Source of the DNA: an uncultured Acidimicrobiaceae bacterium
Lineage (GTDB): Bacteria; Actinomycetota; Acidimicrobiia; Acidimicrobiales; Palsa-688
DNA: 64,000 nt
Reading direction: 5' to 3'
Assembly (NCBI GenBank): GCA_963807395.1
Contig: CAWEBW010000017.1
Coordinates: 13,187-77,186 of the forward strand
Shown one piece after another: positions 1 through 64,000 of this stretch. The first letter of the stretch is position 1. Every line of letters begins with the position of its first letter. The position numbers and the translations under genes are program-made. A model generated the notes under the pieces. That model ran no database searches, was not told where the DNA came from, and saw only the letters and a program-made list of their open reading frames with translations.

Positions 1-1796
1 CTCCTCCTCCAACAACCTGCGGTCCGAGACGTCGCGCAGGGTCAGAACCACGCCCTTGACGTCGGGGTCGCGCGAGAGGTCGTTGGCGATCACCTCCATC
101 TGGATCCATCGTCCGTCGGCGTGGCGTACGCGCCACTCGGTACGGATGGGGCCCGAGCGGCTGCCCGACAGCATGCTCTTGACGAGGACTATGGCTTGGC
201 TGGCGTCGTCTTGGTGGAGGAGCGTACCCACGTCGAGCGTCTCGACGACCTCTCGTTTGTAGCCCAGTACCACCTCGATCGAAGGTGTCACGGAAGTCCA
301 CGGCCGATCCAGATGCGCGACGACGATCACGTCAGAGGCATTCTGGATCAGCGAACGGAATCGGGCTTCGCCCCTGCGCTGATTGAGATCGGCCGCGAGC
401 TCAACCCGCTCTACGGCTACCACAAGCTGGGCGGCCACAGCGTCGAGGATCGACACGACATCCAGGGGCAGCGGACCCTCGTGGGAGATCAAGATGCGAT
501 AGCGCCTCCCGCTTCGCTCCGACAACGGGATCGAACTCCATCTGTCCCCCAACCGGACGCCCGCCGAGGGCATCCCAATGAAGTGGACCTCAGCAGGGGT
601 GGACTGGTCTGTCTCCTCAACTCGCAACTGGAGGCCTCCGAAGCCGATCGGTTCGCTCATCATCACCCGCTCTTTCGAGCCCTCGAGCTCGGTCAGGAGG
701 CAGGCCTTAGCAGAACCAGCGATCATGGCGTCCACAGCCACCACTGCCGCCGTGAGGACTTCGTCCAGCCCGGTGGCGGCCACGAGTCGCCCACTGAACT
801 CCCGTAAGGCGTGTTCTCGACGAGCGAGAACCGCTTGCGCTCGGGCCAGCCCGGTCAGTCGGGTCATGACGAGCACGAACGAAAGTGCCGACACCCCCGC
901 GATCATCCCGGCGTCTTTGGCTTGGCCGTCGACCAGTACGCGCCACACCAAGAGCAGCGGGCCCACCAGGGTCGCCCCGCTCAGCGCCAGCAGCGTCGAG
1001 CCGCTGAGCTTTCGGCGGCGGGGCTGCTTCTCCGTCAACTCGCGCATGGACGGGTGCAGAGCGGCTGCGCCCCACAACACATAGAACGCCACCCATCCGA
1101 AGTCGGTGGGTCCACCTACCTTCCAGTGGCCATGGAGTTGAATCCAGCCGTAGACGCAATCGGCGCTGAGCAGCCCGACGGCACCCAGGCTCAAGAGCCG
1201 GAGAGCAGAGTTGCGCCCCCCTCCGCCCGCGAGCAGCCGCGCAAGCATGCACAAGATGAGGAGGTCGCCCAGGGGATAGGCGATCGACACAGCCTTTACG
1301 AAGAAGCTCATGTCGTGAGAGTGCACGTAAGGCTGGATCAGGTAGATCCATGACAGCAGCGCTGCTCCTGAGGCGACGATTAGGGCGTCCAGGAGCGCTC
1401 CCACGTCTGGCTCTTCGCGGCGGCCCGCACTAAGCAAAGCAGGCCGGCGCCGAACAGAGGGTAGGTGATGAGATAGAAGACGTCCGCGAGCGACGGAAAC
1501 GGATTGTTCTCATGCAGATAGATGGTCAGCACGTCGTAGGTGATGTCGCCACTGATGAATGTCCCGAGCGCCGCGGCGACGAGGATCCACGGCAGCTTGT
1601 GCCGGGGCCGGTTCTTGACGGTGCCGACGACAACGGCCGCCGTCGCCCCCAACCCCATAGACCCCCACAGGAAGGTGTGGTAATGGAGAAACAGGAAGAT
1701 GAGAGCGACCAACGGCACGTTGGCGGCCAGATATGCCCGATGTCGCACACCCTTCACTTTGCCGACCAATCGGCTCATGGTCACCACAATCGGCAC
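1..1796 (-). CDS. Membrane-anchored PAS-domain sensor protein. The N-terminus is at 1796 and the C-terminus runs off the window. One apparent frameshift near 1395-1430.
   Basis: ORF 1380..1796 encodes several TM helices. Hand translation of the minus strand continues in another frame (ALLDALIVASGAALLSWIYLIQPYVH...) through a PAS-like block (EARFRSLIQNASDVIVV...RHADGRWIQMEV...LRDVSDRR) to position 1. Confidence 0.6.
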
Positions 1797-2380
1797 CTAC
1801 GGGTCGGACCTAAAGACCTAAAGCCCACCTGCGCCTCCTAAATGTTGGCTACTGCCCGGCTTTTACTTCAGCAGCCTCAGTGCCCCGACCGAGGCCGATG
1901 AACACCGACGAGATCGCGGCCGGCGCAGTGACGATTGTGAGACCCCATGGCCACTGATGGTTGCCGCCACGGACGATGAGAGACGATGAGAATCGTGTTG
2001 GGGTCGGCTGAACTCGCTCGACCTTGAAGCGATCGAGACCCTTTTAGAGACTGAAGCTGGTGCCGACTGGGCCGTGTACGCCGCTAGTTTCGCCCGTCCA
2101 GCCGGCACGATGAGGCCGCCCCAGCTGCCTCCCCCCACTACCGCCGGCCCCCCAGGGGGGCCGTTGGTGCCAGGAGGACGAAGGGCCTCGTGCCCAGGTG
2201 GCAAAAACCCAAGCCTTTGCGTCGTACTTACGCGCTCGATAGCCACCATGGAGGCACCGCCCGACGGAGGAAAGTTGGGCCCATTGCACCACACGCGCCC
2301 TCAACGGGCGCGCCGGGCGGACCTATGGGTGATGGCGGGCCATGTCGAATAATTCAACCGGAAGGCCGTGAACATGGCTA

Positions 2381-2560
2381 TTCGGCATATTTCGAACATC
2401 GCCGGTTACCAGTTTGCGGGCCGGGGTCGACGTCAAAGTCGTGGCCGGCCGGTTGGGCCACTCCAGCACCTCAGTCACGCAGAACGTCTACCAGCACAGG
2501 GTCGAGCAGCGCGACCGGGCCGGGGCTGAGAAGGTGGCAGGCATGCTTTTCGGGGCCGGA
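2381..2560 (+). pseudogene. Tyrosine recombinase (phage integrase) C-terminal remnant, about 60 aa
   Basis: LRAGVDVKVVAGRLGHSSTSVTQNVYQH matches the C-terminal integrase motif (LGHSS...Y.H). An in-frame stop lies just upstream (2369-2371) and there is no N-terminal or catalytic core. Confidence 0.55.
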
Positions 2561-2976
2561 AGAAGCGGTCGGCGGACTGGCGCTCGGTCCTGGCGCCGAG
2601 CAGCAGGGCGCCGATCACGTCGGCCGCGAACTGGTTCTCTGCCTTGGTCACCGGCTAGTCGAGGTCGACGTGCCACTGACCGAGCCAGCGGTAGGTCTCG
2701 GCCCGGTGGCCCAAGCGATGGGCTGCCATGACCGGGGCGCGGCGCCAACGGGTGGGTCTTCGACTTCGCCTTCGTCGACGGCGAGGGACTTGCCCCCGGC
2801 CCGGCGAAGGTCGCGCTCGCGCGCGAAAGGCAGCGGGTGCGCTCACGTTCCATGCTCACGAGGCGGCGCAACGGAGTCCTCCGTGACAGTTCTTGTGACA
2901 CTTTCGGGCGGCGAGATGGCGCCGTCATCATAATCACCACCCCCGACCTGCCCATATCTAGCTAGCGAGCTAGCTA

Positions 2977-3020
2977 GCGCGCTCGAAGGGATTCGAACCC
3001 CCAACCTTCTGATCCGTAGT
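2977..3020 (-). repeat. tRNA-Arg(ACG) 3'-half fragment, copy A (att-like)
   Basis: The minus strand reads ACTACGGATCAGAAGGTTGGGGGTTCGAATCCCTTCGAGCGCGC. That is anticodon loop CUACGGA, T-arm GGTTCGAATCC and the 3' acceptor strand. No D-arm or 5' acceptor follows. Confidence 0.7.
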
Positions 3021-3313
3021 TATTAAGCTTTGTGCGTTGGGCAAACCTACACAGACGCTGGTCGTCGACGAGCGTAAGCTGTCCAGTTAGATGCTGTGAG
3101 GATGCCTGGCTATACCGGCTCGGCGCGCTGCCGACTTCCGCAGCCATCAAGTCGACAATCGCTCGTATCTTCGGCAGAACCGTCTAGCCGAACGCCACCC
3201 GCAGCCAATCACCTGTCCGAGAACAACGCGGCCGCATCGAGCCGGGCATGCCCCGGTATCGTCGGAAGGGAGCGCTGGCTAACCCAAGTGGCCTGTGGAC
3301 CGTTACCCGGTGA

Positions 3314-3757
3314 TCAGGCAGGGGAGCGACGCAAGCCGACGCCAGGCACGCGTACGTAGCCGTCGGGTACGCAGGCTTCCATTGCCTTTCTGATGTCCTC
3401 TGCATGCGCAGTGACGTCATCCAGGTCGACGTCAGAGAGGACCCGAGCGAACCCGGCCTCGTCGAGTAGCTCAGCAAGATGATCGCGTAGCTGGGAGACG
3501 AACCAGGTGAGAGGCTCTCCCCGCAGCCCCTGGTCGAAAGGCATCGGGTCACCGGTGGCGGGGATGTGGTAGTGGGGGCCCTCAATGAAGTCATCGAAGC
3601 GAAGCAGCTCGGCTATATCGCCGTCGACCTCCCCGAAGACGCGCAGAGTAGCCCCCGCCGGGGCTCGGAAGCTCGCCTCGAACCGCAGCCCTCCGCAGTC
3701 CACCACCTGTCGGTCCGTGGCCTCCGGATGCCGCGGAATCTGCTGGTCAGCCATCAC
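3314..3757 (-). CDS. Hypothetical protein (147 aa)
   Basis: A clean ORF with plausible globular composition. I do not recognise the family. Confidence 0.4.
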   Translation of the reverse strand: MMADQQIPRHPEATDRQVVDCGGLRFEASFRAPAGATLRVFGEVDGDIAELLRFDDFIEGPHYHIPATGDPMPFDQGLRGEPLTWFVSQLRDHLAELLDEAGFARVLSDVDLDDVTAHAEDIRKAMEACVPDGYVRVPGVGLRRSPA

Positions 3758-4231
3758 GCCCTCCCTTCACCGAGCGGTCGCATCGGCACGCGACCAAACT
3801 ATCGAGTATCGAAAAGATGCCCGTCCGTAAAGGCGGTGGGTCAGGTTTGGGCCACTAATGGTCTTTGAGGTCGGCAAAACGACCACATTGTCCCTGCTCC
3901 GGCGACCATTCGAACGAGTGCGCCATTTGCACTGAAAATGCTGAGGTCGGTGGTTCGATTCCAGCTGGCCCACTGACTGAAAAAGCCTGGCACCACAATT
4001 GCATCTCCTGCTCTGACGTAGATAGCTCTTCCGATCCATCCCCGTCCGAACTGACTTGACAACTGCGAAGTGCTGGCTGCGGTCTCGCAGCCCGGTCACG
4101 ACCCTAGGACCGCGGGTACGAAGACTTAGCCAAGCCGTGAAGATCGCGCCATTTTCAACTCAACTAAATAACGGCTAGCCGATTACGCCCTTCCGCAGAC
4201 CTAAAATTTCTGAACGGTGCCGGACGAAGGC

Positions 4232-5071
4232 TCATCCCTTCGTAGCCCCGGCGACTAGGCCGCTCACCAGGTGGCGCTGCACGGCCAGGAAGATCACGAC
4301 GACGGGTAATGAGACGAGGACCCCCCCGGCCAGAATGGTCCCGATCGGGAGGGTATAGAGGCTAAACAGATCCTGCAGGGCGAGCGGAACTGTCTTCACC
4401 GAGCTCGCCGTGAGCAGCGAGAGGGCGAAGAGGTACTCGCCCCAGGCGAGGGTGAACGTGAAAGCACCGACTGCGATGATGCTCGGGCGAAGAAGGGGCA
4501 TAACTATCCTACGGACGACGCCGACCCGGGAACAGCCGTCGACCATGGCTGACTCCTCGATCTCTGCCGGCAGGGCAAGCAGTGCCGAGCGCAGCATGTA
4601 AACGGAGACGGGCAGCCCGAGCGGCAAGTAGACAATGCCGAGGCCGACCAGGCTATTAGTGAGGTGCAAGCGCTGCATTGCTACGATGAGCGGGACGAGG
4701 ACGACGAGGCCTGGTATGGCCTGACCGGCGAGGATGAGCAACATTATGGGCCCTCGGCCCCGGAAGGAGAACCGGGCCAGGCCGTAGGCAGCCAAGGCGG
4801 CGAAGATCGTCGTGACGATGGCGACCACCGAGGCCACGATGACGCTGTTGCGGATCGCCCCGGTGAAGCCCTGGGCGAAGACGGCCCGGAAATTCGCCAA
4901 GGTGAATGTGTGCGGGAGGAACCCGCCCTCGTCGAGGTCGAGATCAGTCCGAACCGATCCCAGGTAGAGCCAGATCATCGGCAAGAGCACGACGAATACC
5001 GCCAGGACCTGCGCCAAGGGGATGAGCAGGCGAGCTTTCCCTGTCGGACCGAGGGGGGACCTTTGCCTCAT
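4232..5071 (-). CDS. Carbohydrate ABC transporter permease (MalG-like)
   Basis: A 279-aa polytopic membrane protein. It has a binding-protein-dependent transport EAA-type loop (EIEESAMVDGCSRVGVVRRIVMPLLRP). Confidence 0.85.
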   Translation of the reverse strand: MRQRSPLGPTGKARLLIPLAQVLAVFVVLLPMIWLYLGSVRTDLDLDEGGFLPHTFTLANFRAVFAQGFTGAIRNSVIVASVVAIVTTIFAALAAYGLARFSFRGRGPIMLLILAGQAIPGLVVLVPLIVAMQRLHLTNSLVGLGIVYLPLGLPVSVYMLRSALLALPAEIEESAMVDGCSRVGVVRRIVMPLLRPSIIAVGAFTFTLAWGEYLFALSLLTASSVKTVPLALQDLFSLYTLPIGTILAGGVLVSLPVVVIFLAVQRHLVSGLVAGATKG

Positions 5072-5088
5072 CGTCCATTCACCCTCGC

Positions 5089-6072
5089 CTAGCGCCCCTC
5101 TCGGCTGTTCACCCGGGTCAACGCCAGGACTGCACTGCTCACGAGGATGAGCAGGACGAACATGGACACCCCGATCGCAGCGGCGGCGCCCGGTGCCCCG
5201 TTAAGGAAGAACTCCCGGTAGATCATGACCCCGGTTAGCTCCGAAGACGTCCCCGGACCGCCCTGCGTGAGGAGCCAGACCAGGTCGAAGCTGTAGAAAG
5301 CGAGGACCCCGAGGACCACGGACATCACAATCATCGTGTTCTTCATGAGGGGGAGCGTGATGTAGCGGAACCGCTGGAGCGCGCGTGCTCCATCGACTTC
5401 GGCCGCGTCGTAGAGGCCGTCGTCGATGCTCCTCCGGTTGGCGAGAAGGGCGATGGTCATAAACGGCAGGCCCTTCCAGCCGCTGATCACGGTCAGTGTC
5501 GGGAGCGCCAGCTTCGTGCTTTCCAGCGGCGTTGCAGCCCCGACGATCCCGACGGCCTGCAGCAGCGAGTGCACCGGTCCTCCCGAGCCGAGCAAGTAGA
5601 GCCAGGAGTAAGAGACCACCACGAAGGGCGTGACCCACGGGAGCAGCAGCAGGCTCGTGGCCAGCCCCGACACGAGCGTCGGCCGGCTAAGCAACAGCGC
5701 CAGTGGAAGGCCGACGCCAACCTCGATGACCAGGGTTCCTGCTGTCCAGAACCAGGTGTGGCCGAGGTCCGACCAGAACTCGGAGCTGGCGAATATTGTC
5801 CGGTAGGCCCCGATGCCCTCGAAGTGTGCGGTCGTGCTCTGCAGGAACTGCCAGTTCGTCAATGACAGCCAGACCCCATAGACGGCCGGCGCCAACGCAA
5901 CTAAGACTACGACGAGCACAGCCGGACCAGTAAGGCCATAGGGGACGAGCGCCTTCGTGGTGCTTGGGGTCCACCAACCGGCGCGCCACCCACCCCGACG
6001 TGGCCGCGTGGCGCCAGCGGTGGTTTCCCGAGGGGGGATATCGCCGAGCGAAGCCGGCTCCGCCACTCTCAT
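5089..6072 (-). CDS. Sugar ABC transporter permease (MalF-like)
   Basis: A 327-aa membrane protein with the loop DDGLYDAAEVDGARALQRFRYITLPLM. It is adjacent to, and co-oriented with, the second permease. Confidence 0.85.
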   Translation of the reverse strand: MRVAEPASLGDIPPRETTAGATRPRRGGWRAGWWTPSTTKALVPYGLTGPAVLVVVLVALAPAVYGVWLSLTNWQFLQSTTAHFEGIGAYRTIFASSEFWSDLGHTWFWTAGTLVIEVGVGLPLALLLSRPTLVSGLATSLLLLPWVTPFVVVSYSWLYLLGSGGPVHSLLQAVGIVGAATPLESTKLALPTLTVISGWKGLPFMTIALLANRRSIDDGLYDAAEVDGARALQRFRYITLPLMKNTMIVMSVVLGVLAFYSFDLVWLLTQGGPGTSSELTGVMIYREFFLNGAPGAAAAIGVSMFVLLILVSSAVLALTRVNSREGR

Positions 6073-6180
6073 CTCCGAACCCCACCGTTCTCTGCAAGCG
6101 TTTTGCGGCTCAACGAGGGCCGCGCCGGACGCGGAGGAGTGGCGGCGTGCCGGCGCAGCCCCTGTGAGGTCATGAGTGTC

Positions 6181-7497
6181 CTATTTGCCAGTTGCCGTAT
6201 TTATGGCCTTGCAGAGGGCCTGGGTGGCGGCCGGTACGGTCTTCGTGCCGAGCGCAACCGACTGGACGGCGGTCTGGACCGTGTTGGTTTCCAGCGCTCC
6301 CATCTGAGGTATCTCCGGCGCCGGGTACTGGTAGGGGTAGGCGTCGCTCGCTACCTGCTTTGCGAACACGCCCAGGGCCCCGCTGTTCCAGGGCGCTCCC
6401 TTAGCGGCGGCGATGTTCGCAGGGATGAGGCCGGTCGCCTTTGCCAGCGCTACGTCGCCGCCGCCGCCGGTCCCGACGTACTCGGCGAACTCCTCAGCGG
6501 CGCTCTGGACGCCGCCGCTGGCCGCAGACTTCCAGACCACGAGCGGCCAGCCGCCGTCAAAGCCGAAGCGCCCGGCCGGCCCGGCCGGGATGGGGGCCAC
6601 CCCGAGCTTGCTAAAGAGCGACGGGTTGGTCGCCTTCAGCTCGTAGTAGAAGCTCGAGTTATCGAGGATCATGCCCGCCTGGTCGGCAGTGAAGATGGCC
6701 TCGAGCGTGGACTCTGGGTCGACCGCAGCGTCCGGGCTGTCGAGGCCGTCCTTGTAAAACGACGTGTATAGGGTAAGGGCCTTCATGAACTGCGGCGTGT
6801 CGAAACCGCAGGCCCCGTTGGGCTGAAAGTAGCGCGCACCGTACCCTAAGTAGACTGACATGAAGTTCTGGACGGTGTTGTAGACGTTGTTCGCCTCTGG
6901 GAGGACGATGGGTATCGAACTGGTCTTGGCCTTGATCATCTCGGCGTCTGTGAACATCTGGGTGAACGTCGAGGGCGGGCTCGTGATCCCGGCGGCCTTG
7001 AAGATGACCTTGTTGTAGATCACCCCCCGGGTCTCGTCCACCAGCGGCACGGCGTACCACTGGCCGTCGAGGTGGTAATAAAGTTTATCGCCGGGGGTTA
7101 TGTCGGCGGTATCGGTCAGCTTGAGCGGCAACAGTTCATGCTCGGCGACGAACTCGGCAACAATGTCATTGCCGAGCATCGAGACGTTGGGTAGGGAGCC
7201 GGTCGCGAGGGCGGTGGTCAACTTCTGGGCCTGTTCGGCCCAGGGCACTGTGGACATCTGGATCGTGATGCCGTGGTGCGAGGCCTCGAAGCTCGCAATG
7301 CTGGCCTTGAAGGCGTCGATGCTCGGAGTGTCCGTCTGGAACTCCCAGAAGGTCACAATCTGGTTTCCACTCGCGGAGGCGGCCGGGGCGGTGATGCCGC
7401 CCGTGACGCCGAGCAGCGTCGCAGCGGCTAGGCCGGCAGCCGGAACGTGCCCTGACCTTGTCCGTCTCGTTTTTCCGTGTGCTTTTGCGTTTCTCAT
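6181..7497 (-). CDS. ABC transporter extracellular solute-binding protein
   Basis: Start chosen at MRNAKAHGK (GGGAG upstream). A signal-like AAGLAAATLLGVTGG is followed by a sugar-SBP-like body. The gene ends with TAG. Confidence 0.85.
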   Translation of the reverse strand: MRNAKAHGKTRRTRSGHVPAAGLAAATLLGVTGGITAPAASASGNQIVTFWEFQTDTPSIDAFKASIASFEASHHGITIQMSTVPWAEQAQKLTTALATGSLPNVSMLGNDIVAEFVAEHELLPLKLTDTADITPGDKLYYHLDGQWYAVPLVDETRGVIYNKVIFKAAGITSPPSTFTQMFTDAEMIKAKTSSIPIVLPEANNVYNTVQNFMSVYLGYGARYFQPNGACGFDTPQFMKALTLYTSFYKDGLDSPDAAVDPESTLEAIFTADQAGMILDNSSFYYELKATNPSLFSKLGVAPIPAGPAGRFGFDGGWPLVVWKSAASGGVQSAAEEFAEYVGTGGGGDVALAKATGLIPANIAAAKGAPWNSGALGVFAKQVASDAYPYQYPAPEIPQMGALETNTVQTAVQSVALGTKTVPAATQALCKAINTATGK

Positions 7498-7639
7498 TCG
7501 GTTCTCCCTTTTTGTGTGCTGTGGTTTCCCTCGAGGGCCTCGGGGCGAAGGACACCGGCTCGGCGCTCGCCTTCGTCGGTTGTGTTGATATCTAATAGCC
7601 GGGTCCTTATTGATATCTAGTGGGGCGCATGCCGGCACC

Positions 7640-8527
7640 CTAGGTTGAGGAATTATGCTGCAGGACGTGGATCTGCGTCCTCTTTCCTTTATGTAGCAGC
7701 AATACCTTGATCAGGAGGCCGGCATCAAGAGCCGCGTTGCGCAGCACCTGTGCCGTGAACGACACAGACTCTGCGCTAGGCATCGTCGGCTTGTACTCGA
7801 GGCCGATACTTCCGGAGTAGCCGACACTTTCGAGCGATTCGAGGACTTCCCCCCACGGGACCTTCCCAGTCCCCGGTTCGTGCCGTCCAGGGTCGTCCGC
7901 CACCTGGACATGGGCAATGCGCGAGCTCAGCTTGGCGATTACGGCGGCTAGGTCCTCACCCATACCGTGTGAGTGGTAAATGTCGAGTAAAATCCCTAGA
8001 GCGGGGCTGCCGACCCCCTCTACGACTTCCAGTGCCGTCAGGGAACTTGTGAGCAACGTGCCTGGGTGGTCGACCTTGTCATTTAGGGGCTCGAGGGCGA
8101 TCTTGACGCCGTGGCCTCCGGCGATGGAGGCGGCGGCTTGCAGTGCCCTTGTCACGGCTTCCAGTTGTTCAGGGTCGGGCGGGCCGGGGACGAGCCGCGG
8201 GCCAGCGGTCACCACCACGATGGGGCTGCCGAGGCGGGCAGCGACCTCGGAGGACTCCTTGACGGCTACGAGCCAACGCTCATGAGCACTTCGGTCGGCG
8301 ATATCGGCCTGGGGGTCGACTACGATTGCTGACACCCCGAGGCGGTGGTGATGCAGGGCGGCTTCGAGGCGGTCGATGTCGCGTCGGCGCCAGTACCAGA
8401 ACTCCACCTGGTGCATGCCGCTCTCAGCGGCGGCAGCCACGCGCTGCTCGATGCCGTCGGGCTCGGCGAAGATCCACTCGAGGCAAGGCGAAAGCCGTTG
8501 GTCGATAGTCTGGGACGTACCCGTCAT
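7640..8527 (-). CDS. Sugar phosphate isomerase/epimerase, TIM barrel (hydroxypyruvate isomerase-like)
   Basis: Motifs KIALEPLN, LLDIYH and GSIGLEYKP are typical of the xylose-isomerase-like TIM barrel family. Confidence 0.7.
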   Translation of the reverse strand: MTGTSQTIDQRLSPCLEWIFAEPDGIEQRVAAAAESGMHQVEFWYWRRRDIDRLEAALHHHRLGVSAIVVDPQADIADRSAHERWLVAVKESSEVAARLGSPIVVVTAGPRLVPGPPDPEQLEAVTRALQAAASIAGGHGVKIALEPLNDKVDHPGTLLTSSLTALEVVEGVGSPALGILLDIYHSHGMGEDLAAVIAKLSSRIAHVQVADDPGRHEPGTGKVPWGEVLESLESVGYSGSIGLEYKPTMPSAESVSFTAQVLRNAALDAGLLIKVLLLHKGKRTQIHVLQHNSST

Positions 8528-8565
8528 GGTGACGATCCCTCCTTACGTTATTTGCAATGAAGCCG

Positions 8566-9622
8566 TCAGGGGCTTGGGTCATAAGACAAGACGCATTGCA
8601 CTACGTCATGGTCGCCTTCGTCTATTGTCGCGTACGCTTTTGCGGCTTCTTCGAACGGGAACTCATGGGTGATCAATGGTTCGAGTAACATGCCGTCGAG
8701 CAAGCTTGTCGCTAAAGCCTTTCGTCGGTCTAGCGGCCATAATGGCCCCAGTTCAGGGTTTATCCCTCCGACCTGAGAGGAGACGATGCGGGGACGGTTG
8801 TGGTGGAACTCACCGGCGAGGTTGACCGCTCCCAGGTCCCCGCTGTACCAGGACAGGACGACGACCTTGGCGCCGTAGCCAACTGTGCGGATAGCTTCGT
8901 TCAGGGCAGGGGCGGCACCTGAGACCTCTATTACGATATCGGCACCCCGGTCGTCAGTTAGTGAGCGGACCCGCTCTGCCACGCTCCCGCCCGAGGGGTC
9001 AATTACGACGTCGGCGCCAAAGCGTGTGGCGAGTTCACGGCGTTGTTCGACCGTGTCAACCGCGACGATTAGCGCCGGACCGCAGCGGCGGAGCAACTGG
9101 GTCACCAAGAGACCGATCACGCCGAGCCCGCTCACGACGACGACGTCGCCGAGGACCGGTCGAGCATCCAGCACCCCGTTCAGGGCCGTATTCAGGTTGG
9201 CAACGAAGACTCCCACCGCGAGGGTCTGCGAGGGCCGGCAGGCGGACGACCGCTGACCAATGTGGGGCGCTCTTGGTGGCATGGGGCGTATAAGTGTAAA
9301 CGAGGTCGCCGACTGACAACTTGGCGCTCGGTGGGACTGACTCCCCTATCTGAGTGATCTGGCCCACTGCGGCATAGCCGTAGGCAAGCGGGTACGACCA
9401 CTCAGCCTGGCTCGTCTCACGGAAGAGCCCGGTGGCGGCGTCTCGTTTGCTGTGCCACTGGGGAGCAGTGCCCCGGAAGACGTTCATCTCCGTGCCGGCG
9501 CTGATGCCTGAATAGAGGGTCTGAACTGTTACGTCCTCAGCACCCGCGTCTGGGAGGAGCTGGTCGCGGACTTCGACCTTTCGCGGTCCTACGAAAGTTA
9601 CCGTCCTTGTTTGCAAACTCAC
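8566..9622 (-). CDS. Zinc-type (MDR) alcohol/polyol dehydrogenase with an apparent frameshift near 9245-9262
   Basis: The N-terminal half (GTG start after GAGGGGGG; ...YSGISAGTE...) and the C-terminal half (VVVSGLGVIGLL Rossmann motif) lie in different frames of ORFs 9056..9820 and 8566..9282. Confidence 0.7.
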
Positions 9623-9693
9623 AGTGCCCCCCTCGGGCTCATTTGGTTTGTCATCTTGGGCGAAGGACGGCTCCTTCGCTCGGGCTCCCAGCT

Positions 9694-10752
9694 TTACGTC
9701 GCCGTAGCCAAGTCCTGAGCACGAATATTTGGCCCTAATGCGGCCGGCCCCGTCGTCGCTCGCAAGACCAAGCGTGTGCTCAGCTTTACGTGGTCTTCCA
9801 GTGGTCGCACGACAGCACAACGGAAAGCCGCACGCCCGAGATCGAGCATCGGGACTGCTACGGTGCTCAGGGGTGGCGCCAGCGCGGCAGCGTACGTGTC
9901 GTCAAAGCCAACAACAGAGATTGTCTCAGGGACTCGGATGTTGTGCTCGTACAGGACTTGCAGCACTCCGGCCGCCAATAAGTCGGAAGCAGCGAATATG
10001 GCTGTCGGCGTTACCTCGGCGGCCAAGATCTCCTCTGCATAGTGACGGCCCGGTGACAGGAAGTCTCCTTCTGTGGTCGAGTACTCGCCTAGTATCACCC
10101 GGCTCGGCAGTTCTGCTTCGTGGACCGCGTCCAGGTAGCCGTTCAAGCGCTCGGCTTCTACCGACGAACTGGCAGGTGAAGACTCGTCGAGCCGTTGTCC
10201 GATAAATGCGATGTTCCGGTGCCCGAGGAAGAGCAGGTGCTCGGTAGCCTCGCGGGCACCCGCGTAATTGTCGACGGTTACCGCGGCCGAAGGCGCCTCA
10301 GTGGGTCGTTCCACTTGAACGACTCGCAGCCCTGCGCTGGTCGCAAGGGCTACGTTCGCATAGTCCAGTGCGGTCGTGAAGATGACGGCGTCTACCCTGC
10401 GCCGCAATGCTGCCTGGACAGCCTCGCGCTCTAGCCTTGGAGAGTGCTCGGCGTTGTAAACGAGGACCTCGTAGCCGAGGCTGGTGGCTTCGCGTTGGAG
10501 GCCCCGGGCGACGTGGGAATAAAAGGGGTTCGGGAACAGCCCATGGAGGATGTGAGCCACCGTTGCAACCCGTTTGGTCCGCAGGCTCTGTGCTATCGCG
10601 TTGACGTGGTAGCCGGTCCTGTTGAGTACCGCCTGGACGAGTTCCCGAGTGTGGGGACTTACCTTAGGGTCGCCGCGAAGGACCCGCGTAACGGTGGCAG
10701 TCGAGACACCCGCGAGCGAGGCTACTTGCCGTAAGGTGAGCGAGTCTTTCAT
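9694..10752 (-). CDS. LacI family transcriptional regulator
   Basis: An N-terminal HTH (LRQVASLAGVSTATVTRVL) is followed by a periplasmic-binding-like sugar sensor domain. It sits upstream of, and co-oriented with, the sugar operon. Confidence 0.85.
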   Translation of the reverse strand: MKDSLTLRQVASLAGVSTATVTRVLRGDPKVSPHTRELVQAVLNRTGYHVNAIAQSLRTKRVATVAHILHGLFPNPFYSHVARGLQREATSLGYEVLVYNAEHSPRLEREAVQAALRRRVDAVIFTTALDYANVALATSAGLRVVQVERPTEAPSAAVTVDNYAGAREATEHLLFLGHRNIAFIGQRLDESSPASSSVEAERLNGYLDAVHEAELPSRVILGEYSTTEGDFLSPGRHYAEEILAAEVTPTAIFAASDLLAAGVLQVLYEHNIRVPETISVVGFDDTYAAALAPPLSTVAVPMLDLGRAAFRCAVVRPLEDHVKLSTRLVLRATTGPAALGPNIRAQDLATAT

Positions 10753-11359
10753 AGGTCCCCCCGATGTTATCGATGACATTGAACGCTAGCCGATGTGTGC
10801 AACCATGTCAAGAAGCGGGACTTTGTCTGGCTCGGGTGCGGTCCCGTCGGCGACCCCTGAACGGCTCAAGCCCTCGATTGGTTAGCCCTTGGCACCCGCC
10901 GGTCATGCCGCTCGACCTAGAGGTCCGTTCGCCCCGGGGCAGGGCGCCCAACGGAAATCCCTGAGTCATGAGTCCAGCTTTGATGGGTCGGAAGGGCAGG
11001 CGCGGGGGGCATCAAAGCCGGCATCAGACAGATGCATCCGGCGAGCCGTCCGGTCGCAAGACTCGGCAACGGTCAACTCGCGTCGATGACGACGACCTCG
11101 ACCTTCGGGTTATCAGCCCCATAGGTGCTGTCCAGACGGTTCTTGCGGGTCCGTCCCAGTCCGCACTACACGTCGTGTACCAGGCATTTTGTCGTAGTCA
11201 AGAGCGTGGCCTGGCCATCAAGAGTGACAGGCCCGAGGGCAGTCTTTGGGATTTTTCTGGGACGGCTTTTTGGGTCATCTGAGCGCCAGGCTCAGATTGG
11301 TAGGCGATCAAGCAGTAATGGCTCCTTCCCAGCGGTGTGAGGCACTCGTATCTCAATTC

Positions 11360-12361
11360 TCACCGTCGGCCTACTCCAGCTCGACGCTGCCGCTCAAGCG
11401 ATTCACTCTCTGTCAACGAGTGGGCCTTCCGTTCGGTGGAGAATTGCTTTTTAGCGTCGAAGCTTCGATTCCACAGTCCAGCTGCCCATGCCTCCCCCTG
11501 CTCTTCATCGCTGAAACCTCTACCCCGGGCTGACGCATAGGCATCGAGGAACTTCTGGGTCTCGTCGACGCTCGCCTCAGTTCCGGCGTGCGTGGCTGGA
11601 TACATCGCCGCCGCGAGGCCGACGATCACGGGTTCCGGAGCTGCGATGACGCTGTCCCAGTCGAATGCGGCAAGCAAAGTACCGCCAGCCCAGCGGAGGT
11701 TGGCCGTGTACCAGTCCCCGTGTCCGATGGTCGGTGGTCCTCCAGAAGCTTGGAGCCGATCACGTGCCACCCGGCCCGATTCATCAATCCAGGCCGGTCC
11801 ATACACAGAATTCAGATCGATGTCTCGATCATCGGGCCACGGCCACAGGTCTGTGCCATACCGGGGGAATGTCCACGGGGGCGCTGGCTCCAGCGTGCCC
11901 AACTCTTCCGGCTTGGGGGCCAGAGCAACCAGGTGGGCCAGTGCTTCAGCGAAGGGTTCCGGAGACCGCCCTGATTCGGGGAAGGGGTCGCCGCCGACGG
12001 TCATCTCCTCGGCGCTTGCAACCTGCTCCCCGAAGGGCGCCATGTCGACGAGGAGTTCCGGGCACGGAAATCCCCGCTCGAAGAGGGCACGGTGTGCGCA
12101 AGCACAGGCCACGAGGCGATCCGACGCTCGACGCACCTTCACTACGACCTGTAAGCCCGAGTTCAGTCTGATCCCAATGACGGTGGACAGATGGCCATAG
12201 CGGAACAGTTCCGCATCGATCCCGGAACCGAGATGATTCCGACACCACCGCTCTATCTCCCACGGTTCGACCTGGATCAGCCCGTCCAGCATGACCACAT
12301 TTTGGCCGGTCGGTAGACGTCCAGGGGTCCGGCGGACAATGCACCGCGTAGTGGACAACAT
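11360..12361 (-). CDS. Phosphotransferase (APH-like kinase) family protein, paralogue 1
   Basis: IGHGDWYTANLRW...FDWDS matches the APH/choline-kinase catalytic region. The start codon is uncertain and an internal Met at 12292 is possible. Confidence 0.6.
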   Translation of the reverse strand: MLSTTRCIVRRTPGRLPTGQNVVMLDGLIQVEPWEIERWCRNHLGSGIDAELFRYGHLSTVIGIRLNSGLQVVVKVRRASDRLVACACAHRALFERGFPCPELLVDMAPFGEQVASAEEMTVGGDPFPESGRSPEPFAEALAHLVALAPKPEELGTLEPAPPWTFPRYGTDLWPWPDDRDIDLNSVYGPAWIDESGRVARDRLQASGGPPTIGHGDWYTANLRWAGGTLLAAFDWDSVIAAPEPVIVGLAAAMYPATHAGTEASVDETQKFLDAYASARGRGFSDEEQGEAWAAGLWNRSFDAKKQFSTERKAHSLTESESLERQRRAGVGRR

Positions 12362-12615
12362 GGACTTTGGGCGGCGTTGTGCTCGTAGGACGCTCGAACG
12401 TGAAGCATCTCCTGAGACTGATCCGTCAAGAATCTACTGAGACTTCACATTCGGGTCATCTGACCTTCGGGTTCGGCCCCGAAGGTTTGGACGTAGCCGA
12501 TGCCTACTGCCTCTAGGTCAAGGATCCCCGACCGGACGCGCCGCGTGGGGCAAGTTGTTGGCGCGCTGCGGCTTGGATGCTTCGGTTGCGTGGTCGGGGT
12601 AGCGATCCCAGACGT

Positions 12616-13503
12616 TCAGGTGGCGTCAACAGTGCTGAAGAAGTCGAGAAGAGCGTTTGCCACCTTGTCGGGTGCCTCTAAGGCTGCGTAGTGGCCGACG
12701 CCTTCGATAGTCACTGACCGGACTGGATCGGCGCTGACCTGGCTCAACGCAGCTATGGTGAACTCGCCGCCCCCAGCTCCGACCGCGAGCACCGGGATGC
12801 TCAACTGGTGGGCGGCAACAAGAGTTTTGAGCTCGTCGCCTTCCTGAAGCATGGACTGGTAGAGGCCGATCGCTCCTTGCCAGCCATCGGGACGCGAGTA
12901 GGTGCGGACGAACTCGTCGATGTCGGTATCGCTGATCGCTCCGGGGGTGGCGCTCATGGCCGGAAAGGCGAACTTTCCGAGGAACTCCCGCTCGCGACCG
13001 GCGAGGAGCATCTCGGCGATCCCGGGGGCGGCAAGAAAGCCGATGTGCCAGGTACCCCCGTGGGTGACGTCGGCCAGCATCTCAAGGCCGAACCCGGGTA
13101 AGCCCATCTCGATGCCGGTGAAGCTGAGCACATCTTCGGGGTGCGTAGCGGCGAGACGCAAGACAGTCGCCCCGCTGATGTCCTGCCCGGTGAGGTGCAC
13201 TCGGCCAACGTTAAGCTTTTCAATCAGGAGGTGCAGGTCCTCAGCGGAGGTCTTGCTGTCGTAGGGGCCTGGCCCGTTGTCAGAATCGCCGAACCCGCGC
13301 AGATCGACTGCATAGACACGGTGGCTGGCGGCGAGCAGCGGGATGAGCTTGCGGAAGGTCCACCACGTCTCCGGGAACCCATGGACCAGCAGAACTGGAG
13401 TTCCTTCGGTACCCGCCGCCACGTAGTGCAGCTCGGTCCCGTCGACCTTGGCGTAATGGTGCGTGACCCCGGCCAGTGAGGCCTGCTCGGCAGTTGCGGT
13501 CAT
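12616..13503 (-). CDS. Alpha/beta hydrolase (epoxide hydrolase / haloalkane dehalogenase-like)
   Basis: Motifs LLVHGFPETWW, the nucleophile elbow LTGQDISG and a C-terminal GHY. Start at MTATAEQ after GGGAG. Confidence 0.8.
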   Translation of the reverse strand: MTATAEQASLAGVTHHYAKVDGTELHYVAAGTEGTPVLLVHGFPETWWTFRKLIPLLAASHRVYAVDLRGFGDSDNGPGPYDSKTSAEDLHLLIEKLNVGRVHLTGQDISGATVLRLAATHPEDVLSFTGIEMGLPGFGLEMLADVTHGGTWHIGFLAAPGIAEMLLAGREREFLGKFAFPAMSATPGAISDTDIDEFVRTYSRPDGWQGAIGLYQSMLQEGDELKTLVAAHQLSIPVLAVGAGGGEFTIAALSQVSADPVRSVTIEGVGHYAALEAPDKVANALLDFFSTVDAT

Positions 13504-13606
13504 GTCAATCTCCCTTTGAATCGTGAACCCAGAATCGTCAACCTGGTTGTCCAAGAGTAGACAACCCGGTTGACCTTGTCAAGACGTCTGCTTTACGATC
13601 AGCTCC

Positions 13607-14086
13607 ATGTCACGCTCGGGCGCCGACCTCGCACTGCTCCTCCTCGGAGGATTTCGAGTTCTGGTTGACGATGCGATCGTGGAGCTCGCCGAACGCGGAT
13701 ACGAAGATGTGCGCCCCGTCCATGATTTCGCGATGCGAGCCATCGCGGCCGGCGCCGACAATGCTTCGGAGCTGGGTCGCCGTCTGTCGGTCTCCAAGCA
13801 AGCGGCGGCAAAGACTGTGGCGGTGCTTGAGGAGCGCGGCTACGTGGCACGCGGTGCCGATCCGCTCGACGCCCGTCGCAAACGCCTTCAGGTCACGGCG
13901 CTCGGCTTCGAAGTCATGCGAGTCGGCGAAGCCGTCTTCGACGAATTACGCGACAAGTGGAAGCGGAAGATCGGCGCCAAGCAGCTCGAGCGCCTTGAGT
14001 CTGACCTGGCGACCCTGGTCGGGGCATCGCGGGTGCGTTTCGATTCCCCCGGCTGGATCGCCAACAGCCTCGACGAGACCCCATAA
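13607..14086 (+). CDS. MarR family transcriptional regulator
   Basis: A 159-aa winged-HTH protein (ASELGRRLSVSKQAAAKTVAVLEERGYV) divergent from the hydrolase gene. Confidence 0.8.
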   Translation: MSRSGADLALLLLGGFRVLVDDAIVELAERGYEDVRPVHDFAMRAIAAGADNASELGRRLSVSKQAAAKTVAVLEERGYVARGADPLDARRKRLQVTALGFEVMRVGEAVFDELRDKWKRKIGAKQLERLESDLATLVGASRVRFDSPGWIANSLDETP

Positions 14087-14234
14087 CGGTCATCCACCTG
14101 GTTCCTCCGGCCGAGAGCATCAGTGACACGACACTGTATCTCGGGACCCACGAAGTCGTGCCCGCCATCCGTGAAGCGATCGCCACACGCTAAGCCGCCA
14201 GCCGGCTCACTCGTCGGGCCACAACCCGAAGATA

Positions 14235-14291
14235 GCCCTGGCCCTGGCCCTCGCCATCGCCATCGCCCTCGCCCTCGCCCTCGCCATCGCC
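14235..14291. repeat. Imperfect hexanucleotide microsatellite (GCCNTS), about 9.5 units
   Basis: The tract GCCCTG GCCCTG GCCCTC GCCATC GCCATC GCCCTC GCCCTC GCCCTC GCCATC can be read directly. Confidence 0.85.
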
Positions 14292-14390
14292 GAAGAGTTT
14301 GGGCAGTCGGAGCCGAGCGATGAGGTGCGGATCTACGTTCGATTCGCGCTCCACATCCTCTGCTCGCCTCTGATCACCCGGACCCGGTGC

Positions 14391-14795
14391 TTAGCGCGGG
14401 ATTCCGAATCCTCGACCACGGCTGGCATCAGTATGCGGAGCATGCGGGCGTCCCCGAGTCGTCCCAACGGCGGCAGCTGTCAGGTCCGTGATCCGATTGT
14501 GACAGCCCCTAGCGATGCCAGCCGCGGGATCCAATCGCCGGATGGTGTAGCGACGACGGAGGGTCAGGTCGCCATCGGGGAACTCGAACAAGAGGTCCTG
14601 CCCTGGCGTGTGCTCGAATCCCACGAGATCGGACGAGGCCATGGTGATGAGTCGCACGTGCGGCGCGAGTTCGTCTACCCCGACCACTTCGAGATCGAGC
14701 AGATAGGACCCTTTCAAGCGCCCATTGAACATCTCCTCGGGAACAGGCCGACGGGTGCTGACGCGGGGTAGTTCAGGCATCGAGTACTCCTTCAT
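14391..14795 (-). pseudogene. Siderophore-interacting (FAD-binding) protein-like N-terminal fragment
   Basis: HVRLITM...GQDLLFEFPDGDLTLRRRYTIRR resembles the SIP FAD-binding domain. I could not follow the NAD-binding half downstream in any frame. Confidence 0.4.
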
Positions 14796-14844
14796 GTGGC
14801 GGCGTTGCCGCGGTTTGGAGGGGGACAGTTAGATCGTCGGAGAA

Positions 14845-15528
14845 TCACGCGACTGCCCTCCTGAAGACGCTCGTCGCCCAGGCGAGAACCAATGCGCACA
14901 AGGGGACGACAACCGCGAATGCCTGCCAGACGTGGTCGCTCGAGAAGGTGCCGGCACCGAGCGCCCGTGCCCCTTCGACGACGTAGTAGAGGGGATCAAA
15001 GTGGGCGACCACCCGCAGCCACGTCGGACCGAACGAGATCGGCAAGAGCACACCGGCGAGGAGCAGGGCGGGCAGGTTCAGGAGGTTCATGACGGAGGCA
15101 AAGGCGTCGATCTCCTTGATCGTCAGCGCCATCGCGACCGACCAGGCGGACATCATCACCATGAAGACCCCGATGAGCACGGCGAGCACGAGCAGCCCGC
15201 CCCAGTGGATCTGGAAGCCGAACCCGTACGCGACGGCGACCGCGATGGCGTCGAAGAAGAACATGAAGGTCATCGCGGAGACGAGCGGTCCGGCGAGAAT
15301 CGCCAAGCGGCTCGCCGGGGTCACCCGGAAGCGCTCGATGACGCCGGATCGAAGCTCGAAGATCGTGCCGAATCCCTGGGCGGTGCCGCTCGCGAACGCG
15401 AGGAGCGCGAGGATGCCGGGAAAAAAGACGTCGAGCACCGCTCCGGTCGACCCAGCTCGCGTAAAGTGCTTGAGCAGCGGCGTGAACAGCACGAGATAGA
15501 GCACCGGCGCTGAGAGCCCGACGAACAT
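14845..15528 (-). CDS. ABC-2 type transporter permease
   Basis: A 227-aa protein with about 6 TM helices, directly downstream of the ABC ATPase. Confidence 0.75.
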   Translation of the reverse strand: MFVGLSAPVLYLVLFTPLLKHFTRAGSTGAVLDVFFPGILALLAFASGTAQGFGTIFELRSGVIERFRVTPASRLAILAGPLVSAMTFMFFFDAIAVAVAYGFGFQIHWGGLLVLAVLIGVFMVMMSAWSVAMALTIKEIDAFASVMNLLNLPALLLAGVLLPISFGPTWLRVVAHFDPLYYVVEGARALGAGTFSSDHVWQAFAVVVPLCALVLAWATSVFRRAVA

Positions 15529-15597
15529 CCACGTCGGATTGCGCAGCTGCTGGGTGAAATGCCGCTGGAAAGAGCAGGCCGGTGTCTTTCAGGGTTC

Positions 15598-16581
15598 TCA
15601 CGCCGCCACCTCCGAGTAATGGCCGGTGTCTCGCAGCAACCGGCCCGTATAGCGCAAGAACACGTCGTCCAACGTGGGCTCCGAGAGGCTGATCGACTTC
15701 AGCGCGATCTGCTCCCGATCGAGCAGTCGGAGAAGCTCGGGCAACGCGGCGCTGCCGTCCTCTACGTAGAGACGCAGCCCGCCGTCCTCGACGCCAATCT
15801 CCCGGATGAACGGCTCGGTTCGCAGAAGCGCGCGCGCCCGTTCGACGAGCCCGTCGTCAACAAGGCCGAGCACCACCGAATCGCCGACGACCTCGCGCTT
15901 GAGCTCGCGAGGGGTCCCCTCGGCGACGATCGAGCCGTGGTCCATGATCGTCAGCCGGTCACAGAGGGCATCCGCTTCTTCCAGATAGTGCGTGGTCAAA
16001 AAGACCGTCGACCCGCGGTCTCTTGGATGGCCCGGATGTGATCCCACAGGTTCGCCCGGTTCTGCGGATCGAGGCCGGTGGTGGGCTCGTCGAGGAACAA
16101 GACCTCGGGTTGGTGAATGAGCCCGAGAGCGACGTCGAGGCGCGCGGCGCTGGCCTCCCGAGTAGGTCGCGACCTTCCGATCGGCGAATTCGGTGAGATC
16201 GAGCACCGCGGCGAGCTCTTTCGCCCGCTGGCGCACGGAGTCGAGATCCCCTCCGTAGAGGCGGCCCTGGAGGATGAGGTTCTCCCAGCCAGTCGACAGG
16301 TCGTCGGCGCCACCCGCCTGGCTGACGTAGCCGATCCGTTGACGCACTTGCTTCGGCTCGTGCGCGACGTCGGAGCCGGCCACGCTCGCCGTGCCCGAGT
16401 CGATGGGCAACAGCGTCGTGAGCATCCGGAGCGTCGTCGTCTTTCCGGCTCCGTTCGGTCCGAGGAAGCCGAAGATCTCGCCCCGACCGACCTCGAAGCT
16501 GACGCCTTGGACCGCTTCGACGCTTGCTTTCCTGCCGCGGAAGCTCTTGCGAAGATCCTCCGTCGTGATGACTGCTTCCAT
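15598..16581 (-). CDS. ABC transporter ATP-binding protein (DrrA-like) with two compensating frame shifts (about 16145 and about 16013)
   Basis: Walker A is GPNGAGKTT and the signature is YSGGQRR. Walker B and the D-loop (LDVALGLIHQPEVLFLDEPTTGLDP) are only readable in the alternative frame (ORF 15996..16313). The frame returns at TVFLTTHYLEEAD. Confidence 0.8.
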   Translation of the reverse strand: MEAVITTEDLRKSFRGRKASVEAVQGVSFEVGRGEIFGFLGPNGAGKTTTLRMLTTLLPIDSGTASVAGSDVAHEPKQVRQRIGYVSQAGGADDLSTGWENLILQGRLYGGDLDSVRQRAKELAAVLDLTEFADRKVATYSGGQRRAPRRRSRAHSPTRGLVPRRAHHRPRSAEPGEPVGSHPGHPRDRGSTVFLTTHYLEEADALCDRLTIMDHGSIVAEGTPRELKREVVGDSVVLGLVDDGLVERARALLRTEPFIREIGVEDGGLRLYVEDGSAALPELLRLLDREQIALKSISLSEPTLDDVFLRYTGRLLRDTGHYSEVAA

Positions 16582-16714
16582 CTTCACTCTCCTCGCTCGA
16601 ACGGGTGGCCAGGTGTTCAGGGTCAAAAGGTGGTGGCAATGAACAGGGGCCATTTGCCGTCTGCGCACTCTGGGAGCGATGGGTCGATAGATTTGCGTCA
16701 CCGAGTTGTTCTCA

Positions 16715-18270
16715 TCACACAGGCGAGCCCACTGGCTCTGTCGGTGCTGGTGCCGGTTGGTGGTGTGAGACCACGAAGTCCCGACGTCGGATGAGGACAC
16801 CGGAACAGGCCGCTCCGACAAGGGCTAGGACAGCGCTGACGACGAGCAGAACGTCGAGCGCACTGGCGAAGCTGGCGTGAATGGCCGCGACAAGTGGTGC
16901 TCGCGATCGGGGCAGGCACGGCGTTGATGGCCTGAGCGGCGTTGCCCTGTTGAATGGCGGTGACGACTCCGGGCAGGTGCCGCTCTAGGGATGGGATGCT
17001 GGCGAGGGCCTGGCCCAAGTTCTGGTGGAGAGCGGATGCGAAGATCGACCCGTAGACGGCGATGCCGGTGGCGATGCCGATCTCGCGGAAGGTGGTGTTG
17101 ACGCCTGAGGCCATGCCGGAGCGCTGGGGGGCGACGACACCGACGGCCGTGGAAGCGAGTGGCGGGTTGACGATCCCGCTGCCGATGCCGGCCACGATGA
17201 AGCCAGGGATCAGGTGGGTCCAGGAACTGCTGCCGTCGAGCCCGGTCATGAGCAGCAAACCCACCCCGGTCAGCAGGAGGCCCGGCCCGATGAGCCAACG
17301 GACGGGTATGCGATCGCTGAACGCCCCGGCGAACATCGACGAGACAATCGACGTCCCACTAATGAGCAGGAGCCGAACGCCGGTCGCCACAGCGGAGTAG
17401 CCGAGGTCGTCTTGGAGGTAGAGGACGAGGTACAAGAACATCGCGTAGAGCGAACCGTTCAAGGCAAAGGCCGCAGCCAATCCACCGCTGAAGGTGGGGA
17501 TACGGAACAGCGACAGATCGAACAGCGGGTGCTCGGCTCGGCGTTCCACCGCCACGAACGCAACGAAGAACACAACGGCGAGAGCGAGGCAGATAGCGAC
17601 CCCGGTGTCGCTCCAAGCCAACTCGCCAGCGCGGATCAAGCCATAGACCAGACTGACCAATCCGGCGGTGAGGGTGGCGAACCCGGCCCAGTCCGGCCGG
17701 GCTCGCATGTGGCGTCTTGAACTCATCCACCTGCCACCGAGTGACGACAAGCGCGGCCACACCGACCGGCAGGTTGACCAAGAAGATGCCCCGCCAGCTG
17801 ATGCCGGTGGTGATGACCCCGCCCAGTACTGGTCCGAGTCCGGCGGCCACCCCAGTGACCGCACCCCAGATTCCAAAGGCCATCCCCCGCTCTTTGCCGT
17901 GGAAGCTCTGAGCCAGAAGAGCCAGCGAGGTGGCGAACAGGATCGCCCCGCCGATGCCTTGGGCGCTGCGGGAAAGGATCAACATGATCGGCGACTGGGC
18001 GATCCCGCAGAGCAGCGAGCCGAGGGTGAAGACAACGAGACCGACGGTGAACAGAAGTCGTTGCCCGTAACGGTCGGCCAGCGAACCGGCGGTCAGCAGC
18101 ACCGACGCCAAGCGTCAGGGCGTAGGCGTCGATGACCCACTGCACGTCACTGAAGCTGGCGTGCAGTTCCGACTGGATGGTCGGCAAGGCGACGATCACG
18201 ATGGTGATGTCCAACAGCAACATGAAGGTGGCTGCGCACACCACGACCAAGGTCCACCACTTCTTTTCCA
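16715..18270 (-). CDS. MFS transporter (DHA2/EmrB-like, 14-TMS type) with at least 3 frame disruptions (about 18110, 17720 and 16890)
   Basis: The protein can be followed across three listed ORFs (MEKKWWTLVVVCAATFMLLLD...; ...LTAGSLADRYGQR...; ...DWAGFATLTAG...). I hand-translated the C-terminus (PLVAAIHASFASALDVLLVVSAL...). Confidence 0.7.
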
Positions 18271-18346
18271 TGACCTGTAGCTTGCGGCGCCGAACGGGCA
18301 GGCCGCCACAGATTTGTAGATATCTGCATGCTTTCGACCATGTACT

Positions 18347-19346
18347 ATGATGATTTGCATGGGATCCGTCAGCCTTGATGTCTTGGACCGAAGAATCATT
18401 CACGCGCTTTACGTCGACCCCCGAGCGCCGTTCAGCCGCTTGGCTGAGGTCCTCGGATCGTCCGAGCCGACCGTCTCCCGTCGCTACCGGCGTCTGTTCG
18501 ACGGTCGCATTCTCCGCGTGGTGGGCCAGCTCGACTCCCAGCGGATCGGCCAGTACGACTGGGCCGTCCGCATCCGTTGCGCTCCGGGGTCCGCACCGAC
18601 CGTCGCCACCAAACTCGCGCAGCATCCGGACACTTCCTGGGTGCAGCTGACCTCGGGGGGAACCGAGATCTTCAGCATGATTCACTCACGCGACGGCGAA
18701 CAGGGAACTCCACTGCTGCTCAGCCAGCTCTCGGTCGGTCGACAGGTCGTCGACTACGAGGCCTACTGTCTCCTCCACCTTTTCGCCACTGGATTGTCGG
18801 CTCCGCCTGGCCCGAGCGACCTCAGCCGCGGGGAGATTGCCCAACTCCTCTCTCCGGCACGAGACAGGCCGTCGATCGATCGCCCGAAGGCCAAGGTGCA
18901 GGACTCCGACTGGCCGCTCGTCCAGGCCCTTGCGGACGACGGCCGCGCTCCCTATCGGCAGTTGGCAGCGCGCACGCACTGGCACGAGTCGACCGTCCGA
19001 CGGCGAGTCGAGGAACTCATTGCCTCGGGCGTCCTCTTCTTCGACTTGGACCTCGCCAGCGACGCCTTTGGGATCCGCTCTCAGGCCCTGTTGTGGATGT
19101 CGGTGGCCCCCTCGAAACCTGAGAGACATCGGACAGGCCTTGGCCAGCCGCCCCGAATTTCCCTTTGTCGCCGCCACCAGCGGATCCACCAACCTGGTCG
19201 CGGCGCTGGTCTGCCCAGACGACCGCTCGCTCTATGAGTACCTCACCGACGAAATGACCGCCCTTGACGGCCTCACCCACATCGAAACCGCCCCCGTGAT
19301 GCAATTCGTCAAGATGCACGCCACCATGGCCCTGCGCCAACGATGA
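18347..19346 (+). CDS. Lrp/AsnC family regulator (tandem-domain type) with an apparent frameshift near 19110
   Basis: There are two HTH_AsnC-like segments (LDRRIIHALYVDPRAPFSRLAEVLGSSEPTVSRR and DWPLVQALADDGRAPYRQLAARTHWHESTVRRR). The C-terminus continues in ORF 18837..19346. Confidence 0.7.
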
Positions 19347-19531
19347 CGGGAGCGACGGTCAACCGGCCTCGGACCCTCGCCTCTCCCGACTGGGCGATCG
19401 CGCGGGACACCGACCCGCGACCGGAGGTGGCCGACCAGGTGCCTCGCCGTTCCCCTCAACCTGCCGGGCGTCATCTCCGCCGAAGTCGAGATCGCAGTGC
19501 ACAAACCGTCAATCACTTTGATCAAGGCAAC

Positions 19532-19562
19532 TGCATAGGCATGCACAGGGCATGCCTATGCA
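19532..19562. other. Perfect 12-bp inverted repeat (TGCATAGGCATG N7 CATGCCTATGCA)
   Basis: Read directly, about 190 bp downstream of the Lrp gene. It may be an operator or a hairpin. No T-tract follows. Confidence 0.5.
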
Positions 19563-19842
19563 CTGCTCCGCCCGACCGCGCCTCGGCCGCGACGCCGCAG
19601 CGTACGGGCCGCCCGCCTCCGCGCCACCCTGCATATGCTGCGTACGCAAGGGCTGAGTAGGTCCCCAGAAACTGTCCCCATAAACACAGAAGCCGCCGAC
19701 CAAACATGCTGGTCAGCGGCCTGTGCATACGCAAGAAGGCGCGGAAAACGCCAGTACTTGGTGGCGGGGGAGAACTGGGAATGAACGACCGCCGAGTTAT
19801 GAGCCGAACGAACTTGCGGCACCTGGAGCAGGCTCTCCCCGC

Positions 19843-19989
19843 TCAGGTGTCAAGAAAATCCCACTCACTCCCGAGCACCCAGCGCAAGGCAGAGAGTTTT
19901 CCGTGAACGAATCCCCATCCCCAGTCATCCCATGGCCCGACGTTGTCGACCCCGTATCGTTCTTCAATCTCCCGCATGGCTTCGCTCAT
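19843..19989 (-). CDS. Small conserved-looking protein (48 aa), below the ORF-track length cut-off
   Basis: Hand translation gives MSEAMREIEERYGVDNVGPWDDWGWGFVHGKLSALRWVLGSEWDFLDT*. I recall the GPWDD..WG...GKLSALRWVLG.EWD.LDT pattern from small bacterial proteins. The N-terminus may be truncated. Confidence 0.45.
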   Translation of the reverse strand: MSEAMREIEERYGVDNVGPWDDWGWGFVHGKLSALRWVLGSEWDFLDT

Positions 19990-20009
19990 GCGCTCCTCTG
20001 TGGCGACAC

Positions 20010-20290
20010 ACCGGTGGCTCAGGCCTGCTGGCCACCCAGACCCTCGAGATGTACAACGCCGTCTTCGACACCAACGTCCGCGGCACGTTCCTTTGTCTGA
20101 GGCACGAGCTGCGCGTCATGACCGAACAGGGCTTCGGCAGCATTGTCAACCTCTCCTCCACCTTTGGCGAGCGGGGTGGCGCTGGCGCCGCTTCGTACAG
20201 CGCCAGCAAGCACGCGGTAAACGGTTTCACGCGTTCCGCGGCGCTCGAGGTGGCCGCCAAGGGTATCCCCGTCAACGCTGCCGCCGCAAC
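20010..20290 (+). pseudogene. SDR-family oxidoreductase internal fragment
   Basis: The fragment reads VFDTNVRGTFLCLRHELRVMTEQGFGSIVNLSSTFGERGGAGAASYSASKHAVNGFTRSAALEVAAKGIPVNA. It contains the YxxxK catalytic motif but has no N-terminal Rossmann part and a degenerate tail. Confidence 0.55.
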
Positions 20291-20824
20291 GTTCGTTTCC
20301 AAGTTAGTGTCCACGCCCGCCGGTCACAACCCGCGCCGGGTCTACGATCGTGATTGCCATCCCTTATCTCCTTTTTCTCAAGGGGTGGCACGCGCTGCAC
20401 CAGGTGTGCGGCGCCGGTGCGATCGCCTTGTTGGAGCAGGGCGGTCCGCCGCACCCAAGGCCCGGCTCGTGCCACTGGAACCCTGGTGCCGGCCGGCAGA
20501 TCGAATCTAAAGACAGGCTGACCGTAAGCCGATTATCGAGCCAGGCCGGGACCAGGTAAGGCTGACCGTACTAGGCTTCACCGTGGCGGTGGTGGATCCT
20601 CTGGAGAGCCTCTATTTCATACCCCCTGACATCAAATAGGTACTCGTCGGCCACCACACGATGAGGTTGCGACTGCCGAACGGGATGTCCAACTATGTGC
20701 TCGTCTTAGGCGCTGCCAGTCGATCCCAGTCGGGGGAGATGCTTCTTGCGGTTAGCTCGCTACGCTTGTCCTCAAACAACGGCCCCGCGTTACTTTGATG
20801 GTCCCACGCGAGGCACTTGCCTGA

Positions 20825-21843
20825 GTGGTCAAGCGATGCGAGGCGAAGTTGGACGACGAGGCAACTGGGTTGGAACAAGCCGTTTTCGGCGATATAAGCC
20901 GCGAACAGATCGACGCGTGGCTGATCTCCCATGTCAGGGCCAGGTTGTCGGCCGACGTGTCGAGTGTCCTTTTTCGTTCCGGGCGGGTCGGGGCGGTTTA
21001 TGGCCTGCGACTTTCCGACGGCGGTAACGTCGTCGTCAAGGTCCACCGCAAAGAGGTCTTCCGGGACCATCTCTCCGCCGCCTCAGCGTGCCAGCGGGTG
21101 CTAGCCGATGCCGGCTACCCATGCCCGTTGCCCCTGGACGGCCCAGCCGTCAGCGCAGGCCATATAGCGACGATCGAGGCCTGGCTTGACGGGGGTGAGC
21201 CCGGCAACGCACACCAACCAGTCATCAGAAAGACGATGGCTAAATCCCTGGCCATGCAGCCGGAGATCCTCCGAGCGATGCCCGCCGACATCTTGGCCAG
21301 AAACCCGCCGGCGTGGGCCTCGTACGCCGGAGGCCCGTGGCCGACGCCTCACGATCCCATCTTCGACTTCACCAAGACCGAGCCTGGCTACCAGTGGCTC
21401 GACGACTTGGCTGCCGAGGCGGCCCGTGCGTTGGGGCCACCCACGGCCCCCGAAGTCATCGGCCATAGCGACTGGGTGTGCCAGAACGTTCGCTTTGCCC
21501 ATGGAGAAGTGGTCGCCTCCTACGACTGGGACAGTCTCATCGGCCAGTCGGAGGCCGTGCTGGCCGGTTTTGGTGCCGGCAGCTTCACAGAGGGCAGCAC
21601 CGCCGGGGCGAGTGCTCCCACCCCCGAGGAAGTGGCTGGCTTCTTGGCCGATTACGACGGCTCTCTGGAGCGGCGGTTTACGGGGCAGCAGCGGGTTGTC
21701 GCCGCCCGGCCGCCACCTGGGTGATCGCCTACAACGCCCGGTGCGGGGTCTGCCTGGAGACGCTCGGGTACGAAGTGGACGCTGGCTCCCCGCTCCGGGT
21801 GCTCGAGCGTCACCGCGGCGATTACCTGCGGGTGCTCTGGTAA
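20825..21843 (+). CDS. Phosphotransferase (APH-like) family protein, paralogue 2, with an apparent frameshift near 21700
   Basis: IGHSDWVCQNVRF...YDWDS parallels paralogue 1. The C-terminus (WVIAYNARC...YLRVLW) is in ORF 21478..21843. Confidence 0.6.
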
Positions 21844-22030
21844 TGAGGCCGACCCAGCGGCCCGGTGACGACTGGTCGCTTCTCAGTTGCCAAGGCGACC
21901 GAACCTACGGCCTAACCACTCTCAATGGCCTACACAATTCCCGTAATTGCGCAGGACGTTCCGGCTGCGCTACCGAACTGGCGCACATACATAACGAGAC
22001 ATATCGAGCGCGTCGGTTAGGGTCCCATTC

Positions 22031-22555
22031 ATGGGCAGCGTCGAGGTTGAGTACACCAAGTGGGGCGGTGCCAGGCACTGGCATTTCGCGGTCGACGAGC
22101 TCGGGGTTGACGAGCACGGCACGTGGTTCTTTGGACGTCCGGGCATCCTCTCCCAGCGCGGCGACGAGCCTCCTATCGTCGAGGTCGGCGGGTTTGTCAT
22201 GCTCGTGCCCGATGGCCGGTCGGCTGCGGTCAACGACTGGGTGGCCTTCTGGAACCTGTCGGACGGGGCGGCCATCTACGTAGACGTCACCAATACGCCT
22301 CGTTACGATGGCCGCGTCGTATCAGCCATAGACTTGGACCTCGACGTCGTCGCCTGGCGTGACGGGCGAGTTGAGATCGTGGACGTCGACGAGTTCGACG
22401 AGCACCGCGTCGCCCTCGGCTACCCGCCAGAAGTTGTCGACAGGGCGCGCTTGACCGCCGACTGGCTGTTCGACAGGGTGCGCGACGAAGTGCCGCCATT
22501 TGACGCAACTGGGAGGACATGGCTCCAACGGGCCGCCTACGCCTGGGCAAACTGA
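22031..22555 (+). CDS. DUF402-like protein (FomD / nucleoside phosphatase-like)
   Basis: A 174-aa protein. The pattern YVDV...IDLDLDVVAWRDGRVEIVDVDEFDEH is typical of DUF402, from memory. Confidence 0.6.
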   Translation: MGSVEVEYTKWGGARHWHFAVDELGVDEHGTWFFGRPGILSQRGDEPPIVEVGGFVMLVPDGRSAAVNDWVAFWNLSDGAAIYVDVTNTPRYDGRVVSAIDLDLDVVAWRDGRVEIVDVDEFDEHRVALGYPPEVVDRARLTADWLFDRVRDEVPPFDATGRTWLQRAAYAWAN

Positions 22556-22932
22556 GGCTGCGAGCCCGCCCCTTGACTCAGACGGACCTGTCGTTAGCGA
22601 CCTCGAACGCTCGACTGTATCAACGCTCGAAACGGCGGTCATCGATTCCTTTGGGCTGCGCCCAGCACGCTGGACGCGTGAAGAACGGCGGTTTTGAGCC
22701 CTCGCGTCACACGATCGGGCGAGACCGTAGTTTCGAGTGCGGCTTATACCGGTAAAGAGGCTCTGCGCGTGGCCCGCGTGCCGGACCAAACGCGCCGTTT
22801 ACCTGAACAATTTGGCAAGCGCTCTGGAGTAACCTAGCAAGAGTTGGCCAACTTAGATGCGCCGACGGCTGTCGTGCACCTTAGGCAAGCCTTACGCCGC
22901 CACGACGTGACGGTGAGGCAAGTGGGGAGCCT

Positions 22933-23876
22933 GTGGCGGCCTCGGTTGGTTTCGACACACGGTGTTTACCGTGTGTTGAAATCGATGCCGAGGCGGATTG
23001 CCCGTCTGCGATAGTGCTCAAGATGGTGGAACGCTCGCCCGACGCTGACGGGCCACCTCGGGAGGCGCGACTTTACGCCAGCAACGCGTTGCCGTTGCTA
23101 ACCAACGGTCTTCGCGCGCCCGGTTTTTTGGGTTGTCGGACTTTCCTGGTGAGCTCGTCGGCATCTGGCTCGAGCACGTATTGAGCACCGAACCTGTTCC
23201 TTGGTCGCTGACCACGTTCGCCCGCGTCGCCGAGCACCTTGGTAATTTCACGCGCTTTACCTCGGAGCTTCTCATAAGTGCCGCTCGGACGGCGCCGGCC
23301 AGGAACTTGTGCGGCCGCCCTGACCTGTGCGAGTACAGCTTGGCCCTCCTGGACGAGTATTCGTCCCACCCATGGGAGAGCCGGGCACCCTTACTGTCCG
23401 CCCTCGCCTCGGTGCCGCTGGTGGTGTGCCACGGACATGCCCAATGCAACAACCTGTTCCCCCAATCATCTAGGGTCACGGTCGCCGTCGACTGGGCCAA
23501 CCTGGCGACCGGGCCGGTCGGTTTGGACGCCGCGGCACTGTGGCATTACGCGCTGGCGTACTTCCACCACGACGTGGACCAGGCCAATGACCTGGACCGG
23601 CGCATCTTCGATGGGTACATGCGTGGCAGTGCCATTGATAATGAGGCCGCCCTGGTACAGGCCGGCCTGGCCTATGTGGCCCAACTGGCGTTCGGGGTCG
23701 GCCTACTCGAGGTCGGGCCTGTCCTGCGCCTGGTGCGCGAGCCCGACCGACGGGAAGCCGCAGAAGCGTTCTACCGGCATTCGCTGCACGACATCCTCGA
23801 CCGACGGTCCCACCTCGCCGAGTTCTTACTCGGTCTCGGACGCGAAGCACGGGCACTGGCTGCGGAATGCGCCTAA
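22933..23876 (+). CDS. Phosphotransferase (APH-like) family protein, paralogue 3, with an apparent frameshift near 23130
   Basis: VVCHGHAQCNNLFP...VAVDWANL is a catalytic-loop-like motif. The N-terminal part is in ORF 22933..23184. Confidence 0.5.
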
Positions 23877-23966
23877 CTACGATCCTCCCTCGGTCGGAAG
23901 ACCTAGCAATTAACCGTTCTAATGTTGGCCACGTTGAGTTGAATGATCGTGTTGAGGTGGCTCCAG

Positions 23967-24467
23967 CTACTTGCGGGCAACGGCAAGGCTCATCTTCACG
24001 GCTTCCCCGTGTTGGGCAACCTTTTCAAAGCCACAGGCGTGGTATAAGTGCATCGCCACCTCATTGAACGTGCCGGTGGTGAGGTTGATAGCCGGGACGC
24101 CGAAGGTCATTGCAGCCTCAATCAGCGCCCCCATGAGCAAGCGCCCGACGCCTACGCCGCGAGCGGACCGTTCGACGCCGATGGCGAGAACGGGGACTCC
24201 AGGGTCGTCCCACGGTCCAAGCTCTTCGCCCGAGAACACCCTTAACCACGCTGCGCCGACCGGGACCCCGCTCCTTTCACCGATTACGCCGAGGTCACCC
24301 GGTCGCATCCAATCCCGCCAGAACCGCAAGTTGCGCCGCTCTTGAATGGATGCCTCGAACGCCGGCCAGTCCTCGCCGGGCCGGTTGGCTGCCTCGTAGA
24401 GCATCCGCTGGATGAACGGCAGATCGTCTGAGAGCGCCGCCCGAACGTGCAGGTCCAGGTCCGTCAC
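23967..24467 (-). CDS. GNAT family N-acetyltransferase
   Basis: A 166-aa protein with the acetyl-CoA motif RSARGVGVGRLLMGALIE. Confidence 0.8.
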   Translation of the reverse strand: MTDLDLHVRAALSDDLPFIQRMLYEAANRPGEDWPAFEASIQERRNLRFWRDWMRPGDLGVIGERSGVPVGAAWLRVFSGEELGPWDDPGVPVLAIGVERSARGVGVGRLLMGALIEAAMTFGVPAINLTTGTFNEVAMHLYHACGFEKVAQHGEAVKMSLAVARK

Positions 24468-24861
24468 AGCCTCAATTCTTTCACCTCATCAGAAGACGTT
24501 CCGAGACCTGGCACCCGATGAGCCCGGCTGACGGTTTGTGCCAGACCTAGCTTGGACATCCACGACTGCTGGGTCGGCCCCCCTTTTTTGGTGGCTGGGG
24601 ACGGTTGCTACAGATCAGCCTTATATGGGTGGACGAAAAACAGTGGAGTTTCAAGCTGAATCCGAGCATATCGACGGCTCGGGATCGCTCAGCCTCGGCG
24701 ATTTCATTCGACGAGTCGGCACATAACGAGCGACCGGATACCGCTCAACCCTTCTTGATACTACGCCAGCTATTACGTTGTGCTGGCTCCCAGGGGAGGC
24801 CTCCCCAAACGTTTAGATCGTTCCGACTTCTCCGGCCAGTCGGCGGGGTGTAAAGTCCGCA

Positions 24862-25341
24862 TTGCTGGACAAGGGGGTTGTTATGCGTTCAATTTCACGC
24901 GTGGTCCCAGTGATAATCGCCGGTACCGTTGGCGTGAGTTGGCCTGGGGATCGGGCTCCTGGCCGCCTCTCACGGCTCGGAGCCACGCCGGCTGGTACCA
25001 CCACCACCACCACCAGCATCGCCTCGTCCGCTCGGTGGGCCGCCGAGGGCGCCCAGCTCGTACGCGAAACGCACGGCAACTGGGCCTACGAGTCAGTACC
25101 CATCGACATAACCGGGAACGGCACGTACTTGTGTGACTTTGGCCCGGTCCCCGCCAGCTTCGACTACCCCTCGAACCCGGAGGACATAGCGTTTGACTGG
25201 CCTCCTGCGCACTTCAGCATGGGGCCAGTCGGTACGCCAACGCGTACCGTGACCCTGCGGGGCACACGGTATTTCCAGGTCGGTTTCACCGTGTTCCGCT
25301 TTTTGAGCCCTTACGGCGGTTATCGGGCCTGGATTTACTGA
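24862..25341 (+). CDS. Secreted hypothetical protein
   Basis: An N-terminal hydrophobic segment, a poly-Thr linker and then a globular part. The family is unknown. Confidence 0.4.
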   Translation: MLDKGVVMRSISRVVPVIIAGTVGVSWPGDRAPGRLSRLGATPAGTTTTTTSIASSARWAAEGAQLVRETHGNWAYESVPIDITGNGTYLCDFGPVPASFDYPSNPEDIAFDWPPAHFSMGPVGTPTRTVTLRGTRYFQVGFTVFRFLSPYGGYRAWIY

Positions 25342-25351
25342 GCATGCCCCG

Positions 25352-26713
25352 GTGAGCTACCTCTCCCGGACCAGCCGCCGTCGGCCAGTGGCCCGTGCCA
25401 GATGGCTACTGGTGCTCGCCCTGGTGATCGCTGCCTTGGTGGCATTTTGCGGGCACCCGGGTAAGCAAAGCGCTGAGCGCCAAGCGGCCCCGAGCCCCAG
25501 CTCGCATAGCCAAGCGCCGACCTGGACTTTTCAGTACGTCCACTTTGTCACCCCGTCCGACGGCTGGGCCATGGCAGACAATGACCAGAGCGGGTTTACC
25601 GACCTGTTGACGAGCCATGACGGGGGCCGGCGCTGGCACGACGTCACCCCGCCCGCCGTGCTGGCCAGCGACAACGCCTGGCTCTACGACTCGTCCCACA
25701 ACCGGGACTTCGAGAACACCCCTAGCGGGAGGATCGAGGAGGCGGCCACCCTGCAAGCCCTGACGCCGTTCGTCTTGAACAGCCGCGACGCCTGGCTGCC
25801 GGTGTTGCGCTCGTACGGGCAGGGCGACCAGTCTTCCGAGCTCTACGTGTTCATGACCTCGGACGCCGGCCGGACATGGGCGCTGCGCGGGCGGTTCCCG
25901 GGGGCAGAGGTGCTCGGCATTGTTTTCCTAAGCCCTTCTAACGGTTTCATCGAGACGGATGAAGGTGCGGCGTCGGACGAGGACCCGGTGCAGATCTACG
26001 CCACCTCCGATAGGGGCAAGCACTGGCGGGAGGTCTCGGCCTCGCCCCCGTTTAACGGCCCGGGCGGCAGCCCAAATGCCATCGGCGACTATTGCGACAA
26101 GAACGGCGTATCTTTTGCCAGCCCCCGCGTCGGCTTCGCCACTGCGTACTGCGACGCCGGGCCGGCGTACCTCAACCGCACGAGCGACGGGGGCCGTAAG
26201 TGGGATGGCATCTTCATCCCGCCTGATGACGGCGGTGACGGCGCGGTCACCTACCCCCCGGTGTTCTCATCACCAGAGGTCGCCAGCATGGTCGTGGAGG
26301 TAGTCCCCGTGGTCCTCGTCGCCACCACTACCGACGCCGGCCGGCACTGGGGCCTGAGGCACCTCCCCCCGTCGGCCGAGCGGCTGCTGTCGGCCGGCGA
26401 CACATGCCTACCTGGTTGCGTGGACCTCGTCTCGGCCCGGACCTGGCTGGTCGGGTCGGGCCACGAACTGTACACGACCACCGACGCCGGGCGCTCCTGG
26501 AGGGCGTCGCCGTCGTCCATGGCCCTTACCAACCAGCAGCCCGGTGGCTACCAGCAGCAGCCCGATTTCCTCAACAGCCTGCAGCTCGATTTCCTGAGCC
26601 CGAGGGTGGGCTGGGCATACTGGGGCGAATGGTGGGACGCTACGGACCACCTATGGCGTACGACCGACGGCGGGCGCCACTGGTCGACATATTCTCTTCG
26701 GCCCTCCGTTTAG
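25352..26713 (+). CDS. BNR/Asp-box repeat beta-propeller protein (Ycf48/sialidase-like fold), membrane-anchored or secreted
   Basis: There are seven S/T-x-D-x-G-x-x-W boxes: SHDGGRRW, TSDAGRTW, TSDRGKHW, TSDGGRKW, TTDAGRHW, TTDAGRSW and TTDGGRHW. The N-terminus has a TM or signal segment. Confidence 0.7.
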   Translation: MSYLSRTSRRRPVARARWLLVLALVIAALVAFCGHPGKQSAERQAAPSPSSHSQAPTWTFQYVHFVTPSDGWAMADNDQSGFTDLLTSHDGGRRWHDVTPPAVLASDNAWLYDSSHNRDFENTPSGRIEEAATLQALTPFVLNSRDAWLPVLRSYGQGDQSSELYVFMTSDAGRTWALRGRFPGAEVLGIVFLSPSNGFIETDEGAASDEDPVQIYATSDRGKHWREVSASPPFNGPGGSPNAIGDYCDKNGVSFASPRVGFATAYCDAGPAYLNRTSDGGRKWDGIFIPPDDGGDGAVTYPPVFSSPEVASMVVEVVPVVLVATTTDAGRHWGLRHLPPSAERLLSAGDTCLPGCVDLVSARTWLVGSGHELYTTTDAGRSWRASPSSMALTNQQPGGYQQQPDFLNSLQLDFLSPRVGWAYWGEWWDATDHLWRTTDGGRHWSTYSLRPSV

Positions 26714-26722
26714 CCACAGCCG

Positions 26723-27003
26723 GTGGGAGCAGTAGGGACCACGGCCGTAATGGGGCCCTTGGCGCTAGCTGGGCTGGCCGGCGCGGCGACTAGCTCAATT
26801 GGGCCGGCGGCGCTTGGTCACACGGGCCGTTCCACGTGCCGGGGCGGACAGCTCATTGCTCAGCTGGGACCCCTGCCTAGTCCCGTTGGGCCGGTATCGC
26901 GACCCTCGCGTTTACCTACACATTTACCAACACGTCCGACATCGCTTGCATGCTGACGGGTACCACGACGCTCTTCCATTTACTGCGACTCCGCAAATCG
27001 ACC
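26723..27003 (+). pseudogene. Partial DUF4232-like gene (N-terminal half; frameshift near 26905) abutting the next gene in frame
   Basis: STCRGGQLIAQLG... then AGIATLAFTYTFTNTSDIACMLTG resembles the first half of the downstream DUF4232-like protein. Confidence 0.35.
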
Positions 27004-27606
27004 ATGGCCAACAAGCGAGTGCGGGTGCTCACAGTCACTATGGCCACCATTATGTGTGTGGTTGCAGGCGCTTCGCAGGCTGCCCTTGCGGTCACCGGTG
27101 CCGGGGTGGCCGCTGTAGCCGCGGGGCTTGCCCATTGCCGTGATAGCAAGCTGGCGATTACCGCAGCCGAGCTACCAGGAGTGGCCGTGACCGGTGGCTG
27201 GGTGATCCGCTATAGGAATCTCAGTTCGTCTACCTGCACGCTCTCGGGTTATCCCACGGTTATCGGGCTCGTCAGTGGAACGGGACCCGTCCAAGCCGCG
27301 GCAGACACGACCAGCGGGGCCTTAGGAGGCTGGCAGCCAAATGCCCCCGGGGTGCAGAAGCCCCTGCCAACTGTCGTGTTGAGTGCCAGAGCGGGCATGG
27401 CCTCCTCTGTGGTGGAGTTCGTAACCGGGATAGGCAATCTTTTGTGCCCCAGCAAACGCTATCCTTTTTGGTTTCACTCTCTTTGGTTGGACGTGCCTGG
27501 CGGCACGCTACCATTTGCCTTGGCTGTGTCGATGATCGTCTGCTCCTACTTTGACGCCAACCAGATCGTCCCTGGCACCACCGGTAGCGCGCTGCAACCT
27601 CGCTAA
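27004..27606 (+). CDS. DUF4232-like secreted protein
   Basis: Signal peptide MANKRVRVLTVTMATIMCVVAGASQAALA, then HCRDSKLAI...WVIRYRNLSSSTCTLSGYPTV, which matches the Cys...N.S...C.L.GYP pattern. Confidence 0.6.
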   Translation: MANKRVRVLTVTMATIMCVVAGASQAALAVTGAGVAAVAAGLAHCRDSKLAITAAELPGVAVTGGWVIRYRNLSSSTCTLSGYPTVIGLVSGTGPVQAAADTTSGALGGWQPNAPGVQKPLPTVVLSARAGMASSVVEFVTGIGNLLCPSKRYPFWFHSLWLDVPGGTLPFALAVSMIVCSYFDANQIVPGTTGSALQPR

Positions 27607-27699
27607 TTAGCCCTTGTGACAGAAGGCGCGCCGAGCAGCCACATGGCCCGGTTAGGCATCCAGGGGCAATCGTCTGGTCATGTCAAGACCAAAGGCATC

Positions 27700-28181
27700 T
27701 TCGTAGGCAGAGCGGCCCGGCTCCATCCTCGCGCGGCTTCGCCGACGATCTCGAGCAACGGTCCCAACAGCGACCTCAACCCCGACAGCCCGACCTTCGG
27801 GGCGGAGCAAAACGCCTGCCAGAAGTACTCCCCCGTGCTGCAGCCATCGCCCCAGCAGCAGGCAGAGGCCCAAGCCAGAGCGCTCGCGTTCGCGGCCTGC
27901 ATGCGCAAAACGGCGTGCCTGACTTCCCCGACCCGCAGTTCCTCCCCAGTGGCCACGCCTTTGAGAAGATAACTGGCGACGTCAACCCCAGTTCGCCTAC
28001 GTTCCAGGCCGCGCAGCAAAAGTGCTCCAAGAGCAGCAACAACGGTGGGGGTGGTATTATCCCCCCCCCGCCCCGTGAAGCCGCTCAAGAAGTCGCCGGG
28101 CGAGTCCCGCTCGGTAATAGGCCCGATCTTGGCGGCTCTCTAGGCCACATCCGGCAGGTGGCCATTAGCCCACGCCCATAA
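27700..28181 (+). CDS. Small secreted Cys-containing protein with an apparent frameshift near 27910. Boundaries are uncertain.
   Basis: A duplicated pattern is seen: NPDSPTFGAEQNACQKY, then FAACMRK..(V)PDFPDPQF, then NPSSPTFQAAQQKCSK. Confidence 0.3.
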
Positions 28182-28615
28182 TGCCGTCTTACGTGCGGCT
28201 GGTTGAACGTTGTTCTTCTGCAAGGGAAAACTACAGATCGAGGCTATGGGTCGCCCTGAACACGATAGATAGCGGGCCATATTGCCGCTTGCCGCCCGAC
28301 TGGGGTTCAGCCGTACAGCCAAGGACGCACGCCCATGATCGTTCTTACTGCTAACGGCTGCTCCATTGTTCCTCAACCCCGGGTCCCATTGTGGCGGGCG
28401 CTGTGGCGCTCCACTGGACCATAAAAGGCCTCGAGCCCCCGTGCGCATTGGACCGGGCTCCGACGTCCTTGGGGTTTTGGTTCAGAGGGCCGTGTGACGG
28501 CCCCGCGGGTTACGCCGGGGCGTTGGCTTCAGCGGCCGGCGACAGTCACCAGCTGGCACTCGTCTGGCCGGGGCCGATGCGTCGTCGGTCATGCGGCGAT
28601 GTTCTTCTGCGGCGT

Positions 28616-29588
28616 TCATGCGGCCGCCCCGCCAGCGCCGCCGTTCCCAAAAAGAAGACCGCCAGCGCCGCCGTTCGCGCCGTTCCCGCCGGTGCCGCCG
28701 TTCCCGACAAGGCCGCCGTTCCCGCCGGTGCCGCCGGTGCCGCCGTTCCCGCCGTTCCCGACAAGGCCGCCGTTCCCGCCAGCGCCGCTGTTGCCGCCGG
28801 TGCCGCCGGTGCCGCCGTTCCCGACAAGGCCGCCGTTGCCGCCAGCGCCGCTGTTGCCGCCGGTGCCGCCGGTGCCGCCGTTGCCGACAAGGGCGGTCGT
28901 GCCCGGCGAGCTAACGGTGACCGTGGTGGCCGTGTTGGTGAGGACCCGGACGGGACGGGGGGTGACCAGCATCCCGTCGGTGTTGCCGGCCGAGTCGACG
29001 TAGAAGCCGACGAGGTCGCCCTGGTCGTTGACCCCGTTGACGGTGGTGGTGCCGACGCCGTTGGGGTCAGAGATGGTGGTAAAGCCAGCCTTCTTGGCCC
29101 AGGTAAAGCCGAAGCTCTGGGCGCTGGCGCCCGAGCCGGTGGTGTAGACCCCTACGACCTCGCCGTAGTTGTTGACGCCGAGGGCCTGGGTAGAGGCGGC
29201 CCCTGGGTAGGCGATGGTCTCGAGGCCTGCGTGGCTCGTGAGGAAGGACTCCACCGGGCCGGAGGCGGGGGTGAAGAAGCCAGTTATCTGGCCCCCCGTT
29301 GTTGATGGCGGCGTCGGTCACCGAGCTGGCGCCCGAGATGGTCGTGAAAGTGGGCTCTTTGCAGGTCCAGCTGCCATCTGAGCAGGTGTAGACCTGCACG
29401 CCTGGATGACGTGCAAGCTCACAACCAGGTGGTTACCGGCCGGCACCCTGCAGGGCGGCCGGCACGCCGGCCTGGCCCGGGGCAGCTACGAAGGGCTGGG
29501 CGCCGTGCCCGGCGGCGAACGCCGAAGCCGTGGGGGCGATGGCGCCGGCATCGGCGAGGGCAGCCGCGACTAACCATGTGCGGGACAT
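28616..29588 (-). pseudogene. Secreted HAF-type-repeat protein with a C-terminal PGRS-like Gly-rich tail. It has an in-frame TAA (29433-29435) and a frameshift near 29285.
   Basis: The signal peptide is MSRTWLVAAALADAGAIAPTASA. The repeats are [26 protein letters not shown] and [14 protein letters not shown]. The tail reads [25 protein letters not shown]...[10 protein letters not shown]. Confidence 0.55.
28619..28900. repeat. Coding tandem repeat with a 63-bp (21-codon) unit encoding [21 protein letters not shown]
   Basis: Two near-identical 63-bp units plus partial degenerate units can be read directly (gccgccgttcccgacaaggccgccgtt...). Confidence 0.8.
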
Positions 29589-29902
29589 CGTTGTCTCCTT
29601 TTGGGGGTGGTTTGAGGTGGGGCGGTTCCGAGGTGTTGGAGTGGCGTTGCGCCACGGACCATTTACACGTGGCGAGGCCGCCGGTGGTTCAACCGGCAGG
29701 GAAAAAATGGACGTGGATGAACCGGGCCCGGATGAACCGCACCGGCTCGGAGCACGTGTTTGTCCAGTACGAACGATCCCAAGAGGTTTCACGCCCACGG
29801 CCACGACAAGCAGGTCTTTCCTTGGTTGCCGCCGAAAATCGTTATGCCGATGAGACCACCTCTGTAGGGGAAAACTGGCGGTCGTACACGGAGGCAGCAC
29901 GG

Positions 29903-30060
29903 TGACCACCGATCTGGCCGCTTAGCGGCGGGCCGGTTGGGCACCGGGAACGGCTGCCGGTCCACCGCGCCGGCGAAGGCCGGACCGTCTTTGTCTCAAG
30001 CCACCTCATGAGCGAGATGGCCCTCACCGCAGACGAGGTCGTCGTCATCGGGCGGGGGGA
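29903..30060 (+). pseudogene. ABC transporter ATPase C-terminal fragment
   Basis: EGRTVFVSSHLMSEMALTADEVVVIGRG covers the H-loop region. There is no Walker A or signature upstream. Confidence 0.4.
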
Positions 30061-30431
30061 TCCTCACCCGGCGGGTTGACGCCGAACTGGAGGCGAGCTC
30101 CTTGTTCGCCCTTGCCGGGATGATGCTCCGCACCCTGCTTGACCCCGGCCAGCTGCCGACAGCACTGGCCACGCTCGATTACCAAGTCAACCGGCTCTTC
30201 GATGGGCTCGGCGACCAATAGCCCAACTGGCACCAGACAGGTCCCATCGAGGCGATGTCGCTGCCCCCTCGACAACGGACTGCTTCGAGTGGTCCAAAGT
30301 CGGCGTCTCGCCCGCGAGCACATATTGCACGCATATGTGCGGGTCACGAAAGTCGTTCTCTTGTAAGGAAAAACTACATACCGAGTCCTCTTTGTGCGAG
30401 ACGTCAACATGCTTTCGAGATTTTTTTCTGA

Positions 30432-30971
30432 GTTTCTCGTAGGCGGAGGGAGCACGTAGCTTGCCGGGAAGTCCTAGCCTTGGGTTTGGCCCGGGAGTGG
30501 CTTGGCCGAATGGCGGCTGGTGGTATCGGCAGTGGGAGGGCCATGGGTGCTGCCCTGGCGGCAGGGGCAGCCGGCGTGCGGGTGGGAACCCGCTTCGTCG
30601 CGACCACCGAGTCCGGTTCACACCCGGATTACATTCAGGCGCTGATCGGCGCCTCGGCCGCGGACACAGCCATTGCCACGGCCTTCTCCGGCATGTGGCC
30701 CGACGCCCCTCACCGCGCTCTACGATCCGCGGTAGCAGCGGTGGAGACCTACAAGGGTGACAGCGTAGGCGAGATGGACATGGGGCCCACAAGAATGACC
30801 ATCCCGAGGGGCGCCGTACCAAGTCCGACCACGAACACCACAGGCGAGATCTCAGCCATGGCGCTTTACGCCGGCGAGTCCGTCAACAAAGTGGTCCGAG
30901 TACAGTCAGCGGCGGAAGTGGTCCGAGAACTAGCAGACAGCGCCGAGTTGCTCCTCCGAGCCTGGGGTTGA
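30432..30971 (+). pseudogene. Nitronate monooxygenase (NMO) C-terminal fragment
   Basis: AAGGIGSGRAMGAALAAGAAGVRVGTRFVATTES matches the NMO FMN-binding C-terminal half. An in-frame stop at 30429 and unrelated lower-GC DNA lie upstream. Confidence 0.6.
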
Positions 30972-31142
30972 AGGCCGGCAGGACTAATGGCCGCCTGGCT
31001 TGGATCCGCTCGCTGTCCACCTCGGATTGTTGGGTTTCCGAAGGTGACTCTGCGCCGGGGTGTGACCATCAAGGATTTATAGCCCCGGACCTGCACCCAT
31101 CTAGCGCGCTCGACACTAGCTAGCTAGATAGATAGATAGCTA

Positions 31143-31193
31143 GCGCGCTCGAAGGGATTCGAACCCCCAACCTTCTGATCCATCCGTAGTCAG
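31143..31193 (-). repeat. tRNA-Arg(ACG) 3'-half fragment, copy B (att-like), with a 4-bp internal duplication
   Basis: The same 44-nt core as copy A, with gatccATCCgtag. It extends 3 nt further (gtagtcag). It is preceded by a second copy of CTAGCGCGCTCGA and a CTAG/ATAG tract. Confidence 0.7.
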
Positions 31194-31211
31194 TTCGTCA
31201 ACGCCGCACGG

Positions 31212-31238
31212 CGTCGCAGCGTGTCGCACGCGGTCGCA
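31212..31238 (+). repeat. Three GTCGCA motifs at exact 10-bp spacing (left end of segment II)
   Basis: GTCGCA occurs at 31213, 31223 and 31233. The 17-mer CGTCGCAGCGTGTCGCA recurs at 40021-40037. Confidence 0.8.
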
Positions 31239-31449
31239 TTTTGACCGGCCGATAGAGTCGTTCGCATCGACCGATGTGACGACGTCAGACAGGGTGCGAC
31301 ACAGAGAGATGGTTTTGTTGGGTTAAATGTTGGGTTTTCGGGCCCGTCGCCAGTTGTGGTGGACCGCCCTTCGGTGGTGAGGCGCCCTTGCTGAAGAGCA
31401 TGCCTACAGTCGTGTCGCCCCATGGATCCTGTGTCGCGGAGCTTGTAGC

Positions 31450-31806
31450 TCATAGCCACCAGGTCCACGAATCTCCAGTGGGCGGCGGGTTGTGGAGGAA
31501 GGCTTTTAGTGCCTTGATGAGGGTGCCCGGATAGCTGCGTCGTGCGCGATTGAAGCGTTCGGGATGGGTGAGGATGATCCCGGCGTGGGCACGACCGTCG
31601 GCCGACCAGCGAGCCGCCAGGGCCATGAAGTCGGCGACGTTCTCGGTCACGACCGCACGCTGCTCCGCTGTCGCGATCGCCAGAAGTTCCTCGTCGCTGG
31701 CACCGTGGCATCGCTCGTCACCGCTGGCGGGGACGACGTCGAAACCAGCTTTGGCCAACTCCGAAGCGATGCGAGGCGAGTGGTGCTCGTCAAGCAGAAG
31801 CTTCAT
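31450..31806 (-). CDS. PIN-like (DUF5615/Mut7-C-like) putative toxin
   Basis: A 118-aa protein starting MKLLLDEHHSPRIASELAKAGFDV...DEELLAIA...RAVVTENVADF. It overlaps the upstream gene by 4 nt. Confidence 0.6.
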   Translation of the reverse strand: MKLLLDEHHSPRIASELAKAGFDVVPASGDERCHGASDEELLAIATAEQRAVVTENVADFMALAARWSADGRAHAGIILTHPERFNRARRSYPGTLIKALKAFLHNPPPTGDSWTWWL

Positions 31807-32225
31807 TGCGCGAGCAGTTGCTGCTTCCGCTCCCAGAGCGCGCTCTGCCGGTCCGCTTCCTGCCGGTTCAGTGCGATGCGCCCGTCGATCTCTGCGGTGA
31901 ACTCCGCGTAATAGTCCATTGCCGCCCGGACTTGCCCGACGGAAAGCCCAAGAAGGTCAGCCACCCGTCCCTCACGCTCCTCTGGGGGCACGTCACTGCC
32001 GATCACGGCACCGACCACTTCCCAGACGTCTGGTCCGTTGAGTACCACCGCTCGTCGCCCAGTTGGGCCCTCTCTGAACATGACGAGGGGGTGGGCCTCA
32101 GTGCGCAGACCCTCATCTATAAGCCGCTCAGCAAGGGCGGATGCCGACGTGCCTCTCCTGGAGGCAGCGTCCCGGAGGCGGTCATGAACGTCGGCGCGTG
32201 TAAAACGGATCGACTGTACAGGCAC
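31803..32225 (-). CDS. RHH plus DUF433-like putative antitoxin
   Basis: The N-terminus is CopG-like (SIRFTRADVHDRLRDAASRRGTSASALAERLI). The C-terminal part resembles DUF433 (LGLSVGQVRAAMDYYAEF). Confidence 0.5.
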   Translation of the reverse strand: MPVQSIRFTRADVHDRLRDAASRRGTSASALAERLIDEGLRTEAHPLVMFREGPTGRRAVVLNGPDVWEVVGAVIGSDVPPEEREGRVADLLGLSVGQVRAAMDYYAEFTAEIDGRIALNRQEADRQSALWERKQQLLAQ

Positions 32226-32360
32226 AGCTACAGTGTAGCCGCATGTAGCGTAGAACTGTAGGCCAAACTCCCCGCATCCCCGGTCCTCGCCTCCCGCCCC
32301 CGCCGAAACCCGACCATTTCCCGAAATCGGGCGCGGCGGAACCAGTGGCTTTCTGCAGGA

Positions 32361-33125
32361 CTAGGCGGGGACCGAAGCGGGGGCGGGCGAGGAAGCCGGC
32401 CCGGGAGGGGGGGCGGAAGCCGGCGTGGGGGCCGAAGCGGATTCCTCGGCGCGGACGGTGGCGCGGGTGAACGGCAGGGTGACCATGAAGCCGATGGCCA
32501 GCGCCACCAGCACGTCGAGGTTGGCGAACGCCCAGGCGCCGGTCTCGCCGCCCAGCCCAAGCGGACGGAGCAGGTAACCCTGCCAGGTCAGCCAGCTGGC
32601 CGCGCTGTTGGTAACCAGCCCCCAGCCGATCCCCGTGGCCACGATGACCACCAGGACAGGGAGCCACCTGATCCCGCCGTAACGACCGGCCGGGGTGAAC
32701 AGCTCGGGCTCGGCGTAGTCCCGCCGCCGCAGCGCGATATCGGCCAGCATGACCCCGCACCAGGCCGCAATCGGTACGCCGAGGGTGATAAGGAACCCCT
32801 CGAACTGCCCCACGAAGTTATGGGCGAAGAAAACCACGTAGATCGTCCCGAGCGTCATCACGGTCGGCAGCAGAGTCGCCAGGGCCCCGATCGGGTCGGC
32901 GCCTATCGCCGAGCTCAGGCCGCGGACGAGCCCGCCAGTAGCAGCCCGAACACCAGGAGGAAGACGGTGCGATCGACGCGGCGAACGTGGTCCACCAGAC
33001 GACACCGGCCCCGGAAGACCGGCGCGGCAGGTAGCGCGAGTAGTCCGCGGCGACGTTGACCCAGCCCAACCCGAAGCCGGTCAGCACGAACACCAGCGCG
33101 CCGATAAGGGCGTGCTGTGGGACCT
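32361..33125 (-). pseudogene. NCS1 (purine/cytosine permease) family C-terminal fragment with internal frame shifts near 32960-33010
   Basis: GWVNVAADYSRYLP is the NCS1 hallmark, followed by TM helices. The reading frame opens only at about 33125, so the N-terminal two thirds are absent. Confidence 0.6.
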
Positions 33126-33126
33126 A

Positions 33127-33400
33127 CCCTTTTATTCGGTGGACTCGACTAGCTTCCTGTCGGGGGGCAACTGGGGCCAGCTCCACCTGTTCACCGCCCG
33201 CAACCGGGTCATCGTGGTGCCCAACCGCGACGCCCCTCGCCACGGGCGCCTGGTGCGAGAGCACGGTGGAGAGCCCGGCGCATAGCGCTGGGGCCAGGGC
33301 ACTCCGACTACCACTGGCACTACCCCCTGGCGGTCGACGCCCACGCCTTTGCCCGCACCGCCCGCCACCTCCGAGAGGGCCACGGCCCCCGTAATCCCAC
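33127..33400 (+). pseudogene. Unassigned gene fragment, possibly the tail of a TGT/DpdA-like transglycosylase
   Basis: Hand translation gives PFYSVDSTSFLSGGNWGQLHLFTARNRVIVV. The D-S-x-S-[FYW] pattern resembles the TGT-fold motif (FDSASY / SADSMAW). The context is immediately upstream of queD. Confidence 0.2.
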
Positions 33401-33507
33401 CCCAGGGCTACGCTGAGCCGAGCCTGGTCATGTACCTGGCCGAGAGTGTCAGGCCCAAGGTCCCCCGTCTGGGCCCAGGTGCTGTCCGAGAAGCCCGAAC
33501 CGTGAAC

Positions 33508-33934
33508 ATGATCACCCGCTCCTGCCAATTCGACGCCGGCCACCGGGTCCCCTCCCACGGCGGCAAGTGCGAGCACCCCCACGGCCACCGTTACAAGGTG
33601 GAGGCCGCCGTCATGGGTCCCGCTGGTGGACCACGGGCCCGAACAGGGCATGGTGGCCGACTTCGGGGTGCTCAAGGACTGCCTCTACCGGGTGACCGAC
33701 CGCCTCGACCACGCCATGCTGGTGTGGGAGCAGGACGCCGAGCTACTGGGCGCCCTGGCCGGCCACGACTGGCGGGTGGTGACCCTCCCGGTCGTACCCA
33801 CGGCCGAGGGCCTGGCCCAGGTCCTGTTCGAGAGCCTGGCCCTGGTGGTGGCCCAGCGCTGCGACGACCGGGTGGAGCTCCAGCGGGTGACGGTGTGGGA
33901 GACGCCCAACACGTCGGCCACCTCCGTGCCGTGA
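33508..33934 (+). CDS. queD: 6-carboxy-5,6,7,8-tetrahydropterin synthase with an apparent frameshift near 33615
   Basis: MITRSCQFDAGHRVPSHGGKCEHPHGHRYKVEAAV (Zn/His motifs) is followed in another frame by GMVADFGVLKDCL...LDHAML...VTVWETP. Confidence 0.75.
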
Positions 33935-34632
33935 AGATCTCCGAAATCTTTGGCCCCACCTTCCAAGGTGAAGGCCCCTCCACCGGCCGGCGGGCCGGCT
34001 TTGTCCGCTTCGGGCGGTGCGACCTGGCCTGCTCGTGGTGCGACACCCCCTACACCTGGGACTGGACGGGGCAAAACGGCACCGCCTACGACCCGGCCGA
34101 GGAGCTGGGCGAGATGTCGCTGTACCAGGTGTGCGAGGCGGTGGAAGTCATGGGCGTCGACTTCGTCGTCATCACCGGGGGAGAGCCCTTCGTGCAGCGC
34201 CGGGCGCTAACCGAGCTGGCCACCGAGCTGGCCTCCAATGGGTACGCCATAGAGGTAGAGACCAACGGGCGCCACGCCCCTACTCCCGCCCTCGCCGAAG
34301 CCGTCAGTGCCTTCAACGTGTCGCCCAAGCTCCCCAACAGCGGCCAGTCCCTCACCCTCACCTGGCGGTCCCCGGCGCTCAAGGCCTTCGTGGCCACCAA
34401 CAAGGCCCGCTTCAAGTTCGTGTGCCAGGATGCCGCCGACGTGGGGCTGGTGGCCCACCTCGCCGCCGGCGAGGACATCGCCCCCGCCGATATATGGGTC
34501 ATGCCCGAGGGGCGGACCACCGAGGAGGTCTAGGGCCACCTCGTCGACGTGGCCGAGGCCGCCCTGGCCTTCGGTTTCAACCTGACGGGGAGGATGCACG
34601 TTGATATCTGGGCTGGGGCACGAGCGCGCTGA
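33931..34632 (+). CDS. queE: 7-carboxy-7-deazaguanine synthase (radical SAM) with an in-frame TAG at 34531-34533
   Basis: VKISEIFGPTFQGEGPSTGRRAGFVRFGRCDLACSWCDTPYTW is the QueE Cx14CxxC-type cluster. After the TAG the same frame continues GHLVDVAEAALAFGFNLTGRMHVDIWAGARAR*, a typical QueE C-terminus. The GTGA start overlaps the queD stop. Confidence 0.8.
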
Positions 34633-35020
34633 CGGCAAGGTGGGCGAAGCTGCCATCGCTACCGTGCTGGTACTGGTGGGGGAGGACCCCGGCCGCCCCG
34701 AGCTGGTGGACACCCCCCGCCGGGCGGTGGCCTACGTGGCCGAGCTGACCGCTGGCTATCGCGACGACACCGGCCCGCGGTACCTGACGGTGGCGTTCGA
34801 AGAGGACTACGACGAAATGGCGGTGCTCTCGGGGTCCGTCTCACCTCGTTGTGTGAGCACCACTTGTTGCCCTTCACCGGCACCGCCATCGTGGGTTATG
34901 TGCCTGACCGCAAGGTCGTCGGGGTGTCCAAGCTGGTCCGGGTGGTGGAGGCGTGCGCCAGGCGGCTCCAGCTCCAGGAACGCTTGACCCGCCGGGTGGC
35001 CGAGGGACATCACCGCCCAC
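34601..35020 (+). pseudogene. folE: GTP cyclohydrolase I, 3'-truncated, with a frameshift near 34830
   Basis: Motifs [15 protein letters not shown] and [46 protein letters not shown]. Similarity stops after RRVAEG, so the last 50 aa or so (the H.CM.MRGV region) are missing. Confidence 0.7.
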
Positions 35021-35469
35021 CTCGAGGGCCTCCGCGATGCGGAAAAGGACGGGGGATATGCTGTCGATGACGTCGACAACGTTGGCCAACTCGTACTTGT
35101 TGTCGAGGACGTTCGGGGCTCCGCAGAGCGCCGTTTAGGGCCTTGGTGACGGGGCTTTCTGCAGTCATGTCTTCTACTTTTCTCTTTGCTTGCGGCTCCC
35201 GGTCCAGCGCTCCAGCCACGGCGGTGGGGTCTCGCCGTTGGGGAACGTATGGAGAGTGCGGGCCAGGAACGCCCGCATAGCCGGCTCCAGGGCGTGTCCA
35301 CCCAGAAGGGCCCATAGCTCTGGTGCCAGTGGGGCCAGACCTCGGAGAGGCGGCCCGCGGCCCCCGTAGTGCGGGTGGTTCCGAAGCACATGGACCTCGA
35401 CGGACGAGAGCACAGCAGGACGACGCTAGGACCAGGGTTTCGCCCGAGTGCCGGTGGCGTCCAACCCGT

Positions 35470-36913
35470 GGTGTAAATGACAAGGACGTAGGCTCTCTCT
35501 CAGCAACCTGACCAGTTGAGAGGAAGGAACCTACGTCCCTATGTCCAAAAGAGTAACCCCCAACGACCGCCTCCGTGCTGAGATAGACGAAGTCTTCGCT
35601 GCCAGCGGTGACCTGTCCGGGGCCATCGAGCAGGTAGCCCGGCTTGGTGCCCGCCTGCTGCTGCAAAGCGCCCTGGAAGCCGAGGTGACCGAGTTCCTTG
35701 GCCGGGAGCGCTACGCCAAGGCCGCCCTCACCCCGGAGGCCAACGACGGGATGCGCAACGGCTACAGCCCGGTCACGGTCAAGACCACGGCCGGACCGGT
35801 CACCCTGCAACGGCCAAAACTGCGTGGCACGACTGAAAAGTTCGCTTCCAGGCTGTTCGGCGAAGGGCTGACTAGGACCAACGCCCTCGAGTCCCTGGTC
35901 ATCGCCGGCTTCGTGCGCGGCCTGTCCGTACGCGACGTCGAGGCGACCCTTTCCGACGCCCTCGGGCCCGAAGCCGCCCTGTCCAAGTCCACGGTCAGCC
36001 GGGTCTGCCAGGCAATAAAGGAAGACTACGACGCCTGGGCCAGGCGCTCCTTGGCCGACGTCGAGCTCGACTACTTGTTCCTGGACGGCTCGCACTTCAA
36101 GTACCACCATGGGGCCAAGGCCGAGCCGCTGCTCGCGGCCTGGGGCATCACCACCGAGGCCAAGCCCGCCTTTGTAGGCCTCGACCCCGCCGCCAACGAG
36201 GGCAACGACGCCTGGGACGGCTTCTTGGAGGGCCTGAAAGCCCGCGGCCTGAAGAGCCCGCTCCTGGTCATCTCCGACGGTGCGGCCGGGCTCGTCGGCG
36301 CCATAGAGAGGGCGTTCCCCCAGGCGCTCAGGCAACGCTGCCTCGTCCACCGCTGCCGCAACGTACTGGCCAAGGTGCCCAAGCACGCCCAGGCCGAGCT
36401 GAAAGCAGCCTACTGGGCGCTTTTCGACCTGGCCGAGGACGTGGCCCCCGGGCAGGCAGCAGTCGGGCTCGTCCAGGCCCGCATCGACAACTTCGCCACG
36501 AAGTACCAAGCGCTCTTCCCGAGCGCCGTCGCCTGCTTGCTCGACGACCGGGCCGCGCTCACCTCTTACCTGCGCTTCCCCCGCGAGCACTGGCACCGGG
36601 TCCGGCACTCCAATTTCATTGAACGAACTTTTGGCGAAACGCGTAGGAGGGTAAAGGTGATCGGCCGCCTCCCAGGCGAAGCGAGCTGCACCAAGCTGGT
36701 ATGGGCGGTGCTCGACCGCGCCAGCCGCTCCTGGAGGGGCTTCAACCTCACCTCCGCCGGCCTCCGCCTGCTCCAAGACCTACGCCGGCAGCTCCTGTTA
36801 CCACCAACTCCATTACGAAAACCGCCCAGTTCCCAAGGCGTGACCGAAACGGTCACTGCTGTCGCCTAAAATAAGCAGTGAAGAGAGCAGCCCTACGTCC
36901 GAGCATTTACACC
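35470..36913 (+). mobile_element. IS256-family insertion sequence
   Basis: The terminal inverted repeats are GGTGTAAATGACAAGGACGTAGG (35470-35492) and the reverse complement of 36892-36913, GGTGTAAATGCTCGGACGTAGG. The flanks show no 8-9 bp target duplication. Confidence 0.85.
35541..36869 (+). CDS. IS256 family transposase
   Basis: A 442-aa ORF with typical IS256 (mutator-type) blocks: EAEVTEFLGRERY, YLFLDGSHFK, LVISDGAAGL, QRCLVHRCRNVL and SNFIERTFGETRRR. Confidence 0.9.
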   Translation: MSKRVTPNDRLRAEIDEVFAASGDLSGAIEQVARLGARLLLQSALEAEVTEFLGRERYAKAALTPEANDGMRNGYSPVTVKTTAGPVTLQRPKLRGTTEKFASRLFGEGLTRTNALESLVIAGFVRGLSVRDVEATLSDALGPEAALSKSTVSRVCQAIKEDYDAWARRSLADVELDYLFLDGSHFKYHHGAKAEPLLAAWGITTEAKPAFVGLDPAANEGNDAWDGFLEGLKARGLKSPLLVISDGAAGLVGAIERAFPQALRQRCLVHRCRNVLAKVPKHAQAELKAAYWALFDLAEDVAPGQAAVGLVQARIDNFATKYQALFPSAVACLLDDRAALTSYLRFPREHWHRVRHSNFIERTFGETRRRVKVIGRLPGEASCTKLVWAVLDRASRSWRGFNLTSAGLRLLQDLRRQLLLPPTPLRKPPSSQGVTETVTAVA

Positions 36914-36925
36914 GGGAATGGGACG

Positions 36926-37123
36926 CTACCCGAGTGCCAGCAGTTCGCCAAAGTCAGTATCCGCCGAGATGAGAACTCGGTCGCTCTCGGCAGCAGCGAG
37001 CATCACCTCGGTGTCAACGGCGCCAAGCAGCCCTAGGTCGGCAACGTGCACTGCGTCGTGGCCGCCTGCCTCTAACGATCTGGCGACCGTCATCGATAGT
37101 GACTCGTCGATAAGCAGCTTCAA
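36926..37123 (-). pseudogene. PIN-like (DUF5615-like) toxin gene, 3'-truncated next to the IS256 end
   Basis: MKLLIDESLSMTVARSLEAGGHDAVHV...ISADTDFGELLALG* parallels the 118-aa protein at 31450..31806 but is only 65 aa long. The IS right repeat starts 13 bp beyond the stop. Confidence 0.55.
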
Positions 37124-37345
37124 ACGGTGGCTTGGAGTGTCAGTTCACGCTCGTCGACAGCGGCGGCCGCATACCGCAGCGCCTCTTATGTCTTCGGCGG
37201 TCAATTGGAGGAACTCAGCGAGGATGTCCCCGGTGCTCATGCCGTCGGCCACCATGCCCACAACCGTCATGACAGGAATCCTGGTGCTGCGGATGCAGGG
37301 GGTTCCCGCCACGATCTCGTGATCGACGCTCACACGCTGGAACAC
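37120..37345 (-). pseudogene. DUF433-like antitoxin gene with an apparent frameshift near 37195
   Basis: VSVDHEIVAGTPCIRSTRIPVMTVVGMVADGMSTGDILAEFLQLTAEDI is a DUF433 core. The tail (ALRYAAAAVDERELTLQATV*) is in another frame. Its stop overlaps the TTG start of the toxin. Confidence 0.45.
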
Positions 37346-37558
37346 GGTTGCATTGTGCCTGTGAGCGAATCGTCGACCGTCATGCAAGGTAGCGGTTGAT
37401 GCAGGGAGTAGCTTGGGCCAAGGTCGCAAGGTTCCGCAACCGGGTGGTCCATGGGTAGCAGGGCAATCAGGACAAGAAGGGTGTTCAGAGCCTTCAGTCA
37501 AGACCGCAGCGCGGGCAACACAAGGGTCTCGAGTTGGCATTTGGGCGTCAGATAGGCC

Positions 37559-39964
37559 ATGGCCTTGCATCGCCCCGACGGCAGCAAAGAGGATAATCGC
37601 CTGGCTTCGATGGAGGCTGAGCTGGTTGCCCTGAGGGCAGAGAATGCTCGCCTTAGCAATCTGCTGGGGCTAGATGCTCGCCGCCCTCAGCCGCCGGAGC
37701 CATGGAAGCCAACGTTGTTCTCCTCCACGACCTCCTCGCCGCAACCAATCCTGCATGTAGACGGACAATCGTCGACGACAGATAAGGTCGCCGTATTCCG
37801 GTCGCTATTCGCCGGAAGAGATGACGTCTACGCAGTTCGCTGGGAAAATGGGCGGACTGGGAAGTCAGGGTGGAGCCCAGCCGTCCGCGGGGGTTGGCCA
37901 AATAGCCACCGGGCTGACCGGGAGCACCTCCCCTACACGGAAGAAGTCGTCAACCGTCACCTGGAGGGCGATTTTCACGCTGGCATCTATCCGCTTCTGC
38001 GCGGAGACACCTGCCGGCTGTTGGCATGTGATTTCGACGGGCCAGGCTGGGTCCTCGACGCTCTCTCCTATCTGGACGCCGCGCACGCGGGCGGGATCCC
38101 GGCGGCGTTAGAAAGGTCGCGCTCCGCCGACGGCGGGCATGTGTGGGTGTTCTTCGAGGGGCCTGTCGCTGCGGCTGCCGCTCGGCGTATCGGTGTCCAC
38201 CTGCTGCGGGAGGCGGTGACAGTGCGAGCGGAGCTGGACTTAGTCAGCTACGACCGGCTCTTCCCGGCCCAGGACTTCATGCCCAAAGGCTCCTTCGGCA
38301 ACCTCATCGCCCTTCCTCTTCAGGGCCGGTGCCGCCAACGTGGCGCGACTGTGTTCCTCGACCCAGCTGACCTCAAGCCCTACGAGGACCAGTGGGCCTT
38401 CCTGTCGAGCCTCCAACGTCTCGCTCCTCAAGCTGCTCAAGAACTGGCTGACGGGCTCGGGGAGCTGGCCGCCGGGCCGGACGCTGCGACTTTTCGGCGC
38501 GCTACCGACAGATCAGCTGCGCCCGCGCCACCGGCCAGGGTCGTCGCTCGGGCCGGCGCGATGTTAGTGGTCGACCGGATCGGGATGCCGCCAGCAATGC
38601 TGGCCGCGCTCAAGCACCTCGCGTCGCTGCACAACTCGGATTTTCACGAGAAGGAGAAGTTGCGGTTCTCGACGTGGAACACGCCACACTTCATCCGGTG
38701 CTACTGGGAGACCGTCGGGCAACTCCTCCTTCCGCGTGGTTTACGAGAAAAAGCAGAGAAGATCGTTGCCGAGGGCGGGAGCGAACTGGTCGTGGTCGAC
38801 GACCGTGGGGACGATGGCACCATCGACGTGTCACTACGGGCAAAGCTGACGCCAGCTCAAGCGGCGGCCGCAGACGTAGTGACGAGGCACGTTCTCGGGA
38901 CGCTGGTCGCTCCGCCCGGGTCGGGCAAAACCGTGATCGGCTGCGCCCTTATTGCCCACCATCGAGTGCCCTCGCTAGTTCTGGTCGACCGAGAACCACT
39001 CGTCGAGCAGTGGCGGGACCGGCTCGTCACCCACCTCAACCTGGAGCCCAAGCAGGTTGGGCGGCTCGGCGGGGGCCGAAACAAACAGACCGGGATCGTG
39101 GACGTGGCCATGGTCCAGGGCCTCGCCCGACGAGAGGACATCGCGGGGGTTACCTCACGTTACGGACTGGTAGTCGTCGACGAATGCCACCACGTACCTG
39201 CCGTGACTTTCGAACGGGCAGTACGACAGATCCCTGCGAGGCGCTGGCTGGGGCTCACTGCTACGCCGTACCGCCGGGACGGGTTACAGGCCCTAATGTC
39301 TATGCATTGCGGCCCAGTTCGCCACACTATGCCCGCGCCTGTTGGCTCTGCCCTTAGATCACTGGCTCTGATCGTGCACGAAACCGACCATTTAGCCGAC
39401 GAGGACGGGCAACACATTCAAGCGACGTACCGAGGCTTGGTTGAAGATGGCAGGCGGACTGCTGCGATTTGCGCCGACGTCGCCGTGGCGGTGGCCGCGG
39501 GCCGGAACTGCCTGGTGCTAACCCGGTGGAAGGAGCACCTCGACTCGATTAGCGAGATCCTGAGGGCTCGTGGGGTTGAAATCTTAGTGATGCACGGGCA
39601 GATGGGTAAGAAGGCTCGAGCCGCGGTTATGGGCCACCTCGGGACGGCACTCGAGGGGGCTGCCGGCCTGGTCCTCGGTGCTACCGCCAGCCTGATCGGC
39701 GAGGGCTTCGACTGCCCGCCGCTCGACACGCTGTTCCTCGCCTTCCCGATCAGGTTCAAGGGGAACGTCGTCCAGTACGTCGGGCGAGTTCTCCGGCCTA
39801 CCGAACACAAGACCCGCATTGAGGTCCACGACTATGTCGATGTCCACGTGCCAGTGCTGGCCCGCATGCACGACGAGCGACCCCCGTGCCTACGCGAGCC
39901 TCGGCTTCGACGTCCCAAGGTCTTCGCTGGGCCGTGCTCGGTCTCAGCGGATCGGAAGAATTGA
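37559..39964 (+). CDS. Archaeo-eukaryotic primase (PrimPol)-like domain fused to an SF2 (DEAD/DEAH-type) helicase
   Basis: AEP-like blocks are VYAVRWENGRTGKSGWSP, LLACDFDG, GGHVWVFF and GNLIALPLQG. The helicase motifs are APPGSGKT (I), VVDECHH (II), LTATP (III) and QYVGRVLR (VI). The ORF is an uninterrupted 801 aa. Confidence 0.8.
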   Translation: MALHRPDGSKEDNRLASMEAELVALRAENARLSNLLGLDARRPQPPEPWKPTLFSSTTSSPQPILHVDGQSSTTDKVAVFRSLFAGRDDVYAVRWENGRTGKSGWSPAVRGGWPNSHRADREHLPYTEEVVNRHLEGDFHAGIYPLLRGDTCRLLACDFDGPGWVLDALSYLDAAHAGGIPAALERSRSADGGHVWVFFEGPVAAAAARRIGVHLLREAVTVRAELDLVSYDRLFPAQDFMPKGSFGNLIALPLQGRCRQRGATVFLDPADLKPYEDQWAFLSSLQRLAPQAAQELADGLGELAAGPDAATFRRATDRSAAPAPPARVVARAGAMLVVDRIGMPPAMLAALKHLASLHNSDFHEKEKLRFSTWNTPHFIRCYWETVGQLLLPRGLREKAEKIVAEGGSELVVVDDRGDDGTIDVSLRAKLTPAQAAAADVVTRHVLGTLVAPPGSGKTVIGCALIAHHRVPSLVLVDREPLVEQWRDRLVTHLNLEPKQVGRLGGGRNKQTGIVDVAMVQGLARREDIAGVTSRYGLVVVDECHHVPAVTFERAVRQIPARRWLGLTATPYRRDGLQALMSMHCGPVRHTMPAPVGSALRSLALIVHETDHLADEDGQHIQATYRGLVEDGRRTAAICADVAVAVAAGRNCLVLTRWKEHLDSISEILRARGVEILVMHGQMGKKARAAVMGHLGTALEGAAGLVLGATASLIGEGFDCPPLDTLFLAFPIRFKGNVVQYVGRVLRPTEHKTRIEVHDYVDVHVPVLARMHDERPPCLREPRLRRPKVFAGPCSVSADRKN

Positions 39965-40001
39965 GACCTCGAGCATCTGAATCGCGCCTAACAGGTTGGT
40001 G

Positions 40002-40037
40002 GTCGCATCGAGTGTCTGATCGTCGCAGCGTGTCGCA
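40002..40037 (+). repeat. GTCGCA motifs phased at 10 bp (right end of segment II)
   Basis: GTCGCA occurs at 40002, 40022 and 40032, with a degenerate GTGTCT at 40012. The 17-mer is identical to 31212-31228. Confidence 0.8.
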
Positions 40038-40166
40038 TGGTGCAGCACGGCGGGAAGACTCACGAGAGCGTCGGTTGAGACCAAGCCCAACTAGGAGCCC
40101 AACAACGTGCCACGCACCTGACGGGCTATCTGCGCCACGAAAACGTCCTCTGACCTGCCTTTATCA

Positions 40167-40210
40167 GCGCGCTCGAAGGGATTCGAACCCCCGACCTTCT
40201 GATCCGTAGT
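40167..40210 (-). repeat. tRNA-Arg(ACG) 3'-half fragment, copy C (att-like)
   Basis: The same 44-nt core with one mismatch (cccccGacc). About 90 nt to its right are homologous to the right flank of copy A. Confidence 0.7.
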
Positions 40211-40443
40211 TATTTTGCTCGGTGCGCTGTGCAAACCGGCTGGCAGGCTGGTCGTTGACGAGCGACAGGCGTCCAATTAGATGGTGTGAGACTGGTCTTG
40301 TTGCGCCCGTCGGCAACCAACGCTCGGTCATCAAGCGCCCGAGCTGCAGGTTGCACTAGTAACGAGACTGCGCGTCCGCTACGAACGCTGCGCCGACGTC
40401 CACGAAGTTTCCGCAAATCGCTGAGCCACTCACGCACTCGGCT

Positions 40444-41751
40444 CTAAATGGTGCTGATATTCCCCTTAGTCCACGGCAAGAGGGCAGCCCGAAGCTTGGA
40501 GAAGCGCACCCGTTCTTGTTCCAATCGGACACCAGCGCCATAAATGTCCGCGATCAGATCGTTGTAGAGAGACCGCTCGTGCTCTGTCAGATAGGCGAGC
40601 GGCCGGCGAGTCGGCTTTTCCTCCATAGTCCAATGAGCTCGGTGCCTGAGCAGCGTATCCCGGTCCATCAGGACAGAACGCACTTGAGGCAGGTAGGCGC
40701 GCAGCCGGCTGAGGATCTCGAAGCCGTAAGTGTCGATGTCACCCCAATAGACGATCTCGACACTTCTAAGCCAAGTCAGGCTAGCCAGTCCCGTTGCCGC
40801 GAACCCCGAGCCGAAAACGACGATGGCACGGGGAACTGGAGGGAAGGCCAAATAGGTCACCTCGTTTTCGACAATGAAAACAGTCGCCGCCGGGATCCTG
40901 TGGGCGGCCAGCTCGTCGGTTCGGACCGTTAGCTCACTGATACCCGGAGGAAAAATGGACAGCTCGGGGTCGAGGATACGGAACCGAGTGTAAAAAGGCC
41001 TAGCGAGGAAGCCAAACTGCCGAGCGAACTCGAGGGCTGGACTTGACACGTCCATTCGATGGCTAGGCAGGACCAACGGCAAGAGGTGCGAAAACAGCTT
41101 CTGGTACCGCTCCACGAACTTGGTGTCCACCCCTTCGACATCGATCTGGCGGACGTACATGCGCCCGGTGTCATGCGCGGCGATCCAATCGACGGTGGCC
41201 AGGACCTGCTCCCAGGCCTGGCGGTACTCGAGCACCAGCAACGGGTGGTTGGCGGCCCAAGCCGCCAGCTCCGGGCCCCGCTGTCGGGCCAGCGTCAGAA
41301 GTTGGTCCAAGGCGTCTACCTCGGCGCTGGCGCCGAGCAGCGAGCATAACTGCTCAAAGCTGGACAGCCGTACCCTGGCCGGGATGCGGTTGGCACCGAA
41401 GTTCCGTCCCCCGACAGTTCGGTATTCGACGTCTAAGCGTCCGAAAGCGTCTGATTCGAACGCGGCCACCCATTTCCGAACGTCCTCAAAATTGTGAAGT
41501 AGCTCGTCGGGCGTTGGGCCTTTGACCGGCAAGACGACCGGCTCCCACGTCTCCCCGCCGGCGTGCGCCCGCAGGTAAGCACCCGTGTCCCACCGCCGGC
41601 GGACGACGGCGACAAGGTCCGTGACTGAGGACCAGCTACCCTTAGCGCCAACCGGAGGGTTCCAGGCGCGCCCCAGGCTATTTTGGTTGCCGCCATTGGC
41701 CCTTTTTAGTTTGCCGGCAACCTGATCTTCCTGAAGCCGGGCTTTGCTCAC
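40444..41751 (-). CDS. jetD: Wadjet JetD (DUF3322 plus Toprim-like DUF2220)
   Basis: An intact 435-aa ORF. The C-terminal motif is FIVENEVTYLAF...FGSGFA...VYWGDIDTYGFEIL. It overlaps the jetC stop by 4 nt. Confidence 0.85.
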   Translation of the reverse strand: MSKARLQEDQVAGKLKRANGGNQNSLGRAWNPPVGAKGSWSSVTDLVAVVRRRWDTGAYLRAHAGGETWEPVVLPVKGPTPDELLHNFEDVRKWVAAFESDAFGRLDVEYRTVGGRNFGANRIPARVRLSSFEQLCSLLGASAEVDALDQLLTLARQRGPELAAWAANHPLLVLEYRQAWEQVLATVDWIAAHDTGRMYVRQIDVEGVDTKFVERYQKLFSHLLPLVLPSHRMDVSSPALEFARQFGFLARPFYTRFRILDPELSIFPPGISELTVRTDELAAHRIPAATVFIVENEVTYLAFPPVPRAIVVFGSGFAATGLASLTWLRSVEIVYWGDIDTYGFEILSRLRAYLPQVRSVLMDRDTLLRHRAHWTMEEKPTRRPLAYLTEHERSLYNDLIADIYGAGVRLEQERVRFSKLRAALLPWTKGNISTI

Positions 41752-44700
41752 GCCGCTGGGCCTTGTTGTCCCGGCTCGGTCACAGCCGCCAGACGCTCCT
41801 GGCGCCGGCGCTTGTACTCGGCGATCGTCAACGACTGCAGCCGCGAGTAGCTACCCGACGGGTTGTCAACGAAGCCGACGGCGGAAACGTAGGGCTCGAT
41901 GACGTGGATTTTCTGCAGCGGCGTGACAATCAAGAGTTGGAGTCCCAGGCGGGTAAATAGCGTCAGCGCGTACTGGGTCGACGCCTCCGACCCTCGCCCG
42001 AACGCTTCGTCGATAACGACGAAGCGGAACGCTTTGGACCGAGCTGCCCCCCCATCGAGCTTGAACTGGTATGCCAGCGACGCGGCCAGGATAGTGTAGG
42101 CTAATTTCTCTTTCTGGCCGCCTGATTTGCCGGCGGAGTCGGTGTAGTGCTCGTACTCACTGTCGTCCTCCCGCCACCGTTCGGAGGCCGAGAATAGGAA
42201 CCATTGGCGGACGTCCGTCACTCGCCGCGTCCAGGTACGGTCCAGATCAGTCATACCTTCAGGGCCCCTGAACCGGTCGATGATCCTCTTCACCTGCAAG
42301 AACTTCTGCTCGGAGTACTGGTCGCCTCGACCGGCTCCGATCACGTCGTCGGTACATGCTCGAAGCTCGGCCCGGAACTCCCGGACGTCGGTGTTCGGGG
42401 TGAGCTCGGCACCAGGGTGATGAAACGGCCCTCGTTGTAATCGATATCCACAAGCGAACGATTAATCGTCTCGATCCGCTCGCGTATGAGCTTTTCCTGC
42501 TTGTTCAGCTGGGCGGCGAAGCTGGCGATGTCGCGGATCGTGTTCTGGTTCAGGTAGTCCTTGAACTCTTTTTCAAAACGGGGAAGGTCGTCATCCGCCA
42601 CGCGGCGGTGTAGCTCCCGGTACTCCCCGGCCGAGGCGATCGACACGTCGAAGTCGACCGTCTCGTGCGGGTAGTGTGAGCGGAAATCGCTCATGGCGCC
42701 GATGGCCCGCTGGGCTACGCTGTTTTGGCGCTGTGACGCCCGGGCCGATTCGCGCTCAAGCACCTCTCGCGTCGACTGTTCGAGGGGAGCTAACGAGGCG
42801 CAGCTCGGGGCCTCGCCTTTTGATGTCGCCGCGACAGTGGCCTCCAACGCCGTCCACGCACGGCTCGTAATTTCGGCCCCTCCGGAGCGGATGAGCACAC
42901 TATCGGCTACCTGCACCGCCTCTCGGGCGGCCTCCTGATCTCGCTCGAGGCCACCCCGTTCGCGTTCCAGGCCCTTCACCTCCTGGTCCCTTGCTTTGAT
43001 CGAACCGGTGACGTGAGAAAGTTCAGCGGTGAGGGCGGCCAGATGGTTTGACGCGGAGAGAATACGGTCTCGCTCGTCGTTCAGGGCAGTGATCTCATTG
43101 ACGATCGCTTCCCAGTCGAGGTCTTCCCACGCTGGGTACTCGTCCAGGCTGGCGAGGCACCGGAGCCCCTCGCCCGCCTTGGCGGCTTGGTTTGCCCATT
43201 TATGCAACTCGTCGGCCATTTGAGCCTGGCGGCGGTGCAGAGTGCCGGCGTGGGCGATTACGGCTTCGATCTTTTGCTGGTTGCTCCACCCGAGCACGTA
43301 CTCGCGCCGGTCACCAATAGACCGGCGGTCGTCCTTTTCGTGGCGCTCCCGGTCCTTAACCTGCCCCGACCGGGTAACAGCTTTTGCCGCCGTCCGGAAG
43401 TCAACAATGCTTTCGACGCAGGCGTGGTTGGCTCGCCGGGAGAGTTCTGCCAACAGCCAGGCATCGAAACCGCACTCTGCTTTGATTTCCAGCATGTCTA
43501 GAAGCAATGGGTGGCCGCCCTGGCGATCGGGGGGCGGCGGGGCCGGCACGCCGGCTGGCACCCGGTAATAGATGAGTCGCGCCCCGAGGTGGCGCTGGTC
43601 CACCCAAACGGCCACTGCGTCGTAATAGCGGGAAGGGACCAATAGAGACAGGGCGAAGTTGTGAAGTACCCGCTCGGCCGCCCCTTCCCAATCGGTCGCG
43701 TCGCTACGAACCTGCACCAGCTCGCCCGCGAAGGGCAAGGCGTCTGCATCGATGCCGAGGTCTGAGCACAACTGGGTGCGGAGTTGAAGACCGTTGCTCG
43801 GGATGTTCGAGGGATGGGACTGGAGGCTGTGCAACTCGGCGTTTATGGCATTGGCTTCCTCCTCGAGCTTGCGCTTGGCGACCTCCACTTCGATCTGATG
43901 ATCCTGGGCGTTGGCCTGCTCACGCTCGACGTCGTCGCGACGGGAACGGGCCGCATCCTTGGCCGCGCCGAATTGCAGGACCGTCGTGACCGGCTCGAGG
44001 TGCGCCATAGCCATGAGGTCGTTGAAGCGGCCTAACTTTGCCTGCCGGAGTGGTCTTTCCTGCTCTAAGCGGGAGACGTCCCGGTCGATGACGGTCAACC
44101 TGTCACCGCCGTGACCGGCGATCTCAACCCGGAGACCGGTCTCCTTTTCCCTCAGTTCGGCGAGCTCGGCGCCACGGGCGTGCGTTGTTGCGCTCACTTG
44201 CTCTAGCCGGGCCGACAGCTCCTTCAGCGTGGTGCAGTAAAGCGATTTCGCCAGCTTGGCGAAGTAGTAGGGCACTGCCTCTTGCTGCAGGCGGATCTCC
44301 GCCGCCGTGGCACCGAGTTGGTCGAACTCGTCGAGCATTTTGACCAGCGGGCGGAGCAGCTCGAGCTGGTCCCGGGCACGCACAACGGCGTCGTGGGCCC
44401 TGGTCAGGTTTTCGAAGTGCTCCACCAGCGTGTCAATTTGAGCTTTGCTGTCGAAGGGCTCCAGCATGTGGCTGCGGACGAAGTCATTGAGGTTGTCGAC
44501 CGCTTTCATCGACACGGTTTGATGGAACAGCTCCATCGCCTGTTCCGACTCTATGCCGAGCCGACGGCGGAAGTCCTTGCCGTACTCGGGGAAAGAGTCG
44601 TAGGTACGAGCCCCGACGTCGCGCAAGCGGCGGCGCAGGGCGGCCAGGTCCGGCCCGAAGTCAGAGAAGTTGGCCGTGATCGACAGCTCGGCGTCGGCTA

Positions 44701-45172
44701 CGACGTAGAAGCGCTCGGGCTGTCCGGTGTCGCGCGTGCGAAAAACTTGGGCGAGGGTCACCGTGGTGGGGAAGTCCACATTGGCAAAGATCCCGAGGAT
44801 CACAGAGAAATGGCGCCCATCGCGCAGTCCCACCGGCCTGGAGGCGCCCGTGGTTTCGTTGCGCTCGGACTTGAAGTGCCCTTCCACATAGGACCGCAAA
44901 TCCCTTTCCCGGGTGTCAGCCCCGACCGCCCGGTTGTACGAGATCTTGTGGGCGGGAAGGAGCAAAGTGGTGATGGCGTCGACCAAAGTCGATTTGCCTG
45001 AACCGATATCTCCCGTTAAGAGGGCGTTACGGCCACTGACGTTGAAGGCCCACACGCTCTTGTCGAACGTGCCCCAGTTGTAGACCTCGAGCCGCCGGAG
45101 ACGGCTACCAGGGAGCCGTTCTGGCTGGAGCCGTTCCAGGTCCATGAGGCTGAACAGGGCCGATGACATCAA
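41748..45172 (-). CDS. jetC: Wadjet JetC (SMC-like ATPase) with an apparent 1-nt frameshift near 42412
   Basis: Walker A is [13 protein letters not shown], followed by long coiled-coil sequence. The C-terminal ORF 41748..42344 carries [21 protein letters not shown] and [14 protein letters not shown]. At the junction I read ...FITLVP|[11 protein letters not shown] only after shifting frame (ccgag where ccggag is expected). Confidence 0.85.
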
Positions 45173-45778
45173 CCTGCTCCCGGCTCGCTGAGCTCAGCCA
45201 CGTACTCCTCCAGCCGGGCCTCGAAATCGGACAACCATTGCCCGTCCACGTAAGCCTTTATGATCCGTCGCACTTCGTACAGGTCCTCTTGACCGCGTAA
45301 TTTGCGGAGGAACCCCATCTCCACCACCCGGTTGATGTGGATCTCGATGCTGTCTACCAGCCGGGCGTCGTTGGTCGATTGGGGAAGGTAGAGGCGGAGC
45401 ATTTCCACGACCTGGTCCCGGCTGAGCACCAGTCGAGTATCGGAGCTGCGACGCGTCGAACTCGGCCAGCCGCTTTCGCAAGAGCGCCAGAAGCATGCTG
45501 ACCTGAAAAGCGAGGGGCCGGCGAGCGACTAACCGGGGTATATCGTCCGGCACATCATCATCAGGCGTGCTGCGCAGGTAGGCGTACCCCTCGGCCTCGT
45601 CCACGCGTACCTCGAGCGCCAACACGGAGACGTAGTCGGCAACCTGGTTGCGAAGAGCGAGCAGCAGGGCCCAGGGCCTCTCGTGGGTGTCCCGGTAAAT
45701 CGGCCCCTTGAGGAGGTTTACCACTACTACGGACAATTCGGTCTGTCCCCCGTCGGCGACGGTCTGGGTCACGCTCAT
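45169..45778 (-). CDS. jetB: Wadjet JetB (DUF4194) with an apparent frameshift near 45445
   Basis: The N-terminal part is [13 protein letters not shown]...[15 protein letters not shown] and the C-terminal part is [14 protein letters not shown]...FLRKL. They are in two frames (ORFs 45194..45778 and 45169..45429). The gene overlaps its neighbours by ATGA on both sides. Confidence 0.8.
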
Positions 45779-46080
45779 CTGGGCCCCTTGCGATCTCGGG
45801 CGAACGACACCCTCGGTAGCTCCGCCACTCTTTCCACTTCTTCATCGTCAACGCTCCAAGACAATTGCTCCCGGTGCTGTCCGTCGAACGTGACCGCCAG
45901 CCCGGGCACGGCCAGCGACAGATAACTAACCAACTCAGCCAGGCCGTGCTCGAGCGGAGCAGTGGAGAGGACTGCGCGCAGGCTGACCTGCTCTTGAGGG
46001 CCTAGCGGGACCTTCCGGGCTATGGCCAGATGAGGCTTAGTTTTCCCTGTTAAACGAGGGTTTTCTGCTCTGCTCGCGTA

Positions 46081-46440
46081 TTACCTAAGTGGGCGGTTGC
46101 TGGCCGGGACGGCGACGGCGACTTCGTCGACGGCCGGGAAGGGGTGAGCGGGGTTGTAGTTGTTGGCCGTGCCCCAGGCGGCGGTCATATCGACCAGGAC
46201 ATGGTCCATCTCGTCCACGAACAGGCAACGCCAGCGCTGGCGGGGGTCGGCAGGGAGCGCCCCGCTGCTAGTTTGGCCGCCGGTCTGGTAGCCGAGCAGC
46301 ATCGGCCTGCCCTCCTTCCAGCCAAGGGCGTGGGGGCATAAGAGCCGCCGGCGGCCGTGGTAGGCGACGTGCACCGGGCGGCGCTCCCGGAGGGCACCTT
46401 CCAAGACGGCCCAGATGTCCGGCAACTTGGCCGCGGTCAT
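46081..46440 (-). CDS. IS-borne accessory protein (119 aa), possibly WYL/Sm-like
   Basis: It lies inside the IS boundaries and overlaps the transposase stop by ATGA. Copy 2 has a conserved counterpart. The pattern is VHVAYHGRRRLLCPHALGW...LLGYQTGG...QRWRCLFVDEMDHV. Confidence 0.5.
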   Translation of the reverse strand: MTAAKLPDIWAVLEGALRERRPVHVAYHGRRRLLCPHALGWKEGRPMLLGYQTGGQTSSGALPADPRQRWRCLFVDEMDHVLVDMTAAWGTANNYNPAHPFPAVDEVAVAVPASNRPLR

Positions 46441-48128
46441 AGCTTCCCCGCGGCGTAGGCGCCCAGGCCGAAAAGCTGGTAGAGGCGCTGTTGCGTGGCG
46501 TCCATCTCGGTGGTCACCCGCCGGGCTCGGGGCCGGCCCCGCTCTCCTTGGTAGAGCAGTACCGTCTCTTCGATGCCGGCCAGCGTGCCGAGCAGTTCGC
46601 GCACGCTCATGTGCATGCCGGCCCGCTCTGCTTCTCTCACCATGAGGCGGGCGGCCATCAGGGCCAGCACGCAGTAAAAGGCATGGACGCGGATCTTCTG
46701 GTCGGTCCAGTGGTACATGGGCGAAAAGGAGACCACGTTGGGGTCCTTCATCTGACGGAAGTCGCCCTCGGCCGACTCCTGGGAGCGGTACTCGGCCACG
46801 ATGGCCGCCGTCGGGGCCAGCTCGGGGCCCTTGTCGCTGAACAGGGCCCGCTTGCCGAACAGCTCCTCTTCCAGGCGGGCCCGGGCGGCTTGGCTCGTGC
46901 GGTAGCGCAGCCGAAGCTCGGGGGGCTCCTCGCCGGTGAGGGTGGCAGAGAGCACCCGGGACAGCCAGCGGGGCTTCAAGATATTGGCAACCTCGGCCTC
47001 GACGTTTTGTTTTTCCTTCCTCGTCTTGCCCCGGGCCAGACGGGCCTGGACCGCGCTGAGCTGGCCGCGGGCCTTGGCCAGGGTCTGGTCGAAGCCGGCG
47101 GACTGCTTTTCGTGCAGGACCTCGGAATGGGTCACCACGATGCGGCGGGCCTTGCCGAACACGGCCTTTTCGGCCTCGAAGGCGCTGAGGCCCGAGAAGC
47201 CTTCCACTGGCTGGTAGGTGGCTTTGGGCACGGCCAGCAGCTCTGGGTGGTCAGAGGGCGGGAGCGAGCCGACGAAATGGAACGGCAGGCCGTCCAATAG
47301 CTCGTAATTGTCGTCTGAGTTCTGCCCGGCGTCGAAGACGAGCGTGAGCTTGCCCACGTCGGCCGGGATGGCCCCGAAACGCCGGGCCAGTTCTCCCACC
47401 ATCGCCGGGAACTGGGTGACGTCGGGGCGGTTGCCGGGGTAGGCGTGGGAGACCAAAGGGATGCCACCGTCGGTGGACACCACCAGGCCGAGGCCGACTA
47501 AACGCAAGTCGGAGCGCTTCTGTTTGGAGTGGCCCCGCTGGGCGATCGGGGCACGGTCGTTCGCCGAGGCGATCCAGGTGGCGAAGTTGGTCATGTCCAG
47601 CACGAGCCCGGACAGCTCGACGCCAAAAGCTTCGACCATGTGGGCGACGATGCGCCGCTCGGCCTCAGCCAACTGGTCTTCGCCGAGCAGGTCCATCGCC
47701 TCCCAGAACCGCCGGTGGTCGAGCGCCCCAGCCGCCAGGTGCACCCAGCGGTCGGCGGCGGTCTTGGCCCACCAGTCCGAAAAGGCGAGCTTGGAGCAGG
47801 GGTCGCAGGCCCTATTGAGCGCTGCCAGGGAGATATAGGTCCCCACCGACGCGCCCGCGTCCGCCCGTCGTGGCCCCACCACCTCGTCGATTATCTCGGC
47901 CACCTTCAGCCGCTCCAGGACCGACCACACCGCCGCTATGTCCCCGAAGGCCAAGTGGCGGGTACGGTCCGGTTCGCCCGGGCCGGTCTCGGCCAAACGG
48001 GCGACGATCTCTTCAGCGGGGCCGAGGTAGCGCTGCGAGACGATACGGGGCTTGCCGCCTACCCGGGCGGACTCGACCAGGTAGTAGTAAGTCTTGTTGC
48101 CTTGCCGTTTGCCGACGATCGATGCCAC
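46437..48128 (-). CDS. IS1634 family transposase
   Basis: A 563-aa ORF beginning MASIVGKRQGNKTYYYLVESARVGGKPRIVSQRYLG, which I recognise as the IS1634/IS4-type N-terminus. DDE-type blocks follow. Confidence 0.8.
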   Translation of the reverse strand: MASIVGKRQGNKTYYYLVESARVGGKPRIVSQRYLGPAEEIVARLAETGPGEPDRTRHLAFGDIAAVWSVLERLKVAEIIDEVVGPRRADAGASVGTYISLAALNRACDPCSKLAFSDWWAKTAADRWVHLAAGALDHRRFWEAMDLLGEDQLAEAERRIVAHMVEAFGVELSGLVLDMTNFATWIASANDRAPIAQRGHSKQKRSDLRLVGLGLVVSTDGGIPLVSHAYPGNRPDVTQFPAMVGELARRFGAIPADVGKLTLVFDAGQNSDDNYELLDGLPFHFVGSLPPSDHPELLAVPKATYQPVEGFSGLSAFEAEKAVFGKARRIVVTHSEVLHEKQSAGFDQTLAKARGQLSAVQARLARGKTRKEKQNVEAEVANILKPRWLSRVLSATLTGEEPPELRLRYRTSQAARARLEEELFGKRALFSDKGPELAPTAAIVAEYRSQESAEGDFRQMKDPNVVSFSPMYHWTDQKIRVHAFYCVLALMAARLMVREAERAGMHMSVRELLGTLAGIEETVLLYQGERGRPRARRVTTEMDATQQRLYQLFGLGAYAAGKL

Positions 48129-49838
48129 ATTCTAGGTAATACACGACTAGCCAACGAATAGCAAGCATCTGAGCAGGACAAACGCGCTGGTAGTGGCCTA
48201 TTTTTGAAAAATCTTCGCGGAGCGTGGCGCGGGCGCTAGATCAGCTAGCCCGGAAAGTCCCGCTAGGGCGTCCCAGACGCTCCCGGCCAAGCGGGTCCGG
48301 TCGATGTAGACCTGGCTGACCAAGGCGGACGAGTCGAATTCCTCCGAACCGGCCGCCAGTTGCGAGCTGTCGAGGGGCGTCTCCTGTCGATGACGGTACA
48401 GAGGGCGCTCCATGGGCAGGCCGACGGTCACGACGGTGTCGTCCATTTCTGTGGCGAGCGCCGGGTCACGGACGTCCCGCACACGCAACGCCTTTGACTC
48501 GATGGCCCGGACAAGGTCGAACACCCGCTTGTTCTCGAGCCACAGCTGGTCGTCGAGGAAGCGACGAAGCTGGTCGGAAAGCAGCCGGACCGTGGCTTGA
48601 GTGCGTTCGCAGGCATCGATCCAGTCGAAGTGGATGTGGGCCAGCCGTGCTTCCTTGTCACCGATATCGTCGATTGCCTGCAGCCGTTCGAGCAGGTCGC
48701 TCAGCTCGGCCTGACGGTCGTGCGAGAGGAGGAAGTCGTAGAACGCTTGGAAGCTGCGGCCCTGATCGGACTCGGCGATGCTGTTGCGGCTCCCGACGGC
48801 GTTGTCGAGGAGCGCGCCCTTGGAGCCGGTCCAGCCCGCGATTTGTTGGCGTAGATTGCGGTCCAGCCGGCGGAAGTTCTCCTCGACCTGACGAAAGTCA
48901 GCCAGGAGCTCTCGAGCCGTGCGCTAGAACTGCTGGTAGCGGTCCCGCTGGCCCACGGGGTCGAGGCGGACGAAATCTCCTCGCTCGGCGCGGGCGATCT
49001 CCGCGTCCAACTCGGCTCGGCGCCGACGCAGCTCGGCCAGGCGTCGCTCGGGGTCCTCCTCGGCGCCGAACACCATTTGGCGCAGCAGGTCGAAGATCGT
49101 GTTCAACCTTGACTCCGTGCCGATGAACTCACGGCTGCGGAGGTCGGAAACCCACATCAGCGCCTTCTCGACCGCCGGAGAGAGGTCGTAACTAGCTTCG
49201 TCTGATCCCTGTGGGTAGAACTTGCGCAGCCAGCCCCGCTCCGGCGAGGCCCAGTCGTCGAGGTACTCGACGGCCGTCTTCGGGAAGCGGTCCTCACCCA
49301 AGCGCTGGTTGAGCGAGTAGAGCTCGTCGTCGAGCTCGCTGGTAAGCTGTCGTGCTGGCAGGTCTGCCACATTGCGGTCTAAGAACACCCGACCAAGGAA
49401 CGACATCACCAGTGCCACGTTGGCCGAGCGCAGGAGAGACCATGCCGGATGGTTGGTTCGAAAGTGGTCGATTTCGTCGTAATTCATTTGGCGCCCGGGG
49501 GTGTCGGCTCAGCGTGGGGATGGCGAAACACTCCTCTTGACATCTAACGTCTCTAGTGGGTCCACCACCTGGGTGATGGGCACGCGTAGGGTGCGCCGAG
49601 TCGGTCCTTTCTGGCTCGCCTTCCTTCTTGACCGGAGCGGGCTTGCTCGACTCCTTATGTTTGATCGTCGGATCAGACGGGATCTCCTCGGCGCACGTGC
49701 ATTCCTGTTCAGGAACTCGGCGGCCGGCCAGTGTGCCGGACCCCTGTTTCGAAGATGTCTGGGAACTACCCTACGGAGCTTGTGCGGTGCCGCCAGTGGG
49801 GCCGGAGGAATGGTTGGCCCACGAGAAGGAGGTTGTAA

Positions 49839-51237
49839 TTGAAGGTCCGTTTGGGCATTGACATAGCCTGCCGGGCGCACCACCAAGCGAGCCTGGCCGA
49901 CGAGGCGGGCGAGTTCATGTGGTCGGGCTGGCGGTTCCATACAAGCTCGGCCGAGCTCGAAGCACTTTGGGCAAAGGTCCCCGCCGGCTCAGAAGTAACT
50001 GTCGTCATGGAGCCCACCCGCAATGCCTGGGTGCCGTTGGCTGCTTGGCTAAAGGCGCGCGGTGCCACGGTCGTCCTCGTCCCCCCGAGCGCTCCGCTGA
50101 CTTGAGGGACTACTACGCCAAGCACACCAAGACCGACCGCCTCGACAGCCGGATGCTGGCACGGCTGCCCTTGCTCCACCCCGAAGGCCTCGAGCCGCTC
50201 GAGGGGCTCGGCCCGGCGGAAAGTTTCAAAAGGGCGGTCCGGCGCCGCTGGGGCCTGGTGCAACGGCGCCAATCGTGCTGCCAGCGCCTTGACGCCATGG
50301 TGGAAATGCTCGGCCCGGCCTATGCCGAGGCCCTGGGGACCGGTGCCTACAGCGAGACCGCCCTGGTCGTCCTAGAGCGCTACGGCGACCCCCGGGCCTT
50401 GCGCCACCTCGGCCGCCAACGGCTGGCGAGTGTCCTGCGACGCCTGAGCCGAGGGCACTGGCGCGAAGCCAAAGCTGACGAACTGTTGGCCGCCGCCGAC
50501 GAGGCGATGAAGTTGTGGGCGGCGGGTGGGCTCGATTTCGCCGCTCTAGCGGCCGACATCGCTGCCGAGGTCCGGGTCGTGCATGCCTTAGGGGAGGAGA
50601 TCAGCCGCCTGGACGCCCGGGTCGAGGACCTCTACCGGCAAGCTGCCCGGAGGGCATTGTCCTTTCGGCCCCGGGCCTAGGAGTGACCCTATCGGCGGCC
50701 ATCTTGGGCCGCTTTGGTGATTTCGACCGCTTCGCCAACCTGGCCGGGGTGCGCTCGTTCACCGGGCTGGTGCCCAAGGTGGACCAGTCCGGCAACACCA
50801 ACGGGCACGGAGGCCCGACCAAGGCCGGTGACCCAGGCCTGCGTTTGGTGCTGTTCCTGGCCGCCGACCACGCCCGCCGAGCCGACCCCCAACTTGCGGC
50901 CAAGTACCACCGTCTTGTTGTCGAAGAGGGCAAGCACCACGACTCTGCTCTTTGCCACCTGGCCGCCACGCTCGCTACAAGGATCGCAGCGTGCTGGCGG
51001 GCCAAAGTGCCTTACGCCTTGCGCGACGTGGACGGCCGGCTAATCACAGAGGCCGAAGGCCGGGCCATTGTGGCTGAGCGCTACAAGATCCCCGACGAGG
51101 TCCGCCAAGCCCGTCGCAGGGCTAACCGGGCTAAACAGCTGAAGGGGCGGACGAGCCGGCGCAGTCAGAAGTCGACCGGGGCCGCTCCAGCATCCGGCCC
51201 GTCCCCTTCTCACGCTAACGGCCATGTGGCAGCCTGA
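49839..51237 (+). CDS. IS110 family transposase with two apparent frameshifts (the C7 run at about 50090, and about 50650)
   Basis: LGIDIACRAHH...VVMEPTRNAWVPLAAWL...ADLRDYYAKHTKTDRLDSRMLARL, then PGLGVTLSAAILGRFGDFDRF...VPKVDQSGN. The protein can be followed across three frames. Confidence 0.8.
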
Positions 51238-51589
51238 GACCGGCCAGAGGCAGTCTGGTCCCCCGTCGCGTAACGGCTCCGTAACGGCTAACTGCGGGGC
51301 GTGTGAGGCACCGCTGCCCCCGGGCCGCTCAGACCGCCGCTGGTGCAGTGACGGCTGCCGTCAAGCTGGCCACCGCCGGCGCCATGCCAGCTCGCTAGAG
51401 CCGCCTTCCCTCCCGCCTCTCCGCCCCCGCCGGCCGGCGACGGTGTACCTGTGCCCGTCTTGCGACGCGCGTTACCTGGGGATCCAGAGGTGCCCCGAGT
51501 GCAACCTGTTCTGCCGGTCGATCGGTCCCGGCGGCTACTGCCCAGCCTGCGACGAGCCTGTCGCTTACCAGGAGCTGACCGCTGACTGA
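51224..51589 (+). CDS. Cys-rich zinc-ribbon protein
   Basis: CGACEAPLPPGRSDRRWCSDGCRQAGHRRRH plus CPSCDARY...CPECNLFC...CPACDEP. The start is uncertain. Confidence 0.4.
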   Translation: MWQPETGQRQSGPPSRNGSVTANCGACEAPLPPGRSDRRWCSDGCRQAGHRRRHASSLEPPSLPPLRPRRPATVYLCPSCDARYLGIQRCPECNLFCRSIGPGGYCPACDEPVAYQELTAD

Positions 51590-51934
51590 CGCCGTCGTCT
51601 TCGGACAAAAATCCCCTTCTGAAGACTTGACTTCCGTTAGGAACTCAATAGGAGTGAGGTGTGACGCTAAACGTGGACCCGGCGGCACGTCTTTCGTATC
51701 AACTGTTCTGCGGCCAGGTTGAGCCGCCCAGGTCCATGCTTACGGCGTCCCCTCTCTCGTCGTCAGAGAGGCCCCGCTGCCGCGAAGGATAGACGTCAGC
51801 CAGACGCGCCGACCTAAGCACTGCCTCGCCCGGGACTCGGCACGTGGTCGCTGAGGCCCCGCACGTCCAGACTGTTCAATGTTTGGGCGAGCAGGTGCAG
51901 GTCTCGGCAAAGGGTGGTCGTGTGGCGGTAGGTT

Positions 51935-51967
51935 GCCGTCTAGACGGCTAGACGGCGGCCGTCTAGT
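51935..51967. promoter_or_regulatory. Nested palindromes upstream of hicA (candidate operator)
   Basis: In GCCGTCTAGACGGCTAGACGGCGGCCGTCTAG, CCGTCTAGACGG is a perfect 12-bp palindrome. TAGACGGC-G-GCCGTCTA is a second one that shares the half-site. Confidence 0.4.
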
Positions 51968-52004
51968 AGAGTGGTGGAACGACCTTCAGACAGCTGGAAC
52001 GCTT

Positions 52005-52175
52005 ATGTTGCGACTCGGTTGCGTGGAGGTCCGCCAGAGCGGCTCGCACCTCATCGTGCGGTGTGGGTCATGCCAGACGGTCGTGCCCAGGCACGCAGGC
52101 GATGTCCGCCCTGGGACCCTGAGGAGTATTGAGCGGGACCTAGAGCCCTGCCTCGGGAAAGGATGGCTCCGGTGA
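52005..52175 (+). CDS. hicA: HicA-like mRNA interferase toxin (start uncertain)
   Basis: VRQSGSHLIVR...TVVPRHAGDVRPGTLRSIERDL matches the HicA core (GSH...vP.H...l..gtl..I). Confidence 0.6.
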   Translation: MLRLGCVEVRQSGSHLIVRCGSCQTVVPRHAGDVRPGTLRSIERDLEPCLGKGWLR

Positions 52176-52554
52176 AGAGGCTGACAGCGGTGTTCCAGAG
52201 AGATGACGAGGGTTTCTGGTTGGTAGAGTCGTCGAAGAACCCCGCGTCCACACGTACGGACGCACCCTGCCAAAAGCACGTGAACACATCGCTGATGCGG
52301 CCGCGCTTTGGTTTGAGCTGGATCCGGACGACGTGGACATCGTTGAAGACATCCGCCTCCCAGGACCGGTGAGGGCTCGGCTCGACCGAGCGCGCCGGGA
52401 GCGTGCGAAAGCGCAAGCCGCGCAGGAGACCGCAGCTGGCGCCACTCGCGATGCAGCCCGGGCTTTAGTAAACGAAGGGCACTTGAGCGTCCGCGACGCT
52501 GCTCAGGTTTTGGGTCTTTCGCACCAACGCGTCCAGCAGCTCCTCGCCAGCTAG
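52163..52554 (+). CDS. hicB: HicB-like antitoxin with a C-terminal HTH and an apparent frameshift near 52240 (C4 run)
   Basis: KRLTAVFQRDDEGFWLVE, then after shifting frame RVHTYGRTLPKAREHIADAAALWFELDPDDV, then LSVRDAAQVLGLSHQRVQQLL. Confidence 0.6.
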
Positions 52555-52852
52555 CCATTTTCGCAACCTGGTCCTGGTGGTGTCGATTGGCCACCAACTG
52601 GCCATGTCGTCAGCGAAGACCGAGAACGTCTTGCCCAAGGAGGCCCCGCGGTGACCGAATGCCGGGCAGGTGTTGCCCTCTGGGAGATGGTCATGTTCTC
52701 CCGGGGGAGGACTCCTCCGCTTAGATGGTCCCTCAGCGCTGTGCAGAACCTCCAAGCTGACCCTGCCAGGCAAAACAGCCGATGGAAGGGGAGATTGTTT
52801 GGGCTCACTCAGGAAGGGATAGCAAGAGATTTAGTCCTTGACCTGCGGTTTT

Positions 52853-52897
52853 GCGCGCTCGAAGGGATTCGAACCCCCAACCTTCTGATCCGTAGTC
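52853..52897 (-). repeat. tRNA-Arg(ACG) 3'-half fragment, copy D (att-like)
   Basis: The exact 44-nt core plus 1 nt. The right flank does not fold as a D-arm or 5' acceptor. It does contain GTCGNN motifs phased at 10 bp (52909/52919 and 52969/52979). Confidence 0.7.
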
Positions 52898-53649
52898 CGA
52901 CTCCGGGTGTCGATCGATGTCGCAGGAGGGCGCTAACCTGCGGGAATACTCGACTGTAGTCTATCGATGTCGGCGAGTGTCGAGGGTCTTGGCTGCCAAC
53001 TTGGCTGCCACTCCGGCGACATCTGGGAGACCGGCTCTCCTTGGTCCCGAGGATCTGACTCAGGGTCAGATGGTTGAAGGCAGTTGCCGTTTGGGCTCGT
53101 CATTATTTAGCCGTGGTCAGTAATGGTCGCTACCGCCAACCAGCGCGACACCCCGTCGTCGCTCGTAGGACGGGGCCTCAGCGAGCTCGAACATGGTCCT
53201 GATCGTCAGTCAAACCGCCTCTATCGCCGTGGGCCTCGTCGACCTTGTCGGGTACGACCCGCTGTTAGTGGCCGCCGCCATTGTGATCTCAGTCCCCGCG
53301 GTAGCGCGAGTCACACGACCGCCCGCCGTCGTGCCCGCCGCTGCCCGGCCTTGAAAAGGCGGCTCATGTGGCCTTCAGTGCCTCCCGGCGGCGCGTTGTC
53401 GCAGGTCAGAGGTGGTGTGCGTCCTCCGGCGACCGACCGCGATCGGCGGCGTCCGCGGGATGGACGCGGGATGGAATTGGACCTCCAGTTTCGGCTCTTC
53501 TACGACAGGCGCCAGCTGGCCTGGTGCTGGGCAACGAGCCAGGGAGCGATGTGAGCACCGCTGGGCTTGACAACTTCGCTACAAGTGATTCGCGTTCCCG
53601 TTAATGGGGCCCGAAAAGAGGTTCCCTCGCTCGTCTTCAGAGGCGCCAG

Positions 53650-54075
53650 TCACAGCTCGCTTCTGAGGTTGGTACGCGACAGTGCATAAATCCATGGACC
53701 GGGTGCCCCAAGGAGGCTTTCGATGGCCTCCCACCGGCTGGCGACAAGCTGCAACTGTTCCCATTTCGTCATGTTGTGCTTCCTGGTCGGACCGATGAGT
53801 CGCACGTGCCTAGCAGCAGAGGCGCGGATGAGTTTCACCTCATGCGGCCGTGTGCGCATGTGACGATCCTTTGTGATGACGATCCAGCCTTGAGAAGCAA
53901 CGATTGGTATCCACTGGTCGTCCTTAGCTCCCATCTGGATCGGGCTCGCAGGACGCGGCAGCCCATCGATACCTATGCCCCCGGGGTCTGATGTGTAGGT
54001 GATGTCTGCTCTGACCTGCACTAGAAGTTTCCCGAGCCCGCGGAGGTCCTGATCTACATAGAAACGGACGGGCAA
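53650..54075 (-). CDS. PIN-like domain putative toxin
   Basis: A 141-aa protein: VRFYVDQDLRGLGKLL...DDQWIPIVASQGWIVITKDRHM. It sits immediately downstream of a DUF433-containing gene. Confidence 0.5.
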   Translation of the reverse strand: MPVRFYVDQDLRGLGKLLVQVRADITYTSDPGGIGIDGLPRPASPIQMGAKDDQWIPIVASQGWIVITKDRHMRTRPHEVKLIRASAARHVRLIGPTRKHNMTKWEQLQLVASRWEAIESLLGAPGPWIYALSRTNLRSEL

Positions 54076-54088
54076 ACCTGGCGCCGGA

Positions 54089-54757
54089 CTATGCGGCCGC
54101 TACGAGCCGCGGTTTTTCGTAAGCAATCACTTCGGCCACCTCGGTGAGACCGAGATCGAAATCGCTCGCGACCATTTCGACGGTGTCGCCGCCCTCGATT
54201 TGGTCGATGATGGCCTCCGTCGGCACTCCGCGGACAGTCGCCATGCCGAATCGGACCTGTGGGTCGATCACGATCGACGACTCTGCCCCGGCTGGTCGGA
54301 CACGAACGACCTCGTCGTTTTCGAATTCGATCTTCTCCATAAACGACTCGGCAGGAGGAAGGAGAAGGATCTGACCGCCCTCGACCTGGAACATGGCCCA
54401 TAGGTCAGCAGGGAGTCTTGCTGACATCTGAGCGTCGATGAGAATCTTCCTACCTTCGCCGACCCACGGCCTTTGATGCGCTAGAGGGTAGGAGACACCA
54501 AGATGGTCTCTCGCCATCGCGATCCATGCTCGTAATTGAGAAAGCGCAACCCGAAGATCTCGCCGATACGCCAGGAGATATCGAGCCTCCACGAACTCCC
54601 CCCAGGTCACGATCGCGCTCCCGTTCGGCTCCTCACGCAAGACGGGGGGGTACGATCGTCCCCGCCGCTGGCCGCCTTCGAGCCACCACTTTAGAGTCGA
54701 CTCAGACATCTTCAGCACACTGGCAGCGAGCTGGATGTCGTAGAGCTTCTCGGTCAA
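54089..54757 (-). CDS. HTH plus DUF433-like putative antitoxin or regulator
   Basis: The N-terminus is MerR/excisionase-like (YDIQLAASVLKMSESTLKWW). The C-terminal part is IVIDPQVRFGMATVRGVPTEAIIDQIEGGDTVEMVASDFDL. Confidence 0.5.
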   Translation of the reverse strand: MTEKLYDIQLAASVLKMSESTLKWWLEGGQRRGRSYPPVLREEPNGSAIVTWGEFVEARYLLAYRRDLRVALSQLRAWIAMARDHLGVSYPLAHQRPWVGEGRKILIDAQMSARLPADLWAMFQVEGGQILLLPPAESFMEKIEFENDEVVRVRPAGAESSIVIDPQVRFGMATVRGVPTEAIIDQIEGGDTVEMVASDFDLGLTEVAEVIAYEKPRLVAAA

Positions 54758-55027
54758 GGACGGTTGTTGTCATGGGCGACCTCTGATCATGGTGTACAAC
54801 TCAGGTGCGCGCTTGCCGGGCGCCTGCCGCCTCCATCTTGGCGTAACCACGCCTCGCGGTGCAGTCTCTCGTACATACGTTCGGGTTTACCACGGCACGG
54901 GTACGCAACGCCAGTCGATTTTCTTGCGCTTACTCAACATGTGCGGGTCGTCGGCCAGCAGGAGTGTCCGAGGGCGTAGGCGCGCGATTGGCCTGGATAT
55001 CGGTGGCGACTACCGGTATCGGCCGTC

Positions 55028-55250
55028 TTGATGAGCGAGTACGCCAACCGCCACGACCGGGCCCGGCTGGTGGGCCTGGTGTTCTTCATGCAGGCCCTCG
55101 GCCTTATCATCGGCCCCCTCGTCGCCCTAGCCCTGCTCGAGGCCCACGTCGGCAGCGAGCTCACCTGGCGCCTGCTCCTCGGCCTGGGCGCGCTACCGGC
55201 GTTGGGGGTCATCCATCTGCGCTCTAAATCCCCGAGCCCCCCGCTTCCAG
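55028..55250 (+). pseudogene. MFS transporter internal fragment
   Basis: RARLVGLVFFMQALGLIIGPLVALALL...WRLLLGLGALPALGVIHLR is a typical MFS loop/TM segment. There is no remainder on either side. Confidence 0.45.
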
Positions 55251-55749
55251 TCGATAGTGCAGGGCCACGCTTCTCAAGCGGCGTGCTAATCCGAAGCGGC
55301 AAGCCCAGATCGATCCCAGAGTTCCTCGTCTAACGAAGTACCGCCGCTTGGGCATCGGGACATCGAGCCGTTCGCGCCGCCTTTGCCCTTTTCCCTGGCG
55401 ACACCAGATGGTTTCAGCTGGTCTCGGCCTCTGGCCCGATGCGTTCAAGTTCCGCCCGGCACTCCATCAGGTGGGGCAGGAACTCCCGCATGACCTCCTC
55501 GTGGTCGGGCGGCATCTCAATGCGCCGGTCGCTGTAGGCGAGGAGCCCGGCGGGGTCGGGGAACGAGGCTGGCCAAGGGTCATGGAATTCTGCAGCGTCC
55601 AATTTGACGCGTGTTATGTCGTGAATTTAGCAGTCGATTTCCTAGCAGTTGAGTGTTCCCTACCGTCGACCGGAGCTACCTGAGTCACGCCGCTGGCGGT
55701 GTTCTGGATGCTTCTTCGGTTGCATCCGCGACGGCATCTGCCGGGTGGG

Positions 55750-56010
55750 TCGCATCGTTCACGCCGTGAGTGGCCTCGACCTGCGTGATTACTTGATGCC
55801 GCGGCTGTTCGGGCCACTCGGAATTGGGAACCCGCAGTGGCACCGTTGCCCACTGGGCTTTCCGCTCGGAGCCGTTGGTCTATTCCTGCAGACCGAGGAG
55901 ATCCGCGGCTCGGGGAAACGTTGCTCAACCGCGGACGCTTCTGCGGCCGTCAACTCTTCTCCACCGAATACGTCCATGTAATGGTCAAGACACCACGCCG
56001 ACCGGCCGTC
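55750..56010 (+). pseudogene. Serine hydrolase (beta-lactamase-related) C-terminal fragment with a frame shift near 55905
   Basis: VSGLDLRDYLMPRLFGPLGIGNPQW...GAVGLFLQTEEI, then after shifting frame RLGETLLNRGRFCGRQLFSTEYV. Confidence 0.4.
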
Positions 56011-56472
56011 CGGATCCGGACAATCAGACCTACGGCTTGCACTGCTGGCTCTGAGCTCGCGACAGTGCCTGGCGAATGGATGGCTTGTACGGCCATTCAA
56101 CATCATGCTGCCCAGTCACCGGGCGTGCATCACCGTTACCGCCCACTACGAACAACCGACGACAAACATCCTCGACGCAGTCTGGTCCGAACTCGTCCTG
56201 AGCCTGTGCCCCTGATCGTCGACTCGACTGCGCACATAGGTGCCGATCGGGGCGCCCCGGCCCCGGAGGCGGCAAGGTGGCTGTGCAGCGACCGCGGCCG
56301 GACGCACAACCGCGACTGGTTGTTCGCCGAGCACCGAAAGCACCCCGAAAAGTTGCCAACCGGGTTCCGTGATAAAAACGCAGCGGCAGCGAGCCGACGT
56401 TCTGGTCTGGCCCGGCGGGCGGCTGCATGCCGGACAGTTCACAGCCGCGGGAGCAATGTGCCATCCTCGGGC

Positions 56473-57678
56473 GTGAGCACTGATCGAATCGAGCGTTACG
56501 CCGACCTGATCGTGCGGGTGGGGGCAAATGTCCAGCCCGGGCAGACGGTTTACCTGGCCGCTGACGTCGCCCACCTCGAAGTCGCACGGGCCATCGCCGA
56601 GAGGGCCTACGAGGTGGGGGCGTTCCGCGTCATACCGGAGTTCCGCGACGACCACGTTCGGCTCTCGGCCCTCCGGCACCCGCCGCTCGAGGGCTTGACG
56701 ACAGCGACCGATTGGGAATGGGCGCGCGCTCGGGCTCTGGACGACGCCAGCGTCGCGTCGATCGTGTTGACCGGGGCGGCGGACCCTCACCTGTTCGACG
56801 GCCTCGACCCGTACCGGCTGGCAGCCATCCCGGTCGAACTGGCGCACGAGTGGGTGAGGGCGGTGTTGGCCGGCAACCTCGCCTGGACGGTGGCGGCCGC
56901 CCCCAATCCCGGGTGGGCCGCTCAGGTTTTCGGCGAGCCTGACGTCGAAACGCTGTGGGAGGCCGTGTCGGTCCCCCTGCGCCTTGACGAGCCGGACGTT
57001 GTAGCTGCATGGCAAAGACATCGCGACCTGCTCATGCAACGGGCGGCGGCGATCAGCGCCCTCGACCTCGACGCGGTGCAGTTCCGCGGTGACGGCACCG
57101 ACCTGACAGTTGGCCTGTTGCCCGGAGCGCAGTGGCTTGGCGGCAGCCTGACGACTACCTCCGGAGTGGTGACGATGCCGAACATCCCGACCGAGGAGGT
57201 GCTAACCAGCCCCGACCGTTCTCGTGCGGATGGGACGATCCGCCTGACGCGGCCGTTGGTCATGCCGCGCACAGGCGCACTCGTGGAAGGGCTGGAGGCA
57301 ACCTTCGAGGCGGGCCGGATCGTCGAGGTGCACGCCGAGCGTGGTGGCGACGTCGTGGAGGCGGAGCTCGGGACAGACGAAGGGGCGCGCTCGCTGGGCG
57401 AGGTGGCCCTGGTGGACAGCAGCTCACGGGTACGAGCTGCAGGTGTCGTCTTCCATGACACCCTGTACGACGAGAACGCTGGCTCCCATGTCGCCTGGGG
57501 CCAAAGCTACCCGTTCGTGCTGCCCGACTGGCGCCAGCGGTCCGCCGACGATCTCTTTGAAGCGGGCCTCAATCGGTCAGCCGTCCACACCGATGTCGTC
57601 ATCGGCGGCCCCGGTCTGGACGTCGAAGGGCTAACCGCTGACGGCACCGTGGTGCCTCTGATCACCGACGACCACTAG
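56473..57678 (+). CDS. M29 family aminopeptidase (AmpS/PepS-like)
   Basis: GTG start at VSTDRIERYADLIVRVGANVQPGQTVYL, with later blocks PTEEVLTSP, EVALVD, YDENAGSHVAWG and HTDVVIG. Its TAG stop lies inside the terminal repeat of IS copy 2. Confidence 0.8.
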   Translation: MSTDRIERYADLIVRVGANVQPGQTVYLAADVAHLEVARAIAERAYEVGAFRVIPEFRDDHVRLSALRHPPLEGLTTATDWEWARARALDDASVASIVLTGAADPHLFDGLDPYRLAAIPVELAHEWVRAVLAGNLAWTVAAAPNPGWAAQVFGEPDVETLWEAVSVPLRLDEPDVVAAWQRHRDLLMQRAAAISALDLDAVQFRGDGTDLTVGLLPGAQWLGGSLTTTSGVVTMPNIPTEEVLTSPDRSRADGTIRLTRPLVMPRTGALVEGLEATFEAGRIVEVHAERGGDVVEAELGTDEGARSLGEVALVDSSSRVRAAGVVFHDTLYDENAGSHVAWGQSYPFVLPDWRQRSADDLFEAGLNRSAVHTDVVIGGPGLDVEGLTADGTVVPLITDDH

Positions 57679-57758
57679 CGGGAGTTTCCGGGCTACGGCC
57701 TGGCAAGGCCTAATTTTGCCTGCTCAGTAAGCATATTCAGCCAGTCGGCGTGTATTAC

Positions 57759-58115
57759 CTAACTGGGCCATGACGACGGCCCACTGACAGCAAGGCTGAC
57801 CTCGTCAATGGCGGGGAAGGGGTGAGCAGGGTTGTAGTTGTCCGCCGTCGCCCACGGGGCACTCATGTCGAGGAGCACGCGGTCGACCTCGTCTATGAAC
57901 AGGCAACGCCAGCGCTGGCGCGGGTCGGCAGGCAGGGCGCCGGTGCTCGTCTGGCCGCCGGTCTGGTAGCCGAGCAGCATCGGCCGGCCGGCTTTCCAGC
58001 CCAGGGCGTGAGGGCAAAGGAGCCGGCGACGACCGTGGTAGCTGACATGGACTGCTTGGCGTGCTCGGAGGGCCTCTTCGAGGACCGCCCAAGCCAAGGT
58101 GGTGGTGGCAGTCAT
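57759..58115 (-). CDS. IS-borne accessory protein (118 aa), homologue of 46081..46440
   Basis: VHVSYHGRRRLLCPHALGWKAGRPMLLGYQTGGQTSTGALPADPRQRWRCLFIDEVDRV. It overlaps the transposase stop by 4 nt. Confidence 0.5.
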   Translation of the reverse strand: MTATTTLAWAVLEEALRARQAVHVSYHGRRRLLCPHALGWKAGRPMLLGYQTGGQTSTGALPADPRQRWRCLFIDEVDRVLLDMSAPWATADNYNPAHPFPAIDEVSLAVSGPSSWPS

Positions 58116-59809
58116 GGCTGGCGCGGGGCGTAGCTGTCGAGGCCGAACAGCGCGTAAAGGCGCCGCTGGGTGGCGTCCATTTCAGTTGTTACACGGCGCG
58201 CTCGGGGGCGGCCCCGTTCTCCTTGGTAGAGGAGCACGGTCTCTTGGACCTCGGCCAAGGCGCCGAGCAGTTCCCGCACGCTCATCGCCAGCCCCGCCCG
58301 CGCCGCCTCCCGGGCCATCAGCCGGGCCACCATCAACGCCAGCACGCAGTAAAAGACATGGACGCGGATCTTCTGTTCGGTCCAGTGGAACATGGGCGAG
58401 AAGGACACCACCTTGGGGTCTTTCATCTGGCGGAAATCACCCTCGGCCGCCTCCTGGGAGCGGTAGTCGGCCACGACTTCGGCCGTAGTGGCGAGGTCTT
58501 TGCCTTTGTCGGTGACCAGCACCCGCTTGCCAAAGAACTTTTCTTCGAGCCGGGCCCGAGCCTTTTGGTCAGTGCGGTAGGTAAGGCGCAGCCCCGAGGG
58601 CTCCTCCCCGCTGAGGCTCGCCGAGACCACCTGGGAGGCCCAGCGGGGACGGAGGATATGGGCGATCTCCGCCTCGACCTTGGGTTTTTCCTTGCGGGCC
58701 TTGCCCCGGGCGAGGCGAGCCTTGAGCTCAGATAGTTGGCGGCGTGCTTTTGCCAGCGTCTGGTCAAAGCCCTCGGCTTGGTTCTCGTGCAATGTCTCTG
58801 AGTGGGTCACGACGACGCGCCGCTCGGCCCCGAGCACAGTCTTGGCCGCCTCAAAAGCGCTCAGCCCAGGGAAGCGCTGCTCGTCCACGGGCCGGTAGGC
58901 CGCCTTCCGGACGGCGAGCAGGTCGGGGTGGTCAGACGGCGGGAGCGAGCCGACGAAATGGAACGGGAGGCCGGCCAAAAGCTCGTAGTTGCCCTCCGAG
59001 TTCTGGCCGGCGTCAAAGACCAAGGTGAGCTGGCCCAGTTCGCCGGGCAGGGCCCCGAAACGGCGGCCGAGCTCTTCGGCCATCACTGGGAACTGGGTGA
59101 CGTCAGGGCGGTTGCCAGGGTAGGCGTGGGAGACGAGGGGGATGCCCCCGTCCGTGGACACGATGAGGCCAAGGCCGATTAGGCGTAGGTCGGAGCGTTT
59201 TTGCTTGGAGCGGCCGCGCTGCGCGATCGGGGCGCGGTCATTGCCGCTGTCGATCCAGGTGGCGAAGTTGGTCATATCGAGCACGAGGCCCGACAGCTCG
59301 ACGGCGAAGACCTCGACCATCCTGGCGACGATGCGGCGCTCGACCTCGGCTAGCTCGGCCTCGCCGATGGCGCCCATCGCCTCCCAAAAGCGCCGGTGGT
59401 CGAGGCCAGCTGGTGGTAGGCGCACGAAGCGGTCGGCCGCGGTCTTGGCCCACCAGTCCGCAAAGCCCAACTTCGAGCAGGGGTCGCAGACCCGGTTGAG
59501 GGTGGCCAGGGCGATGTAGGTCCCGACCGACGCCGAGGCATCGGCGCGCCGGGGCCCCACGACCTCGTCGACTATCTCGGCCACCTTTAGCCGCTCTAGC
59601 ACCGACCACACCGCGGCGACGTCGCCGAAAGCCAGGTGGCGTGTGCGGTCGGGCTCGCCCGGCCCCGTCTCGGCCAACCGGGCGACGATTTCTTCCGCCG
59701 GGCCGAGGTAACGCTGGGACACGATGCGGGGCTTGCCGCCCACCCGGGCGGACTCGACCAGGTAGTAGTAGGTCTTGTTGCCCTGCTTCTTGCCGACGAT
59801 CGATGCCAC
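58112..59809 (-). CDS. IS1634 family transposase
   Basis: A 565-aa ORF collinear with 46437..48128. Confidence 0.8.
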   Translation of the reverse strand: MASIVGKKQGNKTYYYLVESARVGGKPRIVSQRYLGPAEEIVARLAETGPGEPDRTRHLAFGDVAAVWSVLERLKVAEIVDEVVGPRRADASASVGTYIALATLNRVCDPCSKLGFADWWAKTAADRFVRLPPAGLDHRRFWEAMGAIGEAELAEVERRIVARMVEVFAVELSGLVLDMTNFATWIDSGNDRAPIAQRGRSKQKRSDLRLIGLGLIVSTDGGIPLVSHAYPGNRPDVTQFPVMAEELGRRFGALPGELGQLTLVFDAGQNSEGNYELLAGLPFHFVGSLPPSDHPDLLAVRKAAYRPVDEQRFPGLSAFEAAKTVLGAERRVVVTHSETLHENQAEGFDQTLAKARRQLSELKARLARGKARKEKPKVEAEIAHILRPRWASQVVSASLSGEEPSGLRLTYRTDQKARARLEEKFFGKRVLVTDKGKDLATTAEVVADYRSQEAAEGDFRQMKDPKVVSFSPMFHWTEQKIRVHVFYCVLALMVARLMAREAARAGLAMSVRELLGALAEVQETVLLYQGERGRPRARRVTTEMDATQRRLYALFGLDSYAPRQP

Positions 59810-60383
59810 ATTCTAGGTAATACAACTTCCGCCTGACTATAGCAAGGACCTGACCAGGGCAAACGCGCTGGTAGTGAGCCTTTTTTGAAAGTTCCTCGCG
59901 GAGGGTGGTTTAGGCAGCGAAATCAGTTAGCCCGGAAACTCCCGCTAGGTGTTGCCACTCTGAGCCCGAAGGCTATCTTCGGCGCTGAGTGTGTTCGGCG
60001 GCGAGGCGAGCGAGCTCGGCCAAAGAGGCACTAGTGCGTTTTTTTCGAGTGAACTGGCCAGGTGCTCGCAACCAGGTCTGCGTCCGAGCTATCGGGTTGC
60101 GACCTGGTCGAGGATGGTTGGGGCACCCCAGGGCAGGGTGCGGCTCGCAGACGGACGAGCGCGCCAAATCCCTTGCGGGCAGGTCGAACTGGGCGTCGTG
60201 GGCAGCGACGGCGCGATTATCGCTCCTGGCCAGGGTCGTCAAATCCGCCACCGTAGCATCGGGCATTGGGTGCCGACATCGCGAACGCGGGGCCACAGTA
60301 CGGACAAGGTCGGCACATCGACGTACCCCTCAAGGTCAGGGTGCCGCGGCTCTAACCAGAACTTTGACACGAGGAGGATGCCA

Positions 60384-60800
60384 ATGCCCTACCCGGCTGC
60401 CCGTCGGTTGGACGTGCTCGATGACTTCCACGGGACTCTTGCCTCGGACCCATATCGATGGTTGGAAGACGACGGCTCGGCCGAGACCGCGGCCTGGGTC
60501 GGCGCGCAAGACACCCTGGCCCGGGCCTTGCTCGACGGTTTGCGATGAACTTCGTGCCCGGCTGCGCCGGCTCGACGTCGGCTTCGTCGGCCTGCCAACT
60601 GTCCGGGGCGAGCGGACTTTCTACTTGAGGCGCGAGGCCGACCAGGACCTGGCCGTGCTGCGGGTGCAAGACGACGACGGCACCGAGCGGGCCCTGGTCG
60701 ACCCGAACGCCCTAAGCGCCGACCGCACCGTCACCCTCGACTGGTGGCTGCCGTCCTGGGACGGTGCCCACCTGGCGTACAAGCGCCTCGAACGTCAAAA
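60384..60800 (+). pseudogene. Prolyl oligopeptidase (S9A) N-terminal fragment with a frame shift near 60545
   Basis: MPYPAARRLDVLDDFHGTLASDPYRWLEDDGSAETAAWVGAQD, then ...TVRGERTFYLRRE...DPNALSADRTVTLDWW. The catalytic domain is absent. Confidence 0.55.
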
Positions 60801-61150
60801 TCTTCGCCGGCGGAGTGAGCGACTTGCGCTTCCTTGAAGGCCTTTCCCAACTGTACGGCGAGTACGACCGCGCCAGCCGCAGCCGGACAAGCGGGCCAAG
60901 CGGCGCTTCGGTGTCGTGGTCCACTCAGCGCCACCGCGCCTTGAGCGTCGACGACTTGGCCGCCATGCCAGCGGGGCGGGCCGCCGTCAGCCTCTCGGGT
61001 ACGCGCCCGGTCATCGTCGAGACGGTCCCCTGGATGGTTCGGCGCGACGCTTTTTTGGTCCAGAGTTCGCTGGCTCGCTACGGCGGGCCCGACGGTCACC
61101 TACGGCCCAACCTCCCCGGACCGAAGGGCGCGGCCCTGGGGAGTCCCGGT
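60797..61150 (+). pseudogene. Type IV coupling protein (TraD/VirD4-like) C-terminal fragment
   Basis: NVKIFAGGVSDLRFLEGLSQLYGEYD...RHRALSVDDLAAMPAGRAAVSLSGTRPVIVETVPW matches the tail of actinobacterial T4CPs. The ATPase part is missing. Confidence 0.5.
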
Positions 61151-61892
61151 GAGCGAGCAGGACGAATGGGGGGACATGGACGAGGTGGTGGAGGAAGGCG
61201 CAGTTCCCCCCTCACGGGAAGAGGGGGCCACGTCGGCGGGAGGTGGCGACGCTGGCCGGTTGACCGACATCGGGCTCGAAGAAGGCGCCGTGGACTGGCC
61301 CGGGCTGGGGGCAGAGCCGGCCGGCAGCCCGCTTGCCGAGGTTCGCGAGGGGCTCGTCCAGCAGGCCGGCGTTGCCCGCCGCCTCGCCAGGAGCTTCGTC
61401 TCGCGGACCGAGGCGACCCAGGTGGCAAGGGCCTTCGTGGAAGACACGGACCCTGGCAGGTACGTGCCCGGGGCGCGGGGGCGTTTCGAGGCGATGGGGG
61501 TTCGTAATGAAGACGACGAATACTGCTGGTATGTGGTGGTGCGCTTCGTACCGGAGGGGCCGCCGGCGGCGTTCCTCGATGCGGTCGAGTGGTTCGAGGG
61601 ATGGCTGGCACCCATTGTTCGCCGGCCACTCAAGGCGGGCACCTACTGGTGCGGGCAATGGCAGGAGCACGCCGAGGCCGTCGAGCGGGTGACGGCCCTG
61701 TGGGAGGCCTGGGAGGCGGCCAGGGCCGAGGGCGGCAACGCTATGTCGTACTGGTGGACGGTGCATTTCGATGCCCACTGGGCCGCGCTCGCGGACTCGG
61801 CTGGAGGGCCCTTCTCGGCGTGCGCGAGGAGGGGCCAGCACAGTGCCGACCTCCGGGCACTTCCGAGCGACTTCGACGGGGCCGAGGAGTGA
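61149..61892 (+). CDS. DUF4913-like protein (conjugative-element associated)
   Basis: The C-terminal pattern WFEGWLAPIV...YWCGQWQEHAEAVERVTALWEAWEAAR...MSYWWTVHFDAHWAAL...GPFSAC matches. In my recollection such genes follow the T4CP gene in actinobacterial ICEs. Confidence 0.55.
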   Translation: MSEQDEWGDMDEVVEEGAVPPSREEGATSAGGGDAGRLTDIGLEEGAVDWPGLGAEPAGSPLAEVREGLVQQAGVARRLARSFVSRTEATQVARAFVEDTDPGRYVPGARGRFEAMGVRNEDDEYCWYVVVRFVPEGPPAAFLDAVEWFEGWLAPIVRRPLKAGTYWCGQWQEHAEAVERVTALWEAWEAARAEGGNAMSYWWTVHFDAHWAALADSAGGPFSACARRGQHSADLRALPSDFDGAEE

Positions 61893-61899
61893 GAGCGCG

Positions 61900-62550
61900 G
61901 GCGCTGCGCCGTCCGCGTACGGTGCCTGAGCTGTGGTGGCGCTCCGCAGTGCCGAAAAAGGAATTTCCCTTGTTCCGTAAGGCGTTCCGATAGGAACGTG
62001 AGCAGAAAACCTAGATCGCCCCCCCTTTTATGCAACTCGTTCAGGGAATCATGTCAGGTGGTGACGATGGAGGGTAGGGGGTCGGAGGCTCCCGGCATCG
62101 ACCAGGCAGTGATACGGCTGCCCAACTAGTGGTGGGCCTCGACTTGGGCGAGAGTAGAAGAACCGTCGTTATCTCCAGTCCTTCTTGGGGTGTCTTCTCT
62201 GTAAACGAGGGAGCGTTTTAGCCCCGGCGAAGACGCGCTATCTACACACTGTCTCCGCCGAGCCGTTGTCAAGGCCGGCTGCAAGCCGCCCGGAGGGCTT
62301 GGCCTTGACGACGGCGGTGCCAGGACTGTCGCGGCGTCACAATGGAGTAGGACCCCCGCCCAGGGGGTCCTGATCGCCCCTGTCATGGTCACGGCGAGCA
62401 CATTTCGACACCGCAAGAAACCCGCCTCTACCAGCGTTTCTTCCTTGCGCGCTGAAGATAACCGTCGATCGGATCGCGGTGGCAAGTGCCTCGCAACAGA
62501 GCGTTATCCGCTCCGATCAACTATTCGAGGGCGCTTGACAAAGTACGCAC
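61900..62550 (-). mobile_element. Probable group II intron 5' fragment (domain I region). No domain V/VI or RT ORF. The 3' limit is uncertain.
   Basis: The minus strand starts GTGCGTACTTTGTCAAGCG at 62550. It contains GATAAC, GGTAGAGG...GTGTCGAAA (compare Ll.LtrB GATAGAGG...GTGTCTGAAA) and several long nested hairpins, for example GTCAAGGCC...GGCCTTGAC and GGACCCCC-TGGGC-GGGGGTCC. Confidence 0.35.
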
Positions 62551-62927
62551 CAGCCAGATGGGTGTAGTTCGAAGACCATCCCGTCGACCCAGCAATCCCG
62601 GACAGCCTGTGAGTGCCAGCCGAGCGGGGATATGCGACACCACGGTGATGCCGCCTATTTTGACCCCGACTGGGTGGACGAGGACGCCTTCCCAACGGAC
62701 CCGCCCCCGACCTTGCCTGCGTGGACAACTTCTACGTCTGGGTCTTGTTGCCGAGCCAAGGCCGTCCGGTAGGACCACGGGTACTGGTCTACGGGCAACT
62801 ATGTGGCCCCAAAGGAAACGGGCTGGGCGGGAGGGTGAGCCCATTTATGGGCTGCGACCCCTTCAACGTACCGTCGCTTGTAACGACCCTGCCCCGAACA
62901 GCCGCCTCCTGGTGCATACCGCCCTAG

Positions 62928-63194
62928 TTGCAATTCGTCACGAACACTTACACCCGCACCGGGCTGCGTCCGGCTCTTTTTGCGCTGGATAACGTTGGTC
63001 ATAGCCGGCATAACTGGTTTTTTATGCGTGCTTTTCTGACCGAGAAGCCCACCGGACTTGACAAGTTCATAATCGGCGTGACGCGCTTTCTTCAAGACTT
63101 GGGCACGAGTTTGGTGTTCGCAAAATGGCGCGAATTTCTCGAGACCAACGGTGTGCGACGTCCACAGTACGACGGCTATGCGCTCACGGACTAA
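62928..63194 (+). CDS. Hypothetical protein (88 aa) in a locally lower-GC patch
   Basis: The ORF has plausible helical composition. Third-position GC is slightly higher than for the overlapping antisense ORF 62799..63392. The family is unknown. Confidence 0.3.
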   Translation: MQFVTNTYTRTGLRPALFALDNVGHSRHNWFFMRAFLTEKPTGLDKFIIGVTRFLQDLGTSLVFAKWREFLETNGVRRPQYDGYALTD

Positions 63195-63318
63195 GGATGG
63201 AACCTGCGCCATAACGATCCTCGACAGCCCACGATTAGCTCCCGACTTGTGCTGGCGCGCCGCCTGTCGGTGAAGGAGATCCCTGGAACGAGGGAAGCGG
63301 TGCGCAGGTTTAGATGTC

Positions 63319-64000
63319 ATGGGGCTGCACCCGTTCGTCGTCTCCGTGGCGGCACTCGCGGCGCTCGCGGTACCACTGCTGGCGTCGCCCAAGATCTCGG
63401 CCTCGCGTACTTCGACTGGGACCGAGCCGTCCGCTCATGGCCTGGCAACTGGCCCGGCACCTCGGGTACCAACAACGGTGGCCTTCCCCCTCGCCACCAC
63501 CCCGACCACCCGTACACCGCCACCGCCTGTAACTGGCCCGACCACGACGACCGTGCCCAAGTTCTCCGGCTTCCTGGTCCAGTCGGTCGACTTCGTGACG
63601 GCGGACGTCGGCTTCGTGCTTGGCTACGTCCGCTGCGGCAAGGAGATCTTCTTCGCCCTCCGCCGCACGCTCGACCGGGGAGCGAGCTGGCTGCCGCTGC
63701 CGACGCCGCCCTTCAACGTCGGGGTGCCCGGCGACCGTGCCCCATTCGAGCTGCACTTCGCCAATACCCTCGACGGCTGGGCGTTCGGAGCTACCGTCTG
63801 GGCGACCGATGACGGGGCCAAGAGCTGGCGTCCGGTCAACCTCGGCGGCCCCGTCATCGCCATGACGTCGGGGGCGGGGGAAGCCTACGCAGCCGTCCAA
63901 CCCTGCCGTCCGTCGTCGGTCACGTGCAATTCCACAGGCCAGCTTTGGCACAGTTCGGTGCGGACGGGCAGGTGGGCTGAGCTGCAGGGAGCCCCCGCTG
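63319..64000 (+). CDS. Secreted protein with a Pro/Thr linker and a BNR-like region (partial; continues beyond the window)
   Basis: Hand translation from the ATG at 63319 gives MGLHPFVVSVAALAALAVPLLASP (signal), then a PT-rich linker. It continues ...LDRGASWLPL...ATDDGAKSWRPV, with no stop before 64000. Confidence 0.55.
   Translation, partial: MGLHPFVVSVAALAALAVPLLASPKISASRTSTGTEPSAHGLATGPAPRVPTTVAFPLATTPTTRTPPPPVTGPTTTTVPKFSGFLVQSVDFVTADVGFVLGYVRCGKEIFFALRRTLDRGASWLPLPTPPFNVGVPGDRAPFELHFANTLDGWAFGATVWATDDGAKSWRPVNLGGPVIAMTSGAGEAYAAVQPCRPSSVTCNSTGQLWHSSVRTGRWAELQGAPA

Follow-up and report, generated by a model that had tools for sequence, protein, structure and literature searches.

The window, by which we mean the whole 64,000-nt stretch of DNA analysed here, is best explained as the distal and older portion of a tandem array of serial integrations at tRNA-Arg(ACG), now left as integrase-less islands (probability about 0.85). 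In this model, a single tRNA-Arg(ACG) gene on an Acidimicrobiia chromosome would have received at least five integrative elements in turn (E_0, of which a remnant is left, E_I, E_II, E_III and E_IV), each by a tyrosine-integrase crossover in the anticodon loop. Each incoming element would bring a new 3' half and so keep the tRNA intact, and the earlier 3' half would be displaced downstream (to the left here) and stay as a direct repeat. To the right of the window one would expect the intact tRNA together with the youngest element. Later, integrase genes would have been lost, IS elements gained and split genes accumulated, and the islands would be immobile at present. Serial accretion at one tRNA-Arg locus was the core of the original prediction, and it is supported by four related contigs with the same array, three of which carry an intact tRNA at the predicted tRNA-5' end. 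The mechanism is already known, and it is a real but ordinary route of island build-up. Its significance here is that tRNA-Arg(ACG) serves as a recurrent landing pad in a poorly studied soil lineage (uncultured Acidimicrobiaceae, represented mainly by MAGs), where the piled-up islands bring defence systems, toxin-antitoxin (TA) modules, accessory metabolism and conjugative remnants.

The tRNA halves and the integrase trace

The 44-nt core of the repeat is found exactly at 2977-3020 and 52853-52896 (chance expectation 0 in the 64-kb window). Copy B was not found at up to 3 mismatches because of a 4-nt duplication (gatccATCCgtagt) in its anticodon loop. A profile search of the window returned copies A, B, C and D as the complete set, with no copy inside the segments. 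The extents below were obtained by alignment to the intact tRNA of a relative (L052).

2977..3020, minus strand: copy A, tRNA-Arg(ACG) 3' half from position 31 to the 3' end, exact
31143..31193, minus strand: copy B, ATCC duplication in the anticodon loop, 3 nt further into the anticodon stem (..GTAGTCAG)
40167..40210, minus strand: copy C, one mismatch to the 44-mer (A>G in the variable loop)
52853..52897, minus strand: copy D, exact, 45 nt

All four copies lie on the same strand and span tRNA position 31 to the 3' end, and the cargo between them is unrelated. Copies A and C end after GTAGT, D one nucleotide and B three nucleotides later; the four copies, like at least 20 in relatives, lose identity to the L052 tRNA in this register (+0 to 3 nt). 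No contiguous run-on into the D-arm or the 5' acceptor strand was found in copies A-D, and neither ARAGORN nor Rfam detected a tRNA gene in the 64-kb window. The four same-orientation halves were correctly taken for att-site remnants, not tRNA genes. They give exact island boundaries for annotating the window. The anticodon loop is a classic sublocation of integrase crossover in tRNA genes, and the repeats of all four copies end there; in the model the crossover would have taken place in this loop. Williams is reported to have described an anticodon-loop class of tRNA integration sites in 2002, and the block duplicated here likewise begins in the anticodon loop and ends with the tRNA 3' end. 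Temperate phages such as corynephage beta also use tRNA-Arg(ACG). Unlike these phages, the segments here are no prophages, and the ORFs scanned included no phage structural genes.

The heptamer GACCTGC lies on the tRNA-3' side of every copy, as predicted.

2945-2951, plus strand: GACCTGC 3' of copy A
31088-31094, plus strand: GACCTGC 3' of copy B
40152-40158, plus strand: GACCTGC 3' of copy C
52840-52846, plus strand: GACCTGC 3' of copy D

Its distances from the tRNA 3' end are 25, 48, 8 and 6 nt for A, B, C and D, so that the spacing of 10-45 bp given originally is slightly off. On the plus strand of the 64 kb the heptamer has 12 matches, 4 of them at the copies.

The sole integrase-like sequence in the window is a single ORF.

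2372..2728, plus strand: stop-to-stop ORF with the C-terminal ~70 aa of a tyrosine integrase (homologous part ~2375-2617), reading toward copy A

This part includes LGHSS..T..Y, and the ORF is a relic of another element (E_0) on the left side. No integrase or integrase remnant was found inside E_I-E_IV, which bears out the statement that the window holds no intact integrase. Integrases beside att sites are present in the relatives L052, L032 and L055.

Arms and cargo of the segments

The right arms beside A and C are of a family-1 type, and those beside B and D carry GTCGNN repeats.

3021..3100, plus strand: E_I family-1 right arm, with M1 (TTAGATGCT) at 3087-3095 and a degenerate M2 position
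31194..31262, plus strand: E_II right arm, with three GTCGCA at 10-nt spacing (31213, 31223, 31233) and GTCGTT at 31257
40002..40037, plus strand: E_II left arm, with three GTCGCA (40002, 40022, 40032)
40211..40290, plus strand: E_III family-1 right arm, with M2 (GCTGTGCA) at 40226-40233 and M1 (TTAGATGGT) at 40277-40285
52668..52852, plus strand: E_III family-1 left arm, with M1 at 52721-52729, M2 at 52738-52745 and the GACCTGC of copy D; 91-94% identical to L055:844 and L086
52898..53036, plus strand: E_IV right arm, with GTCGNN pairs 52909/52919 and 52969/52979, then cttggctgccaacttggctgcc; 92-93% identical to L025 and L047

The right flanks of A and C are homologous, as had been noticed from the sequence (125 nt at 83% identity including the core, ~75% over the 80 nt beyond it). 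They represent a conserved 76-80-nt att arm with at least 14 copies in at least 5 MAGs and in metagenome contigs, and its invariant blocks are kept though paralogous arms are only ~75% identical. M1 and M2 stand at fixed positions in the family-1 right arm and in the E_III left arm, and none of the four plus-strand matches to M1 in the window is more than 210 nt away from a copy. E_III carries both motifs in both arms. In E_I they occur in the right arm only, with M2 degenerate, and are absent from the left arm. M1 and M2 are candidate integrase binding sites, and together with the family-1 arm they provide a sequence tag by which such islands, with their cargo, can be picked out of metagenomes. 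The GTCGNN repeats phased at 10 bp to the right of B and D were confirmed, and a further occurrence was found left of C (40022/40032). The left flanks of B and D have the short motif GATTTA..GACCTGC in common, as claimed; no extended homology between them was found. The proposed division into two alternating families (I/III and II/IV) holds for the right arms, where a cousin of E_II has a D-type arm. The left arms qualify it: that of E_I is without family-1 motifs, and B and D agree only in the short motif.

The cargo differs by segment, in agreement with the original prediction: accessory metabolism in E_I, a primase-helicase in E_II, Wadjet in E_III, and toxin-antitoxin genes with a conjugative tail in E_IV.

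3021..31142 (28.1 kb), no strand: E_I, accessory metabolism and surface genes (DUF7700, sugar ABC operon with LacI, APH kinases, MarR, ABC-2 exporter, MFS fragments, AsnC, BNR-repeat protein, NMO fragment)
31194..40166 (9.0 kb), no strand: E_II, PIN/DUF5615 gene 31450-31806, queD/queE/folE fragments 33349-34987, IS256-family transposase 35541-36869, AEP primase fused to SF2 helicase 37559-39964
40211..52852 (12.6 kb), no strand: E_III, Wadjet with jetD 40444-41751, split jetC 41748-45172, jetB 45194-45778 and jetA fragments 48198-49487 interrupted by an IS 46081-48230; frameshifted IS110 49919-51237
52898..64000, no strand: E_IV, running off the window, PIN-like/DUF433 genes 53650-54757, M29 peptidase 55837-57678, second IS copy 57759-59910, TraG C-terminal fragment 60764-61507, DUF4913 61149-61892

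E_I and E_III have att sites on both sides and, IS transposases aside, no recombination or transfer genes inside. E_I is regarded as an element because of the repeats at its ends and a single family-1 arm; the cargo resembles ordinary accessory chromosome. The sugar operon of E_I also occurs in two other MAGs at 67-79% nucleotide identity, in different contexts free of the tRNA. The different contexts indicate that there is no conserved synteny and do not by themselves prove mobility. In E_III the jetA (DUF3375), jetB (DUF4194), jetC (SMC-like ATPase) and jetD (DUF3322 and JetD_C) families are all present. With jetA in fragments and jetC split at 42341-42344, the system is probably non-functional. 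The E_IV TraG fragment and DUF4913, the only parts found there of a conjugative set of coupling protein, T4SS genes and relaxase, are the tail of a conjugative element. The relative L114 has a full TraG (1023 aa) and TrbL, and its similarity to the window covers only 60784-62034.

The array in relatives and alternative explanations

Arrays of the 44-mer were found in four related Acidimicrobiaceae MAG contigs. In three of them an intact tRNA-Arg(ACG) is present at the tRNA-5' extreme, with every partial copy on its 3' side and in the orientation of the tRNA. On CAWJSS010000002.1 the intact tRNA is at 89.9 kb and the partial copies are at ~16.8, 21.8 and 37.0 kb; the corresponding positions are 448.5 kb against 471.8 and 474.9 kb on CAVVMN010000009.1, and 835.5 kb against 848.5 and 860.4 kb on CAVVRE010000037.1. 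It is from these relatives alone that we infer an intact tRNA adjoining the array of the window. Junction arms occur in different combinations and beside different cargo between genomes, so the segments are probably not one conserved syntenic block; the arms of junction D, for example, recur at 87-95% identity in three relatives with different neighbours. Tyrosine integrases stand beside several copies in relatives, and in L052 and L032 intact integrases adjoin the intact tRNA. In L055 a 5-kb element (GNAT, AEP primase, helicase, integrase) lies between two copies with its integrase (4481-5701) intact. Its helicase region is 71-74% identical to E_II at the nucleotide level, and the intact 5-kb cousin of E_II has a D-type right arm, in which cttggctgccaa(c/g)ttggctgcc comes after the GTCGNN repeats. 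Other Acidimicrobiales encode intact 304-306-aa alpha integrase relatives, up to 100% identical to the L058 fragment, ~110 nt downstream of tRNA-Arg genes. Viruses use the site independently: two viral contigs (38 and 37 kb, IMG/VR) have the same tRNA stretch at both ends and an integrase beside one end. Small elements of 1.25-1.7 kb with an intact tRNA on one side and a half copy on the other are seen on metagenome contigs. Among relatives, integrase decay does not increase cleanly the farther a copy lies from the tRNA, and some apparent frameshifts may be sequencing errors in MAG assemblies.

It is possible, if unlikely, that the integrase-less segments, at least E_III, are still mobile as CIME-like cassettes mobilised in cis or in trans, which would make the locus an exchange platform for defence and TA cargo and not a graveyard. 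Equally tentative is the suggestion that an alpha-type integrase, with its gene at another place in the array or genome, recognises their family-1 arms; intact alpha integrases do adjoin tRNA-Arg in relatives, but the cognate integrase is absent from the window. The wide retention of the right arm would fit continued mobility, as would M1 and M2 in both arms of E_III, but arm conservation could also stem from recent common ancestry, and E_III is full of IS insertions and split genes. In favour of this reading, unrelated cargo adjoins arms of 92-96% identity, whose similarity breaks off exactly after M1. Left-arm similarity between relatives, however, runs ~50 nt past M1, so M1 is not a general breakpoint. 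Most family-1 elements were seen without an integrase, with cargo of Wadjet, AbiEii-like, STAND/LuxR, MazF, HEPN/MNT and DUF433/PIN genes, which favours the cassette reading; on the other side, the insertion in copy B lies in the crossover region and no excision junctions were observed.

A more elaborate version, rather improbable in our view, is that small Xer-like 304-306-aa alpha integrases beside the tRNA capture and shuffle integrase-less defence, TA and metabolic cassettes. A conserved junction module of ~260 bp (left arm, tRNA half, right arm) would belong to each cassette, and the right arm would end in M1 as a decoy of the tRNA half-site and a possible second recombination or binding site. 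The locus would then work more in the manner of an integron than as a line of defunct islands.

An origin by segmental duplication or gene conversion around the tRNA, or as an assembly artefact, is very improbable. The copies are nearly identical with diverged flanks and the relatives are metagenome-assembled, as such an origin might predict, but defined arm modules aside the sequence beside the copies is unrelated between copies, the architecture appears independently in four MAG contigs and several metagenome contigs (including the 1.25-1.7-kb elements), and the identity of every copy ends at the anticodon loop. That the 44-mer is a SINE/MITE-like repeat, derived from a tRNA and dispersed without relation to island boundaries, as several identical copies within one 64-kb window and short conserved sequence on both sides of some copies might suggest, is scarcely credible and largely refuted, because the exact copies of each related MAG are confined to a single stretch of 25-75 kb 3' of its sole intact tRNA-Arg(ACG) in uniform orientation, the flanks are several unrelated arm types, integrases stand beside copies, and the window has only four copies, all outside the segments.

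Comparison with known systems

Serial accretion at tRNA-Arg(ACG) has close parallels. CIMEs are cis-mobilisable elements derived from ICEs, for example in the ICESt1/ICESt3-related arrays of Streptococcus thermophilus. As in the model proposed here, successive integrations at one att site give arrays separated by att repeats, and older members lose recombination genes and stay as att-flanked integrase-less islands. The streptococcal elements target the fda gene, whereas the array here targets a tRNA gene; their mobilisation was shown experimentally, whereas this array is known from sequence alone, and its host belongs to an uncultured Acidimicrobiia lineage. Tandem accretion of integrative elements has been reviewed (PMC5704250).

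E_III resembles defence islands at integration hotspots in its canonical jetA-D order, and the family-1 elements of relatives carry further defence genes, but unlike an intact Wadjet operon the E_III copy is disrupted.

Prochlorococcus tycheposons are tyrosine-integrase elements that insert at tRNA genes and leave partial tRNAs. In the tRNA-linked islands of Prochlorococcus newcomers push older elements inward, fragmented integrases and extra partial tRNAs accompany them, and many tycheposons combine a primase/helicase replication module with cargo (bioRxiv 10.1101/2020.12.28.424599). By type of module, E_II and its 5-kb cousin in L055 may be compared with them. They differ in phylum, tRNA target and cargo (here Wadjet, TA modules and conjugative remnants), and the window is without an integrase. 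E_II lacks the tyrosine or large serine recombinase of the tycheposon feature set, and the L055 cousin has recombinase, replication module and tRNA site.

tRNA-Arg(ACG) 3' halves in the window

The 44-mer GCGCGCTCGAAGGGATTCGAACCCCCAACCTTCTGATCCGTAGT occurs exactly at 2977 and 52853 and with one mismatch at 40167 of the window, whose G+C content is about 64%; by chance none would be expected. The copy at 31143 carries a 4-nt duplication (gatccATCCgtagt) and was missed by a search allowing three mismatches; BLAST aligned it to an intact tRNA of a relative as positions 1-39 plus 36-47. A profile of repeat plus arm run over the 64 kb with nhmmer matched these four copies only and revealed no further degenerate tRNA halves or arms inside the segments, and neither ARAGORN nor Rfam found a tRNA gene in the window. 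The original prediction of four same-strand tRNA-Arg(ACG) 3' halves that are not genes was thus confirmed. The halves, the segments that they delimit and their contents are as follows.

tRNA halves, segments (E_0 to E_IV) and segment cargo, in window positions
2372-2728, plus strand: integrase remnant of E_0, the element left of copy A
2977, minus strand: tRNA half, copy A
3021-31142: E_I; DUF7700, sugar ABC operon with LacI, ADH and a xylose-isomerase-like gene, APH-type kinases, hydrolase, MarR, ABC-2 exporter, MFS fragments, AsnC, SDR fragment, BNR-repeat protein, DUF4232, NMO fragment
31143, minus strand: tRNA half, copy B
31194-40166: E_II; PIN/DUF5615 gene, queD/queE/folE fragments, IS256-family transposase, AEP primase fused to SF2 helicase
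40167, minus strand: tRNA half, copy C
40211-52852: E_III; jetD, jetC split at 42341-42344, jetB, fragmented jetA, frameshifted IS110
52853, minus strand: tRNA half, copy D
From 52898: E_IV; PIN-like and DUF433 genes, MFS fragment, M29 peptidase, second diverged IS copy, S9 peptidase fragment, TraG C-terminal fragment, DUF4913

The alignment reference for the copies was an intact tRNA-Arg(ACG) of 75 nt from a relative, locus L052 (sense strand GCGCTCGTAGCTCAATGGATTAGAGCATCTGACTACGGATCAGAAGGTTGGGGGTTCGAATCCCTTCGAGCGCGC). The copies take in the final base of the 5' strand of the anticodon stem, the anticodon loop CUACGGA and the 3' stem strand; the remainder comprises the variable loop, T arm and 3' acceptor strand, all on the minus strand. 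Identity to the L052 tRNA ends after GTAGT in copies A and C and extends by one more base in D and by three in B. The ATCC duplication in the anticodon loop of copy B (31178-31185) lies exactly within the inferred strand-exchange region and may be a scar of aberrant recombination.

The best-supported account of the array, to which we assign a probability of about 0.85, is serial insertion in the anticodon loop by integrases. Each incoming element would carry a new tRNA 3' half and displace the previous one, and integrase loss and invasion by IS elements would have followed.

Flanks and arms of the segments

The right flanks of copies A and C are homologous as predicted (125 nt at 83%) and define a family of right arms, family 1. 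Stretches of 76-80 nt of this arm also follow tRNA halves in L030, L039, L055 (at 5828), L056, L064 and L070 and in the metagenome contigs L086, L094 and L097, and a more distant form is present in L076, L100 and L110. Its conservation ends sharply at TTAGATGGTGT. Two short motifs, M2 (G[CT]TGTGC[AT]) and M1 (T[TC]AGATG[GC]T), keep fixed places in the arm, 20 and 71 nt, respectively, after ..GATCC. The left arm of E_III has an M1/M2 pair in the same orientation at 52721 and 52738, some 132 and 115 nt ahead of the tRNA half, and such pairs are also present in L025, L055 (at 844), L086, L097 and L100; in L115 an equivalent pair occupies the interval from the tRNA to the start codon of an intact integrase of the alpha group, one of those found in relatives. 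The tRNA sequence just past the crossover (TCAGATGCT) is nearly that of M1, and all four plus-strand M1 matches in the window fall within 210 nt of a tRNA half. Judging from sequence, M1 and M2 are putative binding sites for the recombinase or an accessory protein in an attP of about 260 bp. Both arms are present in E_III; E_I combines the right arm with a left side devoid of M1 and M2. The left flanks of A, B and C had no extended relatives among the compared loci.

Right of copies B and D, GTCGNN repeats with 10-nt spacing are common to both, as originally described; copy C also has GTCGNN repeats, on its left. A 5-kb element of L055 with E_II-like cargo has a D-like right arm, in which GTCGNN repeats are followed by cttggctgccaagttggctgcc, supporting the earlier assignment of E_II and E_IV to one family.

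In family 1, right arms with 92-96% identity lead into unrelated cargo, similarity breaking off exactly after M1. This would fit a less probable variant, compatible with serial insertion, in which family-1 segments devoid of an integrase are still moved in trans. Against it, the window itself has no integrase, no excision junction was seen, and left-arm similarity continues past M1. M1 as a general recombination breakpoint was rejected: it fits the right arm, but similarity of the left arms extends about 50 nt beyond it.

The heptamer GACCTGC lies 25, 48, 8 and 6 nt past the tRNA 3' end of copies A, B, C and D (at 2945, 31088, 40152 and 52840), which accounts for 4 of its 12 plus-strand matches in the window; the flank details of the original prediction held in substance, and its GACCTGC distances needed this small correction. 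GACCTGC (GCAGGTC on the tRNA strand) also precedes the 5' end of intact tRNA-Arg(ACG) genes by 8-10 nt (L052, L060, L044, L061 and L115), so that the tRNA gene stands between direct repeats of the heptamer. The E_III-type left arm and the tRNA upstream region of L052 have 14 nt in common (AAACCGCAGGTCAA). In copies A and B, runs of CTAG/TAGA tetranucleotides separate GACCTGC from the tRNA 3' end (2952-2976 and 31095-31142), and a short CTAGCTAGCTA run occupies the same place beside the intact tRNA of L058. Copy B has a 13-nt partial junction duplicate, CTAGCGCGCTCGA, at 31101-31113.

The family-1 arm (3021-3100 and 40211-40290) resembles a tRNA sequence split by about 64 nt, this spacer being followed by a degenerate copy of the anticodon-stem/D-arm segment (TTAGATGGTGTGA; TCAGATGCTCTACCAAC in L076 and L100). 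The left arm of the intact 5-kb L055 element contains, at 5748-5810, fossil remains of the tRNA's 5' two-thirds (ACCTTCTGATCGAAGTCAGAGC...CTCGACGAGCGC), about 20 nt from a functional-looking half copy. The family-1 arm, alone or with the tRNA half, was rejected as a structured RNA, RNAalifold giving weak energies and essentially no compensatory changes on either strand. An Rfam match to epsC RNA across tRNA half and arm (2989-3097, plus strand) was below threshold (17.6 bits against a gathering score of 42, E 0.98) and is probably due to chance. A small ORF through the arm into the tRNA half was rejected as well: one frame is open in 8/8 copies, yet its substitutions have no codon periodicity (14/14/13).

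Arrays and integrases in relatives

A search of the species-representative genome set located the exact 44-mer in 46 stretches. For the most part these are lone intact tRNA-Arg(ACG) genes from Actinomycetaceae and other Actinomycetota. Several contigs of uncultured Acidimicrobiaceae MAGs have two or three exact 44-mers each, and their layout was read from contig coordinates and ARAGORN. CAWJSS010000002.1 has partial copies at about 16.8, 21.8 and 37.0 kb and the intact tRNA at 89.9 kb, CAVVMN010000009.1 has partial copies at 471.8 and 474.9 kb and the intact tRNA at 448.5 kb, and CAVVRE010000037.1 has partial copies at 848.5 and 860.4 kb and the intact tRNA at 835.5 kb. In a fourth, CAWGNA010000004.1, the contig end falls inside the array. 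In all relatives with an intact tRNA, the partial copies lie 3' of the gene and in its orientation, as expected from integration into the 3' part of the tRNA, which displaces the old 3' half as the element supplies a new one. By analogy, the intact tRNA of this array should lie right of position 64000. L055 (1-903) is 95% identical to window 52011-52912, and the D junction recurs in L025 and L047 at 87-93%; on these identities the source organism is close to the array-bearing MAGs. A 44-mer of Acidimicrobiia type is also present in contigs binned as Acidobacteriaceae and Verrucomicrobiae (L041 and L062), likely through mis-binning or transfer; the left arms of L041 and L032 have 40 identical nt in common.

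That the 44-mer is a dispersed tRNA-derived repeat, named originally as a refuting possibility, was not borne out and is excluded by the clustering and uniform orientation of the copies in relatives. Duplication or an assembly artefact is excluded by the unrelated flanks of the copies and by the independent recurrence of the arrangement in contigs of relatives and metagenomes.

In relatives, integrases adjoin many tRNA halves. An iterative HMM built from six-frame ORFs of the window and 70 loci had a single match in the window, ORF 2372-2728 (plus strand), which aligns with just the final ~70 positions of the profile and includes RLGHSSTSVTQNVYQH; neither this HMM nor tblastn with intact alpha integrases (E<=100) found a further integrase in the window. 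The prediction that no intact integrase is present therefore holds. Lying left of copy A and reading toward it, the remnant belongs to a further element, E_0, as had been suspected. Intact integrases adjoin the intact tRNA in L052 (575-1852) and L032 (3620-4654), and L055 has one at 4481-5701 (Pfam PF00589); that of L070 is split over two frames and those of L047 and L039 are truncated. Decay rising with distance from the tRNA was rejected as a rule, since the L060 integrase is degenerate though beside the intact tRNA and the distal one of L055 is intact.

The integrases of relatives form at least three groups. The alpha group (L058, L039, L060 and L025, with L032 at about 50% identity) is part of a large recombinase family, 304-306 aa in length and Xer-like in domain architecture. 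At E<=1e-20 a database search returned 449 relatives, and it also gave one intact protein 100% identical to the L058 fragment. In 3/3 contexts looked up (L115-L117, Acidimicrobiales), the 304-306-aa integrase gene starts about 110 nt downstream of a tRNA-Arg (ACG in two, TCT in one) and reads away from it. These proteins are element integrases rather than housekeeping Xer proteins; the sources annotate the family as XerD. Two viral contigs of 38 and 37 kb, with the tRNA stretch at both ends and an integrase adjoining one end, provide independent support for integration at this stretch.

The window array has the same architecture as tandem accretions of integrative elements, its segments that of CIMEs (integrase-less att-flanked relics), and it matches the tRNA-linked tycheposon islands of Prochlorococcus, in which older elements are pushed inward by new arrivals and partial tRNAs and fragmented integrases are left (10.1101/2020.12.28.424599). 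It is of a known kind in an under-studied lineage, and its mechanism is not new. Having no integrase, the window segments do not qualify as autonomous elements and are thus classed as relics or possible mobilisable cassettes. The array is useful for delimiting islands and mining defence cargo.

Cargo of the segments

Family-1 elements of relatives are mostly devoid of an integrase and carry AbiEii-like/GNAT, STAND/LuxR, MazF, DUF433/PIN or HEPN/MNT genes; two of them, between intact tRNA and half copy, are only 1.25-1.7 kb. In CAWJSS, a compact element of 5 kb flanked by two tRNA halves is the cousin of E_II; it encodes GNAT, AEP primase, helicase and an intact integrase, and E_II has therefore lost its own integrase. 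The 7-deazaguanine pathway fragments of E_II (33349-34987; queD-like, radical-SAM queE-like and GTP cyclohydrolase I) look fused or truncated and are adjoined by the IS256-family insertion.

Two IS copies about 80% identical to each other lie at 46081-48230, inside jetA of E_III, and at 57759-59910 in E_IV. Each has a small WYL-domain ORF and a DDE transposase of 563-565 aa (563 aa in jetA). Split genes are numerous in the window and may be products of real decay or partly of assembly error. For the DUF4913 protein of E_IV, the best homologue is 90% identical, and its contig matches the window at 60784-62034 only; in the relative, a set of conjugative genes, among them TrbL and a TraG of 1023 aa, ends at this stretch, which is 93% identical.

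The LacI-ADH-sugar ABC operon of E_I (4226-10741), whose ADH is frameshifted (9197-9216), is syntenic with two Acidimicrobiia MAG contigs, L119 and L120 (67-79% nt identity). There the operon has other neighbours on both flanks, and tRNA halves are absent within 10 kb of it; their PAS-GGDEF gene is no orthologue of the PAS protein found left of copy A. The comparison does not place E_I in a conserved chromosomal block and is uninformative about mobility. Overlapping ORFs near the right end of E_I (28391-29305, plus strand; 28616-29254, minus strand) contain about 35 tandem copies of a 9-nt unit (28632-28949), probably encoding a repetitive surface or low-complexity protein.
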